Notes under the pieces: model-generated
Told to the model about the DNA's origin: nothing
The model's input: only the letters and a program-made list of their open reading frames with translations
The model's database searches: none
In this document: one piece after another, positions 1 through 64,000 of the stretch
How positions within the stretch are numbered: position 1 is the stretch's first letter
Layout: each line of letters starts with the position of its first letter
From: a virus
Reading direction: 5' to 3' (one strand)
Length of the DNA stretch: 64,000 bases
Virus record (IMG/VR): IMGVR_UViG_3300026189_000002
Location: 1-64,000 of that record
Position numbers and translations under genes: made by a program

Positions 1-2
1 GA

Positions 3-3000
3 TATGACGAGTCTAGGGGTACTCATCAAGGAAGAATATTCAATTCTACAGGCTTATCTGAGGGGTGGCATCACTTTTTTGTAACTGACGGACCCCGCGA
101 TGGAGGGTCAGCAAACGACGACATAAGAATATTTGTTGATGGAGTGCTTAAAACAACACAAGGCTTTGACTCCGGCACATACGTAGGTTCAGAAAATTTA
201 GAAAGCCCCATAACCATAGGCGGATTAGGTAATGAAGATGAATTGCCAGAGGGTGTAATGATATCTGACATATCAATTTGGAACCAAGAGTTAATAGCGC
301 AAAGTTCTAACGGAGTTTATCATGATCAGCTAGACAGCAGAATAGACGGCTTTTATCAAAGAGTATTATCAGGCCAATTAGACAGTAAGACTACCAGGCT
401 AGAAATACTTCCAGGTGAAAAAGTAACATTCATAAAAAAGAATATTCTAGTTTTTAGATCTGAATCAATTGACCCTTTGTCCGGAGCGACTTTAACTAAC
501 AAAGTATCTTACTTCGTCGATGATATAAAGGTATTTGATGACTCAGAAAATTTGGTATCGTCTGAAATAGTACCTACTAACCAGCAGGCTTTCTTAGACT
601 TAATTTACATGGATTCAGAATCATCTGGATTAAGAGCTGTTGTGCCTAATGAAAATATGGTCACAGATAAATTTTTTATAGAGTTGCCTATAGATGCTGA
701 CGTGATGGTTTCTGAATATCCGCCACTATTTTATACAGGGCCTAAACACGGCTCAGCGGGTAGAGCCGGAAATGCAATTACTTTACAGGCGTACGGAAAC
801 AATGCCGGCGAACTATACGGAGAAGGTGTTTTAAGCTTAGCGACAACGCAGCAATTTTTCGGTGATGAAGTATTTACAGAGGGCGAAAGAATTAAATTAA
901 CCGGCGGTTCTGAAAAAATGAACCACGCAGCTCCAGCTAAAATATTTAAAGACTCTGATGCGCTAATGAATACTGCTAAATTCTTAGGAAATAATGGATT
1001 AGTAAATTTTGCCAGGGTTTCTAATCCTGCTAGTGCGGCTGTCGATGAAGCTAGTGGGGAGACGGACCCAAAATTTACTAACCTAATAAACAAACTAAAT
1101 AAAATTACCGTGACTAATCAAATTTCCATATCTGCAATTTTTTCTCTAGAAGAAGATATGAGCGACGGTGAATATAGAGATATCATTAATATGTCCGATA
1201 ATGACGCCGGCGATGATGGTATAGGCAATGCTTTTCACGAAATAATATCTTTAGGGCTGTTTAAAGAAGCAAATAAGGACCCTCGACTATTTTTCTCTAT
1301 AGCTTTTGAACATGTTAATGTTGGAAGACACGTTAGTAAATTTATTTCTTCTTTTTCTTTGACTAAGCATGTATCTAGCCACACCATTAGAACAGAAAGA
1401 GACAATGACGAATCTATTTCCGGTAAGTTTTATCATGTGTGTGTATCCTATGACGCTAGCTTGATAGACGGAAAAAGGACTAATTTGCCCGTATTCTTAG
1501 TCGACGGAAAAGAATATACAGTAAATGAGTTAAGAGGCTCACTCAGATCTCATCCGGCAGGAACTCCTAACGTAATTAGCAAATTAAACATTGTTCCGCT
1601 AGAAGGCACTTCAATACAGACTATAGAAAATTTCTGTATAGGTAATAATCAACTTGGTACCAACGAGTTCCCAGGTAGAATAGGCGAATCGTTAATTTGG
1701 TCTAAAGCTCTTTCTAGAAACGAGATGCAGAAATTAAGCGCTTATTATAAGGGATTAACTAGTATAAACCCAACAACTACTGGATATAGAGAGCTAGTAG
1801 GTTTTGCAAAAATTGGGTTTACAAAATCAACCAGTGAGCTTTTGTCAAGGCAAAGCGCTGCAGTGATAGATCCCGAAAATGAATTTTTAGGAGATGTCTT
1901 TGATAAAATAGTACCAGTTGATTCAGACAAGTTTATCAAGGTTGAAAACAATAATGTTGCTGAAGATGTTATTAGCGAATCTAGCTATGTAGGCAAAATT
2001 AATTTTAACTTTGAACCAACAATATCGACAGTCAGTAAATTTACTTCGATAATGCCTCTTAGGTCCACAAAAGGAATAGACATAAGTAGTGTAAGCAACG
2101 ATGATTCGTCAAGAGAAAGCTTTCCCATTCCTGCTAAATATAAAGATAACTCCAGTCCAGCCGCAGATGCTATAAGCCCAGATTCTGGAATACTAAGTAA
2201 TCCTTTCGGCGGTGCTTCAGGTACATCTTCTCCTTCAGGAAGACAGTTAGTTAGTTCTATAATAAGCACAGACTTCTCGCTAGAAGATAACTTGATAGCT
2301 ACTCAGTTTGATTCTTTATCCGAAGAAGACAAGAAAGAATATGGCGACATTTTTTCTAGACAAAAAGAGGTTAGAAACAATCAAAGAAGAACTAGCCCTT
2401 ATCTAATAAAGCCTACAGACCGGCTTATTTTTGGTTGGCAGAATCACTCATTTAACCCTACTCACGATTTCTCAGATGCCCGTAAAACAGTTTCAGAAGC
2501 CAGCGAGTTTATTTTAGGTGAGCAAATGTTTGATTTTATAGAATCAATAAAAGTAACGCTGTTTGGATCTAATGTAAGCTCTAGAAAAGAATCTCACGGT
2601 GGAGTAAAAGATAATTTAACCAGCAATTCTTTACATCAAATTGTTGGCGATGATCCGGTTTTAGACCAGTTTGATGTTTCTAACATAGAAATGTTGTCAG
2701 GTTCATACATAGATGCTTTGATGTTCGGAACTATGATTAAAAAAGGAGAAAATGGGCGACCTGTAACTGGCATAAGAGGCAGAAGAGGATCGCTGGCTTC
2801 TCACCATGGAGGACCTACGGGTTCTTTACAAAGAAACATTAAGCACTCGAGTACGGATTTAGTTTATGCAGATACTCAGTTGCCTTATTTTGGTCAAATT
2901 ATAGCTACACTATTTCCTTCTGCGTCCTCTGTAAGAACCGGCTCTGTGACTTTAGAGGGAGACGTAGACTATGGTTCAGGGCTAACTTTTTCTGACGCAA

Positions 3001-4070
3001 ACCCTGCTGCTACTGCTCAAAGAAATATAACATGGCCAAACATATACACTATAGACTTTTACGTATCGATACCGCAGTTTGAATTATTTCCGTATATAGG
3101 GGTACTTGAAAACAGCTTAGATATTAGCTATGTACCGGCAGCAACTTATCAATATTCTCCCGCAGTAGAATTAAAGCAGCCTGATGCTCCAGGAAATTTT
3201 AATGCTGTTGTAGAAAAAACTTCATTGCCGGGATTTGAAACACCTCAAGCTCCAAAGGGTAGAAATAACCCGGGAATGGAAGGGCCTTTTGGAGGGCCAT
3301 CCGGTGGATTTAGTGGATTTCAACCATTTTCAGATCCAACTCTAGTAGGGATATTCCCTCAATCTGATGCGGATTTTTTAATTGTCGATTTTAATAATCC
3401 AGAAAGAAAAGCAAAGAGAATGTCAAATCTCGAGGGAACAATTTCTAGATTAGGAACTGCTGATACAAATCAAATTTTAGCCGCTCCTATGTTTAGACAG
3501 TTTACAACACAAGAAAATTTATTTGGAGTAAAGAACTTTGATGACGATTCTTTAACGACAGTCGGTTCTTCTGAACCTCTATCAATTACAGCAACTGAAA
3601 AATCTAAAATAGCTCTTTCTAAATTTTCTTTCGGCATATCTGCAGGGAGGCAGAGAATACTTTATTCTGGTTTACCCGCGATCCCTGTTTCTTCCAGCTT
3701 TTTTGTGCCGCAGCCTAGAGGTTTTAAATACGGAGTTATGAATACTCCTCCATTAAGGCCTTTTAATATTTACAGAAGAGACAGATATGGACAATTTAGA
3801 GATATGCTTGAACAGCACCCAGAAACTCATTTTAACAGAGATAGCGGCAGATCAAAGGTTATACCTTCGGTAATAATAAACTACGTTTCTAGAGAAGGCG
3901 AAGCAAGAGTAGATCCAGAATCTACAAACACACAAAACTTATCAATATTTGCAACTTCATCGCGTCCTTATTCAGATGGAGATATAGGAATAGACAGAAT
4001 AACTACTCAACCAGATCTATTAGATCAAATAGATATTCAGCTGGAAGCTGATGCTGTGCTGGATGAATAG
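3..4070 (+). CDS. Large virion (tail/baseplate) protein with LamG/concanavalin-like domains; 5'-truncated by the window edge
   Basis: The frame is open from position 3 (YDESRG...WHHFFVTDGP...IRIFVDG), upstream of the listed GTG at 144. LamG hallmarks: WHHF..T, IFVDG, ISDISIWNQEL, FYHVCVSYD, FPGRIGESLIWSKALS. Confidence 0.7.
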   Translation, partial: YDESRGTHQGRIFNSTGLSEGWHHFFVTDGPRDGGSANDDIRIFVDGVLKTTQGFDSGTYVGSENLESPITIGGLGNEDELPEGVMISDISIWNQELIAQSSNGVYHDQLDSRIDGFYQRVLSGQLDSKTTRLEILPGEKVTFIKKNILVFRSESIDPLSGATLTNKVSYFVDDIKVFDDSENLVSSEIVPTNQQAFLDLIYMDSESSGLRAVVPNENMVTDKFFIELPIDADVMVSEYPPLFYTGPKHGSAGRAGNAITLQAYGNNAGELYGEGVLSLATTQQFFGDEVFTEGERIKLTGGSEKMNHAAPAKIFKDSDALMNTAKFLGNNGLVNFARVSNPASAAVDEASGETDPKFTNLINKLNKITVTNQISISAIFSLEEDMSDGEYRDIINMSDNDAGDDGIGNAFHEIISLGLFKEANKDPRLFFSIAFEHVNVGRHVSKFISSFSLTKHVSSHTIRTERDNDESISGKFYHVCVSYDASLIDGKRTNLPVFLVDGKEYTVNELRGSLRSHPAGTPNVISKLNIVPLEGTSIQTIENFCIGNNQLGTNEFPGRIGESLIWSKALSRNEMQKLSAYYKGLTSINPTTTGYRELVGFAKIGFTKSTSELLSRQSAAVIDPENEFLGDVFDKIVPVDSDKFIKVENNNVAEDVISESSYVGKINFNFEPTISTVSKFTSIMPLRSTKGIDISSVSNDDSSRESFPIPAKYKDNSSPAADAISPDSGILSNPFGGASGTSSPSGRQLVSSIISTDFSLEDNLIATQFDSLSEEDKKEYGDIFSRQKEVRNNQRRTSPYLIKPTDRLIFGWQNHSFNPTHDFSDARKTVSEASEFILGEQMFDFIESIKVTLFGSNVSSRKESHGGVKDNLTSNSLHQIVGDDPVLDQFDVSNIEMLSGSYIDALMFGTMIKKGENGRPVTGIRGRRGSLASHHGGPTGSLQRNIKHSSTDLVYADTQLPYFGQIIATLFPSASSVRTGSVTLEGDVDYGSGLTFSDANPAATAQRNITWPNIYTIDFYVSIPQFELFPYIGVLENSLDISYVPAATYQYSPAVELKQPDAPGNFNAVVEKTSLPGFETPQAPKGRNNPGMEGPFGGPSGGFSGFQPFSDPTLVGIFPQSDADFLIVDFNNPERKAKRMSNLEGTISRLGTADTNQILAAPMFRQFTTQENLFGVKNFDDDSLTTVGSSEPLSITATEKSKIALSKFSFGISAGRQRILYSGLPAIPVSSSFFVPQPRGFKYGVMNTPPLRPFNIYRRDRYGQFRDMLEQHPETHFNRDSGRSKVIPSVIINYVSREGEARVDPESTNTQNLSIFATSSRPYSDGDIGIDRITTQPDLLDQIDIQLEADAVLDE

Positions 4071-4072
4071 TC

Positions 4073-7000
4073 ATGACCAAAAAAGTAAAACCGGAAAAGT
4101 ATAAGGACATACCTGCTGCGATAATAAGAAATCGTAGTAAGCAGCAGGTAGACACCGTATTTTTTCCAAACAGCGTCGTTGTAAAACCTAAACTTAAAGT
4201 AATAGGTGTTCTGCAAACTACAGAAATATTAAACGCCGGCGAAGTTCGTGAAGCTGGAGTTCCTATAACTCCAGCTAGCTTTTTGTTTACTCCTGGTGTA
4301 ATGTTGATAAAGGCTAATTCACAGTCTGTTGCTAGCCCTGATAGAAATACTGATTTTATAGACTTAGCGACAGCTTACGGTTTTAATAGAGAAGTAGATT
4401 TTTTGGGATATGGAAATTTAGAAAGCCACCTAAATACATCTTTTACTTATGTTAATGTTATAAATCAGATTACGGCTAGTGCGAACAGCGGAAAGCCTTT
4501 ATACATTGGAACTCCTTTAGATACAGATGGAAAAGTTTTAAACATTACGGGTTCAAGCGGTTCAATATCTTTTTATACAGAAACTAGTGCAAACCGTGCA
4601 AATAATTTAGACCCGGATAAATACCTGGCTTTAAAACTAGAATTTGAAAAAAATAATTCTGATGATGTAACTTATAGATGCTTGTTTTTGAGCCAATACC
4701 TAAGTAAATCTGATTCTACTGAACACCAAACCGGCGTCAGGCCTTTACCTCAAGTAAATGGAGAAAATATACAAGAGCAGCTGAGATCTATAAATCTATC
4801 TAACCCTTTTATTATAAAAGGCAAATCACAAACCGTTAGAATAAACCGTGCCTTTACAGTAAAAAAGCTAGAGCCTGGAGATAAAGGCGAGACTGGAGGT
4901 CCAGGAGATGAAGGGCCGCAAGGACCTCCTGGACCAGCAATCGATGTAAATGTAGATATAAGTCCTGAGCCTCTTACTTTAATTTCTGATCAATCAGGAG
5001 TAGTAACTCTATCTAATGCAGATTTTGTTACTTTGACAGTTGATATTTCAGGTAGCCATGCACAATATGATCAACCTACTTCAGATCTTGAGTCTAAAAA
5101 CCCGTCGGCAGACTTAAAATATAGTATCGCTGTCTTAGATTCTAAAGCATTATTTTCAGATAAAGACGGCTCGACTCATGAGATAGACCATGATTCAGCA
5201 AACAGCCCCAATGTTATAGATGGTAACAATAAAAACCCAATAGTTTTTCACAATAACGAAGAAGATAGACTAAAGCTGTTAGTGTCTAGTGATGCAGAAA
5301 ATAATGCTAAAATACTAGTAGATTTAGCATCTCAGTTTATTGATGTAAATAAAATATGGACTAAGTGTAAAGTAGACTTAGATCTATATATAAATAGAGA
5401 CGGAGCAATACCTGATCTTCCTGGCCGTCATTTATCTTTTGAAATAGTAAAAAACATACCTATAGCTCCAATCGACGTTTCATTCACAAATCCAGATATC
5501 GTAATAGTTACTAGTTCAGAAGGTGGTCATCCAGATACAAATAAACAGATGGATAACGGTAACGACACCGGATCTTCTAACCTAGATGACAATATTCCGG
5601 TAACAGCTTTTACAAAAGTCACTGCAAAAGCAGGCCAAGTAGACTTAGCTTTTTACGGACACTGCCAAAGTGAAACTGATATAGACGTAGACTCCTATGC
5701 AATTGTTTCTAACGAAATTGTCGCGACAACCGACAATGGAACAGTTATGGGTCCTGGAGAAGTCGGGGATACTTTGGTGGCAGCTAGAACAACTTATGTC
5801 GACAGTACTGATTCTTCAGTTGGGGATAAAAGTTTTTTTATACAGGTCAGAAACATAAATGGCAATTTAAGACTAATATTAAAAGTAACAGAAGAAGATT
5901 CAGACGCAAAACTTCAAGTTTGGCTTTTAGATATATACGAAGATAACTCTAATACTACCTTCAATAATATTACATTAGAAGTACCTGTAAGAATAAATAA
6001 TGCCGGCACTATAACTACAGAAAATAAAACGCTGGTTGTTTCAAAACAAAAAAATCCTGAAGATCTAATAAGTGTAAATTTGTCTAGAGAAACAATAAGC
6101 ATTAGTACTGATTATTTAGGAAGACACCCTACCACTGGCCTTCAGTATGATAGCTATCCAGCGGGTTCGGAGAGGCTTTTGCCTGCTGCGGCTTTTACTA
6201 AAATAGAGGTTACGTCAGGAAATGAAAATTTAGCTTTTGGCGGTCATAATATACCGGATAACGAAGATAATGATACAGAACTAAACACTTATCAAATAAT
6301 TTCTAGCGAAACCGTATACAAAACTCAAGGCCCACCTAGATCAGATGGTTCTAACGGAACTCTTGAAGAAAGAACTTTGCCGATAACACAATTAAGGACA
6401 ATCTCAGTTTACCCAAATGGAGGCTCCGGAAATCCCAAAAATGACTCAGACATAATAGGATTTAAAGATTACCACATCTGGGGACGCAATGCTACATCAG
6501 CACAAAATGCAGTTTTTGGACTACACGTTTCTGAAGATTCAGGAAGCGCAAAACTTTCTGTTTCTTTATTAGATTATACCGACGGTACCGAAAACGCAGC
6601 TGATATTTCAGAATCAGAGCTATTTAACAGCGTAGATGTTGAATTAACAATAAGAGTAAATTCCAAAGGGATTATTAAAAACTTTACAAAAACTTTTACG
6701 GTAGAGAAAAATAAGTCCGGACCTCCTTCGGTATCAGTTGGGTTTTCCAAAGAAACTATAAACGTAGAATCTGATTTCTTGGGAAGAAATCCAGATAATC
6801 CTAACGCATCTAGTAGCGCAAGTTGGACAGATACTCATTTTACAGAAAATCATAGCACAATAGTAGATGTAAAAGCTGGTAGCGATAAACTAACGTGGAA
6901 TGGAGACCAAAATAGTGAAAACCCTGATAACCCAGATGAAAACACCTTTGTTATAGATTGGCATAATATAACAGGTACCACAAATAACGGAACAGTCTTA

Positions 7001-9331
7001 AAGTACGCAGGAAGTGGAGGCTGGCATGCCACTGATATCGATAAAAATTACTCTGTTTTCATAGGTCAAAGCGACGGTTATATAGCATCTCTAAAGATAG
7101 AAGAAGATAATGGTAGTCCAAAGATATCAATGGAGCAATTAGGTCAATTTGAAGATACTACCGAAGAATGGGAAATTTCAAGTACCGTCATTACTAGATT
7201 TGATTCCATAACAATAGAAATACCTTTTATATCAACCGTTGGCGGAATTACTAGCACCACAACGAAATCTTTAGAAATCGTAAAAAATAAATTAGATCTA
7301 GAAGATGTTACGGCAACAGTTACTAGAAGTACCATAAACGTAAGCACAAATCACCACGGAGGAACTCAATCAGAAGCTTTAGGAAACCTATTGTCTGAAG
7401 GAGGATTGTTAAGATCATCGACCACGGGAAACAATTCAGCTGCCGGCTTTAACACTTATACCGGAATACCTTTGTCGGCGTTTACACAAATAAAAGTAAA
7501 AACCCCTTCTTTGGATTTACCTTTTGAAGGCCTAGGAGATTCTGATAATCTTCCTGACGAAAATACATTTAGAATCAACAAATCTACTATAACAATAGCT
7601 ACTGATAACGGTGTTGAGTTTTCCGGCTTGTTTGGTATCGCGCCACAACCTCATATAAGATTTACCGACGGCGCTGTCAACGACCCCGTATTTGGTGATA
7701 AAGATTTTGATTTCACGGGACGAAATACAGAGAGAACCATCATCGGTTTTGATGTTGACGAAGTAGAAAACAGCGCAAAAATTAGATTAGAGTATCTTCA
7801 CTGCCTAACAGATAAAACCGACATCAACACTAACAACTCTAAGTTTGACACAGCAACCGTAAATATAGAATTATTAATAAACAACATGGGGATTCAAACA
7901 ACTGAAACCGTTAGTTTCGATGTAGTAAAAATAAAAGACCCAATGCCTTCTCCTTCTGTAACGGTAGAGCCGGCCTCTGTTTCGCTAAGCGCAAACCATG
8001 AGGGCGTAGTATCAGACTATTCGCCAGGGGTAACTGCTATAAATGCTTATGCCGGAAATACTCAATTAGAACTCAATGCATCACCTTCTTGCGTTCAAGA
8101 TTCTTATAAAAGACACAGCAAACCCCAAGTTAATATAGAAGCAGGCACCATGGATGTCACTTCTGATAATAAAACATCGACTATGTCTGCCCCTAGTAAC
8201 ATGACTGCAAATACAGCGTCAATAACATTTCCTATTACTTGTAGAATAGGCGGTGAAGATACTCGTATAGAAAAAATACAAACATATTCAAAAACTATAA
8301 ATGGTGAAGATGGCGAACCCGGACAACCGGGTGAACCTGGTGAGACGGCACCGGGATTTCTTCTTTTAGACCTCAGTTCCTCTTCCGTCGTCTTCACCAG
8401 TTCGAATCATACGATTGCCAGCCCTTCATTTGTTACTGCAACTATAATTCAGTTTAACCAATCTGCAAACCTTGCGTCTAGTGATGTTACCCTAACTGGC
8501 GGCACCATATTAAACTTTTCTAAAGTGTATGATCCGAGAGTTGGTACCGGGAGATATACTTTCCGCATCAATCTCCCAGTGGGCCAGAATAATTTTCCAG
8601 TTACTGCAACGGTTGAAAAGAGTGGACTATCGTCGTCAAAAACTGTCGGAAAGGTAGTTAACGGCGATGACGGCGAAACACCCCCGGAGACACTTACAAA
8701 GGGATTTGTATTTTCTTTGAACTTCAATAATCTCAAATTCGAAGATCCACAGCAAGTCGCCAACTTGCCTATTACTTTTATACTTAAAAAATCTGGAAAC
8801 GCAGGCCAAGAACCGGGTTTTGAAATTCCTGGAAGCGTTGTTCAAGCGCACAACGAACGCATGCTCGTAGGCGAAGAGCTTCCCACTACGATCGGCAACG
8901 AAAGTAATGTTCCTTATAGAAGCCAAATTATGTGGTCGCCTGCAGAAAATATTAAAATAAAAAGTTATAATATACAAGCTAGTACAGATGCCAACGTCTC
9001 TGGGTTTAAATATAGAAGTTCTTTGTTTTTTAGTATCGCGAATCTCCTAGGAGAAGGAGGAGACGAATCTCCAGATATATCCCCGGACACCGGATATTTT
9101 CAGAGAAGTGGAACCGGCAATAATTTAGGCCTAGGCAATAATTTTAATGTCAGTCGAAAGTCTTTTGATTCGGTCATGACCGATTCAAAATCAGGCATAA
9201 ACTTAGACGTAGGTCCCAATGAAGACCGATCTCATTTAGGATTTGCCTTCGTACTTATTCCTACGGCTGCAATAAATGACATGCAAGGGGCATCAATACA
9301 CTTTTTTGTGAATATACAATATACAACTTAG
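4073..9331 (+). CDS. Tail fiber/adhesin-like protein with collagen-like triplets and internal beta-rich repeats
   Basis: 1752 aa. Gly-X-Y runs at 4877-4939 (GDKGETGGPGDEGPQGPPGPA) and 8303-8347 (GEDGEPGQPGEPGET). About six internal repeats end in (S/T)(F/L)x(I/V)xKxK. Confidence 0.65.
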   Translation: MTKKVKPEKYKDIPAAIIRNRSKQQVDTVFFPNSVVVKPKLKVIGVLQTTEILNAGEVREAGVPITPASFLFTPGVMLIKANSQSVASPDRNTDFIDLATAYGFNREVDFLGYGNLESHLNTSFTYVNVINQITASANSGKPLYIGTPLDTDGKVLNITGSSGSISFYTETSANRANNLDPDKYLALKLEFEKNNSDDVTYRCLFLSQYLSKSDSTEHQTGVRPLPQVNGENIQEQLRSINLSNPFIIKGKSQTVRINRAFTVKKLEPGDKGETGGPGDEGPQGPPGPAIDVNVDISPEPLTLISDQSGVVTLSNADFVTLTVDISGSHAQYDQPTSDLESKNPSADLKYSIAVLDSKALFSDKDGSTHEIDHDSANSPNVIDGNNKNPIVFHNNEEDRLKLLVSSDAENNAKILVDLASQFIDVNKIWTKCKVDLDLYINRDGAIPDLPGRHLSFEIVKNIPIAPIDVSFTNPDIVIVTSSEGGHPDTNKQMDNGNDTGSSNLDDNIPVTAFTKVTAKAGQVDLAFYGHCQSETDIDVDSYAIVSNEIVATTDNGTVMGPGEVGDTLVAARTTYVDSTDSSVGDKSFFIQVRNINGNLRLILKVTEEDSDAKLQVWLLDIYEDNSNTTFNNITLEVPVRINNAGTITTENKTLVVSKQKNPEDLISVNLSRETISISTDYLGRHPTTGLQYDSYPAGSERLLPAAAFTKIEVTSGNENLAFGGHNIPDNEDNDTELNTYQIISSETVYKTQGPPRSDGSNGTLEERTLPITQLRTISVYPNGGSGNPKNDSDIIGFKDYHIWGRNATSAQNAVFGLHVSEDSGSAKLSVSLLDYTDGTENAADISESELFNSVDVELTIRVNSKGIIKNFTKTFTVEKNKSGPPSVSVGFSKETINVESDFLGRNPDNPNASSSASWTDTHFTENHSTIVDVKAGSDKLTWNGDQNSENPDNPDENTFVIDWHNITGTTNNGTVLKYAGSGGWHATDIDKNYSVFIGQSDGYIASLKIEEDNGSPKISMEQLGQFEDTTEEWEISSTVITRFDSITIEIPFISTVGGITSTTTKSLEIVKNKLDLEDVTATVTRSTINVSTNHHGGTQSEALGNLLSEGGLLRSSTTGNNSAAGFNTYTGIPLSAFTQIKVKTPSLDLPFEGLGDSDNLPDENTFRINKSTITIATDNGVEFSGLFGIAPQPHIRFTDGAVNDPVFGDKDFDFTGRNTERTIIGFDVDEVENSAKIRLEYLHCLTDKTDINTNNSKFDTATVNIELLINNMGIQTTETVSFDVVKIKDPMPSPSVTVEPASVSLSANHEGVVSDYSPGVTAINAYAGNTQLELNASPSCVQDSYKRHSKPQVNIEAGTMDVTSDNKTSTMSAPSNMTANTASITFPITCRIGGEDTRIEKIQTYSKTINGEDGEPGQPGEPGETAPGFLLLDLSSSSVVFTSSNHTIASPSFVTATIIQFNQSANLASSDVTLTGGTILNFSKVYDPRVGTGRYTFRINLPVGQNNFPVTATVEKSGLSSSKTVGKVVNGDDGETPPETLTKGFVFSLNFNNLKFEDPQQVANLPITFILKKSGNAGQEPGFEIPGSVVQAHNERMLVGEELPTTIGNESNVPYRSQIMWSPAENIKIKSYNIQASTDANVSGFKYRSSLFFSIANLLGEGGDESPDISPDTGYFQRSGTGNNLGLGNNFNVSRKSFDSVMTDSKSGINLDVGPNEDRSHLGFAFVLIPTAAINDMQGASIHFFVNIQYTT
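4940..8300 (+). repeat. About six tandem diverged protein repeats (roughly 120-220 aa) inside the fiber gene
   Basis: Repeat starts: IDVNVDISPEPLTL, IDVSFTNPDIVIVTS, ISVNLSRETISISTD, VSVGFSKETINVESD, VTATVTRSTINVSTN, SVTVEPASVSLSAN. Shared internal motifs include AFT(K/Q)(I/V)xV, LxFxG, DENTF, SAK and INNxG. Confidence 0.7.
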
Positions 9332-9367
9332 GATAAATCGAAAGAAAGATTTGTATAATTAAATAAC

Positions 9368-10348
9368 ATGGCAGGAATACTAAACAATAAAGAGCGCATA
9401 ATGGATTTGCTGGTTACTAAAGAAGGCCGTCGACAAGCGGCCTATGGTCAGCTTAGAGTTCAATATGCAACATTTACAGACCATCATACTTTTTATCACG
9501 CTAGTGGATCAGAAGGGGTTGCAGAAGATGCTACCAATAGAATATTTTTTGAGGCCTCTAGCCGCTATCAGGACGTCATAGTACCCGAGCTTGAACCTGG
9601 TACAACATCTACAAGCCAACCATTCAGAACAGAAGATTTCAGAGTCTCAGGCAAGTCTGTTGCATCTGGAACATTTAGATTAGGGGTAAGCTCTATAGGT
9701 CCGATTGTGTTAACCGGTTCAGAATTAGCAGAAGGTACCGGTAGAATGCTTCAGGGAGTAACTAAAAATTTTACTGACCAAAGAATAATAGGTACAGAAG
9801 ATCCATTTTCTTCTACTAGCGGATTTAAAATATCCCAGCCGCTAACTGGAACATTTAATCTACATAACTATACAAAATACAACGAGGCACCAGCTGGACC
9901 CCCAGGTTCTAGAGGATCAGAAACAATAAACGTAGATACTAGCTTGTCCATGTTTCAAGATGTAAAACTTTCTCATCTTCCAAACTTTAAGTTTTTACCT
10001 CCGGTTAATAGATCTACCGATGGCGGACAAACTGCTGTTCCGTTGGGCGTTTACCCTCAGCTAGATGACCACTATATTATGAATTACAGTGATTTAGAGG
10101 ATCACTTAGAAGGAAAAGAATATTTCGAAATAGAGTTTGAAGAAACCTCGAGGGATAATAATTTAATAGCACAAGCTTTTGAGTTTTCTAATACTGATAT
10201 AGAAAAATTATCCATAATAGATTTTGGAGTATTTCCAGATAATGATCCTTTTAGTCCGGATAAACATGTTTATTTTATAGGCAAAGTAAGAAGAGATTCT
10301 TCTGGTACAGATACTTTTATAAACTTATTTACAGTGGTTTTTGATTAA
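9368..10348 (+). CDS. Putative baseplate/tail structural protein (D..(V/L)T.EGRR N-terminal motif)
   Basis: N-terminus IMDLLVTKEGRRQAA parallels IDAVLTDEGRRLLA in 18675..19391. Lies in the structural cluster. Confidence 0.5.
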   Translation: MAGILNNKERIMDLLVTKEGRRQAAYGQLRVQYATFTDHHTFYHASGSEGVAEDATNRIFFEASSRYQDVIVPELEPGTTSTSQPFRTEDFRVSGKSVASGTFRLGVSSIGPIVLTGSELAEGTGRMLQGVTKNFTDQRIIGTEDPFSSTSGFKISQPLTGTFNLHNYTKYNEAPAGPPGSRGSETINVDTSLSMFQDVKLSHLPNFKFLPPVNRSTDGGQTAVPLGVYPQLDDHYIMNYSDLEDHLEGKEYFEIEFEETSRDNNLIAQAFEFSNTDIEKLSIIDFGVFPDNDPFSPDKHVYFIGKVRRDSSGTDTFINLFTVVFD

Positions 10349-13011
10349 TGAGCATAGGAATACAAATACTTCAGAACAGTATAGACTTTAAGTCTTTTAT
10401 GAAGCCGCTGTCTGAAAATGATAATAAATTTTTTAAACTAACAGATATAATAAAAGATTTATCTTCAGAAGGTATAAATGAAGAAAAGCCTGCGATGTTT
10501 AAAAACGGGCTAGATCAATACGGTTCATATCAATATACTTTTAGTGCAATACTAGACCCTGACGTTGTTCAAGACTCTAATTTAAAAAGATTAAGGTTTC
10601 GTTTTTTTACAGAAGAGTTTATAAATCTAGGGTACAATGCAGAAAATGTTAGAAAAAGAAAAGAGTTCCAGTCTTTCTTTTTAAATCTAGAGCAACAATA
10701 TGAAGTAGATAAAGTAACGACCGTATCTTCAGACGAAGATCAAACTAGAACAACTATATTTCCATCTACTACTAAATTTCATTTTTTCGAAAGACCAAGA
10801 ACTTCAGTTCAGAGAGGAAATTCTCAGGTAGTTCCAATAAAAAGCGTTTTAGAATTAGACGAGGATGGAAGAATTCAAAGGCTAAGTAGATCTACAACGG
10901 AAGAAAGAAATTTAGATTTTATAAATAGAAACATAAGAATTTCTAACGAATTATCATCTCCGTTATCTCATTTTCCTTTGCCTTCATCTAAGCTAAGCAT
11001 GACTCAAACAAGGGCGGGATTATTTGATATAGACGCTCATTTTTCAAAAGAGCCAGGAATTAATAATTTAAAGAGGCCATCAACTGGGAAATTTTGCAGT
11101 TTAAATGCAGTTTCTTTTACGGAAGTAATAAGCAAAAATCAAAAAAATATAAGATCGAGGCTTAGCGACAAAGAGCTGTTAGATTTTATAATAGAATTAA
11201 GAGATTCAAATAGTAACTTCATGAACATGGAATTAAAAACCAACCATGTTAGATGCGTAGAAAGACTTATTACTATTGATTTTAATATCCCTAGATCAAT
11301 TGTCGGAGCAGATGATTTTGGGGTAGAGATAACTCCGCTATATAATGATGATGGTGACAATACTGAAAAAGAATGCGTAAAAACTTTTATTACGATAAAT
11401 AACTCAGATATTTCTGATTTGTTTTTATCTACGCCAATAGTTCCTCCTTCTATAAAGCTGCTAGCAAATACTCCTAGGAGATGCATTATAGAAGTAAAAA
11501 GAAATGATCCATCTAATACGGCAATAAAATTATTTAGACAAGAATACGATCCGAGTACTAACCTATATTCAAAACCAAGCCTGGTTGGAGAAATTCAGCC
11601 GGATGAACCCAACATTATTTCTGACAACAATATTAACAACTATTATCCTAAAAAAATAGTTTATAAGGCAATACAAGAGCATGGAAGGTTAACAGATTTA
11701 GTAGGCTGCACTTCATCAATAATGGTTCCAGGATTAAGATCCGGAGTACATAGAAGTTCACAGCCGTATAACACTTCAACTATAATTTGCGAGAATAGAG
11801 TAGAATCAGTAAAAATATTAGTCACCAATATTTCTTCTAATATTAAAAAAATAAGGTTAATAAGAGAGAGGCTTACTAGTTCTGGAATGTCTACAAATGA
11901 AAGGGTGACTATACCCTTTCGCAGAGGCGTAAACGAAGTATTTTTGCAGTCCGATATGACGACTACTAATTTTTCCGACTTTACAACAACCCCAGGTCTA
12001 AAATATAGATACTACCTAGTAATGCTAGACGCGAAAGGAAAAGAGTTTGTATCTGACGAAGAAGAGTTTTTAGAAAGATTGGTTCCTAGTTTAGCAAAAG
12101 ACAGTTTTAGCGTATCTATAAACGGCCCTACTATAGAAGATAGTACAGCGGTTTTTAATATTCAGACCAGACCCACTCGTTTAGGCGTAAATTTTCTAGA
12201 AGAATCTTTAAGCGAGATAGGGAGAAAAGAGTTGTTGGATAGTAATTCTAAGTCGGGGGTTCTGTCTAAAGATTTTGTAGTTTTTTCAGTAGATGAAATA
12301 AACCACTCAACAGGCAGAAGAAAATCTATAGGGTTCTGTAGATCAGGAAAGTTTAGCGTTCCTTTAATATCAGACGGTTCAACTAGAACATACCAATTTA
12401 ATATGTGTTTAGTGGCTCCGGAGGCAATAGTGCCTAACGTAGAAATAAAATTATCTAGACCTGGAAGACCTGGCGATTTTGAAAAAAAGTATAGAGCCAA
12501 TAAATTTAAGTCTTCTCTTTTAACTCGAGTTGGAGCAGTTCCGTCTTCCAGAAGATTAAATTCTTTTGACATAGATGGAGCAATCCTCTTAGGAAAAACA
12601 GGGTATTCTATTAGTAGAACAGTCGATAGCACAAAAAATAAAAGCAAAATAACAAGCCCTACTATATCAGAATCTTCTTCTTATGCTTCTATATTTTGGG
12701 ATTTAACAAAAGATCAAGCTTCTAAAAAAGTTCATGAAAATTTTATGGTCGATTATTTTATAGTCTGCTGTAAACTAAATGGAAACATGCTTACATTAGG
12801 TACGGTTGAAAATACTAAAGAGTCTGGCCGTTTTTATTTTACAGATAAAAATGTTTACAGGGAAGTGGGCACAAAAGAATATTTTATAATAGGGATCTGC
12901 AACGATGTTAAAAACTCGGTAGTTTCGTCTTCTGTCTCTTCTAATAGAAGATTTAGCATACCAGAAGAAATAGTGGAATCTTCAAAAGCAGAATTGATTG
13001 GTGTAAATTAA
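10348..13011 (+). CDS. Hypothetical virion protein with FN3/Ig-like segments
   Basis: 887 aa. FSDFTTTPGLKYRYYL and FTDKNVYREVGTKEYFI resemble FN3-type strand motifs. Start overlaps the upstream stop (TAATG). Confidence 0.5.
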   Translation: MSIGIQILQNSIDFKSFMKPLSENDNKFFKLTDIIKDLSSEGINEEKPAMFKNGLDQYGSYQYTFSAILDPDVVQDSNLKRLRFRFFTEEFINLGYNAENVRKRKEFQSFFLNLEQQYEVDKVTTVSSDEDQTRTTIFPSTTKFHFFERPRTSVQRGNSQVVPIKSVLELDEDGRIQRLSRSTTEERNLDFINRNIRISNELSSPLSHFPLPSSKLSMTQTRAGLFDIDAHFSKEPGINNLKRPSTGKFCSLNAVSFTEVISKNQKNIRSRLSDKELLDFIIELRDSNSNFMNMELKTNHVRCVERLITIDFNIPRSIVGADDFGVEITPLYNDDGDNTEKECVKTFITINNSDISDLFLSTPIVPPSIKLLANTPRRCIIEVKRNDPSNTAIKLFRQEYDPSTNLYSKPSLVGEIQPDEPNIISDNNINNYYPKKIVYKAIQEHGRLTDLVGCTSSIMVPGLRSGVHRSSQPYNTSTIICENRVESVKILVTNISSNIKKIRLIRERLTSSGMSTNERVTIPFRRGVNEVFLQSDMTTTNFSDFTTTPGLKYRYYLVMLDAKGKEFVSDEEEFLERLVPSLAKDSFSVSINGPTIEDSTAVFNIQTRPTRLGVNFLEESLSEIGRKELLDSNSKSGVLSKDFVVFSVDEINHSTGRRKSIGFCRSGKFSVPLISDGSTRTYQFNMCLVAPEAIVPNVEIKLSRPGRPGDFEKKYRANKFKSSLLTRVGAVPSSRRLNSFDIDGAILLGKTGYSISRTVDSTKNKSKITSPTISESSSYASIFWDLTKDQASKKVHENFMVDYFIVCCKLNGNMLTLGTVENTKESGRFYFTDKNVYREVGTKEYFIIGICNDVKNSVVSSSVSSNRRFSIPEEIVESSKAELIGVN

Positions 13012-16000
13012 TGTCTCAAAATAACATGAATTATAGTGGCGCAAGTTTTACTAGGACTTCTAATCAGAGCGCTTCTTCTAAAAACTATGTAAAAGACGAG
13101 ACTGTAGTATCTAATTTATCTGATTTTTCTGCAGAAGATTATAAAACATTTAAATTTTCCAGAGTGTCAAATGCGGCATCAAAAGCTCTTTTTAAAAACG
13201 CAATAGAATCTCTAAGAAGAGACATTCATAACACAGATTTTTCATTAGAAAATATAGGTAATTTTCTTTTTAAGAAAATAAACATCCCCGAGCTGTCAGA
13301 CTTGTTTGATGCTAGAATATTAGAATGTGAATTAGATAAAAATATAATTGAAAAAATTTACGAAAAGCTTGAAAATACAGAAGTTAAACAGCTTATAGCA
13401 GACTCTACAGAAAAAACCATACAAGAAATAGAAGACTTTAGAAGTGCAATAGACTTAATAAGAACGCATATAGACGAATATAATGGCGCAGTATCTTCTT
13501 TGACAACAAAGCCCGATGAGTCTTCTTTTAACGAAAGAATGGAAGAGCTGAGCAATATTTCCCACATATTAAAAAGAGATCTAGAAAGCATGTCTAGAAC
13601 TCAAAGAATAATATATTCTCTTAGAGAGCTTCATTTTCATTATTATCGCGGATATTTTATGAGCTCTGTAAGAAGCGACAGAAATACAAGCGATAGCTTT
13701 AACGGGACTACAAATCTTCATAATCCTGTTTCAATAGCTCACAACGATGGGCATTATAATATAGAAGGATTAGCTAGTAAAAGAGACATACAGCCTAATT
13801 CAATACCTGCATTAGAAAGTTCAGGAGACTTAATTGATCTTTTTCTAAGGTGCAGCGTTATAACTTCTATACTGAGAAGAGCTGCCGGAGTAGCAAGACT
13901 TGAGAATTCAGACGAAGGAAGAGCTAGAAACGTATCTAGCAAACTTCCTATAGACTCTATAACTGGCGGCACTGATGTTTTATATACAACCGAGGATAAA
14001 TACCCGAACCAAAGTATAGGCAAATATTTTACCGTCAAAAAATCAAAAAAAGAAACCAAGTTTAGAGTGGTTGGAAGAGATACTGTTGCACTTTTAGAGC
14101 CTACTTCTAAAGCAGCTAGCTCAGGTATACCAGACGAATATCTAGATTTAGATGATGTAAATTCATCTATGCATTTTTTTAAAGATGTTTTACACGACCC
14201 TATAAATCATAAAATGGATTTATTTTCTGAGTATCTTTCAGAAATGGGGTCATACGTAAATAGCAGTAAAGACTATATTGAAAAATTAACTTGCGCAGAT
14301 CAAGAAGGTTCAATAATACTTCCGCACGTTTTATTTAAAAGAGTTTTAGAGGATTTCCAAAAACACTTTTCTCTTTTAGCAGAGCGTGCAACCTTAAGAG
14401 AAGTTACTGCAAATTTTTTCACTGTTCAAAACTTAGAAGACTCTAAGCTTTTTGAATTAGTAAGAAACAGAGTTGCACAGCTTTTATTGGCTGAAGATAT
14501 TTCAGGGGCAGAAGTAGAAAAATCGGCTTTTTATTCAAGCGCAATAACAGACCGCGGTAAATTAGGAAACGCTGTAACTAATACTAGAAGAGCGCTCGAC
14601 AGAGACCCAGAGCACCTTCAGGCTATAATTGATGGCATACAAAGTAAATGCTTTGACATTTCTGATCCTTTTAATTATGGAAATCACTCAGGGTTTAACT
14701 GCACAATAAACATACTCAGATCAATTTTATCAAATGCCGGCGAACTAGATGCAGATGATAGAAGCTCTACAATAGGTATATCCATGAGGAACCTATTAGA
14801 GATGGGGCAAGACGTAAATAGCGATTTAAATATCATTAATATGATAGCAAAACTTTATATAGAGATAGAAAAAGAGTGTAGCCGAATCGCTAATCTAGAT
14901 TCAGGTAACGGTGATTATTTTTCCGGGGCTGTAGGAAGAGCTAGGGGAACTAGAATAAAATTTTCTACAATCTTGTATCAGCTTTGCGTTATTTACAAAA
15001 AAATGACTACTTTTGGATCTTTGGAACCAATTAGGTTAAGAAACGACCCAGAGTATTCTCCTGACGGACAACTAGTCCAAGGCGGACTTTTTATTTTTAT
15101 GTTAGCTGATATTGGCGATCTCCTAAATAAGACCGCAAGAACATCCGATGAAAAAACTGCTAGAGATACAATGACTCAATTTTACAATGATGACATTAGG
15201 CCTATAGCAATGCGGCTAGGATATGATTTTTCTCACGCTAAAAACTTTTCTACTATGCTAGACTACATACTTCCTGCTATAGGAGAAATGAAACCGGACT
15301 CTATAGATCTTCTTTTTGATAGCAGTTATAAAATACCCGGAACAAATATATCTAAAAATTCATCTTCTTACGGTTTATCTTTTAGGCCTGCGCAGTTTTC
15401 AAAAGTTTACCATTACCTAGTTAGAGAGTCTAACGGCGCAGTAAAATATCTAGAATTAATAAAAAAAGAAATAGATGAATACAAGCTACAGACAGAATCG
15501 ATGGTATCTTTATCTGAAAAATTTAATGCATCAGGAGAAGACGCTAGCCCTATAAGAAAATTATACGAAGCCAAAAAATTTGATAAGTACTTAAAAACTA
15601 CTAGCGATTTTGCCGTAAATAATTTAGACTACAGATTAGACAGAGTTTCGGAAGTTGTATTAAATAATCAACCTTCTATGGACGTAAACTTATCTAAATT
15701 TGTTAAGTTTAATTTTTTAAACATGATTTCAAGTTCTGAAACAGAAAGAGACGACGGAGGAACCTTTATTCATGTATTAGGTTTAGAGTCTGGAAAGCTT
15801 CTTTCTAAATCTAGCGATAGAAAAAATATAAAATCAAAAGGATTTGCTAAAATAAAAACGACTACAGATAATCTGTTTTTCTACACTGAATTAAAGTCTA
15901 AAGAGGAGTATTTTGAAAAGCAGATAAGGATATCGGTAGATGAAACAAGCTTGGTAAACTTGTTAAAAAAGCTTGACGAAGACGGCGAAACTTTTGAGAA

Positions 16001-16733
16001 TCTAGATTCTCTAATTCCAAAAATTAAGTTTAGAACAGCGAACGACATGGAGTTTTTAGGAAACGACACCGAATCAAAAGCTGCGTTAGGAATAAATAGC
16101 AGTAATCTAGTAAAGAAAAGACTAAAGACGGTAATTCAAGATTTTATAACTCAAAAAGCGCTAGAAATTCTATACGGATTAGAGTTTAATTCGTCGCTAG
16201 TTTCTAAAAGCAGCATAGAAAACACGAATAGGTCTATTGATGCTCTGCCAATAATGTGTGAAGCTGTTAAAATAGCCGGCGGAGATGACTCTATAATAAA
16301 AGAACTATATACAATAAAAAATGGAAACTTGATAGCTCCTACACTTGAAAAACAAATTCAATCTATAAAACCTTACGAAGAACAAACGCCAGATGGTATA
16401 GTTATAAAATCTCCAAAACTAACTGAAGAGCATTTAATGTTAGCCGGACTTTTATATTCTACTAAAATAGCCTATACAGGGATGTTAGAAAAAATGCTTC
16501 TATCTCCAGCGGTCTATGATGAAATATTTTTTATTAGAACGAAAATGAATAATTTAGTAGGGGAAAATATGTTTGATCTGTCTAGAAGAGCCATGGCCAG
16601 CTGGCCTACTGCACAGCATCGAGGCATTCAAACAAACAGCGACAAACAGATCGCCTCCAAGCAGATTATGGACATGATAACTGGAGTAGATTATACTTCT
16701 AGAACATTTTACGTGGAATTAAAAGACTTATGA
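13011..16733 (+). CDS. Large hypothetical protein (1240 aa, predicted largely helical)
   Basis: Long ORF coupled to both neighbours (TAATG and ATGA-type overlaps). No recognised motif. Confidence 0.6.
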   Translation: MSQNNMNYSGASFTRTSNQSASSKNYVKDETVVSNLSDFSAEDYKTFKFSRVSNAASKALFKNAIESLRRDIHNTDFSLENIGNFLFKKINIPELSDLFDARILECELDKNIIEKIYEKLENTEVKQLIADSTEKTIQEIEDFRSAIDLIRTHIDEYNGAVSSLTTKPDESSFNERMEELSNISHILKRDLESMSRTQRIIYSLRELHFHYYRGYFMSSVRSDRNTSDSFNGTTNLHNPVSIAHNDGHYNIEGLASKRDIQPNSIPALESSGDLIDLFLRCSVITSILRRAAGVARLENSDEGRARNVSSKLPIDSITGGTDVLYTTEDKYPNQSIGKYFTVKKSKKETKFRVVGRDTVALLEPTSKAASSGIPDEYLDLDDVNSSMHFFKDVLHDPINHKMDLFSEYLSEMGSYVNSSKDYIEKLTCADQEGSIILPHVLFKRVLEDFQKHFSLLAERATLREVTANFFTVQNLEDSKLFELVRNRVAQLLLAEDISGAEVEKSAFYSSAITDRGKLGNAVTNTRRALDRDPEHLQAIIDGIQSKCFDISDPFNYGNHSGFNCTINILRSILSNAGELDADDRSSTIGISMRNLLEMGQDVNSDLNIINMIAKLYIEIEKECSRIANLDSGNGDYFSGAVGRARGTRIKFSTILYQLCVIYKKMTTFGSLEPIRLRNDPEYSPDGQLVQGGLFIFMLADIGDLLNKTARTSDEKTARDTMTQFYNDDIRPIAMRLGYDFSHAKNFSTMLDYILPAIGEMKPDSIDLLFDSSYKIPGTNISKNSSSYGLSFRPAQFSKVYHYLVRESNGAVKYLELIKKEIDEYKLQTESMVSLSEKFNASGEDASPIRKLYEAKKFDKYLKTTSDFAVNNLDYRLDRVSEVVLNNQPSMDVNLSKFVKFNFLNMISSSETERDDGGTFIHVLGLESGKLLSKSSDRKNIKSKGFAKIKTTTDNLFFYTELKSKEEYFEKQIRISVDETSLVNLLKKLDEDGETFENLDSLIPKIKFRTANDMEFLGNDTESKAALGINSSNLVKKRLKTVIQDFITQKALEILYGLEFNSSLVSKSSIENTNRSIDALPIMCEAVKIAGGDDSIIKELYTIKNGNLIAPTLEKQIQSIKPYEEQTPDGIVIKSPKLTEEHLMLAGLLYSTKIAYTGMLEKMLLSPAVYDEIFFIRTKMNNLVGENMFDLSRRAMASWPTAQHRGIQTNSDKQIASKQIMDMITGVDYTSRTFYVELKDL

Positions 16734-18592
16734 TAAAATGTAGAAAACCTCATATAAGCATGGATCTTCCTGATGCAAAAATAAATTCAGCAAAGTTTGT
16801 ATACAATTTTTTTGTTCCGGACGAGAGAAATAACGATACAGGCATTTCAAGAATAAAACAAAAGCCGCAAGATAATTTTCCAAGAGAAGTGTTAGATAAG
16901 CAAGTACCTAGATCAGTAAGACTCAACTTTTCTTTATCTGATTTTGAAATTGGTACAGTAGAGTCTGGAACATCTAATTCTAGTTCTACTTCAGAAAAAT
17001 ATGAAAAGTTTTATTCAAACGAAACAGTGGATATAAATAGACTTTCTGATTTTATACAAAGCGAAAATGATATTTGCTCCATCTTCGATGAATCTTTAAA
17101 GTATAATGATACTTTGCTTAGAGAAAGACTAAAATCTAAGTCAGATTTATTGGCTGGGCTAATTGATCAAGTACCTGGTACCTCATCCGCAACTAAAGAA
17201 GTTGCAAATTTAATGAAGGATATATCTAACCAGGATGCAATAACAGATATAAATTCCACTATATCTAATCCAAATGCCAGTTTTGTAAATGACGTAGGGG
17301 AAGAGTTTAAACTTCTTAGGTTTGAAAAGGCAACTAGAATAAGCTTAAAATGTTATGTTAACAAACCTTCAATAATGAACTTTGTGTATTCAGACCTAAA
17401 ATCTTCGAGTTTTAATCAATCTAGCATGCTTTCTATGAATAAACATTTTGAAAATATAGATTCAAAGCTAGAAAATAAAAAATATTACGAGCCCGTAGTA
17501 AAAGTCGATGTAAACCTTTCTCGTAATGAAGGATCTGTTCGGCTTCAACCTAGGTTAGCTTCACTGTCTAAAAATAACTCTTCACAAGCTTTTGATGGAT
17601 ATCTGATACCCAGACTAAGTTCTCACATAGTGGGATATATAGTAAAAAGAAGAACAAACATTACCGGGACTTCTAAGTACAGCGAAAGAATTTTTTATCT
17701 TAATGGATCTAGAATAGATAGCTTTATTGATACTGAGATTTTATATGGAAAAACTTATTTTTATGAAGTAGCCGCAGTTTTTAGATTAAAATACAGCTAT
17801 CCAATATTCCATGGATTAGATTCTGGTAGATTTGCTACTGATACATTTTTAGTTAGAAGTGACTATTCTCCTCCTGAAAAAGTAAAATGCATAGAAAAAG
17901 TTCCGCCTAAAGCCCCAGCGGTAACTTTTTACAATTTTGATTTTGGAAAAGATGAGGGACTTCTTATCGACTGGAGGATACCTGGTTCTAAACAAAGAGA
18001 CATAAAGTACTTTCAAGTATTTAGAAGAAAAACAATACACGATCCATTTACTTGTATAGCATTACTTGATTTTGATGATTCTGAAGTAAGAACTGTTCCT
18101 ATAGAAATGGTTAGAAGTGACGCCACGTATAAAACAAATTACGCTCGAGCTTTTTTTAAAGATTACGAATTTGGAAGAACTTCAAAGTACATATACTCTA
18201 TAGCAACAGTAGATGCCCATGGGCTTTCCTCTCCCTATGGTCCGCAGTCTTTGATTTACTTTGATGTAGACTCTAATTCGCTGGTTGTTAGAAGAGTATC
18301 GAGGTCTGGTGCACCTAAGCAGTATCCTAATTTTTTCATAGATCCAGAAATGGACGACAACGTAACTGTCAATAATTTAACTCAAGATGTCATGCTGTCT
18401 AGCAATAAAAGAAAAATAAGGATATACCTAGACGCGGATTGTAGATACTTATCATCACAACAGTCTGGAAATGAGGAAATGATAAAGCTATCTACAGCTA
18501 ACTCTTTTTATAAGTTTCACATGATAAACATAGACAGACAAAAATCAGCAGACTACGAAATTAGGTTTGAAGATAACAGGCGAGAACAATAA
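16730..18592 (+). CDS. Hypothetical virion protein with FN3-like domains
   Basis: Motifs IVGYIVKR, FIDTEILYGKTYFYEV, PPKAP...LIDW, YFQVFRR, YIYSIATVDAHG. Confidence 0.55.
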   Translation: MIKCRKPHISMDLPDAKINSAKFVYNFFVPDERNNDTGISRIKQKPQDNFPREVLDKQVPRSVRLNFSLSDFEIGTVESGTSNSSSTSEKYEKFYSNETVDINRLSDFIQSENDICSIFDESLKYNDTLLRERLKSKSDLLAGLIDQVPGTSSATKEVANLMKDISNQDAITDINSTISNPNASFVNDVGEEFKLLRFEKATRISLKCYVNKPSIMNFVYSDLKSSSFNQSSMLSMNKHFENIDSKLENKKYYEPVVKVDVNLSRNEGSVRLQPRLASLSKNNSSQAFDGYLIPRLSSHIVGYIVKRRTNITGTSKYSERIFYLNGSRIDSFIDTEILYGKTYFYEVAAVFRLKYSYPIFHGLDSGRFATDTFLVRSDYSPPEKVKCIEKVPPKAPAVTFYNFDFGKDEGLLIDWRIPGSKQRDIKYFQVFRRKTIHDPFTCIALLDFDDSEVRTVPIEMVRSDATYKTNYARAFFKDYEFGRTSKYIYSIATVDAHGLSSPYGPQSLIYFDVDSNSLVVRRVSRSGAPKQYPNFFIDPEMDDNVTVNNLTQDVMLSSNKRKIRIYLDADCRYLSSQQSGNEEMIKLSTANSFYKFHMINIDRQKSADYEIRFEDNRREQ

Positions 18593-18626
18593 TAATAATA
18601 GAATATAAATCTAGGCAACAAATATA

Positions 18627-18655
18627 TTTACGCCATGTTGCGCTAGAGGTATAAT
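18627..18655 (+). promoter_or_regulatory. Sigma70-like promoter (TTTACG-N17-TATAAT) overlapping ATANTTA motifs
   Basis: TTTACG at 18627-18632, 17-nt spacer, TATAAT at 18650-18655, in the intergenic gap before 18675. Confidence 0.5.
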
Positions 18656-18674
18656 TAGTTGTAGGAATAATAAT

Positions 18675-19391
18675 ATGGGTTTTTTAGATCATTCAACAAA
18701 TAACGTTTTAATAGATGCCGTCTTAACTGATGAAGGGCGCAGATTATTAGCAGCGAACGATGGAAGCTTTAGGATCAGCATGTTCTCTTTAGGGGATGAT
18801 GAAGTAGATTACAGCATGATATCAAAGTTCGGTAGAGCTGTAGGAAAAGAAAAAATTTCAAAAAACACACCTGTATTTGAAGCGCAAACCAGAAAAGATT
18901 TGGCTATAAAACATAGGTTGTTAACTTTACCAGACCAGACTGTAACTATACTTCCGACGCTTAGATTAACATCTGCAGGGTACACAGAAGCATCTAACAC
19001 TTTGGCTTTCGATGCCAATAACCAGAACAGAAATTTAACAGTAGAGCAACAAATAGAGGGAGAATCTAGAATACCAGATGGTTTATCAGATTCAACTTTT
19101 TCAATTCAGCTTCCTGATAGATTTTTAAGGTTAGCAAACGCAAACCAGGGATTTGTTAGCTTAACGCCGAATAGCAGAATAGCTACTTACAAAGTAACTG
19201 CTGAAAACATAGACGCGAATACAGGCGTTGCTAGATTAAATTTAAATCTTCAAGTTAGAAACGGCCTTGATGACACAATCTACAGCATTTTCGGTACTCC
19301 ACCTAACAAAAGCGTTATAGAATCGGTTATATCCATAGTTGGTGATCAGTCTGGAATACGTCTAGATTTTAACGTTCAGATTAGTAAATAG
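18675..19391 (+). CDS. Putative baseplate/tail structural protein
   Basis: IDAVLTDEGRRLLA...FSLGDDEVDY N-terminal motif typical of large-phage tail/baseplate proteins. SD-like AGGA upstream. Confidence 0.55.
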   Translation: MGFLDHSTNNVLIDAVLTDEGRRLLAANDGSFRISMFSLGDDEVDYSMISKFGRAVGKEKISKNTPVFEAQTRKDLAIKHRLLTLPDQTVTILPTLRLTSAGYTEASNTLAFDANNQNRNLTVEQQIEGESRIPDGLSDSTFSIQLPDRFLRLANANQGFVSLTPNSRIATYKVTAENIDANTGVARLNLNLQVRNGLDDTIYSIFGTPPNKSVIESVISIVGDQSGIRLDFNVQISK

Positions 19392-19399
19392 GGTTTTAA

Positions 19400-20641
19400 A
19401 TGGCTATTATAACAGGCGGCAGCTTTAAAGAAATAAGTCCGGATGACATAAAAGTAAGAACAACAGAATTAAATCAGTTAATCGATGTAATACAAGAAGA
19501 TATTTCTGGTTCAATTACTAGAAAAGCATACCAGGTTTTTTTAACTGGAGGAGTAGGAGCAGGCGTAACTAGTTCTTTATTTCAGACAGTTTTTGATCAA
19601 GACTTTACTCTGCAAACAGCAAACCCGATATTTGACATCACGGTTGGATTATCTTCTCAGAGCGATACCGTACAGAACGCTGCTATAGGTACAGAGGCGG
19701 CAAGCGGAAAGCTTTTATTTCCAAAAAACACTGTAATGATGAGAGAAAAAATAGATATATACAGACAATATGCATCTAATCTCTTAGGCAATTCAGACGC
19801 TAGATTTACTACTCCTTTTGGAAACGATCAAGAAACTATAGACGAAGCCGTTTTTATTTCTTTTAAGAGACTTTTTGCTCGAGACCAAATAAAAAGAGAA
19901 ACGTTTGCAATTAGGCTATTTAAGTCTGCAGCGGATTCTGTCGGAAATACCGTAAATAATCTAGACGTGCGCTCTACAACAGGAGAGTCTATATACACAG
20001 ACATAGGAGCTGCTTCAAACCAAAGAAGAACTTTTGGAGGAGAAGTTGCAAACATCGTCGATGCTTCAGATGTTGGAGAAAATGTAGGCCTTATATTTTA
20101 TGATTCCGGAACGATTGTTTTAGACGCTAGAAAAGCGTTTGACCATGATCAACAACTTAGAGGCGTAATATCCGGAATGTTTTCTCTTAATAATACAACT
20201 AGCACAGAAAGCGGTACAACTTTAATGGGTGGTCCGGAAGGCGAAGATGACACAAACCCTTTAGCCAAATTAGTGCCCGATTTGTTTGTTTCTGCTTCTG
20301 TAGATGATATAGTTGATCACTTTTGTGAAACAAGGTTTGGAAACGGAAGCTTAACAGGAATAACTTTTCAAAATATTACCAATATAAATTCTACTCTTAT
20401 TTTTTGCAGAGCATCTGCTGATGAGTTTAATTACTCTTCGAACCCAACATTTAAAGATACAGCGGGAAGAATAACAGTCGTTGATGCCGGCCAAGAAGAA
20501 ACGCAAAGAAGTTTTGTTTTTCCTACTACCGTGGGGCTTCATGACGAGCAAGGCCGGCTATTGGCGGTAGCAAAAACTTCCAGACCTATAGAGAAAAACG
20601 ACGAGAAAGATATTACCTTTAGGGTCAGGCTAGACTTCTAA
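19400..20641 (+). CDS. Putative baseplate/tail structural protein
   Basis: C-terminal EFNYSSNPTF...TTVGLHD...LLAVAKTSRPIEK...FRVRLDF motif, shared with the next gene. Confidence 0.55.
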   Translation: MAIITGGSFKEISPDDIKVRTTELNQLIDVIQEDISGSITRKAYQVFLTGGVGAGVTSSLFQTVFDQDFTLQTANPIFDITVGLSSQSDTVQNAAIGTEAASGKLLFPKNTVMMREKIDIYRQYASNLLGNSDARFTTPFGNDQETIDEAVFISFKRLFARDQIKRETFAIRLFKSAADSVGNTVNNLDVRSTTGESIYTDIGAASNQRRTFGGEVANIVDASDVGENVGLIFYDSGTIVLDARKAFDHDQQLRGVISGMFSLNNTTSTESGTTLMGGPEGEDDTNPLAKLVPDLFVSASVDDIVDHFCETRFGNGSLTGITFQNITNINSTLIFCRASADEFNYSSNPTFKDTAGRITVVDAGQEETQRSFVFPTTVGLHDEQGRLLAVAKTSRPIEKNDEKDITFRVRLDF

Positions 20642-20650
20642 GGGGGTGTC

Positions 20651-23600
20651 ATGGCCATTATTCCTATAACAGGAGATAATTTACAGATATACAAGACTGT
20701 AGCACGTCCAAAAAGGATATTTACTTCATCATCCTTAGACGGCGTAACAGGCTCTTTTTATCTAAATGCCGATTATTCAAAGTCTGTAAAAGATGTGGAC
20801 TTTAATATAACTCGAGGCACTTATGAAGAAAATTCTGTAGAGCAAGCTCGTCAAAAAATAATAGAAATAATAACGGATGAGCCAGAAAATTTTCCTGATC
20901 TAAATGCTACTTTCAGCGTAGATGTTGTTGGAGACGTCGACGTAAAAAGCATTATTGTTCATAATCAAGCCAGAATAGACCCTAACTCTCAACAGGGACC
21001 AGACGCCAAAATTGACGTTAACCGCTTAGGTTCAACTGTAGAATTTACGGCAACAGAAAACGGAAACGTCTCAACAGAAGACGCCGTAATAAGAGGAAGG
21101 ACAGTAAAAGTTTTAAATGGAAATGGCGACGGATTTTTAACCGTCCCCGACGACCCAGTTTTAAATTTTCCAGACGCTAACGGCTTTTCTCTATCTATTT
21201 GGATATATCACCCGGATTCTGATATTCCTGACGGTTCAGAATTCGGTATAGTAAGTAAAGGAAACTCGGGTCAACGAGAATGGAGCCTTTTCTACAAAGA
21301 AAATAATCGCGGTTATTACTTCGAAAGGTTTGATGAATCTTCTAATCATGCCGAAGGAATAATTCTTCGAGATGTTCAGATTGAAACTGGTAAATGGAAC
21401 CATTTTTTAATAACTGATGGCCCAATATCCGGAACGTCTGCTAACGACGATATGCGCTTTTACATCAACGGCTCGCTCAAGACCAGTGAATCGAACAGAT
21501 CAAGTAACTATCAATCCTCTGAAGACTTAGGTGGCGACTTATTTATTGGTTCCGGACCGAAAGGTCCTTTACTGACTGATTTTAAAATTGCTGAAGTAGG
21601 ATTATGGGACAGAGTTTTAAATAACAAAGAACGCCAGTCTGTGTATCAGGATGGGTTTACTTCTGTCTCTAAATCCCCAGTGGAGTATTCAGATGCCGTT
21701 TCAGAACATCTACAGCTTCATGCTGCGTATAGAAAAAACGAGAGGGAGCAATACAAGCTTTATAATATAGCACAGAATACTCAAGATGAAGTTTCTTTAG
21801 TTTGTTCTTCCGGCGGTTCAAATGTATTAACAAGAAAAATAGGGACAAAGAGATATAATTTTACCAGGTTTTCAAATAGAAATGATATGATTGAAATCGA
21901 TAATCATGATCGACTAGATGAAATATTTGGGCCAGACTCTTCAGGACAAATTACTATTTCTGCATGGATTACTTGCACAGGAAACAATACGATTGCTGGG
22001 TTTTCTAGAATACTGGACCTAGGTGGTAACTACCAGCTGTGTATTACAAATGCCGGCAGAATAGGGTTTTACACAATCTACGAAGGAACTAATCATGTAG
22101 GGTGGAAGACATCCAGGTCTATAGGTTCTATACTAGGCCTACAAGATAATAATTTTACCGAAGAAATTCCTGTACACATTGCTGTTTCTTATAATCCCAC
22201 AACATTTGATTTAAGTTTAGACCCAGAACCCCCATGGCGGGAATCTGACGAAACCCCTGTTTTCTTTGTTAATGGAGAAAAAATAGAAGGTATTGTTACT
22301 TCTGGTGCTTCTCAACCATCTGCAGAGACAAGAAAAAGAATAAATTTTCAAAACGAAAAGTCTAGTATAGGAAACAGGACTCAGGGAGATAGACCCTGGA
22401 TAGGAGAAATTTCTGAATTATCTATTTGGAACAAAGCCTTAAGTTGGCAGAACATTATAGCCATATATAATGGAACTAAAAAAACAAAGTCTGGTTTTGA
22501 AGGCATCCAGGAATATATGCAGCTAGTAAAGAATACCGGACAACACATAAGGCAGACAAAAAGACAGGAAGTCAGAAGATATATACCGGGAACCAGGATG
22601 GAAGATAATTTTTTCCATAAGTTTACTATTAGGAATACTTTATTCAAACATTACAGAATACACTATCCTACTGCGCACTGGTCATATACAAATTACCATA
22701 GTTTAAACTTTTTTACTAGTGAAGCTAAAGATGGTCAAGAAAATGATTCTCCTTTTACTATACCAAAAAACAGCGTCATCGCCTATCCGGCTGCGACCAG
22801 CTCATTAGCTGCAGGCGGTGGAGACGTAAATAAACTGGCTCCGTCGAGCTCTTTTACCTTTGACTTCTTTATTAAGCCTAAAGGATCTACGCATAAAGAC
22901 GATGATAGTCAGTGGACTGAAAACTACATGCCTGGATGCATATTGCACATGTCTTCTTGCTATGCCATAAGTTTAACGCCGGGATCTGACCTGGGTCCTG
23001 ATGGTAGGCCTGAATCATACGGTTTAATGCTTCAATTATCTAGCAGTGCAGATGTTCCTCCTCACTCTATATCTTTTGTAGGAGATACTCCACACACTAG
23101 TTTAGCCGGCACAGACACCGGAAACTTTCCTATAGACTCTGACGGTAATGAAATTAACGATGCACTAAAATATCAGCTGTCTTATATATTTACATCTTCG
23201 GCTGGGGCTTTAAAAAGAGACAAGTGGCACCATGTGTCTATTAGGTGGGGTGGAACAGACTCTTTTAACGGATATGGAAACATAACGATAGACGGAAAAA
23301 TAGATAGCCCTTTTGTTTTAAGTGAAACCGTGATTGAGTCCGCGGAGACCGCCAAAAGACCCAATGGCGCGAATCAAGACGATATAAACAATAGAAAACA
23401 TCTTATAATGCAGGATCTTTTGGGTGATAACAACGGCGGAGTGTCGGATCCGGATGCTTTATTTGTAGGAAACTATTATGAGGGAACTAATATAGGGAAT
23501 CAACAAGTAACCCTCTTGTTTGCGCCAAGCATAGCAGAAGAAGAAGGGCTAACTGCATTAAGCCCAGCTCTTACAGGAATTGGAGATATAGATCTAGATT

Positions 23601-24946
23601 ATTCAGAAGATGTAAACAGCGTTGAGCAAGCAGAGCAGGACGACTACAGTGATTTTAACAGTCTAGATAAAGGGGTAACCTTTAGGCATCCGCTTAATGC
23701 AGAAATACATGACATAAAAATATACGATCACTATAGGCTAAATAGGCAAATCGAAGAACAGAGAAAAAGAGGTTCTGAGATAGAACCAGGCTTGCTTTTT
23801 TATGTTCCGCCGTTCTTTATTAAAGAATCTAGGTCTAGATCTATACTGCAGACTCCTTTTCAAAAAATGACTGGATCTACAGACACACCTTTTAATTCTC
23901 ACTTATCTTTTGGCGTTTCGGGATTAGATATTAACTTGGAAAATTTTGTCAAAGATTTTGTGACAGGAGAATATCCTAGGCTTTTTCAACTAAAGTCAGG
24001 TCAGACTATAACGCAGGTAGACGAAGAGGGTTTGACCGCGAATATGATAATGTACGACAAGCCTACTCACAGAAAAAGAAACTATACAATATTACCTTGC
24101 GACAACGGCAGTTTTTATCCAAATTTTGAACTGTTGGCTTCCGGAAGTTCAACGCCTTCACCGGATGAAGACCATCCAGAAGGTAGATTTATAAACGACC
24201 TTGGAAAAAGAGATCTTAGAATGATTTCTTTAAACAACATGCTAAAAGGCGAAGAAAGGATATTGAGTTTTAATGAAGATGGAATAGGCACTATGTCTTC
24301 CGCTATTCTTGCTTCTACGCCTGAAAACCCCACCAGAAATCCTCAAATAGGCTATAGACTAGATTCAAAAAATATAATGACGGTTTTTCAAAGAACCGGC
24401 GACGATTCTTCTAACGAAGTAGTATTTTTCGATATATCCAACTTGTTCTACGGAGATAGAATATATCCAGGCAGTGTAGTCTTGACGGATACGGCCATGA
24501 CTGGATCAGGTGGAGAAATTAATATTACGTTAAAGGATGATGGAAAAGGAAATTTATATAGGGACAATACCAACTCCGAACCTGCAACATGGTCATCGGT
24601 AGGAAATGTTTTATACGACGACGGTATTATAGCTATAAAATCTCCGCATTTATCCCTCTTTGGACTAGATGGATATACTTTAACGTTCGAGGGAGAAAGA
24701 AATATACACACCATGGAATATCAAATTCCCGCTCCAGCTGGTCTAATTAATTCTTCCTCTAACCCACAGTATAAAAAGCTGATACCTTCTGATTATGATT
24801 CAGAAAACGCTGATGAATTCGTTTATATGTCTGGATTACAGCTTCATGATAATAACTTAAACGTAGTCATGCGATCTAATTTCGCTCAACCCATTATAAA
24901 GAGAGATGGAGATCGTATTTTAGTAAAGATAAGAGTGGACTTTTAG
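20651..24946 (+). CDS. Large baseplate/tail protein with LamG domains
   Basis: 1431 aa. LamG motifs FSLSIWI...KWNHFLIT...IAEVGLWDRVL, ITISAWI...ISELSIWNKALS and KWHHVSIRW...IHDIKIYD. C-terminal SSNP...GLQLHD...PIIK...VDF is paralogous to 19400..20641. Confidence 0.65.
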   Translation: MAIIPITGDNLQIYKTVARPKRIFTSSSLDGVTGSFYLNADYSKSVKDVDFNITRGTYEENSVEQARQKIIEIITDEPENFPDLNATFSVDVVGDVDVKSIIVHNQARIDPNSQQGPDAKIDVNRLGSTVEFTATENGNVSTEDAVIRGRTVKVLNGNGDGFLTVPDDPVLNFPDANGFSLSIWIYHPDSDIPDGSEFGIVSKGNSGQREWSLFYKENNRGYYFERFDESSNHAEGIILRDVQIETGKWNHFLITDGPISGTSANDDMRFYINGSLKTSESNRSSNYQSSEDLGGDLFIGSGPKGPLLTDFKIAEVGLWDRVLNNKERQSVYQDGFTSVSKSPVEYSDAVSEHLQLHAAYRKNEREQYKLYNIAQNTQDEVSLVCSSGGSNVLTRKIGTKRYNFTRFSNRNDMIEIDNHDRLDEIFGPDSSGQITISAWITCTGNNTIAGFSRILDLGGNYQLCITNAGRIGFYTIYEGTNHVGWKTSRSIGSILGLQDNNFTEEIPVHIAVSYNPTTFDLSLDPEPPWRESDETPVFFVNGEKIEGIVTSGASQPSAETRKRINFQNEKSSIGNRTQGDRPWIGEISELSIWNKALSWQNIIAIYNGTKKTKSGFEGIQEYMQLVKNTGQHIRQTKRQEVRRYIPGTRMEDNFFHKFTIRNTLFKHYRIHYPTAHWSYTNYHSLNFFTSEAKDGQENDSPFTIPKNSVIAYPAATSSLAAGGGDVNKLAPSSSFTFDFFIKPKGSTHKDDDSQWTENYMPGCILHMSSCYAISLTPGSDLGPDGRPESYGLMLQLSSSADVPPHSISFVGDTPHTSLAGTDTGNFPIDSDGNEINDALKYQLSYIFTSSAGALKRDKWHHVSIRWGGTDSFNGYGNITIDGKIDSPFVLSETVIESAETAKRPNGANQDDINNRKHLIMQDLLGDNNGGVSDPDALFVGNYYEGTNIGNQQVTLLFAPSIAEEEGLTALSPALTGIGDIDLDYSEDVNSVEQAEQDDYSDFNSLDKGVTFRHPLNAEIHDIKIYDHYRLNRQIEEQRKRGSEIEPGLLFYVPPFFIKESRSRSILQTPFQKMTGSTDTPFNSHLSFGVSGLDINLENFVKDFVTGEYPRLFQLKSGQTITQVDEEGLTANMIMYDKPTHRKRNYTILPCDNGSFYPNFELLASGSSTPSPDEDHPEGRFINDLGKRDLRMISLNNMLKGEERILSFNEDGIGTMSSAILASTPENPTRNPQIGYRLDSKNIMTVFQRTGDDSSNEVVFFDISNLFYGDRIYPGSVVLTDTAMTGSGGEINITLKDDGKGNLYRDNTNSEPATWSSVGNVLYDDGIIAIKSPHLSLFGLDGYTLTFEGERNIHTMEYQIPAPAGLINSSSNPQYKKLIPSDYDSENADEFVYMSGLQLHDNNLNVVMRSNFAQPIIKRDGDRILVKIRVDF

Positions 24947-25506
24947 TGATAGTTTTAGGACTAGATATATCAACTAGTTGTACCGGTTATTGCGTAATAG
25001 AAAGAAAAAATAAAGACAATATTCTTTTAGAAGCAGGTGCAATAAAATTAGATAGAAAAAAAGACTTATATCAAAAAGCCGTTGATTTATCTAACGATCT
25101 AGATAGAATAATAAAGAGCTTTAACCCTTCAAAAATAGTTGTAGAAGAAAATCTTCAGTCTTTTAGACCAGGAATGTCATCTGCAAAAACAATACTATCT
25201 TTAGCTAAATTTAACGGAATAACGTGTTATATTTTATACAGTACAACAGGAATTCAGCCGGAATCAATAAATGTAACAACTGCAAGAAATAGGTGTGGCC
25301 TTAAAATATCTAGAAAGTCGAGTCTAGATACTAAGTCCCAAGTTTTAAATTTTATTAAAGAACAAAGTTGTTTTAACGGGTTTCAATGGCCTAAAAAAAC
25401 ATTTACTAGAGGTCCACGAGAAGGAAAGACAGTAGACGATAGCTCTTGCTTTGATATAGCGGATTCAGCAATAGTAGCTATTTCTTCGTTAATTGAACAA
25501 TCGTAA
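24946..25506 (+). CDS. RuvC-like Holliday junction resolvase
   Basis: GTG start. RNase H-fold catalytic pattern VLGLDISTSCTG, IVVEE, DIADS. Confidence 0.8.
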   Translation: MIVLGLDISTSCTGYCVIERKNKDNILLEAGAIKLDRKKDLYQKAVDLSNDLDRIIKSFNPSKIVVEENLQSFRPGMSSAKTILSLAKFNGITCYILYSTTGIQPESINVTTARNRCGLKISRKSSLDTKSQVLNFIKEQSCFNGFQWPKKTFTRGPREGKTVDDSSCFDIADSAIVAISSLIEQS

Positions 25507-25526
25507 TATACGAATATTATTTTATC

Positions 25527-26474
25527 ATGCAAGATAGTAAGAAGCTTAAAGAGCTATGCAAATTAGCTTTTGGAAACGGCGATTTGTCTAGAGATAAAAT
25601 AAACTTCGCTGTTAAATGCCCAGCCTGTAAGGAAACCAGGGCTAATAAAAAAAAGCTTATCGTCAGATTAGATGACGGAAGATATCATTGCTGGGTTTGT
25701 GGAATCAAGGGAAAATCTATAATTTCCTATATCTGCAAAACAAACCCCGGTCTATCGGAAAAAGCAAAGTCGTTAGGGTTTAAGCCTACAAGAGGTAAAG
25801 AGCAAGAAGACTTTGTAACTCTGCCTAAGGATTTTGTTGTTCTTAGCGAATACGAAGGTAGAGACCCCGATATTATTTCTGTTAAAAAAAATTTGGCAAA
25901 GAGAGGCCTTTCTGATTCAGATATATCCAGGTGGAGAATTTTGGCCTGCTCTAAAGGTTCATATAGAAGGCGCGCGATAATACCTTCTTTTGACGTAGAT
26001 GGAAATTTAAATTATTACGTAGCTAGATGCATAGACCAAGGAACAAAGCCAAAGTATAAAAATCCAACTGCAAAAAAGAAAAATATAATATTTAACGAAA
26101 TCGACATAGTTTGGTCCAAACCTATAATTTTAGTAGAAGGTGTTTTTGACGCGATAAAGTGCCCTGAAAACTGTATACCGATTTTAGGTTCTCAACTATC
26201 TAAAGACTCATTATTGTTTAAAAGACTGGTAACTAATCAATCTGAGGTTTATTTATCATTAGACCAAGACATGAAATCTAAAGCTTATGATATAGCTAGC
26301 ATGTTGACATCATCTGGCTGTCCAACTTACGTAAGTTTTGCAGAAGAAGGAAAAGATATAGGCGATATGGATAAAAAATCTGTTATAGATCTATTAAGAT
26401 CATCTGTTTCTTATAGTAGATCTGACAGTATATACCATAGAATATCTAATATAAAAAGTGGATCTATAATTTGA
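25527..26474 (+). CDS. DNA primase-like protein (Zn finger plus TOPRIM)
   Basis: CPAC...YHCWVCG zinc finger, IIPSFD...YYVAR, KYKNP, ILVEGVFDAI, LDQD, KDIGDM. Confidence 0.8.
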   Translation: MQDSKKLKELCKLAFGNGDLSRDKINFAVKCPACKETRANKKKLIVRLDDGRYHCWVCGIKGKSIISYICKTNPGLSEKAKSLGFKPTRGKEQEDFVTLPKDFVVLSEYEGRDPDIISVKKNLAKRGLSDSDISRWRILACSKGSYRRRAIIPSFDVDGNLNYYVARCIDQGTKPKYKNPTAKKKNIIFNEIDIVWSKPIILVEGVFDAIKCPENCIPILGSQLSKDSLLFKRLVTNQSEVYLSLDQDMKSKAYDIASMLTSSGCPTYVSFAEEGKDIGDMDKKSVIDLLRSSVSYSRSDSIYHRISNIKSGSII

Positions 26475-29400
26475 AGAAATATAAGTTTGCTCATTTTGCT
26501 GATGTACACTGGAGAGGATTAACCAGGCACAGTGAATACAAAAGAGCATTTAGTAATGCGTTTGAGACTCTTAGAAACGAGGCTGTAGACGCGATATTTA
26601 TAGCCGGTGATATAGTACATTCAAAAACCCAAGGAATATCGCCTGAGTTGATTGATAGCTTATGCTGGTGGTTTAGAAAGCTAGAAGAAATTGCTCCAAC
26701 CTATGTAGCTTTAGGTAATCATGATGGCCTTATCATGAATAAAGACCGTGAGGATGCGATAAGCCCTATAGTAAGAGCTTTAAATCTTCCGGAGCTATTT
26801 TTATTAAAAAACTCCGTAAACATAAAAGTTGAAGACAAGTTTAACGTATCTAATTTTAGCTGCTTTGATGAAGACTCATGGGGAAAATTAAAAATAGATC
26901 CCGATAGAATAAACATAGCTTTATATCATGGAGCAGTCAGAGGTAGTTTAACTGATATAGACTGGGAACTAGATGGTGAAGTAGAAGCATCGATGTTTTC
27001 AGGTTACGACTTTATATTTTTAGGGGATATACACAAGCAGCAATATCTAGACAAAGAAAAAAGGATAGCTTACTGCGGATCTACAATACAGCAGAACTAC
27101 GGCGAAACTCCAGACAAAGGATTTATGATATGGGAAATCTGCGATAAAAACAATTATAGCTCTAAACACGTAAAAGTTGTTCATGATAGGCCTTTTGTAA
27201 CGATAGATTGGAAGGGGTCTGTAAATAAAACATTAGACGAGGCCGACAATCACCCGGATCACGCTAGATTCAGAATAAAAACATCTGTACCTATAGCTCA
27301 AGGAGAAATAAGGCAGCTTTACTCTGGATTAAAAGAATTTAAGTCCGCTACTGAAATAGTCATGAAGTACGACACGGAAAGACCTGAGTTAACTTTAGAA
27401 TCTTTTAACGGAAATAATTCTAAACTAAAAGTATATACTCCAGAATCAGTAGGAGAAATGATCGTAAATTATTATGAGAAAGCCGGTCTAAGCGAAAGGT
27501 CTAACAATAAATTAAAAGATTTAGTAAACAGGTTTTGGAAAAATGCAATGCAAACCGAAAAAATACCTGGAATATCTTGGCATTTAAAAAAGCTTGAATT
27601 TGATAATACGTTTGGTTATGGCAAAGGAAATTGCATAAACTTTGAGTCTATAGATGGGATATCAGGAATATTTGGCCAAAACAGAGTAGGTAAGTCCTCT
27701 ATATGTGGAACTATAATGTACACAATGTTTAACACAACTGACAGGGGGTCTATATCAAATCTTCACGTAATAAACAGCAGAAAAGGTCATTGTAAGTCTA
27801 AAGCTATAATATCACGCTCCGGAAAAAACTATCTTATAGAAAGACAAACGGTTAAAAAAACTTCTCGCGCAGGTAAAGTTAACGCTACTACTCACCTAAA
27901 CCTATTTGAAGTAGATGAAAACGAAAATATAATATCAGACTTAGCTGGAGAGCAAAGAAGAGATACAGAAAAAGAAATAAGAAAAATAGTAGGAAATCCA
28001 GAAGACTTTTTACTTACGTCACTAGCTAGCCAAGGCGAAATGTCTGCTTTTTTTAAACAAAAAGCTTCTTCTAGAAAAACTGTTCTTTCGAAATTTTTAG
28101 AATTAGATGTGTTTGAAAAATTAGCAGAAGCTGCAAGACCAGAAGCCTCTGGCGTAAGACAGCTTTTAAACTCTGTTCCTAATAGAGATTATGAAGTAAC
28201 AATTTTAGACCTAAGAAATCAGTTAAAGTCTAGACTTCAGCAGAGAGAAAAAGAGTTTTCAGAACTAGATTTGCTTAGGTCTAAAATTAGAAAACTTGAG
28301 TTAACTTTAGCTACTCGCGATGATTCCAGCCTTGTTACTAAAATGGATGTTTCAGAGCAAGAAGATAGAGTAAAAATATTAAGCGATAGAAAAAATGAGT
28401 ATGAAAACCTTATACAAATAACAGAATCTAAGCACAGGACTCTATCTGAAAAATCTGCAAAAATAAGTAATTTCAAAGAAGACTTTCCCATAGAAGACCT
28501 AAGAAGTTCTTTGTCTAATCTTTCAGATCTGCAAAACAACCTAGATAGACTAGAGCACGAGTCAGACATAGAAAAGTCTAAGCTTAAAAATTTTAAAAAA
28601 GAAGTATCTAAGTTAACAGAGGTTCCATGTGGAGATCAGTTTCCTAGTTGCAAATATATAACAAGCGCTCATAGAGCAAAAAAACAAATAGACAAAGTAA
28701 ACGATAATATATCGCTCTTAAGATCAGATATTAGAGCTACTAATTCTGCAATAAAAAAGTTAGCTAAGCAAAACATAGAGGAAAAAATAGAAAAATTTAA
28801 CGAGCTTATATCCAAGCTTAATAATTTTACAGTTGAAAAATCTAAACTAGAAATAGAGCTAAATAACCTAAAGAACAGTTACGAAAATACAAATAAAGAC
28901 CTAAGAGTTCAAGAAGCTGAGCTAGATGAAAAAAGAGCAAACTTATCTTCTGACTCTAATGCAGATCAACTTTATTCTCTTAGAAAAAAACTAAAATCTA
29001 TGAAAAGGTCTGCTGCAGAACTTGAAGAAAAGTACTCTATATCTTCTGAAAAGATAGGCCTTTTGCAATCCGATATAGATAAAAACATTGAACAGAAAGA
29101 AGAGTTTGATAGACTAAAAGAAGACTGGCGAATTTTTGAACTGTTTATAAGCGCAACATCTAAAAACGGAATTCCTTTAGAAGTTATTAGGGCTAGACTC
29201 CCAGAGATAAACTCTGAAATAGCTTCTATACTTCAAGGAGTTGCTGGATTTACAGTTGAGCTAGAGTCGGATGAAGGCTCCAATGAAATGAATATATACA
29301 TAAACTACGGAGATTCTAAAAGAATAATAGAATGTTGCTCTGGGATGGAAAAAATGATGGCAGCTATGGCAATAAGAGTTGCGCTAACTAACGTATCTTC

Positions 29401-29611
29401 TTTACCCAAGGCTAGCATATTAATAATAGATGAAGGCTTTGGCGCTTTGGACAGCAGCAACCTAGAAGCTTGCAGCAGGTTCTTAGAGTCTTTAAAAAAA
29501 TGGTTTAGGACTATTATCGTTATATCTCACATAGACGCCATAAAAGATGCAGCAGACAATATAATAGAAGTTTCTAGAAAAGGACCAGACGCTCATGTTT
29601 CAGTCAAGTAG
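26471..29611 (+). CDS. Fused Mre11/SbcD nuclease - Rad50/SbcC ATPase (T4 gp47-gp46-like)
   Basis: Phosphoesterase motifs AHFADVH, AGDIVH, GNHD, YHG, LGDIH, YCGS. Walker A GQNRVGKSS, coiled coil, signature CSGME, Walker B IIDEGFGALD, ISH. Confidence 0.9.
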   Translation: MKKYKFAHFADVHWRGLTRHSEYKRAFSNAFETLRNEAVDAIFIAGDIVHSKTQGISPELIDSLCWWFRKLEEIAPTYVALGNHDGLIMNKDREDAISPIVRALNLPELFLLKNSVNIKVEDKFNVSNFSCFDEDSWGKLKIDPDRINIALYHGAVRGSLTDIDWELDGEVEASMFSGYDFIFLGDIHKQQYLDKEKRIAYCGSTIQQNYGETPDKGFMIWEICDKNNYSSKHVKVVHDRPFVTIDWKGSVNKTLDEADNHPDHARFRIKTSVPIAQGEIRQLYSGLKEFKSATEIVMKYDTERPELTLESFNGNNSKLKVYTPESVGEMIVNYYEKAGLSERSNNKLKDLVNRFWKNAMQTEKIPGISWHLKKLEFDNTFGYGKGNCINFESIDGISGIFGQNRVGKSSICGTIMYTMFNTTDRGSISNLHVINSRKGHCKSKAIISRSGKNYLIERQTVKKTSRAGKVNATTHLNLFEVDENENIISDLAGEQRRDTEKEIRKIVGNPEDFLLTSLASQGEMSAFFKQKASSRKTVLSKFLELDVFEKLAEAARPEASGVRQLLNSVPNRDYEVTILDLRNQLKSRLQQREKEFSELDLLRSKIRKLELTLATRDDSSLVTKMDVSEQEDRVKILSDRKNEYENLIQITESKHRTLSEKSAKISNFKEDFPIEDLRSSLSNLSDLQNNLDRLEHESDIEKSKLKNFKKEVSKLTEVPCGDQFPSCKYITSAHRAKKQIDKVNDNISLLRSDIRATNSAIKKLAKQNIEEKIEKFNELISKLNNFTVEKSKLEIELNNLKNSYENTNKDLRVQEAELDEKRANLSSDSNADQLYSLRKKLKSMKRSAAELEEKYSISSEKIGLLQSDIDKNIEQKEEFDRLKEDWRIFELFISATSKNGIPLEVIRARLPEINSEIASILQGVAGFTVELESDEGSNEMNIYINYGDSKRIIECCSGMEKMMAAMAIRVALTNVSSLPKASILIIDEGFGALDSSNLEACSRFLESLKKWFRTIIVISHIDAIKDAADNIIEVSRKGPDAHVSVK

Positions 29612-29849
29612 AATTATAGTACATTCAAAAAAAATAAACATAACATGTGAGGTTTGTAATTTCGTAGCAAGAGATTATGAGGACATAGAATGTATTGAAA
29701 AAAATGGGTCTTGTACAGAGTGCTATGGAAACTTTGCATTTAATGATATGGAAGCATGGTTAGCAAACAAAAAACCTTCATCAGAACTTGCGAGAAAGAA
29801 GATGGGGATTCATAATTATAAAACAGTCGACGATGGAGGACTTAAATGA
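29595..29849 (+). CDS. Small Cys-rich (putative zinc-binding) hypothetical protein
   Basis: CEVC...CTEC pairs. Overlaps both neighbours. Confidence 0.55.
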   Translation: MFQSSRIIVHSKKINITCEVCNFVARDYEDIECIEKNGSCTECYGNFAFNDMEAWLANKKPSSELARKKMGIHNYKTVDDGGLK

Positions 29850-30214
29850 ACGAACTAAATATAGTTTCGCAAATACTAGACAGCACTTATGGACATCCTA
29901 GCAAAAGTGCTTCTTATTCACTTAAACACAGCTTAAACGGAAATGTATTAGAACTAAAATATAGTACCATAGTTCATTTTGCTAGCGAGCAAGGACTACA
30001 TAAGCAGATGGCTGTTCTAAGAGACCGGTCTAGTCAGATAATTGATAGCGTGTTGTCTAATTTAAAATCAGACTTTAGAGAGAAGGCAGACGCGACTTTA
30101 AAGATTGAAGACAAAGGCGGAAAAGATGATTTGGAATTAATATCTGCAACCGCAAACTCTTTAAGAAAAGTTGCTTACTACAAGTGTAACAGGGTTTTAG
30201 AGCTAAACGTCTAA
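29846..30214 (+). CDS. Hypothetical protein immediately upstream of the terminase
   Basis: Strong SD GGAGGA and ATGA overlap. 122 aa. Confidence 0.65.
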   Translation: MNELNIVSQILDSTYGHPSKSASYSLKHSLNGNVLELKYSTIVHFASEQGLHKQMAVLRDRSSQIIDSVLSNLKSDFREKADATLKIEDKGGKDDLELISATANSLRKVAYYKCNRVLELNV

Positions 30215-30215
30215 A

Positions 30216-31808
30216 ATGAGTTCAGTTCCAACAAAAAATAAACAGGTTAAAGAAATTATCCGATGTGGTAAAGACCCAGTTTATTTTATAAACAAGTATA
30301 TAAAAATACAACATCCTACTAGAGGCCTAATAGGTTTTGATACTTACCCTTTTCAAAACGACTGTTTGGAACATTTTGTAGAGCACAGGTTTAACATTAT
30401 ACTAAAATCTAGGCAGCTGGGTATCTCTACTCTTACAGCTTGTTATGCGGTGTGGTTAGCTTGTTTTTATAAAGATAAAAATATTTTAGTAATAGCAACT
30501 AAGTTGGCCGTTGCTCAAAACTTTATAAAAAAAGTAAAAACTGCAATAAGAAGTATGCCTAGCTGGCTAAAGCTTCCGGAAATATCGTCTAGCAATAAAC
30601 AAGGAGTAGAATTTAGTAACGGCTCTACAATAAAAGCTGTTCCTACATCTGACGATGCAGGTAGATCAGAAGCACTTTCTTTATTGATAGTTGATGAGGC
30701 CGCCTTTATAAGAAACTTTGAAGAACTCTGGATGGGATTGTATTCTACTCTATCGACAGGTGGTAGAGCAATAATATTATCTACCCCTAACGGAGTAGGT
30801 GATAAATATCACGAGCTTTGCGTTCAAGCAGAAGAGCAGCAAAACGAATTTAATTTTATCAAACTACTTTGGGACGTTCACCCCGAAAGAAACGAAGAGT
30901 GGTTTGAAACAGAAACAAAAAATATGTCTAGAAAGCAAATAGCGCAAGAACTAATGTGCGATTTTGCAGCATCCGGAGATACTTTTTTAACTGCAGAAGA
31001 TATTGATGGATTAGCAAGAAGAATAAAGACGCCTATAGAGAGATGGGGTCCTGATATGGGCGTTTGGGTATGGAAATACTCTTTGAGTGAACACAACTAC
31101 ATAATATCCGCTGATGTAGCTCGAGGTGATGCTGGAGACTACTCTACTTTTCAAGTTTTTGATATTAATACCAGCGAACAAGTAGCCGAGTATAAGGGAA
31201 AAATACCGCCTGATCAGCTAGCCATATTATTAGCAGAAGCTGGTAAAAGATATTCTAACGCTTTAATATGCCCAGAAAATAACACGTATGGGTATGCCAC
31301 TATAATGAAGCTAAACGAGCTAGGCTATCCTAATCTTTATTTTAAAAATGAAAAAGATAAGTACGCTTCAATTTATAGCGGAAAATCAGATATATCTAAG
31401 ATAGGTTTTCAAACTAACGCACAATCGCGTGGAAAAATATTAACAAAGCTAGAGCAGGTTATAAGAACGAATAGCGTAACTTTTTATTCGTCTAGATTTC
31501 ATGCAGAGCTAAAAACTTTCGTTTGGAAAGGAAAAAAGGCTCAAGCTCAAAAAGGAAAAAATGACGACTTAGTAATAGCTTCAGCTATAGGCGTATGGCT
31601 TTTTGATTCTGATCCTAAAAGAAATATGCAGAGCGTGAATTTAAACAAAGCTATGCTAGATGGTTTTGCAGTTAATTCTAGAACTACAAAAAGCACAAAC
31701 GCTAATTGGAGCCATTCTTTAGCTAAAAACCCATATAAGCCAGTGGTTTTATCTAAAATGCCTACCAGCGGATCAAATAACGGTGTAGATTTTAGCTGGA
31801 TATTGTAA
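30216..31808 (+). CDS. terL: Terminase large subunit (T4 gp17-like)
   Basis: YPFQ, KSRQLGIST (Walker A), LLIVDEAAF (Walker B), STPNG, ADVARG, CPENN, DDLVIA. Confidence 0.95.
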   Translation: MSSVPTKNKQVKEIIRCGKDPVYFINKYIKIQHPTRGLIGFDTYPFQNDCLEHFVEHRFNIILKSRQLGISTLTACYAVWLACFYKDKNILVIATKLAVAQNFIKKVKTAIRSMPSWLKLPEISSSNKQGVEFSNGSTIKAVPTSDDAGRSEALSLLIVDEAAFIRNFEELWMGLYSTLSTGGRAIILSTPNGVGDKYHELCVQAEEQQNEFNFIKLLWDVHPERNEEWFETETKNMSRKQIAQELMCDFAASGDTFLTAEDIDGLARRIKTPIERWGPDMGVWVWKYSLSEHNYIISADVARGDAGDYSTFQVFDINTSEQVAEYKGKIPPDQLAILLAEAGKRYSNALICPENNTYGYATIMKLNELGYPNLYFKNEKDKYASIYSGKSDISKIGFQTNAQSRGKILTKLEQVIRTNSVTFYSSRFHAELKTFVWKGKKAQAQKGKNDDLVIASAIGVWLFDSDPKRNMQSVNLNKAMLDGFAVNSRTTKSTNANWSHSLAKNPYKPVVLSKMPTSGSNNGVDFSWIL

Positions 31809-31862
31809 TTTAATTTGTGATATAACCTATTAAGATATTAAGTATTATTATAGGAGTTTTTA

Positions 31863-33788
31863 ATGGCAGATAGAGCAAGTCTTTTTAATAGGCTGACTAA
31901 ATTATTTAGATCAGGTCCTGTCATAAAAAGAAAAGTAAGAAATATAGACGCTAGAAATTCTGCCTCTACGGCTGTAGAAGTTTTTAGGAAGGCGCACAGC
32001 GATGTATATAATAGCACGCTTTCTTCCTACGGCGCTTTTGATAGAATGTCTAGATACAGCGATTTCAGTGAAATGGAATCTACACCAGAAATATCTTCTG
32101 CTTTAGACATATACGCCGAAGAAACAGTTTCATCTGACGAACACGGCAGAGTTCTTCATATACACTCCGACAATGCAAAAATAAAAGAAATACTAGACAA
32201 TCTTTTTCACGATATATTAAATGTAGAATTTAATTTGCCAATGTGGACTCGTAATCTATGCAAGTATGGAGACTTCTTTTTATTTAATGACATTCATCCA
32301 GAATATGGAGTCATAAACGCTTATCCAATTTCTATTAGCGAAGTAGAAAGAGAAGAAGGGTTTGACCCTAGCGACCCTAGCGCAGTTAGGTTTAGGTGGA
32401 TTACTCAAGGTAATCAAATTTTAGAAAACTGGCAAATGTCTCACTTTAGGCTTTTAGGCAACGACGCTTTTTTGCCTTATGGAAATTCAGTATTAGAGTC
32501 TGCAAGAAGAATATGGCGCCAGCTAATATTAATAGAAGATGCTATGCTTGTGTACCGAGTTATTAGAGCGCCTGAAAGAAGAGTTTTCTATATTGACGTA
32601 GGTAATGTCCCCCCAGAAGACGTATCAAATTATTTAGAGCAAGCACAAACTAGCCTAAAAAGAAATCAAATAATTGACAAGTCTAATGGGCAAGTAGACT
32701 TAAGATATAATCCGCTTAGCGTAGATGAAGATTATTTTCTTCCAGTCAGAGGCGGAGATTCAGGAACAAGGATAGATACACTAGCAGGCGGCCAAAATAC
32801 TTCCGCAATAGAAGATGTTCAGTATATTCAAAAGAAGTTATTTGCTGCTTTAAAAATACCTAGAGCTTATCTAGGATATGATGAAGAAGTCGGAGCAAAG
32901 GCTACGCTTGCTCAAGAGGATATAAGGTTTAGCAGAGCAATACAAAGAATTCAGAAAGTTATTATTTCTGAGCTAAATAAGGTTGCTATGATACATCTTT
33001 ATTGTCATGGTTATGAAGGAGAAGATTTAGCAGACTTTAATTTAATGCTATCTAACCCTTCTTCTTTAGCTCAACAACAAAAATTAGAGCTTATTAGAGT
33101 CAGGTTTGAAATTGCAGGATCTGCACCAGAGGGTTCGGTTAGTAGAAAATGGGTTCAAAAAAATGTTATAGGACTTACTGACTCTGAAATAGAAAACATA
33201 AAACAAGACAAGATAGACGAAAAACTATCTGATTCAGAGCTAGAAAATGTTCAGGCTGAAGCTCCTGAAGGGGCTGACGAAGATACAGATACAGCAGCAG
33301 ACGAAGAGGCCGAGGAAGATCTTTTCGCTTCTGACAAAAAAGGCGGAGAGTTATTGACAGCTCAACCGCCAGAAGAAAATAATAAAAAATCTTCTAAAAA
33401 AGACGAAGAAGAAATTCCAAATATAAAACTATCCATTGATGACGAAGACGCTCCGATAAAAGCCCAGTCCGCGATAAGAAACGTTTTTGGAGGCGAACTA
33501 AATAAAAAAAGGACATCTAATGGACCTTCAAAAAATTCAATGCCCGATTTTTTAAAGATGACTTCTACTGGAAAGTCCGGACGCGGTCAAGATAGCTTAA
33601 ATAAGCCTTACGGAAATAAGAAGTTTGTGGATCCATTTTCTGAATCAAGCGATCAGTCAGAGATGCCAAAACTATCAATAGGACTAGTAAAAACTTTGAA
33701 TCACATGTCGAACAAAATAGGTATTAATAATAAGGCCTTACTTTCAGAGGCCGAAGACAAAAAGGGGGACCATAATGGCGAAGCATAA
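31863..33788 (+). CDS. gp20: Portal protein (T4 gp20-like)
   Basis: EDAMLVYRVIRAPERRVFYIDVGN, EDYFLP, TLAGGQN, KLFAALKIP. Follows terL. Confidence 0.95.
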   Translation: MADRASLFNRLTKLFRSGPVIKRKVRNIDARNSASTAVEVFRKAHSDVYNSTLSSYGAFDRMSRYSDFSEMESTPEISSALDIYAEETVSSDEHGRVLHIHSDNAKIKEILDNLFHDILNVEFNLPMWTRNLCKYGDFFLFNDIHPEYGVINAYPISISEVEREEGFDPSDPSAVRFRWITQGNQILENWQMSHFRLLGNDAFLPYGNSVLESARRIWRQLILIEDAMLVYRVIRAPERRVFYIDVGNVPPEDVSNYLEQAQTSLKRNQIIDKSNGQVDLRYNPLSVDEDYFLPVRGGDSGTRIDTLAGGQNTSAIEDVQYIQKKLFAALKIPRAYLGYDEEVGAKATLAQEDIRFSRAIQRIQKVIISELNKVAMIHLYCHGYEGEDLADFNLMLSNPSSLAQQQKLELIRVRFEIAGSAPEGSVSRKWVQKNVIGLTDSEIENIKQDKIDEKLSDSELENVQAEAPEGADEDTDTAADEEAEEDLFASDKKGGELLTAQPPEENNKKSSKKDEEEIPNIKLSIDDEDAPIKAQSAIRNVFGGELNKKRTSNGPSKNSMPDFLKMTSTGKSGRGQDSLNKPYGNKKFVDPFSESSDQSEMPKLSIGLVKTLNHMSNKIGINNKALLSEAEDKKGDHNGEA

Positions 33789-34599
33789 CAAGAAGCGCAA
33801 CGTCGGTCTGATTCATGAGCAGCTGATCAGAAAAATTAGCGAACATGTAGTCGATAAGGACCAAGATAATATTGACAAAATTTTCAATATAATAGAAAAC
33901 AATTTCGTTAAAGGGAGCGAACTTTATAAAGAATTTAGGTTGTTCAATTCATTAGTTCACTCTAGAGTCGGATCTAAAGAAATTGCTTCTAAAATATTAG
34001 AAGAGAGTAAGTCAGCTGCTAAAAAACACAATATAAGCAAAATTGATCAGGAAAAATCAAAGTTGATAAAAGAGATCAATCACAACCTAGATGGAAAAGA
34101 TCTGTACTCAACTCGAGTTGAAACATATAAGGTTTTTTCTACCGTTCAAGCTTTACTTAATGAATGGAGAGGGCACGGAAATCTTTTTCCTGAAGAAATA
34201 GTAAAATACGAAAGCCTTTTAGAAAATTGGCTTTGTAGAGGTAAAGAGGAAAATCAGAACAGCAATAAAGTCGGAGATCCTCTTGTTTTAAAAATGATGA
34301 TACAAAAGTTTAATGAAAAGTATGAAGGAAACCTAAACAATATGCAGCGTTCCTTAATTGCTTCGAAGTTATCAGAAGATAATGAAAAAGTTTTAGAACA
34401 GGTCAGCACTATAAAAGAAGCAGGCCTGAAAAAAGTTAATGATTTTTATTCTAGCTGTGATAACAAGTTTTTGTTAGAGAAAAAAGAAGAAATTTTGTCT
34501 AGAATAGACAGTCTAGAGGTTTCTTCTTCTGATAAAATCATAGAAAGAGCTATGTCGTTAGCTAATCTTGTAGAAGAGCTGGAGAGTGAAGATGAGTAA
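33775..34599 (+). CDS. Hypothetical head-morphogenesis protein
   Basis: KHNKKRNVGLIHEQL N-terminus and FNEKY motif. Lies between portal and protease. Confidence 0.65.
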   Translation: MAKHNKKRNVGLIHEQLIRKISEHVVDKDQDNIDKIFNIIENNFVKGSELYKEFRLFNSLVHSRVGSKEIASKILEESKSAAKKHNISKIDQEKSKLIKEINHNLDGKDLYSTRVETYKVFSTVQALLNEWRGHGNLFPEEIVKYESLLENWLCRGKEENQNSNKVGDPLVLKMMIQKFNEKYEGNLNNMQRSLIASKLSEDNEKVLEQVSTIKEAGLKKVNDFYSSCDNKFLLEKKEEILSRIDSLEVSSSDKIIERAMSLANLVEELESEDE

Positions 34600-35203
34600 T
34601 AAAATGAAACTTTTAACCGAGTGGTTGCCTTTTGACTACTCTAAAGAAATGATAAAAGAGTCTAGAGATAACAACGACGGAAAAATAGTAATGAAGGGTA
34701 TTCTTCAAAAAGCAGATACGTTAAATCAAAACGGAAGAATATATCCGGAGCCTATTTTAGAAAGAGAAGTAAGAAATTACCAAAAGTTTATCGAAGAATC
34801 AAGAGCGCTAGGAGAATGCGATCACCCAGATAGCAGCGTCGTTGAACTAAAGAACGCTTCTCATATAGTAAGAGAAGCTTACATGCAAGAAGGTGTATGT
34901 TACGGAACCGTAGAATTGCTTGATACTCCAAGCGGTAAAATACTTCAAAGCTTAGTAGAGTCTGGAGTTACTCTTGGTATCTCCAGCAGAGGCGTAGGGT
35001 CAACAAGAAGAGACGGCGACTACGATGTAGTTCAAGATGATTTTCAGCTTATTTGCTGGGATTTTGTTTCAGAGCCTTCTACGCCTGGAGCATTTATGAT
35101 GAAAGAGGGAAGAGAGATTTCTAGAAGAGATCTAAACAACCACTTTAATAAAACAGATAGAATAAATAGGGCTATGAACGAAATCATAGCTTGGGAGGAT
35201 TAA
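34592..35203 (+). CDS. gp21: Prohead core protease (T4 gp21-like)
   Basis: GILQKADTLNQNGRIYP, GECDHP, SHIV, GISSRGVGS, WDFVSEPST. ATG at 34592 follows SD GGAGAG. Confidence 0.93.
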   Translation: MSNKMKLLTEWLPFDYSKEMIKESRDNNDGKIVMKGILQKADTLNQNGRIYPEPILEREVRNYQKFIEESRALGECDHPDSSVVELKNASHIVREAYMQEGVCYGTVELLDTPSGKILQSLVESGVTLGISSRGVGSTRRDGDYDVVQDDFQLICWDFVSEPSTPGAFMMKEGREISRRDLNNHFNKTDRINRAMNEIIAWED

Positions 35204-35205
35204 TC

Positions 35206-35568
35206 ATGGGAAATTGGGTATTACCAGGACTTGGAGATGTTGGCGCGTATCAAGTTTCAGGAACTCCTTTTGTTTTTGACGCAACCGGCGAACAAGCTGC
35301 AGCGGTATCTGCAACAGCCACGCTAAAATACGTGACATCAGATGTTCAAATAAATACTACAGGAGCCGGCTGTACTGTTCACTTCGGTGACGTGGCCGAT
35401 ACTACATACGCACTTCCTGCCGGATTATCTACCTTTAGAGTAAAGTGCAAAAAAATTGTAGTTTCTGCAGCAGCTCAACAAACTGTCAGTGTGTGTGCAT
35501 CTTTAACGGGAATAGAAGCAAAACACCTGGAACAGCACGATCAAGACGATTACGGAACTGTAGTTTAA
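35206..35568 (+). CDS. Small beta-rich hypothetical head protein (possible decoration protein)
   Basis: SD GGAGGA precedes ATG 35206. PGLGDVGAYQVSGTPF N-terminus. Confidence 0.6.
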   Translation: MGNWVLPGLGDVGAYQVSGTPFVFDATGEQAAAVSATATLKYVTSDVQINTTGAGCTVHFGDVADTTYALPAGLSTFRVKCKKIVVSAAAQQTVSVCASLTGIEAKHLEQHDQDDYGTVV

Positions 35569-35578
35569 GGGATAAGAA

Positions 35579-35980
35579 ATGGCAAAATTAACTAAGACAG
35601 CGTTAAAAAGTATTGTAAAAGAGTGTTTAGTAGAAATACTCGCAGAAGGAATAGGTTCAACCAACGCAATCAATGAATCTAAAAAGACGCCTGCAAAAAA
35701 ACCGGTAAAAAGACCTGCGCCTACAAACAAAAAATTTGATCAAGCAGTTAGTCAAACCGTTGGCTCTATAACAGATGACGATATAATGAGAGAAATTTTA
35801 GCGGACACAGCTAAGGGTACTCTTCAAGAGCAGCTAAAGCATGAAAGATCAAAGCCTGGTGCAGTAGTTCAATCTGGATTATCTCAAGATCAATCTTCAG
35901 CAGGAATTAATTTAGATGGAATATTTAGTTCAGCTAGTGAAAATTGGTCTTCATTAGCATTCACTGAAAAGAAAAACTAG
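35579..35980 (+). CDS. Hypothetical prohead-associated protein
   Basis: LKSIVKECLVEILAEG and INES, a capsid-targeting/cleavage-like N-terminus. Confidence 0.6.
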   Translation: MAKLTKTALKSIVKECLVEILAEGIGSTNAINESKKTPAKKPVKRPAPTNKKFDQAVSQTVGSITDDDIMREILADTAKGTLQEQLKHERSKPGAVVQSGLSQDQSSAGINLDGIFSSASENWSSLAFTEKKN

Positions 35981-36019
35981 TTACATAATATTTATTTTTG
36001 AGGACACTGGAGATTAACC

Positions 36020-36295
36020 ATGACTAAAAGAGTTAAAAGACTTACAGAAAAAAGCCTTCGCGATATGATAATCGAAGAAGCAAGAGCTCTAACAGAGACT
36101 TTAGAGCAAGGAAAAGATGACGCTGAAAAAGTTTCTGCTGAAGAATGCGATGCTGATAAATTAGCCGGTTCTTTAGAAAAAGATATAGATTACATGAAGG
36201 CCTTAAAGATTCACGAGAATAGACTTAGGTCTAGACTTGCAAAAATAGCAGAAGCTAAAAGCGTTTTGCAAAAAAGAATTATAAAAAGAATTTAA
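36020..36295 (+). CDS. Small coiled-coil hypothetical prohead protein
   Basis: SD GGAG. LTEKSLRDMIIEEA N-terminus. Confidence 0.6.
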   Translation: MTKRVKRLTEKSLRDMIIEEARALTETLEQGKDDAEKVSAEECDADKLAGSLEKDIDYMKALKIHENRLRSRLAKIAEAKSVLQKRIIKRI

Positions 36296-36304
36296 GGAGA
36301 AAAA

Positions 36305-36793
36305 ATGCCTAGCCACAAACAAGGTACAACTGAGGTCGTCCAAACGGAAGGATCTCTAGGTACTATTAGCGGATTGTCTACTTCGGATACAAACAGAATG
36401 CAATCTTTATTTCCTGGAAGTCCGATTCACTTAGGCGAGATGACTAGAGAGCAGCTAAGAGAGTATTTTAAGACTGCAGTTCTCACCGGCGTTATAAACG
36501 ACGGTGGCCATACTTTCGGCCAGCATAACACGGCTTTTTCTGATTCTCCAAATATAGACGATGTAGAAACTGGTGGTGAAGGACTACCTGCTTCTCCTCA
36601 TGTTCCTAACCCTGTATCGCCAGGCGTAGGAAGTAATAACGCTGGAGATCAAGCTGAAGCCCCAGAGGGATTTGGGACAAAGAGATCGGACGTTCCTGGT
36701 TCTGGACCTGGTTCTAAACTTCAGCCTTCTGAGTCTTCTGAGAAAGTATACAATCAAGATATAGACAAGCTGGTCTTAGGTAAAGGATCTTGA
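36305..36793 (+). CDS. Low-complexity small protein, paralog array member 1
   Basis: SD AAGGAG. SDSPNI...SPHVPNPVSP motif. Confidence 0.7.
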   Translation: MPSHKQGTTEVVQTEGSLGTISGLSTSDTNRMQSLFPGSPIHLGEMTREQLREYFKTAVLTGVINDGGHTFGQHNTAFSDSPNIDDVETGGEGLPASPHVPNPVSPGVGSNNAGDQAEAPEGFGTKRSDVPGSGPGSKLQPSESSEKVYNQDIDKLVLGKGS

Positions 36794-36805
36794 TAAGGAG
36801 TTAAC

Positions 36806-37411
36806 ATGCCAACAAGAACAACCGGAACCGGAACCCCTTCAGATACTCATTCTGAGGGCAGAAATTTTGGAAGAAGAAGAACGGACGGTAATCTAGACAC
36901 TTTTAGAATTCCTGTAGATTTAAATTATGTTAGTAGACCCACGACCGGAGTAGAAGGCGATAATGCAAAAGACGTTAGACAAAAAATATTAGAAGGAACA
37001 TTGGGGCAAAGTACCGGTACAGCTCTTGCAGATTTGCAAGGATATTACGGAATGACAGCTGCTGAAGTTTTGAACTTATTCAAGTACAACGCTCCTGATG
37101 TTGTAGCAGAAAGAGGTGCGCAGCCGGCTTATGGTCCAAATTTAGCCATACCTCCTTTTGCTTCAAGTAGACCGGCCAATGTACTAGGCACGGATGAAGA
37201 TGAGTCAGATAGAAAAACTCAAGATAATTCTACAAAAATAGTCGGGGCAACTTATGGATCAATGTCACGCGAATCTTCTGAAAACAGAGCAAACCCTTCT
37301 GAAAATTCTACTCATCCTAGAGATAAAAGACCTAGCATGACTAGTGATGGAACTGACAGTATTGCAACTTTGTCTACCTCAGGCGTAGGCGCCCCTCCTG
37401 CAGAAGGATAA
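36806..37411 (+). CDS. Low-complexity small protein, paralog array member 2
   Basis: SD AAGGAG. YNAPDV...AYGPNLAIPP motif. Confidence 0.7.
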   Translation: MPTRTTGTGTPSDTHSEGRNFGRRRTDGNLDTFRIPVDLNYVSRPTTGVEGDNAKDVRQKILEGTLGQSTGTALADLQGYYGMTAAEVLNLFKYNAPDVVAERGAQPAYGPNLAIPPFASSRPANVLGTDEDESDRKTQDNSTKIVGATYGSMSRESSENRANPSENSTHPRDKRPSMTSDGTDSIATLSTSGVGAPPAEG

Positions 37412-37431
37412 TAAAAATAAGGTAAAATGTT

Positions 37432-38031
37432 TTGAGCGAAGAAGTAAATCCATACGAAAAAGGTTCCTCTAATAAAGAGCACTTAAAAAGTGTTTTTATC
37501 GATCCTAGAGATGCCGACGACCGACCGCTGCAAATAGAGCATCTAAATAAAGAGCAGGGAAGAGCAGACATGTTGTCTGGAAATACTAGGGAAATAGAAG
37601 TAGGAGACCGCGACGAGGACGGAGAAGATGAAGTCTATTTAGTTCCTAGGGTCAACGATACAGAAAAATTGGCTAGCTACTGGGGTTTTAGCGATACAAA
37701 ATCAGTAGATTTACAATATAACGATGCGCCTGACTTTAGTAAAGATGCTACAAGACCGGCTTTTTTAAAATCTCCTTTTTGCCCTAATCTTGTACCTCCT
37801 AGTATAACTCCTGAGACTAGAGGAGCGTTTACTTCTGACGCTGATAATAGTGTAACATTTTCTTTACCAAATGGAGCAGATCCAACAAAACCTCGTTTTG
37901 GAACTAGAAGAGCAGTTTCTAATAGAAACAACGGTTCTTTAAAAAGCCCTTCTGAATTTGTTAGCTCTATTAAAGGCAGAGCTGTTAATCCGCCCGTTTT
38001 AGCTGTGAATCGCGTAAATTTTGAAGATTAG
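37432..38031 (+). CDS. Low-complexity small protein, paralog array member 3
   Basis: TTG start after AAGG. YNDAPDF...SPFCPNLVPP...TRGAFTSDADN. Confidence 0.65.
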   Translation: MSEEVNPYEKGSSNKEHLKSVFIDPRDADDRPLQIEHLNKEQGRADMLSGNTREIEVGDRDEDGEDEVYLVPRVNDTEKLASYWGFSDTKSVDLQYNDAPDFSKDATRPAFLKSPFCPNLVPPSITPETRGAFTSDADNSVTFSLPNGADPTKPRFGTRRAVSNRNNGSLKSPSEFVSSIKGRAVNPPVLAVNRVNFED

Positions 38032-38048
38032 CAGTTGAGAGATAAGAG

Positions 38049-38567
38049 ATGCCTACTAATCCTGAAAATAGCACAAAGGTAATTACACACTCAGGAGAGT
38101 CTAAATGTAATACCGTTACAAACCCCATAAACGAAGAATCTCAATTCCACTCCAGTGACAATGCGTTTTTAGGAAAAAGATACAATAACAACACATCTGG
38201 TTTTAGAAGTTTAGAGGGTTTATCTATTACGGAGGAGTTAATTTTTCAAAAGGCTCAAATTGCAGTAACAGTCAATTTAAACTATTTAGCTCCTGATTTT
38301 GATGCTTCAGAAGTTGATTTATCTATATTGAGCGGTATGAGTTACTGGGCACCTAATCTTATACCTCCTATAGTTCACGAATCTACGAGAGGTGCATTTT
38401 CATCAGAAGACGACAATACACGTTCTTCATACGGAGAAGAACATCCTTTTTATCAGAATGCAAAACAATACATTGGCGAAACAGAATTTGAAAAAATAAA
38501 TCCGATTCAAGCATCTTCTAAAAATAAACAGACTACCTCCCGCATAATGTTAAGAAGATTGGATTAA
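38049..38567 (+). CDS. Low-complexity small protein, paralog array member 4
   Basis: YLAPDF...YWAPNLIPP...TRGAFSSEDDN. Confidence 0.65.
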   Translation: MPTNPENSTKVITHSGESKCNTVTNPINEESQFHSSDNAFLGKRYNNNTSGFRSLEGLSITEELIFQKAQIAVTVNLNYLAPDFDASEVDLSILSGMSYWAPNLIPPIVHESTRGAFSSEDDNTRSSYGEEHPFYQNAKQYIGETEFEKINPIQASSKNKQTTSRIMLRRLD

Positions 38568-38569
38568 TT

Positions 38570-39103
38570 ATGATAGATAATCAGTCTAGGTATGACAGTA
38601 GAACAGGATTAGGCTACGGTCAGACTAAAGATAGATTTCAAAAGTCAAGGACTTCAAATTCATCTTTTCCTTATTCTCAATCCGATAAAGAAAAACAAGA
38701 AGATATTGAAGATTTTGAGCCAACAGAAGAAACTATTTCTGCAATTTATTCAAAATTTTTAAAAAAATTATCTTTTGATCCCGGCGCTCACAAATCTACC
38801 GACGGATTTTATTTTGCCGCAGGTAATACAAAACTTTCTGATTGTTATTTTAGAACAGAAAAAATGCTTTTAGAGATGGAAACTTTTTCTAATTCAATCT
38901 CTCCTATACCAGGGCTATATTCTTCTATGTCTACGCCCTCTGCTTCTCCTAGTTTAACAACAGGAAACTTTAAAAGAACGGGAACAACTAGGGGTTTTTC
39001 TTCTGCCCCGGAAGATTTTATAGAAGATGAAAAAGAATCTAAAGAAGAGTTTTATTCTTTGAAAGATCTAGTTAAAATAATTAGAAGCAAGCGAGGTGAG
39101 TAA
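38570..39103 (+). CDS. Hypothetical protein
   Basis: 177-aa ORF (YDSRTGLGYG...) tightly packed in the head cluster. Confidence 0.6.
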   Translation: MIDNQSRYDSRTGLGYGQTKDRFQKSRTSNSSFPYSQSDKEKQEDIEDFEPTEETISAIYSKFLKKLSFDPGAHKSTDGFYFAAGNTKLSDCYFRTEKMLLEMETFSNSISPIPGLYSSMSTPSASPSLTTGNFKRTGTTRGFSSAPEDFIEDEKESKEEFYSLKDLVKIIRSKRGE

Positions 39104-39149
39104 TTTTTGCTCTCATTAACCATACTTAATGATAAACGCAGGTGGACCT

Positions 39150-40856
39150 ATGACGAAATCCTTATACGAAGACGCGTTAGCGGATGCAAAAGAGCTTAGA
39201 GAGTTAGCCGAAGAGGCTGCAAAGAAAAGCTTAATTGAATCTATAACGCCACAAATACGCGACTTAGTTAATAAAAGACTAATGGGCGAAGACATATCAA
39301 TGGATGACTTAAAAGATCTAGAAGCTCCTGAATCAGATGATGACAGAGCGGAAATGTCTTTTGACGACTTGCCTGATGAGCCTATGCCAGAAGAAATTGA
39401 TGGACCGGTCGTTAATATAGACGCCGCTGGCGACGTAAATATAGATTTATCAGGATCATCTGACGATGATGATGACGAACCCGTGTTAACTGCAGCCATG
39501 GCTGAAAACTTAATGAGGTTAATTAACGGACATCGAGTAAATGAATCTAGCGGTTTAGAAAAAAGATTTAACTTGCTAGAAGAAAGATTTAATAAGTTAA
39601 AAGACGTAATTTCCATTGTGTCTGGTAGATCTGTATCAAATGATAAATCAGCCAGAATTCATAAATCGTATTCCATGTGTGTTAAAGAGGCGCATAAAAT
39701 ACACAAACAACTAATACTTAAAGAACAAGCGACTCAAGGGGATCTTGAGCAAAGACTGACTATAATGATCAAGGAGATGAAAAACATGTCAAAGTCAAAC
39801 AGTCGCAACATCTTTGACTTCCTCTTCGAGGGTGAGGGCGTTGATGAAAGCGCAGAAGTAAATGAAGCAGCTGCAGCTGCAGCTGGTACTGCAGCACGGA
39901 TGGCTACCGGAATAGCCGGTCACTTGGTCGGCAAAGGCGCAAAAGCTGCTGCTGATAAAGTAACAAGCGAAGCCGATTTAGAAGAGGCTGAGCTTTCTTT
40001 AGAACTTTCTGATGAAGAAAGAGACGAATTAGCAGATGCTGAAGACTCTGCTGCTGTTGACGCAGCTTTAGAGGATATTCTAGGCGATCTTGAAGTTTCA
40101 ATGGAAGCTGGAGATGACGCCGGTGAAGAGCCTGCCGAAGAAGAAGCCGAAGAAGAGGCTGAAGAAGACGAAGATGAAGGCGACGACGAGGACGATGAAA
40201 TGGATCTTCCTGAGGGGTCTCACATGGAAGAGACTTATAACGAAGCCGATACAGTCTACGAAATTGACGAGAATATGCTTAGAGCCGCTCTTAGTAGCCT
40301 TAACGAAGAGGCTTCTGATGAGGCTGATCAGTTTGGCGGAGGCGAACTTGGAGATGAAATGTTCGTTGATGTTGATGAGGAAGACCTTATTAACGCCCTA
40401 GCTGATGAGCTTGGCTCTGTTTCTGAGACTGGCGCTAGCGCTCCTGAGGTTGCTGCTGAGTCACGTTCATATAGAACAATGCGCAGAGAGCTAAACCAGG
40501 CGCACTTGCAGTTAGAGAAATATGACAATACTGTTAGAGAGCTTAAGAAGCAGTTGGTCGAAATGAATCTTTTTAATGCCAAGCTTCTTTATGCTAACAA
40601 ACTAATGCAAAACAAAGATCTTACTCTAAAGCAACAGAAGACGATTGTTGAAGCACTAGACAATGCTCAGACAATAAGCGAGGCTAAGCTTCTCTTTAAG
40701 ACTCTATCAGAGTCGTTGAGAAGAAAAAAGGGAACTAAGAATCTTCAGGAATCAAAAATCTTGGGTTCTTCATCAAAGGTTACCAAGTCCGGACAAGCTC
40801 AAAAAGTGAATCCAGAAGGCGCTCGTTGGGCAGTTCTTGCTGGAATTAAATCATAA
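39150..40856 (+). CDS. Prohead core scaffolding protein (gp22-like position and function)
   Basis: MTKSLYEDALADAKELRE N-terminus after SD GGTGGA, a long acidic region, and C-terminal EMNLFNAKLLYANKL...RWAVLAGI. Directly precedes the capsid gene. Confidence 0.8.
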   Translation: MTKSLYEDALADAKELRELAEEAAKKSLIESITPQIRDLVNKRLMGEDISMDDLKDLEAPESDDDRAEMSFDDLPDEPMPEEIDGPVVNIDAAGDVNIDLSGSSDDDDDEPVLTAAMAENLMRLINGHRVNESSGLEKRFNLLEERFNKLKDVISIVSGRSVSNDKSARIHKSYSMCVKEAHKIHKQLILKEQATQGDLEQRLTIMIKEMKNMSKSNSRNIFDFLFEGEGVDESAEVNEAAAAAAGTAARMATGIAGHLVGKGAKAAADKVTSEADLEEAELSLELSDEERDELADAEDSAAVDAALEDILGDLEVSMEAGDDAGEEPAEEEAEEEAEEDEDEGDDEDDEMDLPEGSHMEETYNEADTVYEIDENMLRAALSSLNEEASDEADQFGGGELGDEMFVDVDEEDLINALADELGSVSETGASAPEVAAESRSYRTMRRELNQAHLQLEKYDNTVRELKKQLVEMNLFNAKLLYANKLMQNKDLTLKQQKTIVEALDNAQTISEAKLLFKTLSESLRRKKGTKNLQESKILGSSSKVTKSGQAQKVNPEGARWAVLAGIKS

Positions 40857-40867
40857 AAGGGGATAAG

Positions 40868-43351
40868 ATGTCTTTTACACTTGAGCAGCTTTCAGAGGGC
40901 ATCCGCGCTCGCCATCTAGGGGCTGAAAACAACAGATTAATTGAAAAATGGACCAAAACCGGTCTTTTACGCGGATTAAACGGTGTTAATCGAGAGTCTA
41001 TGGCTAGACTGCTTGAGAATCAGGCATCCCACGTTATTAAAGAGGCTTCTAGTCTTGGAAATGGTGGTAATGGTGCTTTAACAGCTTCTGGCGACATGAG
41101 AGGCTTCACTAATGTTGCTTTTCCTATCGTTAGAAGAGTATTTGGTGGCCTAATTGCAAATGATCTTGTTTCAATTCAGCCTATGAGTCTTCCTTCAGGA
41201 CTGCTCTTCTATCTTGACTACACAAGAGGCGGAGATCACGGCGTTGGAGATCCTATTAGCGGTCAGTCAAACTCAATATATGATAAAGGTTCTTCTTTAT
41301 ATAATAACCCAACGGGCTCTGCCATAAGAAAAGGTTCAAATGCAGTTGCTGGTCAATATGACCTTGCAGGAACTTCTTTTTCTAGAGCACACGGCAAGAG
41401 GTTGCTGGCTACTGCAGATATTGCAGCAGCTGGAACTGTTTTGGCTGACGGAACAATTGGTCGCGACATTGATGGCGATAACGGCGATAGAACAAAAACT
41501 TTGACAGCAACCGGAGCTGATGCACTTCTCCTTGATTTTGATCAGCAGGTTCTAGACACTGTTGCCGCTGGTGATAGTCATGCATCAGGTTCAAATCCAT
41601 TCTCCTTGCTCTGTGTTAAAACAGAGAACATGACGGATTTAGATCCAACCGCTATCAAGGGCGTTGCGCTACTAGCAAACTCTGGCTCTGCTGAGGGTAT
41701 TGGCGGCGGCGGTGGTCCTGCCTCTGCTACTGTTACAGTTTTAGCTGATTCGTTTGGCGATGCATTTGGAAATGGAAACGAATTAACTATAGGCATAGTT
41801 CTTCCTGCTGCTTTTGTTTCTCCTGAGGCTGGACAAAATGCCGCCGTTCCTGCAGCTCAGACCACAATAAGCGTAATCATTCAAGACTTCGGCGAATTAG
41901 GACCTGGTAATCCTGCACAGAATGCAATACACGTTGATTCTGCCGGAACAGCTAATATTAATGAAGTTGCAACACTTATAGCTAGTGCGCTTAACGGTAC
42001 AGAAGATGCTGCTATTGCTACAAATATAGCAGCTGCTCTAGCAAGTGGCGATGACGACATTGCAGATGGCCCAATTTTTGGTATTACGGCATCTGTGGAT
42101 GGTGCTGTTGTTACAATCTCTCAAGCTCGCGACGGAGATGAACATGCGGTTGGATTAACTGCTGCAGGCCAAGCTCACGATCAAGCTGCTCAAGTAACCC
42201 TAGGCGGTCTAGTCAACGGAAATCTTTCTGGTGGCGTTGATGATGGTACTCCTGTACACCTCAAGGTTGTTGGAAATGACTCAAAGGGTAATCCTTTCCA
42301 AGAGGGTGCTGGTTTGGTTAACATCAGAAGACTAAATGTTCTTGGTACAATGTCGGGCGGCGTCTTTACAGAGAATCCTTTCGCTGACGTAAAAAATGCA
42401 GCTACAGCAATCAGAATGGTTGTTGCAGGCGCTATACCAACAGAGACAATCGAAAAGGCAGAGCTCGATACTTCAGGTTCACTAGTTTACCCTAGAGCTT
42501 CGCAGCTTTCTACAGGAAACGGAGACACTCTAGTTGTTCCTTCTTTTGAGTCTGACTTTAACGGTGCAAACCCGCAGCCTTCAATCCCTGAGATTGACAT
42601 AAAGGTTGAGGCTGTTCCAGTTGTTGCTGAGACTAGAAAGCTAAGAGCAAGATGGTCTCCTGAATTAGCGCAGGACCTTAACGCTTATCACAGCCTAGAT
42701 GCAGAGGTTGAGTTGACTCAGATTCTATCTGAGCAGATTGCCCTAGAGATCGATAGAGAAATTCTCAGCGATCTTTTGACCGGCGCTTCTGCAGCAAACT
42801 TCTTCTGGTCAAGAGCTCCAGGTAAGTTTGTTAACAAGGAAACGGCTGAGGATGGCCCAGCGACCGCTAGCTTTACAGGTACGGTTCGTGAGTGGTATGA
42901 GACTCTAGTAGAGACGATCATAGACGTTGCCAATCAGATTCACAGAAAGACGCTAAGAGGTTCTGCGAACTTCATTGTCTGCGGACCTGATGTTGCGACG
43001 ATTTTAGAAGCTTCAGTTCTTTACAAGCCTAGCTACTCACTTGACGGTGACGGTCAGGTATCAGCGCCGATGGTTATTGGAGCTGATAGAGCAGGAACAT
43101 TGAGCAATAGATTTACAGTCTATAAGGACCCTTATTTCCCACGTAACAAGATCTTGGTCGGTTACAAGGGCGGAAGTTACTTAGAGACAGGTTTTGTATA
43201 CGCTCCTTATGTTCCACTTATCGTTACTCCTACAATCTTCCAGCCTGAAGACTTTACTCCTAGAAAGGGAGTGATGACTCGCTACGGTAAGAAGATGGTA
43301 AGAGCCGATTTTTACGGAACGGTTACTTGCTTGGATATGAATATCATCTAA
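40868..43351 (+). CDS. gp23: Major capsid protein paralog 1 (T4 gp23-like, large insertion, 827 aa)
   Basis: KWTKTGLL, AFPIVRRVF, LVSIQPMSLPSGLLFYLD, TRKLRARWSPELAQDLNAYH, EIDREIL, YAPYVPL, FTPRKGVMTRYG. Confidence 0.95.
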   Translation: MSFTLEQLSEGIRARHLGAENNRLIEKWTKTGLLRGLNGVNRESMARLLENQASHVIKEASSLGNGGNGALTASGDMRGFTNVAFPIVRRVFGGLIANDLVSIQPMSLPSGLLFYLDYTRGGDHGVGDPISGQSNSIYDKGSSLYNNPTGSAIRKGSNAVAGQYDLAGTSFSRAHGKRLLATADIAAAGTVLADGTIGRDIDGDNGDRTKTLTATGADALLLDFDQQVLDTVAAGDSHASGSNPFSLLCVKTENMTDLDPTAIKGVALLANSGSAEGIGGGGGPASATVTVLADSFGDAFGNGNELTIGIVLPAAFVSPEAGQNAAVPAAQTTISVIIQDFGELGPGNPAQNAIHVDSAGTANINEVATLIASALNGTEDAAIATNIAAALASGDDDIADGPIFGITASVDGAVVTISQARDGDEHAVGLTAAGQAHDQAAQVTLGGLVNGNLSGGVDDGTPVHLKVVGNDSKGNPFQEGAGLVNIRRLNVLGTMSGGVFTENPFADVKNAATAIRMVVAGAIPTETIEKAELDTSGSLVYPRASQLSTGNGDTLVVPSFESDFNGANPQPSIPEIDIKVEAVPVVAETRKLRARWSPELAQDLNAYHSLDAEVELTQILSEQIALEIDREILSDLLTGASAANFFWSRAPGKFVNKETAEDGPATASFTGTVREWYETLVETIIDVANQIHRKTLRGSANFIVCGPDVATILEASVLYKPSYSLDGDGQVSAPMVIGADRAGTLSNRFTVYKDPYFPRNKILVGYKGGSYLETGFVYAPYVPLIVTPTIFQPEDFTPRKGVMTRYGKKMVRADFYGTVTCLDMNII

Positions 43352-43371
43352 GCTTTTAGCTAGCGAAAATT

Positions 43372-43400
43372 AAAAGGGACCTTTTTGGTCCCTTTTTTTT
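43372..43400 (+). terminator. Rho-independent terminator after capsid gene 1
   Basis: AAAAGGGACC-TTTTT-GGTCCCTTTT hairpin followed by a T run. Confidence 0.9.
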
Positions 43401-43433
43401 ATTTTTAGTTTTTTCATAATACATTTTAACAAT

Positions 43434-43440
43434 ATACTTA
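43434..43440 (+). promoter_or_regulatory. Candidate late promoter motif ATACTTA for capsid gene 2
   Basis: The same heptamer lies before the scaffold gene (39122) and sheath 1 (49796). It sits just after the terminator. Confidence 0.5.
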
Positions 43441-43703
43441 GTTAAGTGGATATAAGCTGCAAATGGAGGCCATTAATGGATCCAGCGGCGAAAGATTTTT
43501 AAAAGAGGATCAACTCACAATAGTTGTCCAAGAAGTTAATACAGATTGAATTCCCGGCCTTCTGTGTTTGTTTAGTATGGGAATGGTAAGTTCTGTTATC
43601 TAACAGATCGCTCCGGCTGACGCCTAATGGTTGCGATGAAGATTTTGGGGCTTTCCGATTTTGTTCGAATGATGACATAATATATTTTTTAAGGAGTAAT
43701 AAA

Positions 43704-45677
43704 ATGTCAAACTTTTCATTGGAGCAGTTGACGGAGGGCATTCGCCAGAGACATCTCGGTAGCCAGAACCGTCAGCTCGTAGATAAGTGGGCCAGAACCG
43801 GTCTACTTCGTGGTTTAGAAGGCACAGGCCGTGAAAACATGGCTCGCCTACTAGAAAACCAAGCTTCACAGGTTCTTCGTGAGGCTTCTAGTCTTGGTGA
43901 CGGCGGCAACGGCGCTCTATCTGCTTCTGGCGATATGCGCGGTTTTACCAACGTTGCTTTCCCTATTGTTCGCCGTGTTTTCGGTGGATTGATTGCAAAC
44001 GATCTTGTTTCAATTCAGCCTATGAGCCTTCCTTCAGGACTGCTCTTCTATCTAGATTATACATCAGGCGCTGCTCACGGAGTAAGCCCCGCTCATGCAG
44101 ACGGCAGAAAAGCTGCTGCAGTTAATCCAGAGGGATCTTCTCTTTACAATGGCCCTTCAGGAGCCGGCGTCAGAACAGGCTCAACAGCAATAGGCGGAAA
44201 ATATGACTTAGGCGGTTTAGCCCAGTCTCGTAACATGAGACTAAATGAAGATCTTGATTTCCTAGGAACCGATGGAGAACCTGCAGCTTCTAGAAACTTT
44301 GTTTTCTTGGCCAATAATCATGATCTACCGGTTATACCTAATGCAAATGATCCCGGTCCCGGAGTTGGAACTACTGGTTTAGCCGGTAGACTTCTTCAGT
44401 TTGATGCACAGACAATTGCTGATATTGAAGCTGGACAAGAAGTCAGCTTCTTGCTTATACCGTTTACGGAGCATAACTTCAAAGACTGCGATTCAACTAT
44501 GGTTAAAGAAATCATGGTAGTTGATGATTCAGATGATGCTTCTTTGACTTATTTTCAAGCAGTTCCTACAACTCGCCAAGGTGCTTCCAACGCCTTAAAC
44601 ATTATGAAGCTTAATCAGCTTGTTAAGGTTGAAGATTCACACGGCACTGCCAAGTTGGATGCTCCCAAGATCGCCGCAATGACTCCCGCACCTTTAGCTT
44701 CTGTTGGAGACGATGATGTATGCTTGTTGGTTGCATGCCATAATGACGGTGGTGCTCTTACTAATGCCGATATGAATGATGGTGCTGGCGGTAAGCTAGG
44801 TGTTGTATATCCAGTTGCATCATCCTTATCTGCTGAAGACGGATCAAGCATAGTTGTTCCTTCTTTCGAGTCAGACATGGATGCTTCTAATCCGCAGCCT
44901 ACAATCCCAGAGATTGACATCAAGGTTGAGGCCGTTCCAGTTGTTGCTGAGACTCGCAAGCTACGTGCACGTTGGTCACCAGAGCTCGCTCAGGATCTTA
45001 ACGCTTATCACAGCCTTGACGCTGAGGTTGAGTTGACCCAGATCCTTTCAGAGCAGATTGCTTTGGAAATCGACCGCGAGATCCTTAGTGATCTTCTTAC
45101 TGGCGCTTCTGCAGCAAACTTCTTCTGGTCAAGAGCTCCAGGTAAGTTTGTTAACAAAGAAACAGCAGCTAATGTAGTAAGTTCCGGAGTTCCTTCTTTT
45201 ACAGGAACTGTTCGTGAGTGGTATGAGACTCTCGTAGAAACAATCATTGACGTTGCTAATCAGATTCACCGCAAGACGCTTCGCGGTTCTGCAAACTTTA
45301 TCGTTTGCGGTCCGGACGTTGCAACAATTCTTGAGGCATCTGTTCTTTACAAGCCTTCTTACACCCTTGATGGTGACGGACAGGTTTCGCAGCCAATGGT
45401 TATCGGTGCAGACCGCGCTGGTACACTAAGTAACCGCTTCACTGTTTACAAGGATCCTTACTTCCCAAGAAATAAGATTCTTGTTGGTTACAAGGGCGGA
45501 AGCTACTTGGAGACTGGATTCGTCTATGCTCCTTACGTACCATTGATTGTCACACCTACAATCTTCCAGCCAGAGGATTTCACCCCACGTAAGGGTGTCA
45601 TGACTCGCTACGGCAAGAAGATGGTTCGTGCTGACTTCTACGGCACAGTCACTTGCTTGGATATGAACATTATTTAA
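43704..45677 (+). CDS. gp23: Major capsid protein paralog 2 (T4 gp23-like, 657 aa)
   Basis: Same gp23 motifs as paralog 1. SD AAGGAG. Strong CGT/CGC codon bias. Confidence 0.95.
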   Translation: MSNFSLEQLTEGIRQRHLGSQNRQLVDKWARTGLLRGLEGTGRENMARLLENQASQVLREASSLGDGGNGALSASGDMRGFTNVAFPIVRRVFGGLIANDLVSIQPMSLPSGLLFYLDYTSGAAHGVSPAHADGRKAAAVNPEGSSLYNGPSGAGVRTGSTAIGGKYDLGGLAQSRNMRLNEDLDFLGTDGEPAASRNFVFLANNHDLPVIPNANDPGPGVGTTGLAGRLLQFDAQTIADIEAGQEVSFLLIPFTEHNFKDCDSTMVKEIMVVDDSDDASLTYFQAVPTTRQGASNALNIMKLNQLVKVEDSHGTAKLDAPKIAAMTPAPLASVGDDDVCLLVACHNDGGALTNADMNDGAGGKLGVVYPVASSLSAEDGSSIVVPSFESDMDASNPQPTIPEIDIKVEAVPVVAETRKLRARWSPELAQDLNAYHSLDAEVELTQILSEQIALEIDREILSDLLTGASAANFFWSRAPGKFVNKETAANVVSSGVPSFTGTVREWYETLVETIIDVANQIHRKTLRGSANFIVCGPDVATILEASVLYKPSYTLDGDGQVSQPMVIGADRAGTLSNRFTVYKDPYFPRNKILVGYKGGSYLETGFVYAPYVPLIVTPTIFQPEDFTPRKGVMTRYGKKMVRADFYGTVTCLDMNII

Positions 45678-45701
45678 GTTCATTTCTAGCAATCGCTAAT
45701 C

Positions 45702-45735
45702 GGAGGGGTCGTTATTCGGCCCCTCCTTTTTTTTT
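45702..45735 (+). terminator. Rho-independent terminator after capsid gene 2
   Basis: GGAGGGGTCG-TTATT-CGGCCCCTCC hairpin followed by T9. Confidence 0.92.
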
Positions 45736-45791
45736 CTTATTTTTAAATCTGATATTTATACTTGTCTATTTTTCTGTTTGAGGTTTATACT

Positions 45792-46316
45792 ATGTCTAGC
45801 GAACGTCTAAAGCGATTAAAGTGTCTTGTTGATGAATTGTCAGACAGGGATCGCCAACTAAAAAGCGATTCTGGCATGTTTGTCGATTTTTTTCAAAACT
45901 TTCCTATTCCTGTTACCATGTGGTCTTTAGACGAGTCGGGGAATATATTAGCTAAGCGTGGAAATGCAGTTGTTAAAGAAGCCGGTGCGACTTGCTTAGG
46001 CAATATGTTTTTAGACAATTATTCTAACGAATTTAAGGAAGCCCATAAAAAAGCATACGAAGGACAAAACGTAGAATTTTTTTCTGAGCTAACAGATAAA
46101 GTATATTACACTAGACTTGTTCCTAGAAAATCTGAAGATGAAATAATAGGACTAACAGGAATATCTTGGGATATAACTTCTAATTTTAAAATTTTACAAT
46201 CACTAAAATCCATAATTGAAATGTGCGATAATGAAAACTCTGAAAAAAAAGATATTAAAAAAATCGCTCAAGAATCAATAAACATCAGCAGAATAAAAAA
46301 ACTGTTAGGAGAATAA
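45792..46316 (+). CDS. Stand-alone PAS-domain protein
   Basis: FFQNFPIPVTMWSLDESGNI...HKKAYEGQNVEF...YYTRLVPRKSEDEIIGLTGISWDIT matches a PAS/PAC pattern. ATG 45792 follows GAGG. Confidence 0.7.
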   Translation: MSSERLKRLKCLVDELSDRDRQLKSDSGMFVDFFQNFPIPVTMWSLDESGNILAKRGNAVVKEAGATCLGNMFLDNYSNEFKEAHKKAYEGQNVEFFSELTDKVYYTRLVPRKSEDEIIGLTGISWDITSNFKILQSLKSIIEMCDNENSEKKDIKKIAQESINISRIKKLLGE

Positions 46317-46652
46317 ATGAGCGACAATAATCAAAACGGCTGGAATGAATATTCTAGGCTAGTATTAAAAGAGCTAGAAACTCTTGCAGATGGAATAGAG
46401 TCAGTAAAATCAGAACTTCAAGAAGTCAGACAAGAGATGGCAAAAATGCAAGTTAGAGAAGACCGCATGGAAGAAATAAAACAGTGGAAAGAAAGAGTTG
46501 ACGATGTTGCTTCTCCGATACAACTAAAAGAACTAGTTAACGAAGTAAGTTCCCTTAAAGAATTTAAAACTAGGGCTATAACAATTTTTGCAGTCGTACA
46601 GTTTATAATGGCGTTTTCTGTATGGTATGTTAAATTCTTTCCGACAGGTTAA
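46317..46652 (+). CDS. Coiled-coil protein with C-terminal transmembrane helix (holin-like candidate)
   Basis: Heptad-rich N-terminus. Hydrophobic AITIFAVVQFIMAFSVWYV tail. Confidence 0.6.
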   Translation: MSDNNQNGWNEYSRLVLKELETLADGIESVKSELQEVRQEMAKMQVREDRMEEIKQWKERVDDVASPIQLKELVNEVSSLKEFKTRAITIFAVVQFIMAFSVWYVKFFPTG

Positions 46653-46686
46653 TTTATGATCATATTTACTTTTATGGAACTGCAAC

Positions 46687-47853
46687 ATGGCTAATTTTTT
46701 AAACACACAAAATCCTACCCCTTTTGGATTTTTTGATTCTGATAGGGACTTTCAAGTAGAAGCAGACTCCATGGTTGTATTTGTTAAAAGAAAACTAGGC
46801 GACGATATACTCAGCGTAGAGTTAACTAATAAACAAATATGGGCTGGTTTCGAAGAATCTATGCTTGAATACAGCTCTATTATAAATCAATACCAAGCGA
46901 AATCTCAACTTTCTAATCTACTAGGTGAAGCCACAGGTTCTTTAGAAGGAATGGAGAATAAGTTTTTTAGAGAGAGCGTAGAGTTTATGCTTAGAAGAGC
47001 AGAGCCCTATGCTATGGAAGCCGGCTTAGGTGGATCTTTTAATATGATGTCTGGTTCTATAAAGCTAGAAAAAGGCAGGCAGGATTACGATATTTATACA
47101 GAGCTAAAAGATTCAGATGGAACTCCTCTTTTCGAAAGAGAAGATACGCCCGACTCAAAAATGAAAATAATGGAAGTATTTCACTTTTCTCCTCAGGCGG
47201 CATATAGATTTTTTGATTCTACATCGGCTATAAACTATTTAAATAACGAATTTTCTTTTGAGTCTTTTACGCCTGAAACTGTATTTTACGTTCTTCCAGT
47301 TTTTGAAGATGTTCTTAGAGGCGGGATGTTAGATATGTCTTCTAGGGTTAGAAGATCTAACTATTCATATAAAATAACAGGCACCAAGATAAGAATATAT
47401 CCAGTTCCAACTCAAGAAAACCCCCAGTCTTTATTTTTAAGAGTTCATTTTGCACCGAATGTTTCTAATCCATCGTTTAAAGACAGTTCTATTTCAGGGG
47501 TTAGTAATCTGTCGAATGTTCCTTACGGAAGAATACAGTTCAGCGGGATAAATTCAATAGGCAGACAATGGGTTAGACAATTTTGCTTAGCAAACTGCAA
47601 AGAGTTATTAGGCATGGTTAGATCTAAGTTTTCTAGCGTTCCAATACCCGGAAGCGATCTGCAGTTGAACGGAACTGATTTAATAGCTCAAGGAAGAGAA
47701 GATAAAGAATCACTGAGAGTAAAGTTGTCTGAAATGCTAGATAGTATGACTTACAGTAAGATGCTTGAAGACGAAGCTCAAGCTTCAGAAAACTTAACGA
47801 CTATACTAAAGAAATTGCCTATTCCCAATGGAAAAGCTATAATAGTAGGATAA
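46687..47853 (+). CDS. gp13: Neck protein (T4 gp13-like)
   Basis: VKRKLG...VELT, WVRQF.LA..KELLG.VRSKF..VP.PG..LQLNG. Confidence 0.8.
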   Translation: MANFLNTQNPTPFGFFDSDRDFQVEADSMVVFVKRKLGDDILSVELTNKQIWAGFEESMLEYSSIINQYQAKSQLSNLLGEATGSLEGMENKFFRESVEFMLRRAEPYAMEAGLGGSFNMMSGSIKLEKGRQDYDIYTELKDSDGTPLFEREDTPDSKMKIMEVFHFSPQAAYRFFDSTSAINYLNNEFSFESFTPETVFYVLPVFEDVLRGGMLDMSSRVRRSNYSYKITGTKIRIYPVPTQENPQSLFLRVHFAPNVSNPSFKDSSISGVSNLSNVPYGRIQFSGINSIGRQWVRQFCLANCKELLGMVRSKFSSVPIPGSDLQLNGTDLIAQGREDKESLRVKLSEMLDSMTYSKMLEDEAQASENLTTILKKLPIPNGKAIIVG

Positions 47854-47857
47854 AAAA

Positions 47858-48526
47858 ATGGCTAGGCTATTTATTACGGCTAGAGAAATAGATTTAATAT
47901 CTGACCTTACTAAAGAAGTAATCAAAGATGTTTCTGGCCAAAAAGTTTTTTATTACAGAGTAAGAGAAGACTTAACAGACGTTCACGAGATTTACGAAGA
48001 AGCAGAAAATAAAGTATTTGATCCACCAGTAGAAATAGAAGCCCGCGTAGAGTATCAGCCCGGAATAATAAAAACCAACAGGTTCGGCAACGAGGAAATA
48101 GATACGATAAATGTTTTTTTCCACGAGAGAGATATAATAGACAAAGATTTAGAAATAAGAATGGGCGATTACTTTAGTTACGGAGAAGTTTTTTTTGAAA
48201 TAACTAGCGCAGTAGTAGAGTCAAACATTTTTGGACAAATAGAGCACTCTATAGGCATAAAGGTTATAGGAAAGCAGGCAAGAAAAGGTGCTATAGACTT
48301 TACCGCTTTAGGTCCTACTCAAAATGGAATAGAGGAAAACAAAGTAGTACAAGAAGAATTTGAACAACAAAGAGGGCTAAAAGAAAATTCTTCAGGAGAA
48401 ACAAACGACGTTAGGGCTTTACAAGAAAAAGGAAAAGTTGATCCTGTTAAAGAGCCGGCTAAAGTAAAAAATCAAAAGACTAAAGATTCCGGAACAACAG
48501 AATCATTTTTTTACGGGGATAGATAA
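47858..48526 (+). CDS. gp14: Neck/head completion protein (T4 gp14-like)
   Basis: GQKVFYY...IYEEA...FD.PVEI...GDYF...FFEI. Follows gp13. Confidence 0.7.
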   Translation: MARLFITAREIDLISDLTKEVIKDVSGQKVFYYRVREDLTDVHEIYEEAENKVFDPPVEIEARVEYQPGIIKTNRFGNEEIDTINVFFHERDIIDKDLEIRMGDYFSYGEVFFEITSAVVESNIFGQIEHSIGIKVIGKQARKGAIDFTALGPTQNGIEENKVVQEEFEQQRGLKENSSGETNDVRALQEKGKVDPVKEPAKVKNQKTKDSGTTESFFYGDR

Positions 48527-49683
48527 TGACTACAAGAACGTTTAAAAATAATGGTATATTTGCAGTCCCTGCTAGAACCACAGAATATTCTATTCCCGAA
48601 GATTTTGATATACCAAACTGCACTGTAGAAGACGTTGATCGAGCCGTGTTTAATCTTTTTGAAAAGGAGCTTCCTTTTACTTATAGCCATAAATCCGGAT
48701 CAAAAAAAGTACCTGTTATATTTGCTACTGGAGAAAGATTTGCGGTGCTAAGAAGAAAAAAGCCGCTTAGAGATAAGGCAGGCGCTCTCATACTTCCGTT
48801 AATCTCTATAATGAGGACAGGCATATCTCAAGTGCCCACCATGGGATCTGCAACAAACCAAAGCACTCCTATGACTATCAAAAGAAGGCTTTCTAGCGAA
48901 GACCCATTTTATCAAAGAATTATAAATAAACAAGGAATAAAAAACTCCGACGATTTTTCTGTTTCTTCTAAAAAAGAAGTTTTTGCATCTGCAGACGGTC
49001 CAATGGGACTAGCATCCGGCGGAGGTGTGGTAAGCTTCTCAGGCGTTTTAGATGTTTCCGGCTCTGCTAGACTAATAAACTCAGAAAAAGGTTTAGACCA
49101 AAACATATTTGAATTTATTACTTTGCAGCCTCCTAGATATTATACGGCAAGTTATGAAGTGACTTTTTGGACTCAGTATACTACGCAAATGAATGACATG
49201 ATGATGAGCATGATGTCGCTATATCAATCTTTTTCTCAAAGAACATTTAAGTTATCGACTGAAAAAGGTTACTGGTTCGTTGCTTACGTTGGCGAAGAGT
49301 TTAGTCCAAGTAGCAACTTTGAAGAATTTACAGACGAAGAGAGATTAGTTAAACATTCTTTTACTATTAACGTGCCTGCTTATTTAGTAGGTTCTGTAGT
49401 GCCAGGTGGTCAAAAATTATTGAGAAAATCTTATTCCGCAACATCTTTAAGTTTTGGAATAGAAACGGTTCATAAAGTTTCTTCTAAAAAAGCACCGGCC
49501 GGTATACAGTCTGGAAACGTTAATGATTATACTTTAGAAGATATAAGGACTACTGATGAACCGCTTCCGGGCCAGTCTATAGCTGGTTCAGATTCAGACG
49601 CAGAGGTAGATACTAGAGGCCCGAATAAAGACACAACGAAAGAAGTGGAAATAGTTGCAGGCACTATTTCTAGAAATTCTTAA
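48526..49683 (+). CDS. gp15: Tail terminator/sheath stabilizer (T4 gp15-like)
   Basis: VPVIFATGERF, ILPLISI.RT, P...YEVTFWT, F...VPAYL. Precedes the sheath genes. Confidence 0.7.
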   Translation: MTTRTFKNNGIFAVPARTTEYSIPEDFDIPNCTVEDVDRAVFNLFEKELPFTYSHKSGSKKVPVIFATGERFAVLRRKKPLRDKAGALILPLISIMRTGISQVPTMGSATNQSTPMTIKRRLSSEDPFYQRIINKQGIKNSDDFSVSSKKEVFASADGPMGLASGGGVVSFSGVLDVSGSARLINSEKGLDQNIFEFITLQPPRYYTASYEVTFWTQYTTQMNDMMMSMMSLYQSFSQRTFKLSTEKGYWFVAYVGEEFSPSSNFEEFTDEERLVKHSFTINVPAYLVGSVVPGGQKLLRKSYSATSLSFGIETVHKVSSKKAPAGIQSGNVNDYTLEDIRTTDEPLPGQSIAGSDSDAEVDTRGPNKDTTKEVEIVAGTISRNS

Positions 49684-49835
49684 AAAGAGTTATATTTTTA
49701 TTTGATATAACCGATTAAAGTTCCTGCTGAAAGATATTTAATATTAATGAGTGGATCCGTGCATAAGGTTCGTAGAATTTTTAACCTTTTGCTCAATACT
49801 TATTCAACGAAGATACACGCGCTCGAGGAGATATA

Positions 49836-52800
49836 ATGGCTGAGCAGACATTCAGATCACCGGGATTTTTTGAAAGAGAACTTGATAGATCGGCACCGAC
49901 TGTCACACCTAACAACGCTGTACCAGCGGGTATAATAGGAACTTCTGAGAAGGGTCCGGCCTTCGTTCCAGTTACGGTTGGAAATAAAAACGATTTCAAA
50001 AATAAGTTTGGTAACAACAACATTTATAGATTTGGTCCATACGCGGCAGAAGCCATGTTTGGAAAAAACCAAAAGGCTATTACCTTTATCAGGGTTTTAG
50101 GTGCAGGTGCAAACGATAGTGTAACTGATATATCAAACACATTAACACAAGGAACAGTTAAAAACGCGGGCTTTGTTTTAAAAGGAAATGATGGCCACAG
50201 TGATGCCCATGTTCCTCCTAGAAGCAATTTAGGGGACCCGAACTCACCAACGCAGACGCTGGCTAACTTGGGCTCTAGAAAAATAGGTTCGATACAGTTC
50301 TTGACTGCTATACACAGCGTAAATGACGCAGAGCCCCAAGGATTTCCTATTTTTACAGATAATAGAAGTACTCCTATGAATGCATCTGTACCTGACGGCG
50401 TCGCTGACGGAGATGTCTCACTTCTTCGTGCAGTATTAATGACTCCAAGCGGTTCTACATTTTTAGTCGGCGATCACGACGCAGCTACAGCAGACGACTA
50501 CTTTGATACAGCTAGCACCGGTGACGTGAATCAGTTTAAGCTTCTTTTGACTTCTTCTTCCGGGGCTGGACTTGGATCTGATTTAAATGCAGGGTCTAGA
50601 CTGTTTGATATATCTTTAGACCCTAACGCTGACAACTATATTTCTAGAGTATTAAACACGAACCCTCTTAAGTTTCAAGAAGAGGAGCACTTACTTTACT
50701 TAGATTTTGCTGTAGAAAATGAAATTGCTCCAGTTAAAACCGGTGGTGGTGCAGCAAATAATAGAAACGGGTCAACAGTAGCTTTGCTGATGGGTTCTAA
50801 TAACAATACCGCAGCCGGCGGAATTAGCAATTCTCCATTTAGGGATCTCTTTGGAAGATATGATACCAGATATCAAACGGCTAGAACATCCGCATTTATA
50901 TCTCAGCCCTATGGATCCAAAGAATACGAGCTTTTTCATTTTGAAACAATAGACGACGGAGCATCTGCATCAGATGAATTTAAGGTATCTATAGCAAACT
51001 TGAGAGCGTCTAACGATGAATCTAATCCTTATGGAACTTTTGAGGTTCAAATAAGGTCTTTTTCTGATTCAGACAAAGGACCAGAAATATTAGAGCGATA
51101 TCCTTTTTGTAACTTAAATCCATCTTCAGACGACTTCGTCGCAAAAAAGATTGGAGACTATAAAGCAAGATATGACTTTGATCAAGCTGATCCTGATGAG
51201 CGTAGAATAGTAGTAACAGGAAGATATCCCAATATGTCTTCTAGAGTAAGAATTGTAATCAACGAAGATGTATATAGTTCTGAAGTTCCAAGTAATGCTC
51301 TGCCTTTTGGCTTTAAAGGAATCCCGGTTTTAAGAACGTCGAATACTTTAACAGATAGGTCGGCTAATCCTTTACCAGGAGGAACAGCTGAAGCAGCAAC
51401 AGCTAGACTCGCTGCTCCTTCATCAGGAATAGAAGCTGACGAGTCGCCGTTAGCACTTCAGCACGCAGTAGTGCCACCTCTTCCGTTTACTTTTAAAGTA
51501 ACTAGAGGCGAACTTTCACAAGCAGCAGGCGCTGCTTATTTATTCACTGGTATGCCCAGCGATACAGAAAGAGTTGACAGTGCTTACTACTGGGGAGTTA
51601 AAACAACACGCCTCCCGCGCGCTGTAGACGTAGGTAGCGATGCAACTGCTGTTAGAAGATCGAATGAGAGTTCTATAATTAACCCGTTGGTTAGAGCATA
51701 TACTAAATTTCAAGGAATAGAAAAGCTTGATGTTTTAGTAACAGGCTCTTCTAACGTAGACGATTTTAATGATAATAAGTTTACATTGGCCAGAGTGGCT
51801 TTTTCACAAACTGGAACTGACTTAGGATCTATACAAACAGATTTTTCTGGTTCAGCTAGAGAGCACATGAAAGATGCTGCCTACATAAGAAACGGGGAAC
51901 CTAACACAGTAACTTATACAGTAAACGACATAGACGCGAATGGACGACTTAACGGCGCTGTAGATAAGACAGACCGGTTTACGATGGCTAGCCTTTTAGC
52001 TACCAGTTCAATTATATTTAATAGATTTTCTTCTTACGCAAAATTTACTAACATATTCTACGGCGGTTTTGACGGCGTTAACATCCTGGATAGAGACCAG
52101 ACGTTTTTTAGAGATAGAGCTCTATCTGCAGACTCTGACGGAAAAGCTAGAAAGGTAACTGGCGCTCCTGAAATAGTAGATAACGGCATAGCTGTTTCTA
52201 GTGCGACTGAAAATCCATTTGGATCAGGAAGAAAAAACAATTACGTCGCTTCTATTAATAGAGCGATCGATATCATGACTGACCCTACTGCTACTCGCGT
52301 TAATATACTCGCAATACCAGGAGTAAGAGAGCCCTTTGTTACTGATCACGCATTAGAAAAAACAAAGCAATACGGCCAAGCACTATACGTCATGGATAGC
52401 ATTCAGTACGATGAGCTAGGAAACAGGTTATACGACGACTCCGCCGCTCGCCCGGACGTAAGAGAGACATCAGAAAAATTTGAGGCTAGAGGACTAGACA
52501 ATAATTACGGAGCTACTTATTTTCCAGACGTTTTTATAAGCGACCAAGATAACAACCAAGTCGTAAAAATGCCATCTAGTATCCCAGCTCTGGCTACTCT
52601 ATCAAATACGGACGATTTAAGAGCACCGTGGTTTGCTCCTGCTGGTTTTGCTAGAGGGGCATTAGATTTTGTTGTCAACGTAGACGTAAGATTATCTTCA
52701 GAAGACAGAGACGTCTTATACGACTCTAGAATCAACCCAATTGCGGTTTTTCCAAGAGCAGGCTTCGTAATTTTTGGTCAAAAAACTCTGCAGCAAGCTA

Positions 52801-53126
52801 AATCTGCTCTAGATAGAGTTAACGTCAGAAGATTAATGGTAGAAGTAAAAAGAAAGATTGTAGGAATTGCCCTAAATCTTCTTTTTGAGCCTAACAATGG
52901 AACCACGAGAGCAACATTTATTTCTGAAGCAGCGAGCGCTTTAGCAAATATACAACTCGGTGCAGGCATAGAGTCATTTAATATTGTTATGGATGATTCA
53001 AATAATTCACAGGAGGACATAGATTCAAACCGCCTAAACGGTAGAATCGAAGTTGTTCCTACTCGTGCCGTAGAGTTTATAGCAATCGACTTTGTTATAA
53101 CAAATAGCGGCGTAGAGTTTAATTAA
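49836..53126 (+). CDS. gp18: Tail sheath protein paralog 1
   Basis: FRSPGFFERELD, KGPAFVP, GGFDG, PWFAPAG..RG, LY..RINPI, FGQKTL, RVNVRRL, FEPN, EFIAIDF. Confidence 0.93.
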   Translation: MAEQTFRSPGFFERELDRSAPTVTPNNAVPAGIIGTSEKGPAFVPVTVGNKNDFKNKFGNNNIYRFGPYAAEAMFGKNQKAITFIRVLGAGANDSVTDISNTLTQGTVKNAGFVLKGNDGHSDAHVPPRSNLGDPNSPTQTLANLGSRKIGSIQFLTAIHSVNDAEPQGFPIFTDNRSTPMNASVPDGVADGDVSLLRAVLMTPSGSTFLVGDHDAATADDYFDTASTGDVNQFKLLLTSSSGAGLGSDLNAGSRLFDISLDPNADNYISRVLNTNPLKFQEEEHLLYLDFAVENEIAPVKTGGGAANNRNGSTVALLMGSNNNTAAGGISNSPFRDLFGRYDTRYQTARTSAFISQPYGSKEYELFHFETIDDGASASDEFKVSIANLRASNDESNPYGTFEVQIRSFSDSDKGPEILERYPFCNLNPSSDDFVAKKIGDYKARYDFDQADPDERRIVVTGRYPNMSSRVRIVINEDVYSSEVPSNALPFGFKGIPVLRTSNTLTDRSANPLPGGTAEAATARLAAPSSGIEADESPLALQHAVVPPLPFTFKVTRGELSQAAGAAYLFTGMPSDTERVDSAYYWGVKTTRLPRAVDVGSDATAVRRSNESSIINPLVRAYTKFQGIEKLDVLVTGSSNVDDFNDNKFTLARVAFSQTGTDLGSIQTDFSGSAREHMKDAAYIRNGEPNTVTYTVNDIDANGRLNGAVDKTDRFTMASLLATSSIIFNRFSSYAKFTNIFYGGFDGVNILDRDQTFFRDRALSADSDGKARKVTGAPEIVDNGIAVSSATENPFGSGRKNNYVASINRAIDIMTDPTATRVNILAIPGVREPFVTDHALEKTKQYGQALYVMDSIQYDELGNRLYDDSAARPDVRETSEKFEARGLDNNYGATYFPDVFISDQDNNQVVKMPSSIPALATLSNTDDLRAPWFAPAGFARGALDFVVNVDVRLSSEDRDVLYDSRINPIAVFPRAGFVIFGQKTLQQAKSALDRVNVRRLMVEVKRKIVGIALNLLFEPNNGTTRATFISEAASALANIQLGAGIESFNIVMDDSNNSQEDIDSNRLNGRIEVVPTRAVEFIAIDFVITNSGVEFN

Positions 53127-53164
53127 AATAGTATTTAAGGAATGAGGATTTTAGGAGACACTAA

Positions 53165-56100
53165 ATGGCAGAGTTAACATTCAAGAGTCCAGGAGTAAGC
53201 ACAAGAGAGATAGACCATTCGGGTCCTACTCCACAATCACCCACGGGTGTACCGGCCGGAATTATAGGCCCCTCAGTTAGAGGGCCTGCATTTGTTCCAG
53301 TCACTGTCGCAACATTTCAGGACTTTGTTAACAAGTTCGGTAACGCTGATGGTAAAAAGTTTGGTCCTATAGCCATGAATGAGTGGTTAAACAATGCTGG
53401 ATCAGGAACTTATGTTAGAGTCTTAGGCGTTGGAGATGGAAAAAAGAGAAACGCTGATGGAACTGTAACAAACGCAGGCTTTGTTGTTGGATCTGATAAG
53501 CCGCAAGAAAACGGTTTGATAGGAAACAACGAGTATGCAGAAAGCGGAAGCGTTCCAGCAGTTACAGCTAAAGCCCACCTAGAAACAGCTGGAGTTGCTA
53601 GTGCTGAAGTAGACATAGACGTTGGTAATGCAGACAACGCCCGCTCAACTTTAACACTAGAGGATACAGAAGGCAATTCTTCTGAGTTTATGTTTGTTAA
53701 TTCTGAGTCTCCTCGGGTTGTATTAACTTCCGGTACAGCAATTCAGGCCGACGACCCTATAGACGCTCTCGCCGGCGAGAATCCCGCAGCCGGGGATACA
53801 GCTCAAGCGAATGATGCAGGCCGTATTGCAATAGCTCCTATAGGAACAGGGGGATCTGCACCAACCGCATCTATAAGACTAAAGCAAAGCGATCCCGCAA
53901 GTTTAGACGCACTGGCGGTTGACGACGGATCTTCTTTCGACATTGATATACCAGCTGCTGCTCCAAGCTCGGTCTCTGGAACGCTTACTATTAAGTTTGT
54001 AGCTGAAGCCAGCGTTACTTTAGACCAAGCAACCGATGGCGAGTTGAATACAGTTATAATAGTAACAGACAAGGATGACGGAGCCGACGGCTCGGAAGAA
54101 AACGCATTAAGATTAATCAAAGCAATTTTAGAAGGAACTGACATTACCACGGTGCAGCGCGAAGATGGCGTTACTAATTTCGATAATGCTTCAGTTCTTT
54201 ACGCTTCTACAGGCGCTGTCGGTAGATTAGGACAAAACGATTACGGCCTAAGCGCTACGATAACAAGCCAAGTGCCTAACGGGGCCGGCGATGCAGTCGA
54301 GACTGGTGCTTCTATTGCAATTGCTTCTGTAGTAACCAGTACTTTGGCTCATAGAATAAGCATACAGACTGCGAATAACGACGCTGTACTGTCTATGGGG
54401 CCTGATGCTGCTGGATTACAAGCAGTAGAAGCCGCTGAAGCGACCACTCAAAACCTGGTTGGCGCTGTTATTACAAACGCAAACTTGCTAAGCGCAATAA
54501 AAGATGCTGTAAACGCTCAAGCCGGATTAAATATTACAGCCGGAAATGTAGACGGTAATGTCCTTCAGTTAGATCAAGACACTGCAGGCGACACTACAAC
54601 TGCAATCGGTCAGACTGGGACTTTCGATGGAGACGATACTTTGATTGTTGCCGGCGGAACAAAAGCTGCACCTGCAGAAAATGCAGCAAATCGATTTGGC
54701 GGTGGCGACGACGGAGTAGCTGCTGCAGATTTATACGCCGGAAGAACATACGTTTTAGGCGCATTTATGGTAGACGCCAACAGCAGCGGTCTGCTAGCTG
54801 ACGCTGGAATTACCAATAACGCCGGCGGAGGTGCCCCTGTAGCTCGTGGTATTTTAATGTGCCCAGCAGGCGTTATACCTTCAATAAAGTCTGTTAGAAA
54901 TTCAAATACGACCCCACAAGGAGTTCACACACAGGATTTAACAGCAGCCAATAGAAATCCAACCAATCACGATTCTCCTGGGTCTTACCCTAGGTTTGGA
55001 CCTAACTTTATGGCAGGAAATGAAGTAGGGGATTTAAATGATGATCTAACTACTTTTGACCTTTACCTTAACGGACTAAAGATTACGGGCAACGAATATA
55101 TTAACAGCCGCACTTTAAAAATCTCCTTTGATCCAGATCAGCCCTCTTATTTTGTTAACAAATTAAATACTGATCCAAGCAAGATCGAAGAGATGGGCCA
55201 CTATCTCTATATGCACTTTGATATAAGCAAGCAATTTGCAACAATTGAAAACAGCGACGGCGTCAATGCAAATGACGACAATTCTGGAAGGCATGCCGTT
55301 TTCTGTTTACCTACTCAACAGCTTAGGGATACAAGCGTACCAAGCGCTAACGACCTTATCGGTGTTCCTAACCTGGAGTCTTTTGAGGATAGATATTCAA
55401 CTGCAGTTTCACCTTTTGTTATATCTCAAAAGTTCGGTGGAAGAAATAGAGACCTGTTTAGGTTCCACGCTTTAGATGATGGCGCTGTTGGGGCTGGAGC
55501 TTATAAGATAACCATAGAAAATATAACATCCTCCAGATCGGGCGCTAATCCTTTTGGAAAATTTGACGTATTGGTAAGAAAGTTTGACGATACGGATAAA
55601 ACCCCGTTTGTTTTAGAAGCTTATAGGGGCGTCAATATCGACCCTTCATCGGATCGTTATATAGCAAAAGTCATAGGCGATACTCACGCCTATTACGATT
55701 TTGATAAGAGTGCCGCAAGTCAAAAACTAGTTATATCGGGAAGATATGATAACAACTCTTCTTATGTACGCGTAGAAGTTTCTGACGATTTACTAAACAA
55801 CAACATAGATAATACGGCTTTACCATTTGGGTTTCGAGGGTTAAACCACATGGTTTTTGACGGAACTGCTAAAGTAAATGCAAACGCAGGCGGAAATACC
55901 GGCTGTTCATCTATATTGGATCACGGTGATTGCGACACCGGTATCAAAGTAGACTTTCAGACTGTAAAGATGCCTCCTGTGCCTATGAGAGAAAGATTGT
56001 CGGTTGGAACAGGCGTAAAGAAATCACTGGATTCTGATTTAACGTGGGGAGTTCAGTTTGAAGTTAAACCTAATCCTGCCGAGCCTAATGCTGGAAAGAA

Positions 56101-57451
56101 GATAGATGCATCTATACTTTCTCACGTAAGATTTATGCCATCTTTTGATACAACGGGATTAAAGTCTTCTGTAGGAAATAACGCTGGAGTCGCAGACATA
56201 GCAGGGGCTATATTGGATTCCGATCGTTATAACAACAATAAATTCTCTTTAGAAAATATAGCTGTTATACTCTCAGGGGATAAACCTGACAAAGAGCTTT
56301 GGGCTTATAGCAGATATATTAGAAACGGCGTTAACCCAGGAACTCTAGACGATGATGAGGGCGTTGCTCAAGTAGCTAGGTTAATAATCCCTTCGGATCT
56401 AGAAAACAATGCTGTTACAAAATACATGAAGTTTACACTACCTTTGACTGGTGGATTTGACGGAACAGATAAATTTGTTAAGTCTAAGGTTGAATTTACT
56501 AATGAAGCTGTTCACAACGAATCTTCAGATCCTAATGAAAATTCTGTAAGCTCTGCCACTATAGCCTCTTATAGAAAAGCAATTGACGTTATGGAAGAAA
56601 GAGCGGATGTTGATATTCAGTTGCTTTCTGTTCCTGGAATAAGGAATCCAAAGGTAACAGATTACGCAATGGAATCTGTAGAAAGACGATTCGACGCGCT
56701 GTATATTATGGATATAGAAGAAAGAGACGCGCAAAATAATGTTATTCTTTCTGATGCGCCTGTTTCTGTTTCAAACACGGTTGCTGGATTTTTAAATAGA
56801 GATATCGACAGCTCTTTTGCTGCCGCGTATGCTCCGGATGTTATTATAAAAGATCCAGGAACCGGCACAAACGTAAAATGTCCCCCGTCCGTTGCAGTAC
56901 TGGGAGCTATCAGCTTAAACGATACCATAAAACATCCTTGGTTTGCGCCTGCTGGATTTAACAGGGCGTCTTTACCTTCTACAGTTGAAGTAAATACTAG
57001 GCTCAACAGATCAAATTTAGATGATCTATATGATGCAAAAATAAACCCAATAACTAAGTTCCCTGCAGCTGCTGGTACAACTCAGGCTAACCCTGTTATA
57101 TGGGGCCAAAAGACTCTTCTTGCAGCTCCGTCTGCTTTAGATAGAATAAATGTAAGAAGGCTTTTAATAAATGTAAGAAGAAAAGTCAGGGCTGAAGCAA
57201 ACAAAATATTGTTTGAACCAAATAGAGAAAGTACACTAGCACAGTTTAGCGCTGCGGTTAATCCGATATTAGCTGATATACAAGCTAATCAGGGTGTCGA
57301 TAGATTTAAGGTCGTTATTGATACTTCAACGACAACTCAAGCGGATGTAGAGAATAATACCATTAGGGGCAAAATATTCTTGCAGCCGACTAGATCGCTA
57401 GAATTTGTTAGTTTAGACTTTGTTGTTAAAAATGCAGGCGCTGACATTTAA
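53165..57451 (+). CDS. gp18: Tail sheath protein paralog 2 (large N-proximal insertion)
   Basis: FKSPGVSTREID, RGPAFVP, PWFAPAG, INPI, WGQKTL, RINVRRL, FEPN, EFVSLDF. Confidence 0.93.
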   Translation: MAELTFKSPGVSTREIDHSGPTPQSPTGVPAGIIGPSVRGPAFVPVTVATFQDFVNKFGNADGKKFGPIAMNEWLNNAGSGTYVRVLGVGDGKKRNADGTVTNAGFVVGSDKPQENGLIGNNEYAESGSVPAVTAKAHLETAGVASAEVDIDVGNADNARSTLTLEDTEGNSSEFMFVNSESPRVVLTSGTAIQADDPIDALAGENPAAGDTAQANDAGRIAIAPIGTGGSAPTASIRLKQSDPASLDALAVDDGSSFDIDIPAAAPSSVSGTLTIKFVAEASVTLDQATDGELNTVIIVTDKDDGADGSEENALRLIKAILEGTDITTVQREDGVTNFDNASVLYASTGAVGRLGQNDYGLSATITSQVPNGAGDAVETGASIAIASVVTSTLAHRISIQTANNDAVLSMGPDAAGLQAVEAAEATTQNLVGAVITNANLLSAIKDAVNAQAGLNITAGNVDGNVLQLDQDTAGDTTTAIGQTGTFDGDDTLIVAGGTKAAPAENAANRFGGGDDGVAAADLYAGRTYVLGAFMVDANSSGLLADAGITNNAGGGAPVARGILMCPAGVIPSIKSVRNSNTTPQGVHTQDLTAANRNPTNHDSPGSYPRFGPNFMAGNEVGDLNDDLTTFDLYLNGLKITGNEYINSRTLKISFDPDQPSYFVNKLNTDPSKIEEMGHYLYMHFDISKQFATIENSDGVNANDDNSGRHAVFCLPTQQLRDTSVPSANDLIGVPNLESFEDRYSTAVSPFVISQKFGGRNRDLFRFHALDDGAVGAGAYKITIENITSSRSGANPFGKFDVLVRKFDDTDKTPFVLEAYRGVNIDPSSDRYIAKVIGDTHAYYDFDKSAASQKLVISGRYDNNSSYVRVEVSDDLLNNNIDNTALPFGFRGLNHMVFDGTAKVNANAGGNTGCSSILDHGDCDTGIKVDFQTVKMPPVPMRERLSVGTGVKKSLDSDLTWGVQFEVKPNPAEPNAGKKIDASILSHVRFMPSFDTTGLKSSVGNNAGVADIAGAILDSDRYNNNKFSLENIAVILSGDKPDKELWAYSRYIRNGVNPGTLDDDEGVAQVARLIIPSDLENNAVTKYMKFTLPLTGGFDGTDKFVKSKVEFTNEAVHNESSDPNENSVSSATIASYRKAIDVMEERADVDIQLLSVPGIRNPKVTDYAMESVERRFDALYIMDIEERDAQNNVILSDAPVSVSNTVAGFLNRDIDSSFAAAYAPDVIIKDPGTGTNVKCPPSVAVLGAISLNDTIKHPWFAPAGFNRASLPSTVEVNTRLNRSNLDDLYDAKINPITKFPAAAGTTQANPVIWGQKTLLAAPSALDRINVRRLLINVRRKVRAEANKILFEPNRESTLAQFSAAVNPILADIQANQGVDRFKVVIDTSTTTQADVENNTIRGKIFLQPTRSLEFVSLDFVVKNAGADI

Positions 57452-57469
57452 TAGTTAAAAGGGTTATCT

Positions 57470-60400
57470 ATGTCAGAGTTCCCGCTAAAACACTCGGGAG
57501 TAACAGCCCGCTTTACAACAGGCAGTGTAAATACAGGTTCGTCTAACGTAATCACCGGTATTCCGTACTGTTTGATTGGCACTTCTGTATCCGGCCCTGC
57601 TTTTGTTCCGCTTTCTTTTGGAAATAAAGAAAAATTTAGCCAGATTCACGGAGATTTAGTTTCCGACCACTTGGCTCAAGTTACTACTGACGAGCTGTTA
57701 AATCTAGAACAAGATGTGACTTTTGTTAGAATATTAGGCACCGGTGACGGCAAACCTAGAAACTTAGATGGAACAGTAACCAACGCTGGATTTATTGTAG
57801 GCGAAAATCAAATTCAAAACAACGTAGTAATAGATACTAGGCCTACAATTAACAATAATCAACAGATGGATGAAATAGTAGAAACAAATACTCTGCTAGA
57901 AAGATCTTTAGGCAATAATAAATTTTCTCATTCTCCAATAAACACTGCTGAGGCATCAAATTCTCACGGTAGAACTTATATATTAGGCTGTTTTTTAAAG
58001 CCTTATATAATAAGCAGGGTCGCCGGTGGTGGCTTGTTTGATCTTCCTGATAATAGCAAAATAAATACTTTTACCAGGTCTGGAATAGACATGAGTAAAA
58101 AGTCTGCTCCTATAATCAGAGCAGTCATAATGGCGGCATCAGGTGTTTCACTTTCAGTATCATCTTCTATTGAAAATACTCATAACGAACCAATAGATCA
58201 AGGGGTTACTGGGATATTTGGAATAGGTAAAGACGCAGGCCATCAAATTGGCAATGTAGATAAAGGCCCGGGTGGTGCTCTTCAAGAATTTTGTTTGTTT
58301 CAAAATGGGCATAAAGATGCTTCAAAAAGAAAATTAAATCTCAGCTTTGATAAAACAAATGATAGATTTTTTGCCTCTATATTGAATAGAGATCCAGATA
58401 GGCTTGAAGAAGAAGGCCACTATCTTTATACTAGCTATGATGACGTATATTTTTCTGATGCAGTCGTCGACAATGCTTACACAAATGCTACTCCTAAAGC
58501 ACCGGAGGTTCAAGGAGATCAAGAGCTGCAGGGGATTGAAGATGGAGAATATTCGGTTTTTTGTCTAAGAACAAATTCTGGAATTGGAGCGCAGGCTCAA
58601 CAAAAAGTATTAATTGCTCATGACGACGGCTTAAATGGAGAAACTATAATCATTACTATCCCTGCTAATATTCACGGTCAGGGAATACCCGCTCAAGCTA
58701 CGCCAATAACTATTAAAATAAAAACTGTAGAAGCAGTAATTGAAGATTTAGATGGGCTAACAAATACTATCGTGGTCTCTATTGCAGGTTTGCAAGGCGT
58801 AGCCCTTGCAAGAATAGAAATAGCACAGAGAATCAAAGAAGTCTTAAACAGAAAACTAGATGATCAAGGAAATCCAGATTTTCTTCACCATGTTCATAAT
58901 TTGCCGGCAGAACTAACTTCTAGTGAATCCCTAATAAAAGGCATAATAGCAGAACACGATCCTGCGGTAGACACAGTTAATTTAATACTAAAGGCATTAG
59001 GCAACGGAATATACGGAAACTCTATTTTAATAGAAACTTCTGATGAATCAAAGATAGCCGCTCAAGGATCCACTTTTGAGGGCGGCATAGATAATCAGCC
59101 AGGATCTTCCGGAACAACTTCCACAGAAGACTATTTGGGTATTCCTAATTTTGAAAAATTTAGAAATAGATATACTCATCCTAAAACCCCGTTTTTTGTT
59201 TCCCAGACAGTTAATGGAAGAGTATACGATCTTTTTAGGTTACACGCCGTATCAGATGGAGAGCATAAGGAGCCAATAGTTGCAACTATAAAACAAATAA
59301 GCCCTTCGGCTTCTTCATTTCAGAACAGAATAGAAAATACTTCAGACCGTCAAGTTAATGTAGATTTATATGGAACGTTTTCTTTAGAGATATCTGGGTC
59401 GATTATAGGCGATCCTATACTGGCAGATAACTTAAGTTTAGACCCTAGTAGTCCGGACTTTATCTCTAGAAGAATAGGCGACGTGCACTTGTATCACAAC
59501 CTTGATTCTTCTGAAAAAACTGTAGTAGCTGGAAAATATCCAGCTTTCTCTAATGATCCTCAGACTTTTGGAAAAATAAGAGTAGAAGTAAACCCGGCAA
59601 TCGAAAGAAAAGAAATACCACCAGAGTGTTTACCCTTCGGCTTCAGAGGAATGCCGCACTTAGCAACGGCAGGAAATACAGATGCTAATTCAAACGGCAT
59701 TTTTTATTTGCAAGATGATTGCCCTGCGGTCATTAAAAATATGCTAAATTCAGTAACAGAACCTCCTTTCCCATTAAGAGACAGAATTTGGGTAGATTTA
59801 AACTCTGAACCATCTGTAACAAACGTTAGTTGGGGAGCAGCAACTCAAGTATTAGGTACAAACAAAAACTTGTTTAACAACATGTCTTTTACAAGATATT
59901 TTCCAGATTTTAATACTAACATTCAAAATCCATGGATTGTTGATAATACTAGCAAAACAATTCTCGGTGGCAAAGAAATTAATAACGACAAATTTAATAA
60001 TAATGGATTTTCTTTAGAGAAAATATTAGTTCCTTGCAATGCAGATGAAGACGGCGTAAAGTCTATATTAGGCACATTTACAGACGGTGATATTACTAAC
60101 CCCAGGGATCTTCCAGGATACTTTTGGAAAGCGGCCAGGTATATTAGGGATGGTATAGACGACGGCGGTATTCTTCTCAACTATCCAAATAAAGACGACA
60201 CGCGATTTAATTTAAGTGCCGGTAATTCTACAAAGTTTCTAGAATTAAAAGACTTATTAAACACCGGTGTCCAAACATTGGCAAAATTTTCTTGTTTGTT
60301 TTATGGCGGATTTGACGGATTAAATATTTTTGACAAGCAAAAAAGAAATATGACAAATTTGGCTCTGTATGATGAGCAGTCAGAGTTAAGCCATAATAAA

Positions 60401-61465
60401 CACTTAGGCGGTCCAACTTTTAATGCGTATAGAACTGCTTTAGATATAGTAAAAGACAAGTCTTTTTCTGATTTTGACGTGTTATTAGTTCCATCGATAA
60501 CAAATAGAAAAATTTGCCAAGAAATATTGGATTTGGTAGAGGATAGGTTTGATTGTGTTTATATAATGGATCTGGAAAAATTAGATCAAGCAGGAAATAT
60601 TTTAGACCCCGAAATACAGCAGATTATACAAGATCGCTACGATGAGATTGCGTTAAGCAATTTAAATGAGTTTACCACGATCGTTCCTAATACGGTGCCT
60701 TTATATTCTGATGATAAAACTTTGGAAAACTTTAGAGACATTTCAGAAGATTCAAGCTTCTGTTCAGTTTTTTTTCCTGGCGCCAGATACAATAAAGAAT
60801 TTGGGGGTGTTACAGAAAATATCGCAATCCCAGGTTCTTCTTGTGCAGCCATGGTTTTAGCCAATACGCAAAAAGAAAAATCGTTAGCAGTAGCTACTAC
60901 TGGAAAAACTAACGGAAGTCTACCATTAGAATTAGCAGAAAGATCAATAGTTATAGGCCCAGATATAGAAAGATCTAGATATTCAAGTTTAGGTATTAAT
61001 TTATTTTTACCCAGCGAATCAGGATCTGGAATACACTTATCGGAAGCTAAAACCCTTATATTAAATACCTTAGGAAATAATTCAGGAAGAGATAGTAATC
61101 TATATTATCTTGCGCACAGAAGATCTATAATACACTTTAGAAGAGCGGTTAGGAATGCGTCTATGAGAACACTTTTTCAAGAAAATTCCAAAACTAATAC
61201 AACCAAACTTTTAAGAACTAGGATAAACGCGCTAGGTAGTTTAATGGTAGAAAACGACATTATAGACAGTTATTCTATAGTGTTTCCACACCCAGGAGAG
61301 TCTACCGGTTTAATTAATATAGCGGATGCTGCAACTTCCTCTCCATCTATTATCTACGGAACAGGAAATCAACTGGTAAGAGGATTAATTAATATAAAAT
61401 TAAGGTCTTCAAATATAGAAGAAGAAATAGAAGCAGAAGCTGATGACGATAATCCGAATGCATAA
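57470..61465 (+). CDS. gp18: Tail sheath protein paralog 3 (divergent)
   Basis: HSGV, GPAFVP, FVRILG.GDGK.R..DGTVTNAGF (shared with paralog 2), LPFGFRG, GGFDG. The C-terminal core motifs are degenerate. Confidence 0.8.
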   Translation: MSEFPLKHSGVTARFTTGSVNTGSSNVITGIPYCLIGTSVSGPAFVPLSFGNKEKFSQIHGDLVSDHLAQVTTDELLNLEQDVTFVRILGTGDGKPRNLDGTVTNAGFIVGENQIQNNVVIDTRPTINNNQQMDEIVETNTLLERSLGNNKFSHSPINTAEASNSHGRTYILGCFLKPYIISRVAGGGLFDLPDNSKINTFTRSGIDMSKKSAPIIRAVIMAASGVSLSVSSSIENTHNEPIDQGVTGIFGIGKDAGHQIGNVDKGPGGALQEFCLFQNGHKDASKRKLNLSFDKTNDRFFASILNRDPDRLEEEGHYLYTSYDDVYFSDAVVDNAYTNATPKAPEVQGDQELQGIEDGEYSVFCLRTNSGIGAQAQQKVLIAHDDGLNGETIIITIPANIHGQGIPAQATPITIKIKTVEAVIEDLDGLTNTIVVSIAGLQGVALARIEIAQRIKEVLNRKLDDQGNPDFLHHVHNLPAELTSSESLIKGIIAEHDPAVDTVNLILKALGNGIYGNSILIETSDESKIAAQGSTFEGGIDNQPGSSGTTSTEDYLGIPNFEKFRNRYTHPKTPFFVSQTVNGRVYDLFRLHAVSDGEHKEPIVATIKQISPSASSFQNRIENTSDRQVNVDLYGTFSLEISGSIIGDPILADNLSLDPSSPDFISRRIGDVHLYHNLDSSEKTVVAGKYPAFSNDPQTFGKIRVEVNPAIERKEIPPECLPFGFRGMPHLATAGNTDANSNGIFYLQDDCPAVIKNMLNSVTEPPFPLRDRIWVDLNSEPSVTNVSWGAATQVLGTNKNLFNNMSFTRYFPDFNTNIQNPWIVDNTSKTILGGKEINNDKFNNNGFSLEKILVPCNADEDGVKSILGTFTDGDITNPRDLPGYFWKAARYIRDGIDDGGILLNYPNKDDTRFNLSAGNSTKFLELKDLLNTGVQTLAKFSCLFYGGFDGLNIFDKQKRNMTNLALYDEQSELSHNKHLGGPTFNAYRTALDIVKDKSFSDFDVLLVPSITNRKICQEILDLVEDRFDCVYIMDLEKLDQAGNILDPEIQQIIQDRYDEIALSNLNEFTTIVPNTVPLYSDDKTLENFRDISEDSSFCSVFFPGARYNKEFGGVTENIAIPGSSCAAMVLANTQKEKSLAVATTGKTNGSLPLELAERSIVIGPDIERSRYSSLGINLFLPSESGSGIHLSEAKTLILNTLGNNSGRDSNLYYLAHRRSIIHFRRAVRNASMRTLFQENSKTNTTKLLRTRINALGSLMVENDIIDSYSIVFPHPGESTGLINIADAATSSPSIIYGTGNQLVRGLINIKLRSSNIEEEIEAEADDDNPNA

Positions 61466-61551
61466 TCTACAAATGTATAATTGAAACGAAAAGTTTTTCT
61501 TTCAGTACATATTTAATATAGAGATACTCATTGAGTTAGGAGATTTACAAA

Positions 61552-62040
61552 ATGCCAAATACTTTACCAGTATCGGACATGCTGCCAAATAAGTTTGAGC
61601 CCAAAAGAAAGTTTAGATGGGTTTTTGCTATTGAAGGTATAGACGCTTTTCTTATGAAGACAGCAAACCGTCCGACTATAAATACTGAAGAGATTACAAT
61701 TCCTTACATGAACCACACAAGGTATGTAGCTGGAAAGACTACTTTTGATACAGTTTCAGTCACTCTTCACGACCCGATTGCTCCTTCAGGCGCACAGCAG
61801 GTTATGGAATGGGTAAGAACCCACTTTGAATCTGTTTCAGGTCGAGCTGGTTATGCTGATTTTTACAAGCGCGATTGTCAATTAAAGCTTCTTGATCCTG
61901 TTGGAACCGTTGTTGAACTATGGGACCTAAAAGGAACTTTTATAACAAGCGCCGGCTTTGGAGATTTAGATTACGGTGCTAGTGATCCTACCGAAATATC
62001 TCTAACGCTACGATTTGATAACTGTATACTCCAGTATTAA
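61552..62040 (+). CDS. gp19: Tail tube protein (T4 gp19-like)
   Basis: FEPKRKFRW, AGK, LHDPIAPSGAQQVMEW, KLLDPVGTVVELW.LKG, GDLDY. Confidence 0.93.
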   Translation: MPNTLPVSDMLPNKFEPKRKFRWVFAIEGIDAFLMKTANRPTINTEEITIPYMNHTRYVAGKTTFDTVSVTLHDPIAPSGAQQVMEWVRTHFESVSGRAGYADFYKRDCQLKLLDPVGTVVELWDLKGTFITSAGFGDLDYGASDPTEISLTLRFDNCILQY

Positions 62041-62134
62041 TAAAAAATTAGTTAATTTTTTCTCCCTGGTATTTACATTAGCAATAAAAAAAATTACATT
62101 TATTTGGAATATAAAATAGAAAAGGGTTTTTTTT

Positions 62135-62986
62135 ATGTCAAATGACAACAGGGAGAATAATGCTATCTTCACTGCAGATGCAGCTCAGCGAGCTGGGTTT
62201 CAGGCTAGAAATGTATTAAAAGACGATTTCGGTCTAGAAATTCCAGTAGAGTCAATTCCACTTCCTTCGGGTGGAAAAGTATACAGCGCAGACTCTGCTC
62301 TATACGGAAAAGAAAGTATAGAAATAAGAGCAATGACAGCAAAAGAGGAAGATATATTAACCTCTAGAGCTCTTATTAAAAAAGGCACTGTAATAACAGA
62401 ACTAATAAAGTCATGCTTAATAGATAAAACTATAGACGTAGACGAAATGATTGCAGGGGATAGAAATGCAATCATGACTGCTTTAAGAATTACCGGTTAC
62501 GGTTCTGAATATAATGTAGAAGTAGACTGCCCTAATTGTGGCGGTAGAAGTAAACACGATTTTCAACTATCTGAGCTTCCTATAAACTATCTAGAAAAAA
62601 ACCCAGTTGCTGAAGGCGCAAATTTATTTGAGTTTAGTCTTCCTGTTTCTAAGAAAAAAGTACATTTTAAATTTTTGAATGGCAAAGATGAGACAGAGAT
62701 AGCTGTAGCTCAAGAAAGAAGAAAAAAGCAAGGGATGAAGTCTGATAACTTAATAACAACAAGACTTCAGTATGCAATAGTTGCAGTCGAAGAAATAACC
62801 GATAAGAACAAGATAAACACTTTTATCAGAAGTATGCCTGCAAGAGATTCTTTAGCTCTTAGACGCTTTATAGATTCTACTGAGCCAGGAATAGAAATGA
62901 AAGCGTGGATGGACTGCCCCCACTGCGATGAAAGTTCGGAGGTAAATCTGCCCTTAGGGGCCTCGTTTTTTTGGCCTGAATCCTGA
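62135..62986 (+). CDS. T4 gp26-like baseplate hub/tail assembly chaperone
   Basis: LPSGG.VY, MTAKEEDILT, GDRNAIM..LRITGYG, CPNC, LPVSK, CPHC and C-terminal FFWP. Lies between tube and tape measure. Confidence 0.75.
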   Translation: MSNDNRENNAIFTADAAQRAGFQARNVLKDDFGLEIPVESIPLPSGGKVYSADSALYGKESIEIRAMTAKEEDILTSRALIKKGTVITELIKSCLIDKTIDVDEMIAGDRNAIMTALRITGYGSEYNVEVDCPNCGGRSKHDFQLSELPINYLEKNPVAEGANLFEFSLPVSKKKVHFKFLNGKDETEIAVAQERRKKQGMKSDNLITTRLQYAIVAVEEITDKNKINTFIRSMPARDSLALRRFIDSTEPGIEMKAWMDCPHCDESSEVNLPLGASFFWPES

Positions 62987-63023
62987 GGATAAAAACATAT
63001 TTTTAGAAGCCATATTTACCTTA

Positions 63024-63236
63024 ATGTATTATATGGGCTTTACATATAGAGAAGCTTATATGCTTCCTATATGGCAGAGAATATGGTTTATTAATAGAAT
63101 ATCTGAAGAGTTTAAGAGAGCAAACGAAAGGCAATCTCAAGCTTCAAGAGCTGCTCACGACAATACGCCCGACATGAGAGCCCTCCAGGGCAATTCCAGA
63201 AGCCATGTACCTTCTAGATTATCTAGGTTTACTTAA
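63024..63236 (+). CDS. T4 gp51-like small protein, probably the C-terminal extension of the upstream chaperone
   Basis: IFTLMYYMGFTYREAYMLPIWQRIWFINR pattern. The frame is open back to 62958 and there is no clear SD. Confidence 0.6.
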   Translation: MYYMGFTYREAYMLPIWQRIWFINRISEEFKRANERQSQASRAAHDNTPDMRALQGNSRSHVPSRLSRFT

Positions 63237-63301
63237 AATAATGTCTAAGGTGAACTTAGGCAATATAATAATTATTTCCATGAAGATTTTGGTAAAGTAA
63301 T

Positions 63302-64000
63302 ATGGCTGATGAAGATTTAGGAAACCAACTTAAAATTCAGCAGCAGATCAACAACGTTCTCGCTAAAAGGCAGAAAATGTTGCTTGATCAAGTCCAAACG
63401 CTTGGTGCTCAAGCCAAGATGGCTAAAGAAATATGCAAAGGTCTAGAGTGTAAAGAGCTAGACGGCATGGACGAAAGAATTAATAGTATAAATGGAGGAT
63501 TAAAAGACGTAAGAACTCGCACCGATGAACTAAACGGTGCACTAGATCAAACCGGTAAAAATGCTAATAAAGCAGCTAAAGGCATTTTTAATATGAGCAA
63601 CGCTGTTAAAGCGGCAGCTTTAGTAGGTTTCGCCGGCGGCGTAGTATCTGCTTTTAAGGGCGCATTAACTATAATAAAAAACGTTATATCCGCTGCTGTA
63701 ACTTTAGTTAAAACAATCTACAATATAGGTAAAGCCGTTGTAAGCATACCATTTCAGGTAATGGAAGGATTATCTAAAATGGCTGCCAAAACGCACGATA
63801 TGTTAATTCCCGTAAGGGAAGCAGTTCAAGACATAGTAAGAGAATTTGGCAGCTTATCTTCGAACGAAGGCAAAGCTGTAATTGGTACATTTAAAACGCT
63901 GCAGAAACAGTCTAAGACTTTAGCAAAGGCTGGAATAAGTTTAGGAAACGCTTATGGTATAGATGAGGCCGGCGCTGCAGCTAGACTAAAGGCTATGAAT
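63302..64000 (+). CDS. Tape measure protein, N-terminal part (runs off the window; not in the ORF track)
   Basis: The frame is open from ATG 63302 to the window end: MADEDLGNQLKIQQQINNVLAKRQ...AVKAAALVGFAGGVVSAFKGAL... It is Ala/Gly/Lys-rich, helical, and follows the tube and chaperone genes. Confidence 0.75.
   Translation, partial: MADEDLGNQLKIQQQINNVLAKRQKMLLDQVQTLGAQAKMAKEICKGLECKELDGMDERINSINGGLKDVRTRTDELNGALDQTGKNANKAAKGIFNMSNAVKAAALVGFAGGVVSAFKGALTIIKNVISAAVTLVKTIYNIGKAVVSIPFQVMEGLSKMAAKTHDMLIPVREAVQDIVREFGSLSSNEGKAVIGTFKTLQKQSKTLAKAGISLGNAYGIDEAGAAARLKAMN

Follow-up and report, generated by a model that had tools for sequence, protein, structure and literature searches.

Tailed-phage shells are normally treated as lattices of one protein, supplemented by specialised vertex proteins or separate decoration proteins. 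T4 Hoc, a separate Ig-like decoration protein, binds the centres of hexamers. The T4 shell itself uses two adjacent gp23-family paralogues of the HK97 fold, gp23 and gp24, whose genes follow those for portal, protease and scaffold and whose propeptides are substrates of the gp21-type protease. Their cores are adapted to hexamer and pentamer; the two proteins share only ~20% identity, the distant similarity that an initial annotation of the locus described here had pointed out, and 65 residues are removed from gp23 but only 10 from gp24 (PMC9958956). Mycobacterium phage Jabs encodes a 594-aa hexon protein (MCPh) followed by a 257-aa penton protein (MCPp), which are structurally divergent, occupy strictly hexon or penton positions and build one capsid without decoration proteins (bioRxiv 10.64898/2026.07.24.740622). 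Two coat-protein forms with one core are also mixed in capsids as frameshift isoforms in T3, T7, A2, A118, A500 and PSA (PMC5009743). In these phages (T7/T3 10A/10B; Lactobacillus A2; Listeria A118, A500 and PSA), some of the subunits bear an additional surface domain, often Ig-like, and both forms enter one capsid.

Here we analyse a pair of adjacent gp23-type genes, MCP1 and MCP2, from an uncultured marine giant T4-like phage. The window comprises positions 1 to 64,000 of IMG/VR record IMGVR_UViG_3300026189_000002. The pair resembles gp23/gp24 in gene order, fold and putative propeptides; unlike the T4 proteins, MCP1 and MCP2 have cores that are ~99% identical and differ in the insertion domain. 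As with the frameshift isoforms, one core exists in two forms, but these are encoded by two genes rather than one and differ in an internal domain rather than a C-terminal extension. The Jabs genes are likewise adjacent and unequal in length, whereas MCP1 and MCP2 are known from their genes only. MCP1 also carries a strain-variable, probably Ig-like and putatively surface-exposed module that recalls Hoc; its Ig-like nature derives from a weak match, and, unlike Hoc, it forms part of a capsid subunit, one of the two. Our literature search turned up no account of gp23 paralogues whose cores are identical. We conclude that this phage probably either assembles its head from two surface coats or alternates between them.

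Two gp23-type genes in one head module

The features of the head module are as follows.

31863-33788: portal (phrog_213)
34586-35203, + strand: prohead protease of the T4 gp21 type (PF03420 Peptidase_S77, E 2.4e-23)
39129-40856, + strand: probable scaffold, 575 aa, very acidic, directly 5' of MCP1
40868-43351, + strand: MCP1, 827 aa, derived gp23-type major capsid paralogue (PF07068, 259.6 bits; phrog_138)
43352-43703, + strand: spacer between MCP1 and MCP2, 352 nt, unique in the 64-kb window
43372-43404, + strand: terminator-like hairpin and T-run 3' of MCP1 (10-bp stem, 5-nt loop)
43704-45677, + strand: MCP2, 657 aa, ancestral-type gp23 major capsid gene (PF07068, 258.3 bits)
45702-45735, + strand: terminator-like hairpin and T-run 3' of MCP2 (10-bp stem, 8 GC pairs)

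Two complete gp23-type genes had been proposed at this locus, and both open reading frames are confirmed. Each begins with its own ATG preceded by an RBS-like AAGGAG, and both products score far above the PF07068 (Gp23) cut-off of 24.4 bits; phrog_138 (major head protein) and T4 gp23 structures (profile match, E 6e-36) are matched as well. Both frames are complete, with 352 nt and a terminator between them, which does not correspond to the one gene with two products of a frameshift origin. The surroundings are those of a gp23-type major capsid protein (MCP), with portal, gp21-type protease and inferred scaffold, and the two genes lie on the same strand in one late structural block in which MCP2 takes the gene-24 position. 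A family search with the 575-aa acidic protein returned no match. Its composition and its place between protease and MCP, as in T4, suggest that it is the probable scaffold, and in contigs L004, L005 and L077 the MCP is preceded by a syntenic homologue, 520-562 aa long.

The initial annotation had further held that MCP2 is transcribed separately, from its own promoter-like motif. The terminators that it placed 3' of both genes are present as hairpins with T-runs (43372-43396 and 45702-45726). The promoter, and with it separate transcription of MCP2, was not confirmed: the spacer contains a single match of sigma-70 type (43411-43438, 9/12), in a region where such matches are no commoner than chance predicts, with 15 found versus 15.3 expected. 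No Rfam family reached threshold in a scan of the spacer, and a structured RNA there is unsupported, with folding no better than that of shuffled sequences in the window (z 0.35) and a folding z-score of -1.21 for L004. RNA-library contigs (X15) match 43676-43963 at 99-100% identity; they are short, may reflect DNA carry-over and do not cover MCP1.

AF2 models reached pLDDT 49.6 for MCP1 and 63.6 for MCP2. Residues 416-657 of the MCP2 model matched the MCP of phage S6 (Z 10.2), T4 gp23 (Z 8.8) and HK97 (Z 8.3), and T4 gp23 led the Foldseek matches; the core thus adopts the HK97 fold in a model of modest quality.

Near-identical core proteins encoded by divergent codons

Four features define the shared core.

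42482-43348, + strand: C-terminal HK97 core of MCP1 (aa 539-827), 91% identical to MCP2 over 291 aa; PF07068 stretch 560-817
41162-41214, + strand: two 26-nt identical tracts just 5' of the insert, at 44001-44053 in MCP2
42782-42837, + strand: 56-nt identical tract, at 45102-45157 in MCP2; probable short gene-conversion patch (permutation p = 0.0006)
42845-42871, + strand: small variable patch in the MCP1 core (aa 660-668), counterpart 45165-45197 in MCP2

The near-identical ends described previously are borne out: identity is 91% over the last 291 aa, 93-100% over residues 61-120 and 66-73% over residues 1-60. The C-terminal 291 aa are 100% identical save for a 9-11 aa variable patch, which also varies across the family and among MCP1 orthologues, and the first ~30 residues past the insert. 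In the strict core, 98.7% of residues are identical and 1.3% differ, unlike the diverged, pentamer-adapted core of gp24.

About half of the identical core residues are specified by different codons in the two genes; codon identity at these residues in the strict core is 0.51, versus 0.43 expected at saturation. The pair thus stems from neither recent duplication nor recent gene conversion. Among ~2,700 between-genome pairs at equal saturation, residue divergence is 14% at the median and does not fall below 2% once the L004_a-L005 comparison (1.3%), itself a paralogue-type pair, is excluded. The tandem pairs of L004 and L077 repeat the pattern, with core residue divergence of 0.3% and 1.0%. Relaxed selection on one copy had been named in advance as grounds for abandoning the initial reading; the codon comparisons instead indicate that the cores of both genes are held by very strong purifying selection. 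Histone H4 and ubiquitin paralogues reportedly present a parallel, being kept identical mainly by purifying selection rather than DNA homogenisation, according to Nei and colleagues. They share with the MCP pair an identical protein and saturated synonymous sites; the MCP, in contrast, is frozen in part, and the rest includes some of the fastest-evolving segments of the family.

Recent gene conversion was rejected as the main cause of core identity, given synonymous sites near saturation, although short patches exist; the pairs of L004 and L077 have comparable identical tracts, located elsewhere in the genes. Selection for DNA dissimilarity, by which repeat recombination would be avoided, is unsupported as well: codon identity does not drop below what chance would give, and long tracts have remained identical. 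The two cores differ strongly in codon usage. MCP2 is family-typical in its Arg codons, whereas CGN makes up only 30% of the Arg codons of MCP1, the least MCP-typical value of 82 members; the family median is 88%. On this evidence MCP1 may be a minor or conditional component and not the equal of MCP2.

Putative propeptides, insertion domains and the MCP1 module

The remaining segments of the two proteins are as follows.

40868-41044, + strand: putative MCP1 propeptide (aa 1-59), last residues I-K-E and next residue A60; (L/I)-x-E motif
41231-42481, + strand: MCP1 central insertion domain (aa 122-538), at the site of T4 gp23* residues ~74-128
41720-42223, + strand: MCP1-specific extra module (aa 285-452), strain-hypervariable, weakly Ig-like
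44070-44801, + strand: MCP2 central insertion domain (aa 123-366)

Both genes retain a gp23-like N-terminal region of ~60 aa rather than the short propeptide of gp24. Putative cleavage motifs (IKE/A at residues 57-60 of MCP1 and LRE/A at 58-61 of MCP2) suggest that a gp21-type protease would remove a propeptide of this length from both proteins.

The family profile aligns with T4 gp23* residues 17-73 and 129-413, which flank the insertion region. The central regions had been described as two different inserts that are only distantly alignable. The reported motifs (DLAG/DLGG, LLDFDQQ/LLQFDAQ, NIRRLN/NIMKLN and VYP) are indeed found in the MCP1/MCP2 alignment, but the insertion domain contains motifs that are conserved family-wide, and the two segments are not unrelated inserts; they are one conserved insertion domain with hypervariable parts. 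The AF2 models are too poor for three-dimensional placement of the inserts or the small variable patch, and surface exposure of the inserts therefore rests on homology to the position of the T4 insertion domain, which suggests that they would face outward on the capsid.

MCP1 is the longest of 82 family members, the rest of which measure 621-679 aa, and the extra module (~170 aa) is missing in all other family members. MCP1 orthologues are present in two other assemblies (P0003, 828 aa; P0004, 824 aa). Among P0001, P0003 and P0004, the module is 33-74% identical while the cores are 100% identical. A strain contig from run X6 diverges from the window exactly at 41720 and 42227, with P0004-type peptides in between, and this strain variant contains both MCP1 and MCP2. 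Its MCP2 differs over aa 95-357 by 17 nonsynonymous and 15 synonymous codon changes, and all of the nonsynonymous changes fall inside the insert. The identical cores of the orthologues in two assemblies and the presence of both genes in the X6 variant indicate that MCP1 is maintained.

A search of 1.84 billion representatives with the module yielded 2 matches, the better of which falls on HYDIN/VesB/ASH Ig-like repeats. With phmmer, the module matched P0009 weakly (E 1.2e-6 summed over 8 Ig-like repeats, 27-33% identity), and a Pfam search with the module alone gave no match (its part of the AF2 model lies below pLDDT 50). The module is a candidate Ig-like domain, for which an adhesive role may be envisaged. 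Structural neighbours in the Atlas reached TM 0.5-0.56, and some sheath proteins at TM ~0.5 provided a lead. Sharing of the module with tail-sheath paralogues is unsupported: BLASTP found none at E 0.01 and phmmer found none, an HMM of three module sequences scored 7.9 bits against 57470-61465, and an uncorrected BLAST match to 53165-57451 (26% over 202 aa) looks compositional.

Relatives and ancestry of the pair

Marine metagenomes are rich in this family, to which hundreds of IMG/VR contigs belong. No near-DNA match was found in the phage collection; the nearest isolates, Flavobacterium phage immuto and Microcystis phage Mel-JY01, and an uncultured huge phage are <50% identical, in the core only. 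About 100 IMG/VR relatives have a single MCP2-like gene, to which MCP2 aligns full-length at 56-67% identity, which argues that MCP2 is the ancestral copy and MCP1 derived. The single-copy relatives include genomes of 288-318 kb that are 93-96% complete, and no gp24-like gene was found in the relatives, so one protein can build the whole shell. Neither the ancestral standing of MCP2 in a large single-copy family nor the discrete ~170-aa module that accounts for the extra length of MCP1 had figured in the initial annotation.

Similar tandem pairs occur on two other IMG/VR contigs, L004 and L077, from other samples, which places pairs in three lineages. The copies in each of these two pairs are equal in size, and no core position separates the ‘a’ from the ‘b’ copies consistently across the three pairs. 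The inserts of MCP2 and L004_b are reciprocal best matches. L005, closely related to L004, carries a single MCP copy; between it and L004_b, the cores are 90-96% identical in DNA and the flanks 72-75%, and the inserts are unalike. Judged from these sequences, recombination in the MCP gene is frequent in the family. A common origin of the window and L004 pairs was considered when a MAFFT alignment of their spacers looked partly conserved; blastn revealed no significant similarity between the spacers, and the argument was abandoned.

Discussion

Our analysis suggests a model in which MCP1 and MCP2 are functional HK97-fold subunits that would differ only in the insertion domain and one small loop. 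MCP1 would be a long-retained extra copy whose insertion domain diverged and gained the strain-hypervariable module. Late in infection, both proteins would be made and would enter one prohead lattice on one scaffold, giving a capsid of mixed surface in which transcription and translation, perhaps through the intergenic terminator, set the subunit ratio. Such co-expression and co-assembly would follow the interchangeable cores, which make entry into one lattice the most likely mechanism, and we give about an even chance to the claim that both proteins fit one lattice and produce a mosaic capsid surface. Several observations count against a mosaic. The gene-24 position of MCP2 behind a terminator would suit a low-copy vertex protein, the atypical Arg codons of MCP1 would fit a minor or conditional component, and two alternative homotypic capsids would be compatible with identical cores as well.

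A division of the proteins between hexons and pentons, as for gp23/gp24 or the Jabs proteins, would assign the hexons to one paralogue and the 11 pentons to the other, would have the insertion domain rather than the core decide the position and would represent an early stage in the evolution of a vertex protein. Adjacent MCP paralogues divided in this way are known in T4 (PMC9958956) and Jabs (bioRxiv 10.64898/2026.07.24.740622), and the bulk of the MCP1 module could bar it from pentons, or from hexons. If each protein had been confined to one position while synonymous sites became saturated, the cores should have drifted apart, as they have in gp23 and gp24 and other known vertex proteins; the nearly identical cores instead argue for equivalence in the lattice over gp24-like specialisation. 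The full-length gp23-like propeptides of both proteins, where gp24 loses 10 residues, point the same way, as do the orthology of MCP2 to the sole MCP of relatives that need no vertex protein, the equal sizes of the L004 and L077 copies and the absence of core positions that split the copies across the three pairs. We regard a hexon/penton division as unlikely, though it is the main rival to the mosaic.

The two genes could alternatively be used according to host or conditions, with mostly one expressed at a time and two virion types produced as a form of bet-hedging. The terminator and 352-nt spacer between the genes, the very different codon usage of the cores and the variation of surface modules between strains would all accommodate this. 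Against it, no regulatory element was found in a spacer whose promoter-like match is at chance level, which contains no Rfam family and which folds like shuffled sequence, and both genes belong to one late block on one strand; we consider such alternation quite improbable. Very improbable, in our judgement, is that one copy is redundant and being lost, either as a neutral duplicate or as an allele recently captured from a co-infecting strain. One gene suffices in most relatives, including L005 close to L004, and recombination in the MCP gene, as seen between L004_b and L005, could deliver such an allele, but both frames are intact, the core has changed almost no amino acid over a saturated synonymous distance, MCP1 orthologues exist in at least two further assemblies and pairs are found in three lineages. 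Finally, the chimera of two strains that had been set out in advance as fatal to the initial reading is almost certainly not the explanation: although the record is metagenome-assembled, estimated at 34% complete, and a 56-nt exact repeat is common to both genes, an 879-nt contig from an unrelated run and another assembler spans 43136-44014 with 9 differences, covering the 3' end of MCP1, the entire spacer and the 5' end of MCP2, which argues that the tandem is real, while the spacer resembles neither of the flanks that a stitched join would need it to resemble and the same arrangement recurs on two contigs from other samples.

Returning to the mosaic lattice, we tentatively propose, at less than even confidence, a wider account in which mosaic capsids of two co-assembling major capsid subunits occur naturally in some marine giant T4-like phages. 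Mutual fit, aided now and then by a short patch of gene conversion, would freeze the core beyond what is seen in single-gene relatives, while the outward domains would diversify and be swapped as cassettes between phages. Phages would have evolved or captured the arrangement on at least three occasions, and it may stem from unequal recombination between co-infecting strains, which would turn two alleles into two genes, rather than from duplication within a genome.

If true, a shell whose two subunits are interchangeable but differ in surface would add a third means of varying the virion exterior, and would parallel in nature what mosaic phage display achieves by engineering. Such a shell would also directly help to tell which share of an HK97-fold protein the lattice contacts constrain and which share is free surface. 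The pair may be a snapshot of the beginning of a vertex protein like T4 gp24. Given the abundance of the family in marine metagenomes, variability of the capsid surface may bear on host recognition, adhesion and the sensing of capsids by hosts in the ocean.

Two capsid genes in the head module

The source record is 113 kb long (34% complete by CheckV), its runs come from marine metagenomes, and its first 64 kb carries a T4-type head module on the plus strand:

31863–33788, +, portal (phrog_213)
34586–35203, +, gp21-type prohead protease (PF03420)
39129–40856, +, 575-aa very acidic protein without family match, putative scaffold
40868–43351, +, MCP1, 827 aa (Pfam Gp23, PHROG 138)
43704–45677, +, MCP2, 657 aa (Pfam Gp23, PHROG 138)

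Several small proteins 3' of the protease have no family match either; composition and position suggest that the acidic protein is the scaffold. The initial annotation had claimed two gp23-type capsid genes, and indeed MCP1 and MCP2 alike match Pfam Gp23 at ~259 bits. The family profile matches solved T4 gp23 structures (E 6e-36), and the C-terminal 240 residues of an MCP2 model superpose on the HK97-fold capsid proteins of phage S6 (Z 10.2), T4 (gp23, Z 8.8), and HK97 (Z 8.3).

Protein alignment agrees with the near-identical ends claimed for the pair. MCP1 and MCP2 are 93–100% identical at residues 61–120 and 91% overall across the last ~290 residues; past the first ~30 residues of this C-terminal part, identity is 100% except for one patch of 9–11 residues and two point differences. 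Residues 1–60 are less similar (66–73%). In both proteins an (L/I)-x-E site is present at residue 59/60, with Ala directly after it. T4's prohead protease cuts at sites of this kind. Cleavage here would remove the propeptide, and the mature proteins would then differ even less than their precursors. As also claimed, the central region aligns only loosely, with the motifs listed for it retained.

That the tandem is an assembly artefact, such as a chimera of two strains, is extremely improbable. An 879-nt Logan contig from an unrelated run of another study (X5) covers 43136–44014 with 9 differences and bridges the MCP1 end, the entire spacer, and the MCP2 start, and two IMG/VR loci from other samples, L004 and L077, each carry a like pair, L004 being fully syntenic with the window. 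Run X6 contains a second strain: its MCP2 contig (43576–44841, 97% identity) begins within the spacer, and its MCP1 fragments diverge from the window exactly at 41720 and 42227, beyond which lie peptides of P0004, an MCP1 orthologue.

Ancestry of the pair

Our IMG/VR scans yielded 119 loci, a few of which are one contig fetched twice. All except L004 (also present as L092) and L077 have a single MCP of 621–679 aa that aligns full-length with MCP2, which makes MCP2 ancestral; MCP1, longer than any other family member, is derived. Near-complete relatives of 288 kb (96% complete) and 318 kb (93%) have a single Gp23-family gene and lack a gp24-like paralogue, and therefore one such protein suffices for their whole shell. 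In a core tree the members of each pair are sisters, with SH-aLRT support of 99 for the window pair, 100 for the L077 pair, and 100 for the L004 pair plus L005. The latter is a syntenic single-copy relative of L004 whose core codon identity is 0.80 with L004_b and 0.52 with L004_a, so that L004_a either predates the L004–L005 split or was acquired from elsewhere.

Core DNA identity between MCP1 and MCP2 is only ~80%, with codons differing at about half of the residues they share. At 246 core columns invariant in six sequences, their codon identity is 0.49 (0.43 expected with codons shuffled within amino-acid classes), no closer than between different phages. This rules out recent duplication or recent homogenisation as the cause of core identity. 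Strict-core residue divergence is nonetheless very low, at 1.3% in the window pair, 0.3% in L004, and 1.0% in L077; among ~2,700 between-genome pairs at equal synonymous saturation, the median is 14% and the minimum 2%, leaving out L004_a versus L005 (1.3%), itself a paralogue-type comparison. All three pairs share exact DNA tracts whose length exceeds chance expectation (56 nt in the window, p = 0.0006; in L077 up to 107 nt). Their positions differ from pair to pair, as expected of short patches of gene conversion that arise sporadically, and not of a conserved DNA element. Purifying selection on the core, as in histones, together with some conversion would be the simplest account; co-assembly may add further constraint.

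One variable insertion domain

The family profile aligns to residues 17–73 and 129–413 of mature T4 gp23, so the variable centre lies at the position of T4's insertion domain, and it holds motifs conserved family-wide. The claimed difference between the MCP1 and MCP2 inserts is real, but the two are not unrelated: position and motifs make the centre a single, enlarged insertion domain that is hypervariable in parts. Across the family, identity is typically 37–45% for inserts and 80–90% for cores; the contrast is widest in the tandem pairs and in the L004/L005 trio (cores 98.7–99.7%, inserts 26–40%).

The most similar inserts often belong to different core lineages: the MCP2 insert and that of L004_b are each other's best match, the L004_a insert is nearest to that of L009, and the L005 insert to those of L018 and L030. 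L004_b and L005 share 90–96% DNA identity in their cores and 72–75% in flanking genes. Together these patterns point to segment exchange by recombination inside conserved flanks. This high identity in the C-terminal core of L004 (7114–7914) and L005 (5755–6555), next to unalike inserts, suggests that part of the capsid gene was recently exchanged between these lineages.

The extra length of MCP1 is a discrete module (residues ~285–452). In the MCP1 orthologues P0003 and P0004, from ENA assemblies, core identity is 100% and that of the insertion-domain bases 90–100%, but module identity among MCP1 orthologues is only 33–74%. A search of 1.84 billion representative proteins gives the module just two relatives; the better match lies on HYDIN/VesB/ASH-type Ig-like repeats, suggestive of an Ig-like module. 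In the X6 strain, 17 of 32 changed MCP2 codons are nonsynonymous, all 17 within the insert.

Spacer and codon usage

Strong terminator-like hairpins follow both genes, as the initial annotation had stated. Its claim of a promoter for MCP2 finds no support, since sigma-70-like matches here are about as frequent as chance predicts. The 352-nt spacer has no second copy in the window and contains only imperfect versions of an ATATTTA-like motif that recurs a short way 5' of several late structural genes (intergenic examples at 45740–45761, 46653–46686, 61466–61551, and 62987–63030) and may be a late promoter element of the phage. Several metagenome contigs from two unrelated runs match the post-MCP1 hairpin (43368–43405) alone, with unrelated sequence on both sides; it seems to recur in other genomic contexts. 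A block able to form a small hairpin (CCGGC, loop, GCCUARUGG) is common to the window spacer (43609–43632) and the L004 spacer (~5905–5930), and may be chance given that the whole spacers have no significant similarity. Two more long inter-ORF gaps occur in the tightly packed structural block, at 29612–29845 (234 nt) and 62987–63301 (315 nt).

CGN codons encode a median of 88% of Arg in family MCP cores, a typical 84% in MCP2, and 30% in MCP1, an extreme outlier that follows the genome's general AGA preference. Codon usage splits within MCP2 (43704–45677): in its conserved ends Arg is encoded by CGT/CGC, and no other coding segments in the window are less genome-like, whereas in its insert Arg is encoded by AGA, as elsewhere in the genome. 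Such usage fits a capsid gene of long standing and heavy expression in MCP2, and in MCP1 a copy that would be under a different translational regime.

Discussion

The closest genetic analogue of the pair is T4 gp23/gp24 (PMC9958956); in Jabs, MCPh and MCPp are likewise adjacent (bioRxiv 10.64898/2026.07.24.740622). The literature searched gave no account of gp23 paralogues whose cores are identical. In function, the nearest analogues are coat isoforms made by frameshifting in T3/T7, A2, A118, A500, and PSA, where some of the subunits bear an additional domain that is often Ig-like (PMC5009743). Elsewhere in the window, three very large tandem genes (49836–62040; 1096, 1428, and 1331 aa) lie ahead of a gene for a gp19-like tail tube. 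The Phage_sheath_1C domain is matched by two of them, and the remaining one is without a Pfam match. At 23–32% mutual identity their cores have diverged, unlike those of the capsid pair.

Specialisation of one copy for vertices, as in gp24, is unlikely, and three further points weaken it: the propeptide is full-length in both proteins, relatives have as their sole MCP the orthologue of MCP2, and across pairs the 'a' and 'b' copies show no consistent difference at any core position. Alternative capsids, each built from one protein, are less probable still, and redundancy of one copy is very unlikely. The preservation of core identity over long divergence argues that both proteins are under the same lattice constraints, which favours interchangeable subunits over a vertex specialist. 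We judge the chance to be about even that MCP1 and MCP2 would be interchangeable subunits of one shell.

Follow-up and report, generated by a model that had tools for sequence, protein, structure and literature searches.

An accessory domain has very probably entered two unrelated lattice proteins of an uncultured T4-type phage, a Far-T4-like myovirus, at independent sites and been shuffled as a surface add-on between a major capsid protein and a tail sheath protein. The window analyzed here is a stretch of 64,000 nucleotides within a 113-kb record of 34% estimated completeness. A domain that moved between capsid and sheath lattices would take virion domain shuffling beyond Ig-like folds, and its positions would mark places where gp23-type capsid proteins and sheath proteins tolerate insertions, which is useful for phage display engineering. 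To our knowledge, the virions of Far-T4-type phages are almost unstudied, and the module offers a concrete handle on the role of surface add-ons in uncultured phages. Among aquatic myoviruses, the Far-T4 type is one of the commonest (PMC4360716).

Major capsid and tail sheath paralogs

Two capsid genes and three sheath genes lie on the plus strand of the window. MCP1 (positions 40868 to 43351, 827 amino acids [aa], PHROG 138) carries the module, and MCP2 (43704 to 45677, 657 aa), which aligns with MCP1, is without it. Both are gp23-type major capsid proteins, scoring 259.6 and 258.3 bits, respectively, against Pfam PF07068 (Gp23; cutoff, 24.4 bits; E = 8e-77 and 2e-76) and matching the T4 gp23 chains in the PDB at E~1e-31. 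Tail sheath paralogs 1 (49836 to 53126, 1,096 aa) and 2 (53165 to 57451, 1,428 aa) matched PHROG 23, "tail sheath" (E = 6e-54 and 3e-49), and scored 31.6 and 30.7 bits against Pfam Phage_sheath_1C, for which the cutoff is 26.9 bits. Sheath 1 carries no module and aligned to residues 2 to 59 and 462 to 651 of T4 gp18 (E = 5e-30 for the latter). The divergent paralog 3 (57470 to 61465, 1,331 aa), which carries the module, is assigned to the sheaths only by PHROG 23 (E = 2e-5) and by a phmmer score of 272 bits against sheath 2; orthologs are present in L082 and L001. A tail tube gene (61552 to 62040, plus strand; PHROG 4542, E = 3e-32) supplies context. An earlier sequence-only reading of this DNA had described the same five genes, insert boundaries, and motifs, all of which were borne out by Pfam, PHROG, and alignments.

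The module copy in MCP1 (aa ~275 to 460; positions 41690 to 42250, plus strand) runs from GIGGGGG to LSGGVDDG and was recognized by homology to the sheath inserts and by its absence from MCP2. When MCP1 is compared with MCP2 and with ~100 related capsid proteins (~620 to 690 aa), the segment from 41702 to 42247 (aa 279 to 460) is a clean insertion, and outside it MCP1 tracks the family consensus. Among about 100 related capsid proteins, only 3 have the module, the other two being P0006 and P0007. The variable region of the capsid proteins falls between stretches aligned to T4 gp23 residues 62 to 144 and 227 to 478, an interval that, by analogy with T4, would hold the surface-protruding I domain (PMC9546572). 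MCP1 and MCP2 both have a variable region there, and the module is a further insertion of ~180 aa inside that of MCP1. The cores of the two proteins share 92.6% protein identity and 78% DNA identity, with only 53% identity at third codon positions, a pattern that identifies them as old duplicates.

The copy in sheath 3 (aa 373 to 541; 58586 to 59092, plus strand) was detected by BLASTP, hhalign, and HMM searches; it follows VFCL and extends from SGIG to FEGGID. Alignments upheld the distribution originally described, in that sheaths 2 and 3 each lack the other's insert, sheath 1 lacks either insert at either site, and MCP2 also has neither. The sheath sites lie between the parts aligned to gp18 residues 2 to 59 and 462 to 651.

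Evidence for common ancestry of the capsid and sheath 3 inserts

Within the window alone, the proposed likeness of the MCP1 and sheath 3 inserts was not significant by any pairwise comparison. BLASTP gave E values of 2.4 and 0.4 to 0.9, Smith-Waterman comparison with shuffles gave z < 2 (z = 1.1; 2.7 with soft gap penalties), and phmmer --max returned no cross-match among the window segments. In contrast, the likeness became significant when relatives were included. In small, targeted databases, and through the five to eight relatives' sequences on which the capsid-sheath link depends, the window sheath 3 insert matched capsid protein P0007 with a composition-adjusted BLASTP E value of 9e-6, the match lying inside the insert of P0007, and the sheath 3 insert of L082 matched P0006 over 154 aa (E = 0.002). 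An HMM of the capsid inserts found the orthologous sheath 3 insert of L082 (E = 4.8e-6), with the window sheath 3 as its next match, and the reciprocal HMM of the sheath 3 inserts found the window MCP1 as the top nonself match among 2,390 open reading frames (ORFs) (E = 0.0022).

The pairwise HHalign comparison that the sequence-only reading had put forward as a check was significant at the profile level: capsid-insert and sheath-3-insert profiles aligned with 89% probability (P = 2e-6) over 105 columns, while the best of 340 single control windows from the same proteome reached P = 0.013. The collinearity extends over the whole alignment, and the inserts have in common the motifs TxTITIPA, PAxxTxITxxIK, NxIxV, IAxxIxxxLN, GI/LTA, and xGGxD.

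A probable third copy in sheath 2

Sheath 2 contains an insert of ~400 aa before GRTYVLG (aa ~120 to 525; nucleotides 53522 to 54739). The insert is absent from four full-length sheath 2 orthologs (964 to 1,035 aa) and present in that of L082, where identity is 36% in the insert versus 71% in the flanks. When an 8-sequence module profile was compared by hhalign with a 2-sequence sheath 2 profile, aa ~254 to 365 aligned at P = 7.9e-5, and the N-terminal half of the module profile alone gave P = 1.9e-5; in 43 two-sequence control windows, no true negative did better than P = 0.045. The P value fell as the profile deepened, from 0.0055 with three sequences to 0.0021 with five and 7.9e-5 with eight. 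The matching part (53924 to 54259, plus strand) reads DGSSFDIDIPAA..TLTIKF..NTVIIV..ALRLIKAILEG..GLSATI and comprises the motifs first noticed by eye. The C-terminal part of the insert did not match the module significantly (P = 0.08 to 0.13), so that the earlier claim of a match holds for the N-terminal half of the module and fails for the remainder of the insert, ~290 aa of which have no module match. These profile comparisons suggest that the sheath 2 insert probably includes a third copy of the module, in diverged form.

Distribution and divergence among relatives

The module also occurs at three further sheath sites in three other uncultured phages (L086, L091, and L123). The host proteins are all sheath homologs, and the sites lie before and after GRTYxLG in sheath-2-type proteins and after LPFGxxG in a more distant sheath. 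The three inserts match each other by BLASTP (E = 4e-8 and 1.4e-4), and their joint profile aligned to the capsid plus sheath 3 profile over 131 columns with 92.7% probability (P = 4.3e-7); HMMER between the two groups gave E = 0.48, and only profile-profile comparison connects them. The original description of a self-contained module, bounded by Gly-rich linkers and common to capsid and sheath at independent sites, is therefore extended by these three sheath sites. Across phages the module occupies four or more different sheath sites and, since relatives bear it at further sheath sites, it is not tied to any one host protein. Within the clade, the module is widespread in sheaths and rare in capsid proteins, and therefore transfer was probably from sheath to capsid.

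Among loci with sheath matches, 65 have two sheath ORFs and 7 have three, and most are without an insert. L086 and L091 encode an insert-free sheath 1 beside a module-bearing sheath 2; in L123, the sheath that bears the module is the only sheath ORF within 14.9 kb. A weaker module candidate (P = 0.002) was found in L032 in a sheath-1-type paralog, the type that is insert-free in the window. Judged from these gene sets, sheath paralogy is older than the inserts and independent of them.

Sequence change is much faster in the module than in its host proteins. The inserts of P0006 and P0007 are 67% and 50% identical to that of MCP1, where the flanks are 93 to 94% identical, and across comparisons insert identity was 29 to 67% where flanks shared 53 to 94%. 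Its presence and absence among close orthologs suggest that the module is dispensable.

Domain family and predicted structure

The module comprises ~150 to 180 residues, opening with an SGIG or GIGGGGG linker and ending with [LF]xGG[VI]D[DN]. It had no Pfam, PHROG, or PDB sequence match; at E values up to 10, searches of the window segments and six module members returned no Ig-like Pfam family (Ig, FN3, or Big_2), and the sole Pfam match was of one member to DUF5035 (E = 0.043). With the sheath 3 insert as query, an exhaustive search across 1.84 billion proteins gave just two repeat proteins, matched via TITVTI-like strands. AlphaFold models of the two inserts were poor (pLDDT, 49.9 and 49.3), and fold searches with these low-confidence models found nothing above noise (Foldseek E ≥ 0.05; VIA Z ≤ 4.8). 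Both models nevertheless predict the same order of elements, four strands, one or two helices, and three or four strands, with a helix of ~20 residues among eight strands. An intein or other self-splicing insert was considered and rejected, as the junctions are GIGGGGG or SGIG and GG[VI]D[DN] and no Pfam Hint or intein match was found. A search for a diversity-generating retroelement found neither RVT_1 nor a DNA repeat of any insert in the 113-kb record (estimated to be 34% complete).

Proposed role and alternative explanations

We propose that the domain was inserted independently into the I-domain region of a gp23-type capsid protein and into sheath paralog 3. Comparison with T4 gp23 and gp18 suggests that these sites are non-core, outward-facing parts of both proteins and that the module would be exposed at the surface. 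Because its host sites appear to be non-core and outward facing, and because it evolves fast and seems dispensable in orthologs, the module is most likely a surface add-on coating head and tail. One possible role is weak adhesion to polymers of the host or the environment, which has been suggested for the Ig-like domains of phages; another is to stiffen the lattices through extra intersubunit contacts.

It is highly improbable that the segments are unrelated and resemble each other by composition or convergence, as Ala/Gly/Ile/Thr-rich strand-helix patterns might. Such an origin would fit the nonsignificant comparisons within the window and the two repeat proteins recovered from the exhaustive search, but not the composition-adjusted match of the sheath 3 insert to P0007, the reciprocal top nonself HMM matches, or profile alignments at P = 2e-6 and 4e-7 across 105 to 131 collinear columns, when controls reach just P = 0.013 (single windows) and P = 0.045 (2-sequence windows). 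A real module might instead serve mainly as structural cement, stabilizing a long sheath and a large capsid, and not in display or adhesion, which we regard as possible but on balance doubtful. In the equivalent place, the T4 gp23 I domain lies on a neighboring subunit and strengthens the capsomer (PMC9546572); a tail-cementing role has been suggested for additional sheath domains (PMC9230969); the record, at 34% completeness, may be part of a genome of ~300 kb; and a cement protein family is among the Atlas structural neighbors of the capsid insert (TM, 0.57), which we treat as a lead only. However, specific lattice contacts should be conserved, yet the module diverges far faster than its flanks, and four or more different sheath sites are hard to fit to one fixed contact.

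The sequence-only reading had gone further, envisaging a modular surface-display system whose copies always occupy duplicated genes, each leaving a paralog free of inserts; on this view, that paralog would keep the lattice working. The module-bearing genes of the window do adjoin insert-free paralogs (MCP2 and sheath 1), as do those of L086 and L091, but two to three sheath paralogs occur clade-wide, mostly without an insert, the capsid duplication is old, and L123 has its module-bearing sheath with no second sheath ORF nearby. With sheath paralogy predating the inserts and a candidate copy in a sheath-1-type protein of L032, the rule of constant duplication was not supported, and no cassette, template repeat, reverse transcriptase, or other exchange machinery was found in the 113 kb. 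A dedicated display system whose module is tolerated only in duplicated genes is thus quite unlikely. That the capsid pair is strongly purified yet anciently duplicated, alongside two or three sheath paralogs, raises the question of whether the lattices are mosaic. Conceivably, although we think it unlikely, the module is an uncatalogued alpha/beta family, distinct from Ig-like and small all-beta inserts, whose presence in only some of the coassembling paralogs (MCP1 versus MCP2; sheaths 2 and 3 versus sheath 1) creates mosaic head and tail lattices and sets a substoichiometric display density; if true, tailed phages would tune their surface decoration in a manner not so far described for them. 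We favor the shuffled surface add-on.

Comparison with known systems

The three-sheath context recalls the extracellular contractile injection systems, in which Afp2/3/4 and Pvc2/3/4 are tandem sheath paralogs as in the window; Afp and Pvc sheaths were among the proteins that sheath 1 matched in the PDB by sequence. These systems are not phages, however, and nothing ties their paralogy to accessory inserts, so that the likeness is relevant only to that context. The I domain of T4 gp23 and gp24, which forms surface protrusions (PMC9546572), resembles the module in being an additional domain at the corresponding place in gp23-type proteins. Unlike the I domain, the module also occurs in sheath proteins and is inserted within an existing variable region.

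In type 3 multidomain sheaths (PMC9230969), as in the window sheaths, extra domains separate the N- and C-terminal portions of the core; they point away from the tube. Phages with large genomes have more of them, and adhesive or stabilizing roles have been proposed. They are described as mostly Ig-like beta-sandwiches, with no capsid sharing reported to judge from a search of that paper's text, whereas the module is one sequence family traced over four or more sheath sites and a capsid protein.

The closest parallel is with the Ig-like accessory domains of tailed phages (I-set, FN3, and Big_2; Fraser et al. 2006, cited in PMC9230969). Both are self-contained, lie in unrelated head and tail virion proteins, are variably present among relatives, have been exchanged, and are thought to be surface exposed. 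The module differs in having no Ig, FN3, or Big_2 match, in being about twice as long (150 to 180 aa, versus 80 to 100 aa for the all-beta sandwich), in its predicted helix among strands, and in lying inside loops of lattice proteins instead of at their ends. Occurring in a capsid protein and at four or more sheath sites, and absent from orthologs, it shows the promiscuity expected of such domains. On this comparison of sequences, the module is a new domain family that behaves like the promiscuous Ig-like domains of phages, and it is a new example of a known phage habit, the shuffling of accessory domains between virion proteins.

Locus and insert boundaries

The window encodes two gp23-type major capsid paralogs on the plus strand, MCP1 (827 aa; 40868-43351) and MCP2 (657 aa; 43704-45677), both of which match Pfam Gp23 at E~1e-76. 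Three tandem tail-sheath paralogs assigned to PHROG 23 lie on the same strand, sheath 1 (49836-53126; E=6e-54), sheath 2 (53165-57451; E=3e-49) and sheath 3 (57470-61465; E=2e-5), as do neck genes and one gene each for the tail tube and the baseplate hub. The whole record (G000) is an IMG/VR virus fragment of 113062 bases; since its CheckV completeness estimate is 34%, the phage genome may be about 300 kb (a jumbo phage). We place the record in the Far-T4 neighbourhood (PMC4360716) because its closest cultured relatives are Flavobacterium phage immuto, Microcystis phage Mel-JY01 and Rhodothermus phage RM378.

Alignments with paralogs and orthologs showed that the insert boundaries drawn in the sequence-only reading were correct. 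MCP1 residues 279-460 are cleanly inserted when compared with MCP2 and with some 100 related capsid proteins (~620-690 aa), and the rest of MCP1 agrees with the family consensus. In sheath 2 the insert spans aa ~120-525, ahead of the motif GRTYVLG, and is absent from four full-length orthologs (964-1035 aa); that of sheath 3 spans aa 373-541 and comes after VFCL. Neither of these two sheaths carries the insert of the other, and sheath 1 carries neither.

Similarity of the capsid and sheath 3 inserts

The capsid and sheath 3 segments had been aligned by eye as copies of one module. Comparison of the window inserts alone did not bear this out: BLASTP gave E=2.4 between the capsid and sheath 3 inserts and E=0.4-0.9 against sheath 2, Smith-Waterman scores lay less than 2 SD from those of shuffled sequences, and phmmer --max returned no cross-hit. 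When gaps were penalised softly, the capsid and sheath 3 inserts picked each other out as the best-scoring non-self window of the proteome, yet with a z of only 2.7. Next for the sheath 3 insert came a 1714-aa ORF (scores 71-73, versus 75 for MCP1), which lies downstream of the baseplate hub, spans window 63296-64000 and extends to about 68437 of the whole record; this ORF may have beta-rich accessory domains of its own. Judged on the window sequences alone, the resemblance thus does not exceed chance, and it is the relatives that settle the question.

A word-indexed search found the capsid insert in two other capsid proteins only, P0006 and P0007, and found nothing with the sheath 2 and sheath 3 inserts. 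A related contig, L082 (IMG/VR 3300012936_000531), encodes all three sheaths as well, and its sheath 2 and sheath 3 carry inserts orthologous to those of the window. An HMM built from the three capsid inserts matched the L082 sheath 3 insert among 2390 ORFs (E=4.8e-6), followed by the sheath 3 insert of the window; reciprocally, the top non-self match of a two-sequence sheath 3 HMM was MCP1 (E=0.0022). Alignment of the capsid-insert and sheath-3-insert profiles with hhalign gave 89% probability (P=2e-6, 105 columns). By BLASTP, the window sheath 3 insert matched the whole P0007 protein within its insert (E=9e-6, 39% identity over 54 residues), and the L082 sheath 3 insert matched P0006 (E=0.002, 154 residues). 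The alignment by eye is therefore upheld through the relatives. All five capsid and sheath 3 inserts are collinear throughout: they open with a Gly-rich stretch (SGIG or GIGGGGG) and close with the common motif [LF]xGG[VI]D[DN]. Just upstream of the module, MAFFT also paired 'VFCLRTNSGIG' of sheath 3 with 'LLCVKTENM...SGSAEGIGGGGG' of the capsid protein (window 58553-58600 and 41600-41720); this match may be due to chance, or the transferred piece may start a few residues before the marked boundary.

The sheath 2 insert

A two-sequence profile of sheath 2 residues ~240-400, from the window and L082, matched the module with growing strength as sequences were added to the module profile, with P values of 0.0055, 0.0021 and 7.9e-5 for three, five and eight sequences, respectively. 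Restricting the module to its N-terminal half gave P=1.9e-5, and the register first proposed by eye was retained in every one of these matches (P=0.0055 to 1.9e-5). As controls, 43 two-sequence windows from the same phage pair gave a best true negative of P=0.045, and 340 single-sequence windows gave a best P of 0.013. Parts a and c of the insert showed no significant match to the module, and its C-terminal part resembles the C-terminal half of the module by eye (LLSAIKDAVNAQ, GLNITAG, FGGGDD) at a nonsignificant P of 0.03-0.13. These comparisons suggest that the sheath 2 insert is probably a module copy, partial or rearranged.

Related inserts in other phages

The same pattern was seen in three other phages among 169 sheath homologs mined for inserts. 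In the loci L086 and L091 the host is a sheath-2-type protein, with the insert upstream of GRTFFLG and downstream of GRTYFLG..DAG, respectively; in L123 the insert follows LPFGxxG in a more distant sheath. These three inserts match each other by BLASTP (4e-8 and 1.4e-4). HMMER alone did not bridge them to the capsid and sheath 3 group (E=0.48); comparison of the two profiles gave 92.7% probability (P=4.3e-7, 131 columns). An insert in L032 was borderline against the module (P=0.002), and those in L014, L107 and L121 looked alike by eye at nonsignificant P values of 0.02-0.3. Scans of IMG/VR and of JGI metagenomes each found the sheath 3 insert solely in the contig behind L082.

The HMM of the L086, L091 and L123 inserts also matched residues 136-209 (E=2.9e-4) of a 1413-aa ORF in L157 (12288-16526) that has a weak tape-measure match (PHROG 4372, E=2e-8); this ORF could be a further module host protein or a chance match. 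Directly upstream of a 575-aa ORF and MCP1, the window has five abutting small ORFs (36305-39103; 162-201 aa), two of which were checked against PHROG and gave no match. Similarly placed small ORFs in the loci L012 and L073 gave repeated weak matches to module profiles (E=0.07-0.9).

Module family and predicted fold

Sequence and profile searches of Pfam, PHROGs and PDB returned no family for the module, and tblastn of the capsid and sheath 3 inserts against 50,697 phage records gave no match. When the sheath 3 insert was searched exhaustively with HMMER against 1.84 billion representatives, two tandem-repeat proteins and nothing else were found, one with seven ~110-aa repeats and the other with three ~46-aa repeats; both matches were taken as spurious. 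A Flagellin_IN-like motif considered for the module had no Pfam support. AlphaFold models were of low confidence, both for whole MCP1 (39-row alignment, pLDDT 49.9) and for the sheath 3 insert (5 rows, pLDDT 49.3), and agreed solely in element order: four strands, one or two helices, and three or four strands. Fold searches (Foldseek against PDB and BFVD, and wide VIA-align) returned noise only. In the ESM Atlas, the capsid and sheath 3 inserts shared the same weak nearest clusters (scores 0.85-0.90), a lead only. On these searches, the module family appears to be uncatalogued and is probably alpha/beta.

Capsid and sheath duplication

It had been proposed that the module always occupies a duplicate copy, leaving an insert-free paralog as a spare. 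Among loci with sheath hits, two sheath ORFs were present in 65 and three in 7, mostly without inserts, the counts per locus (L002-L188) being limited by the locus ends; examples of tandem paralogs lie in L080 (15301-21561), L171 (2881-12306) and L084 (5254-13055). Over 283 codons of the C-terminal core (window 40868-45677), MCP1 and MCP2 share 92.6% protein identity and 78% DNA identity, and the third codon base is the same at 53% of identical residues. The two are old paralogs under very strong purifying selection rather than products of recent gene conversion, and their conservation would fit co-assembly in one lattice. Because two or three sheath paralogs occur clade-wide and the capsid duplicates are old, the spare-paralog idea is not supported. 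A second phage locus, L014, has two tandem gp23-type capsid genes (9161-13250; 625 and 654 aa), neither with the large insert.

Position, divergence and interpretation

The variable region of the capsid protein lies between stretches that align to T4 gp23 residues 62-144 and 227-478, an interval in which the gp23 I domain would fall; this domain forms surface protrusions (PMC9546572). All sheath insert sites fall in the interval flanked by the segments aligned to gp18 residues 2-59 and 462-651, and additional sheath domains point away from the tube (PMC9230969). Orthologs without the module exist, and in these it is dispensable. The module diverges much faster than its host proteins. MCP1 is 67% identical to P0006 in the insert and 93% in the flanks, and 50% and 94% identical to P0007; against L082, the corresponding values are 36% and 71% for sheath 2 and 29% and 53% for sheath 3.

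An intein reading was rejected since the junctions are not intein-like. Insertion with target-site duplication would leave flanking direct repeats, and a diversity-generating retroelement (DGR) would bring a reverse transcriptase and a second DNA copy; none of these was found in the 113-kb record, estimated to be 34% complete. The best reading is that the module is a shuffled accessory domain which would be displayed on both the head and the tail. It may serve in adhesion or in lattice cementing; its rapid divergence and the variety of sites at which it is inserted favour a peripheral role.

The sharing of accessory domains is already known as a phenomenon; the novelty lies in the domain family and in tracing that family through a gp23-type capsid protein and several sites in sheaths. 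The behaviour of the module is analogous to that of the promiscuous Ig-like domains of phages, whereas the module itself would come from an uncatalogued, probably alpha/beta family.
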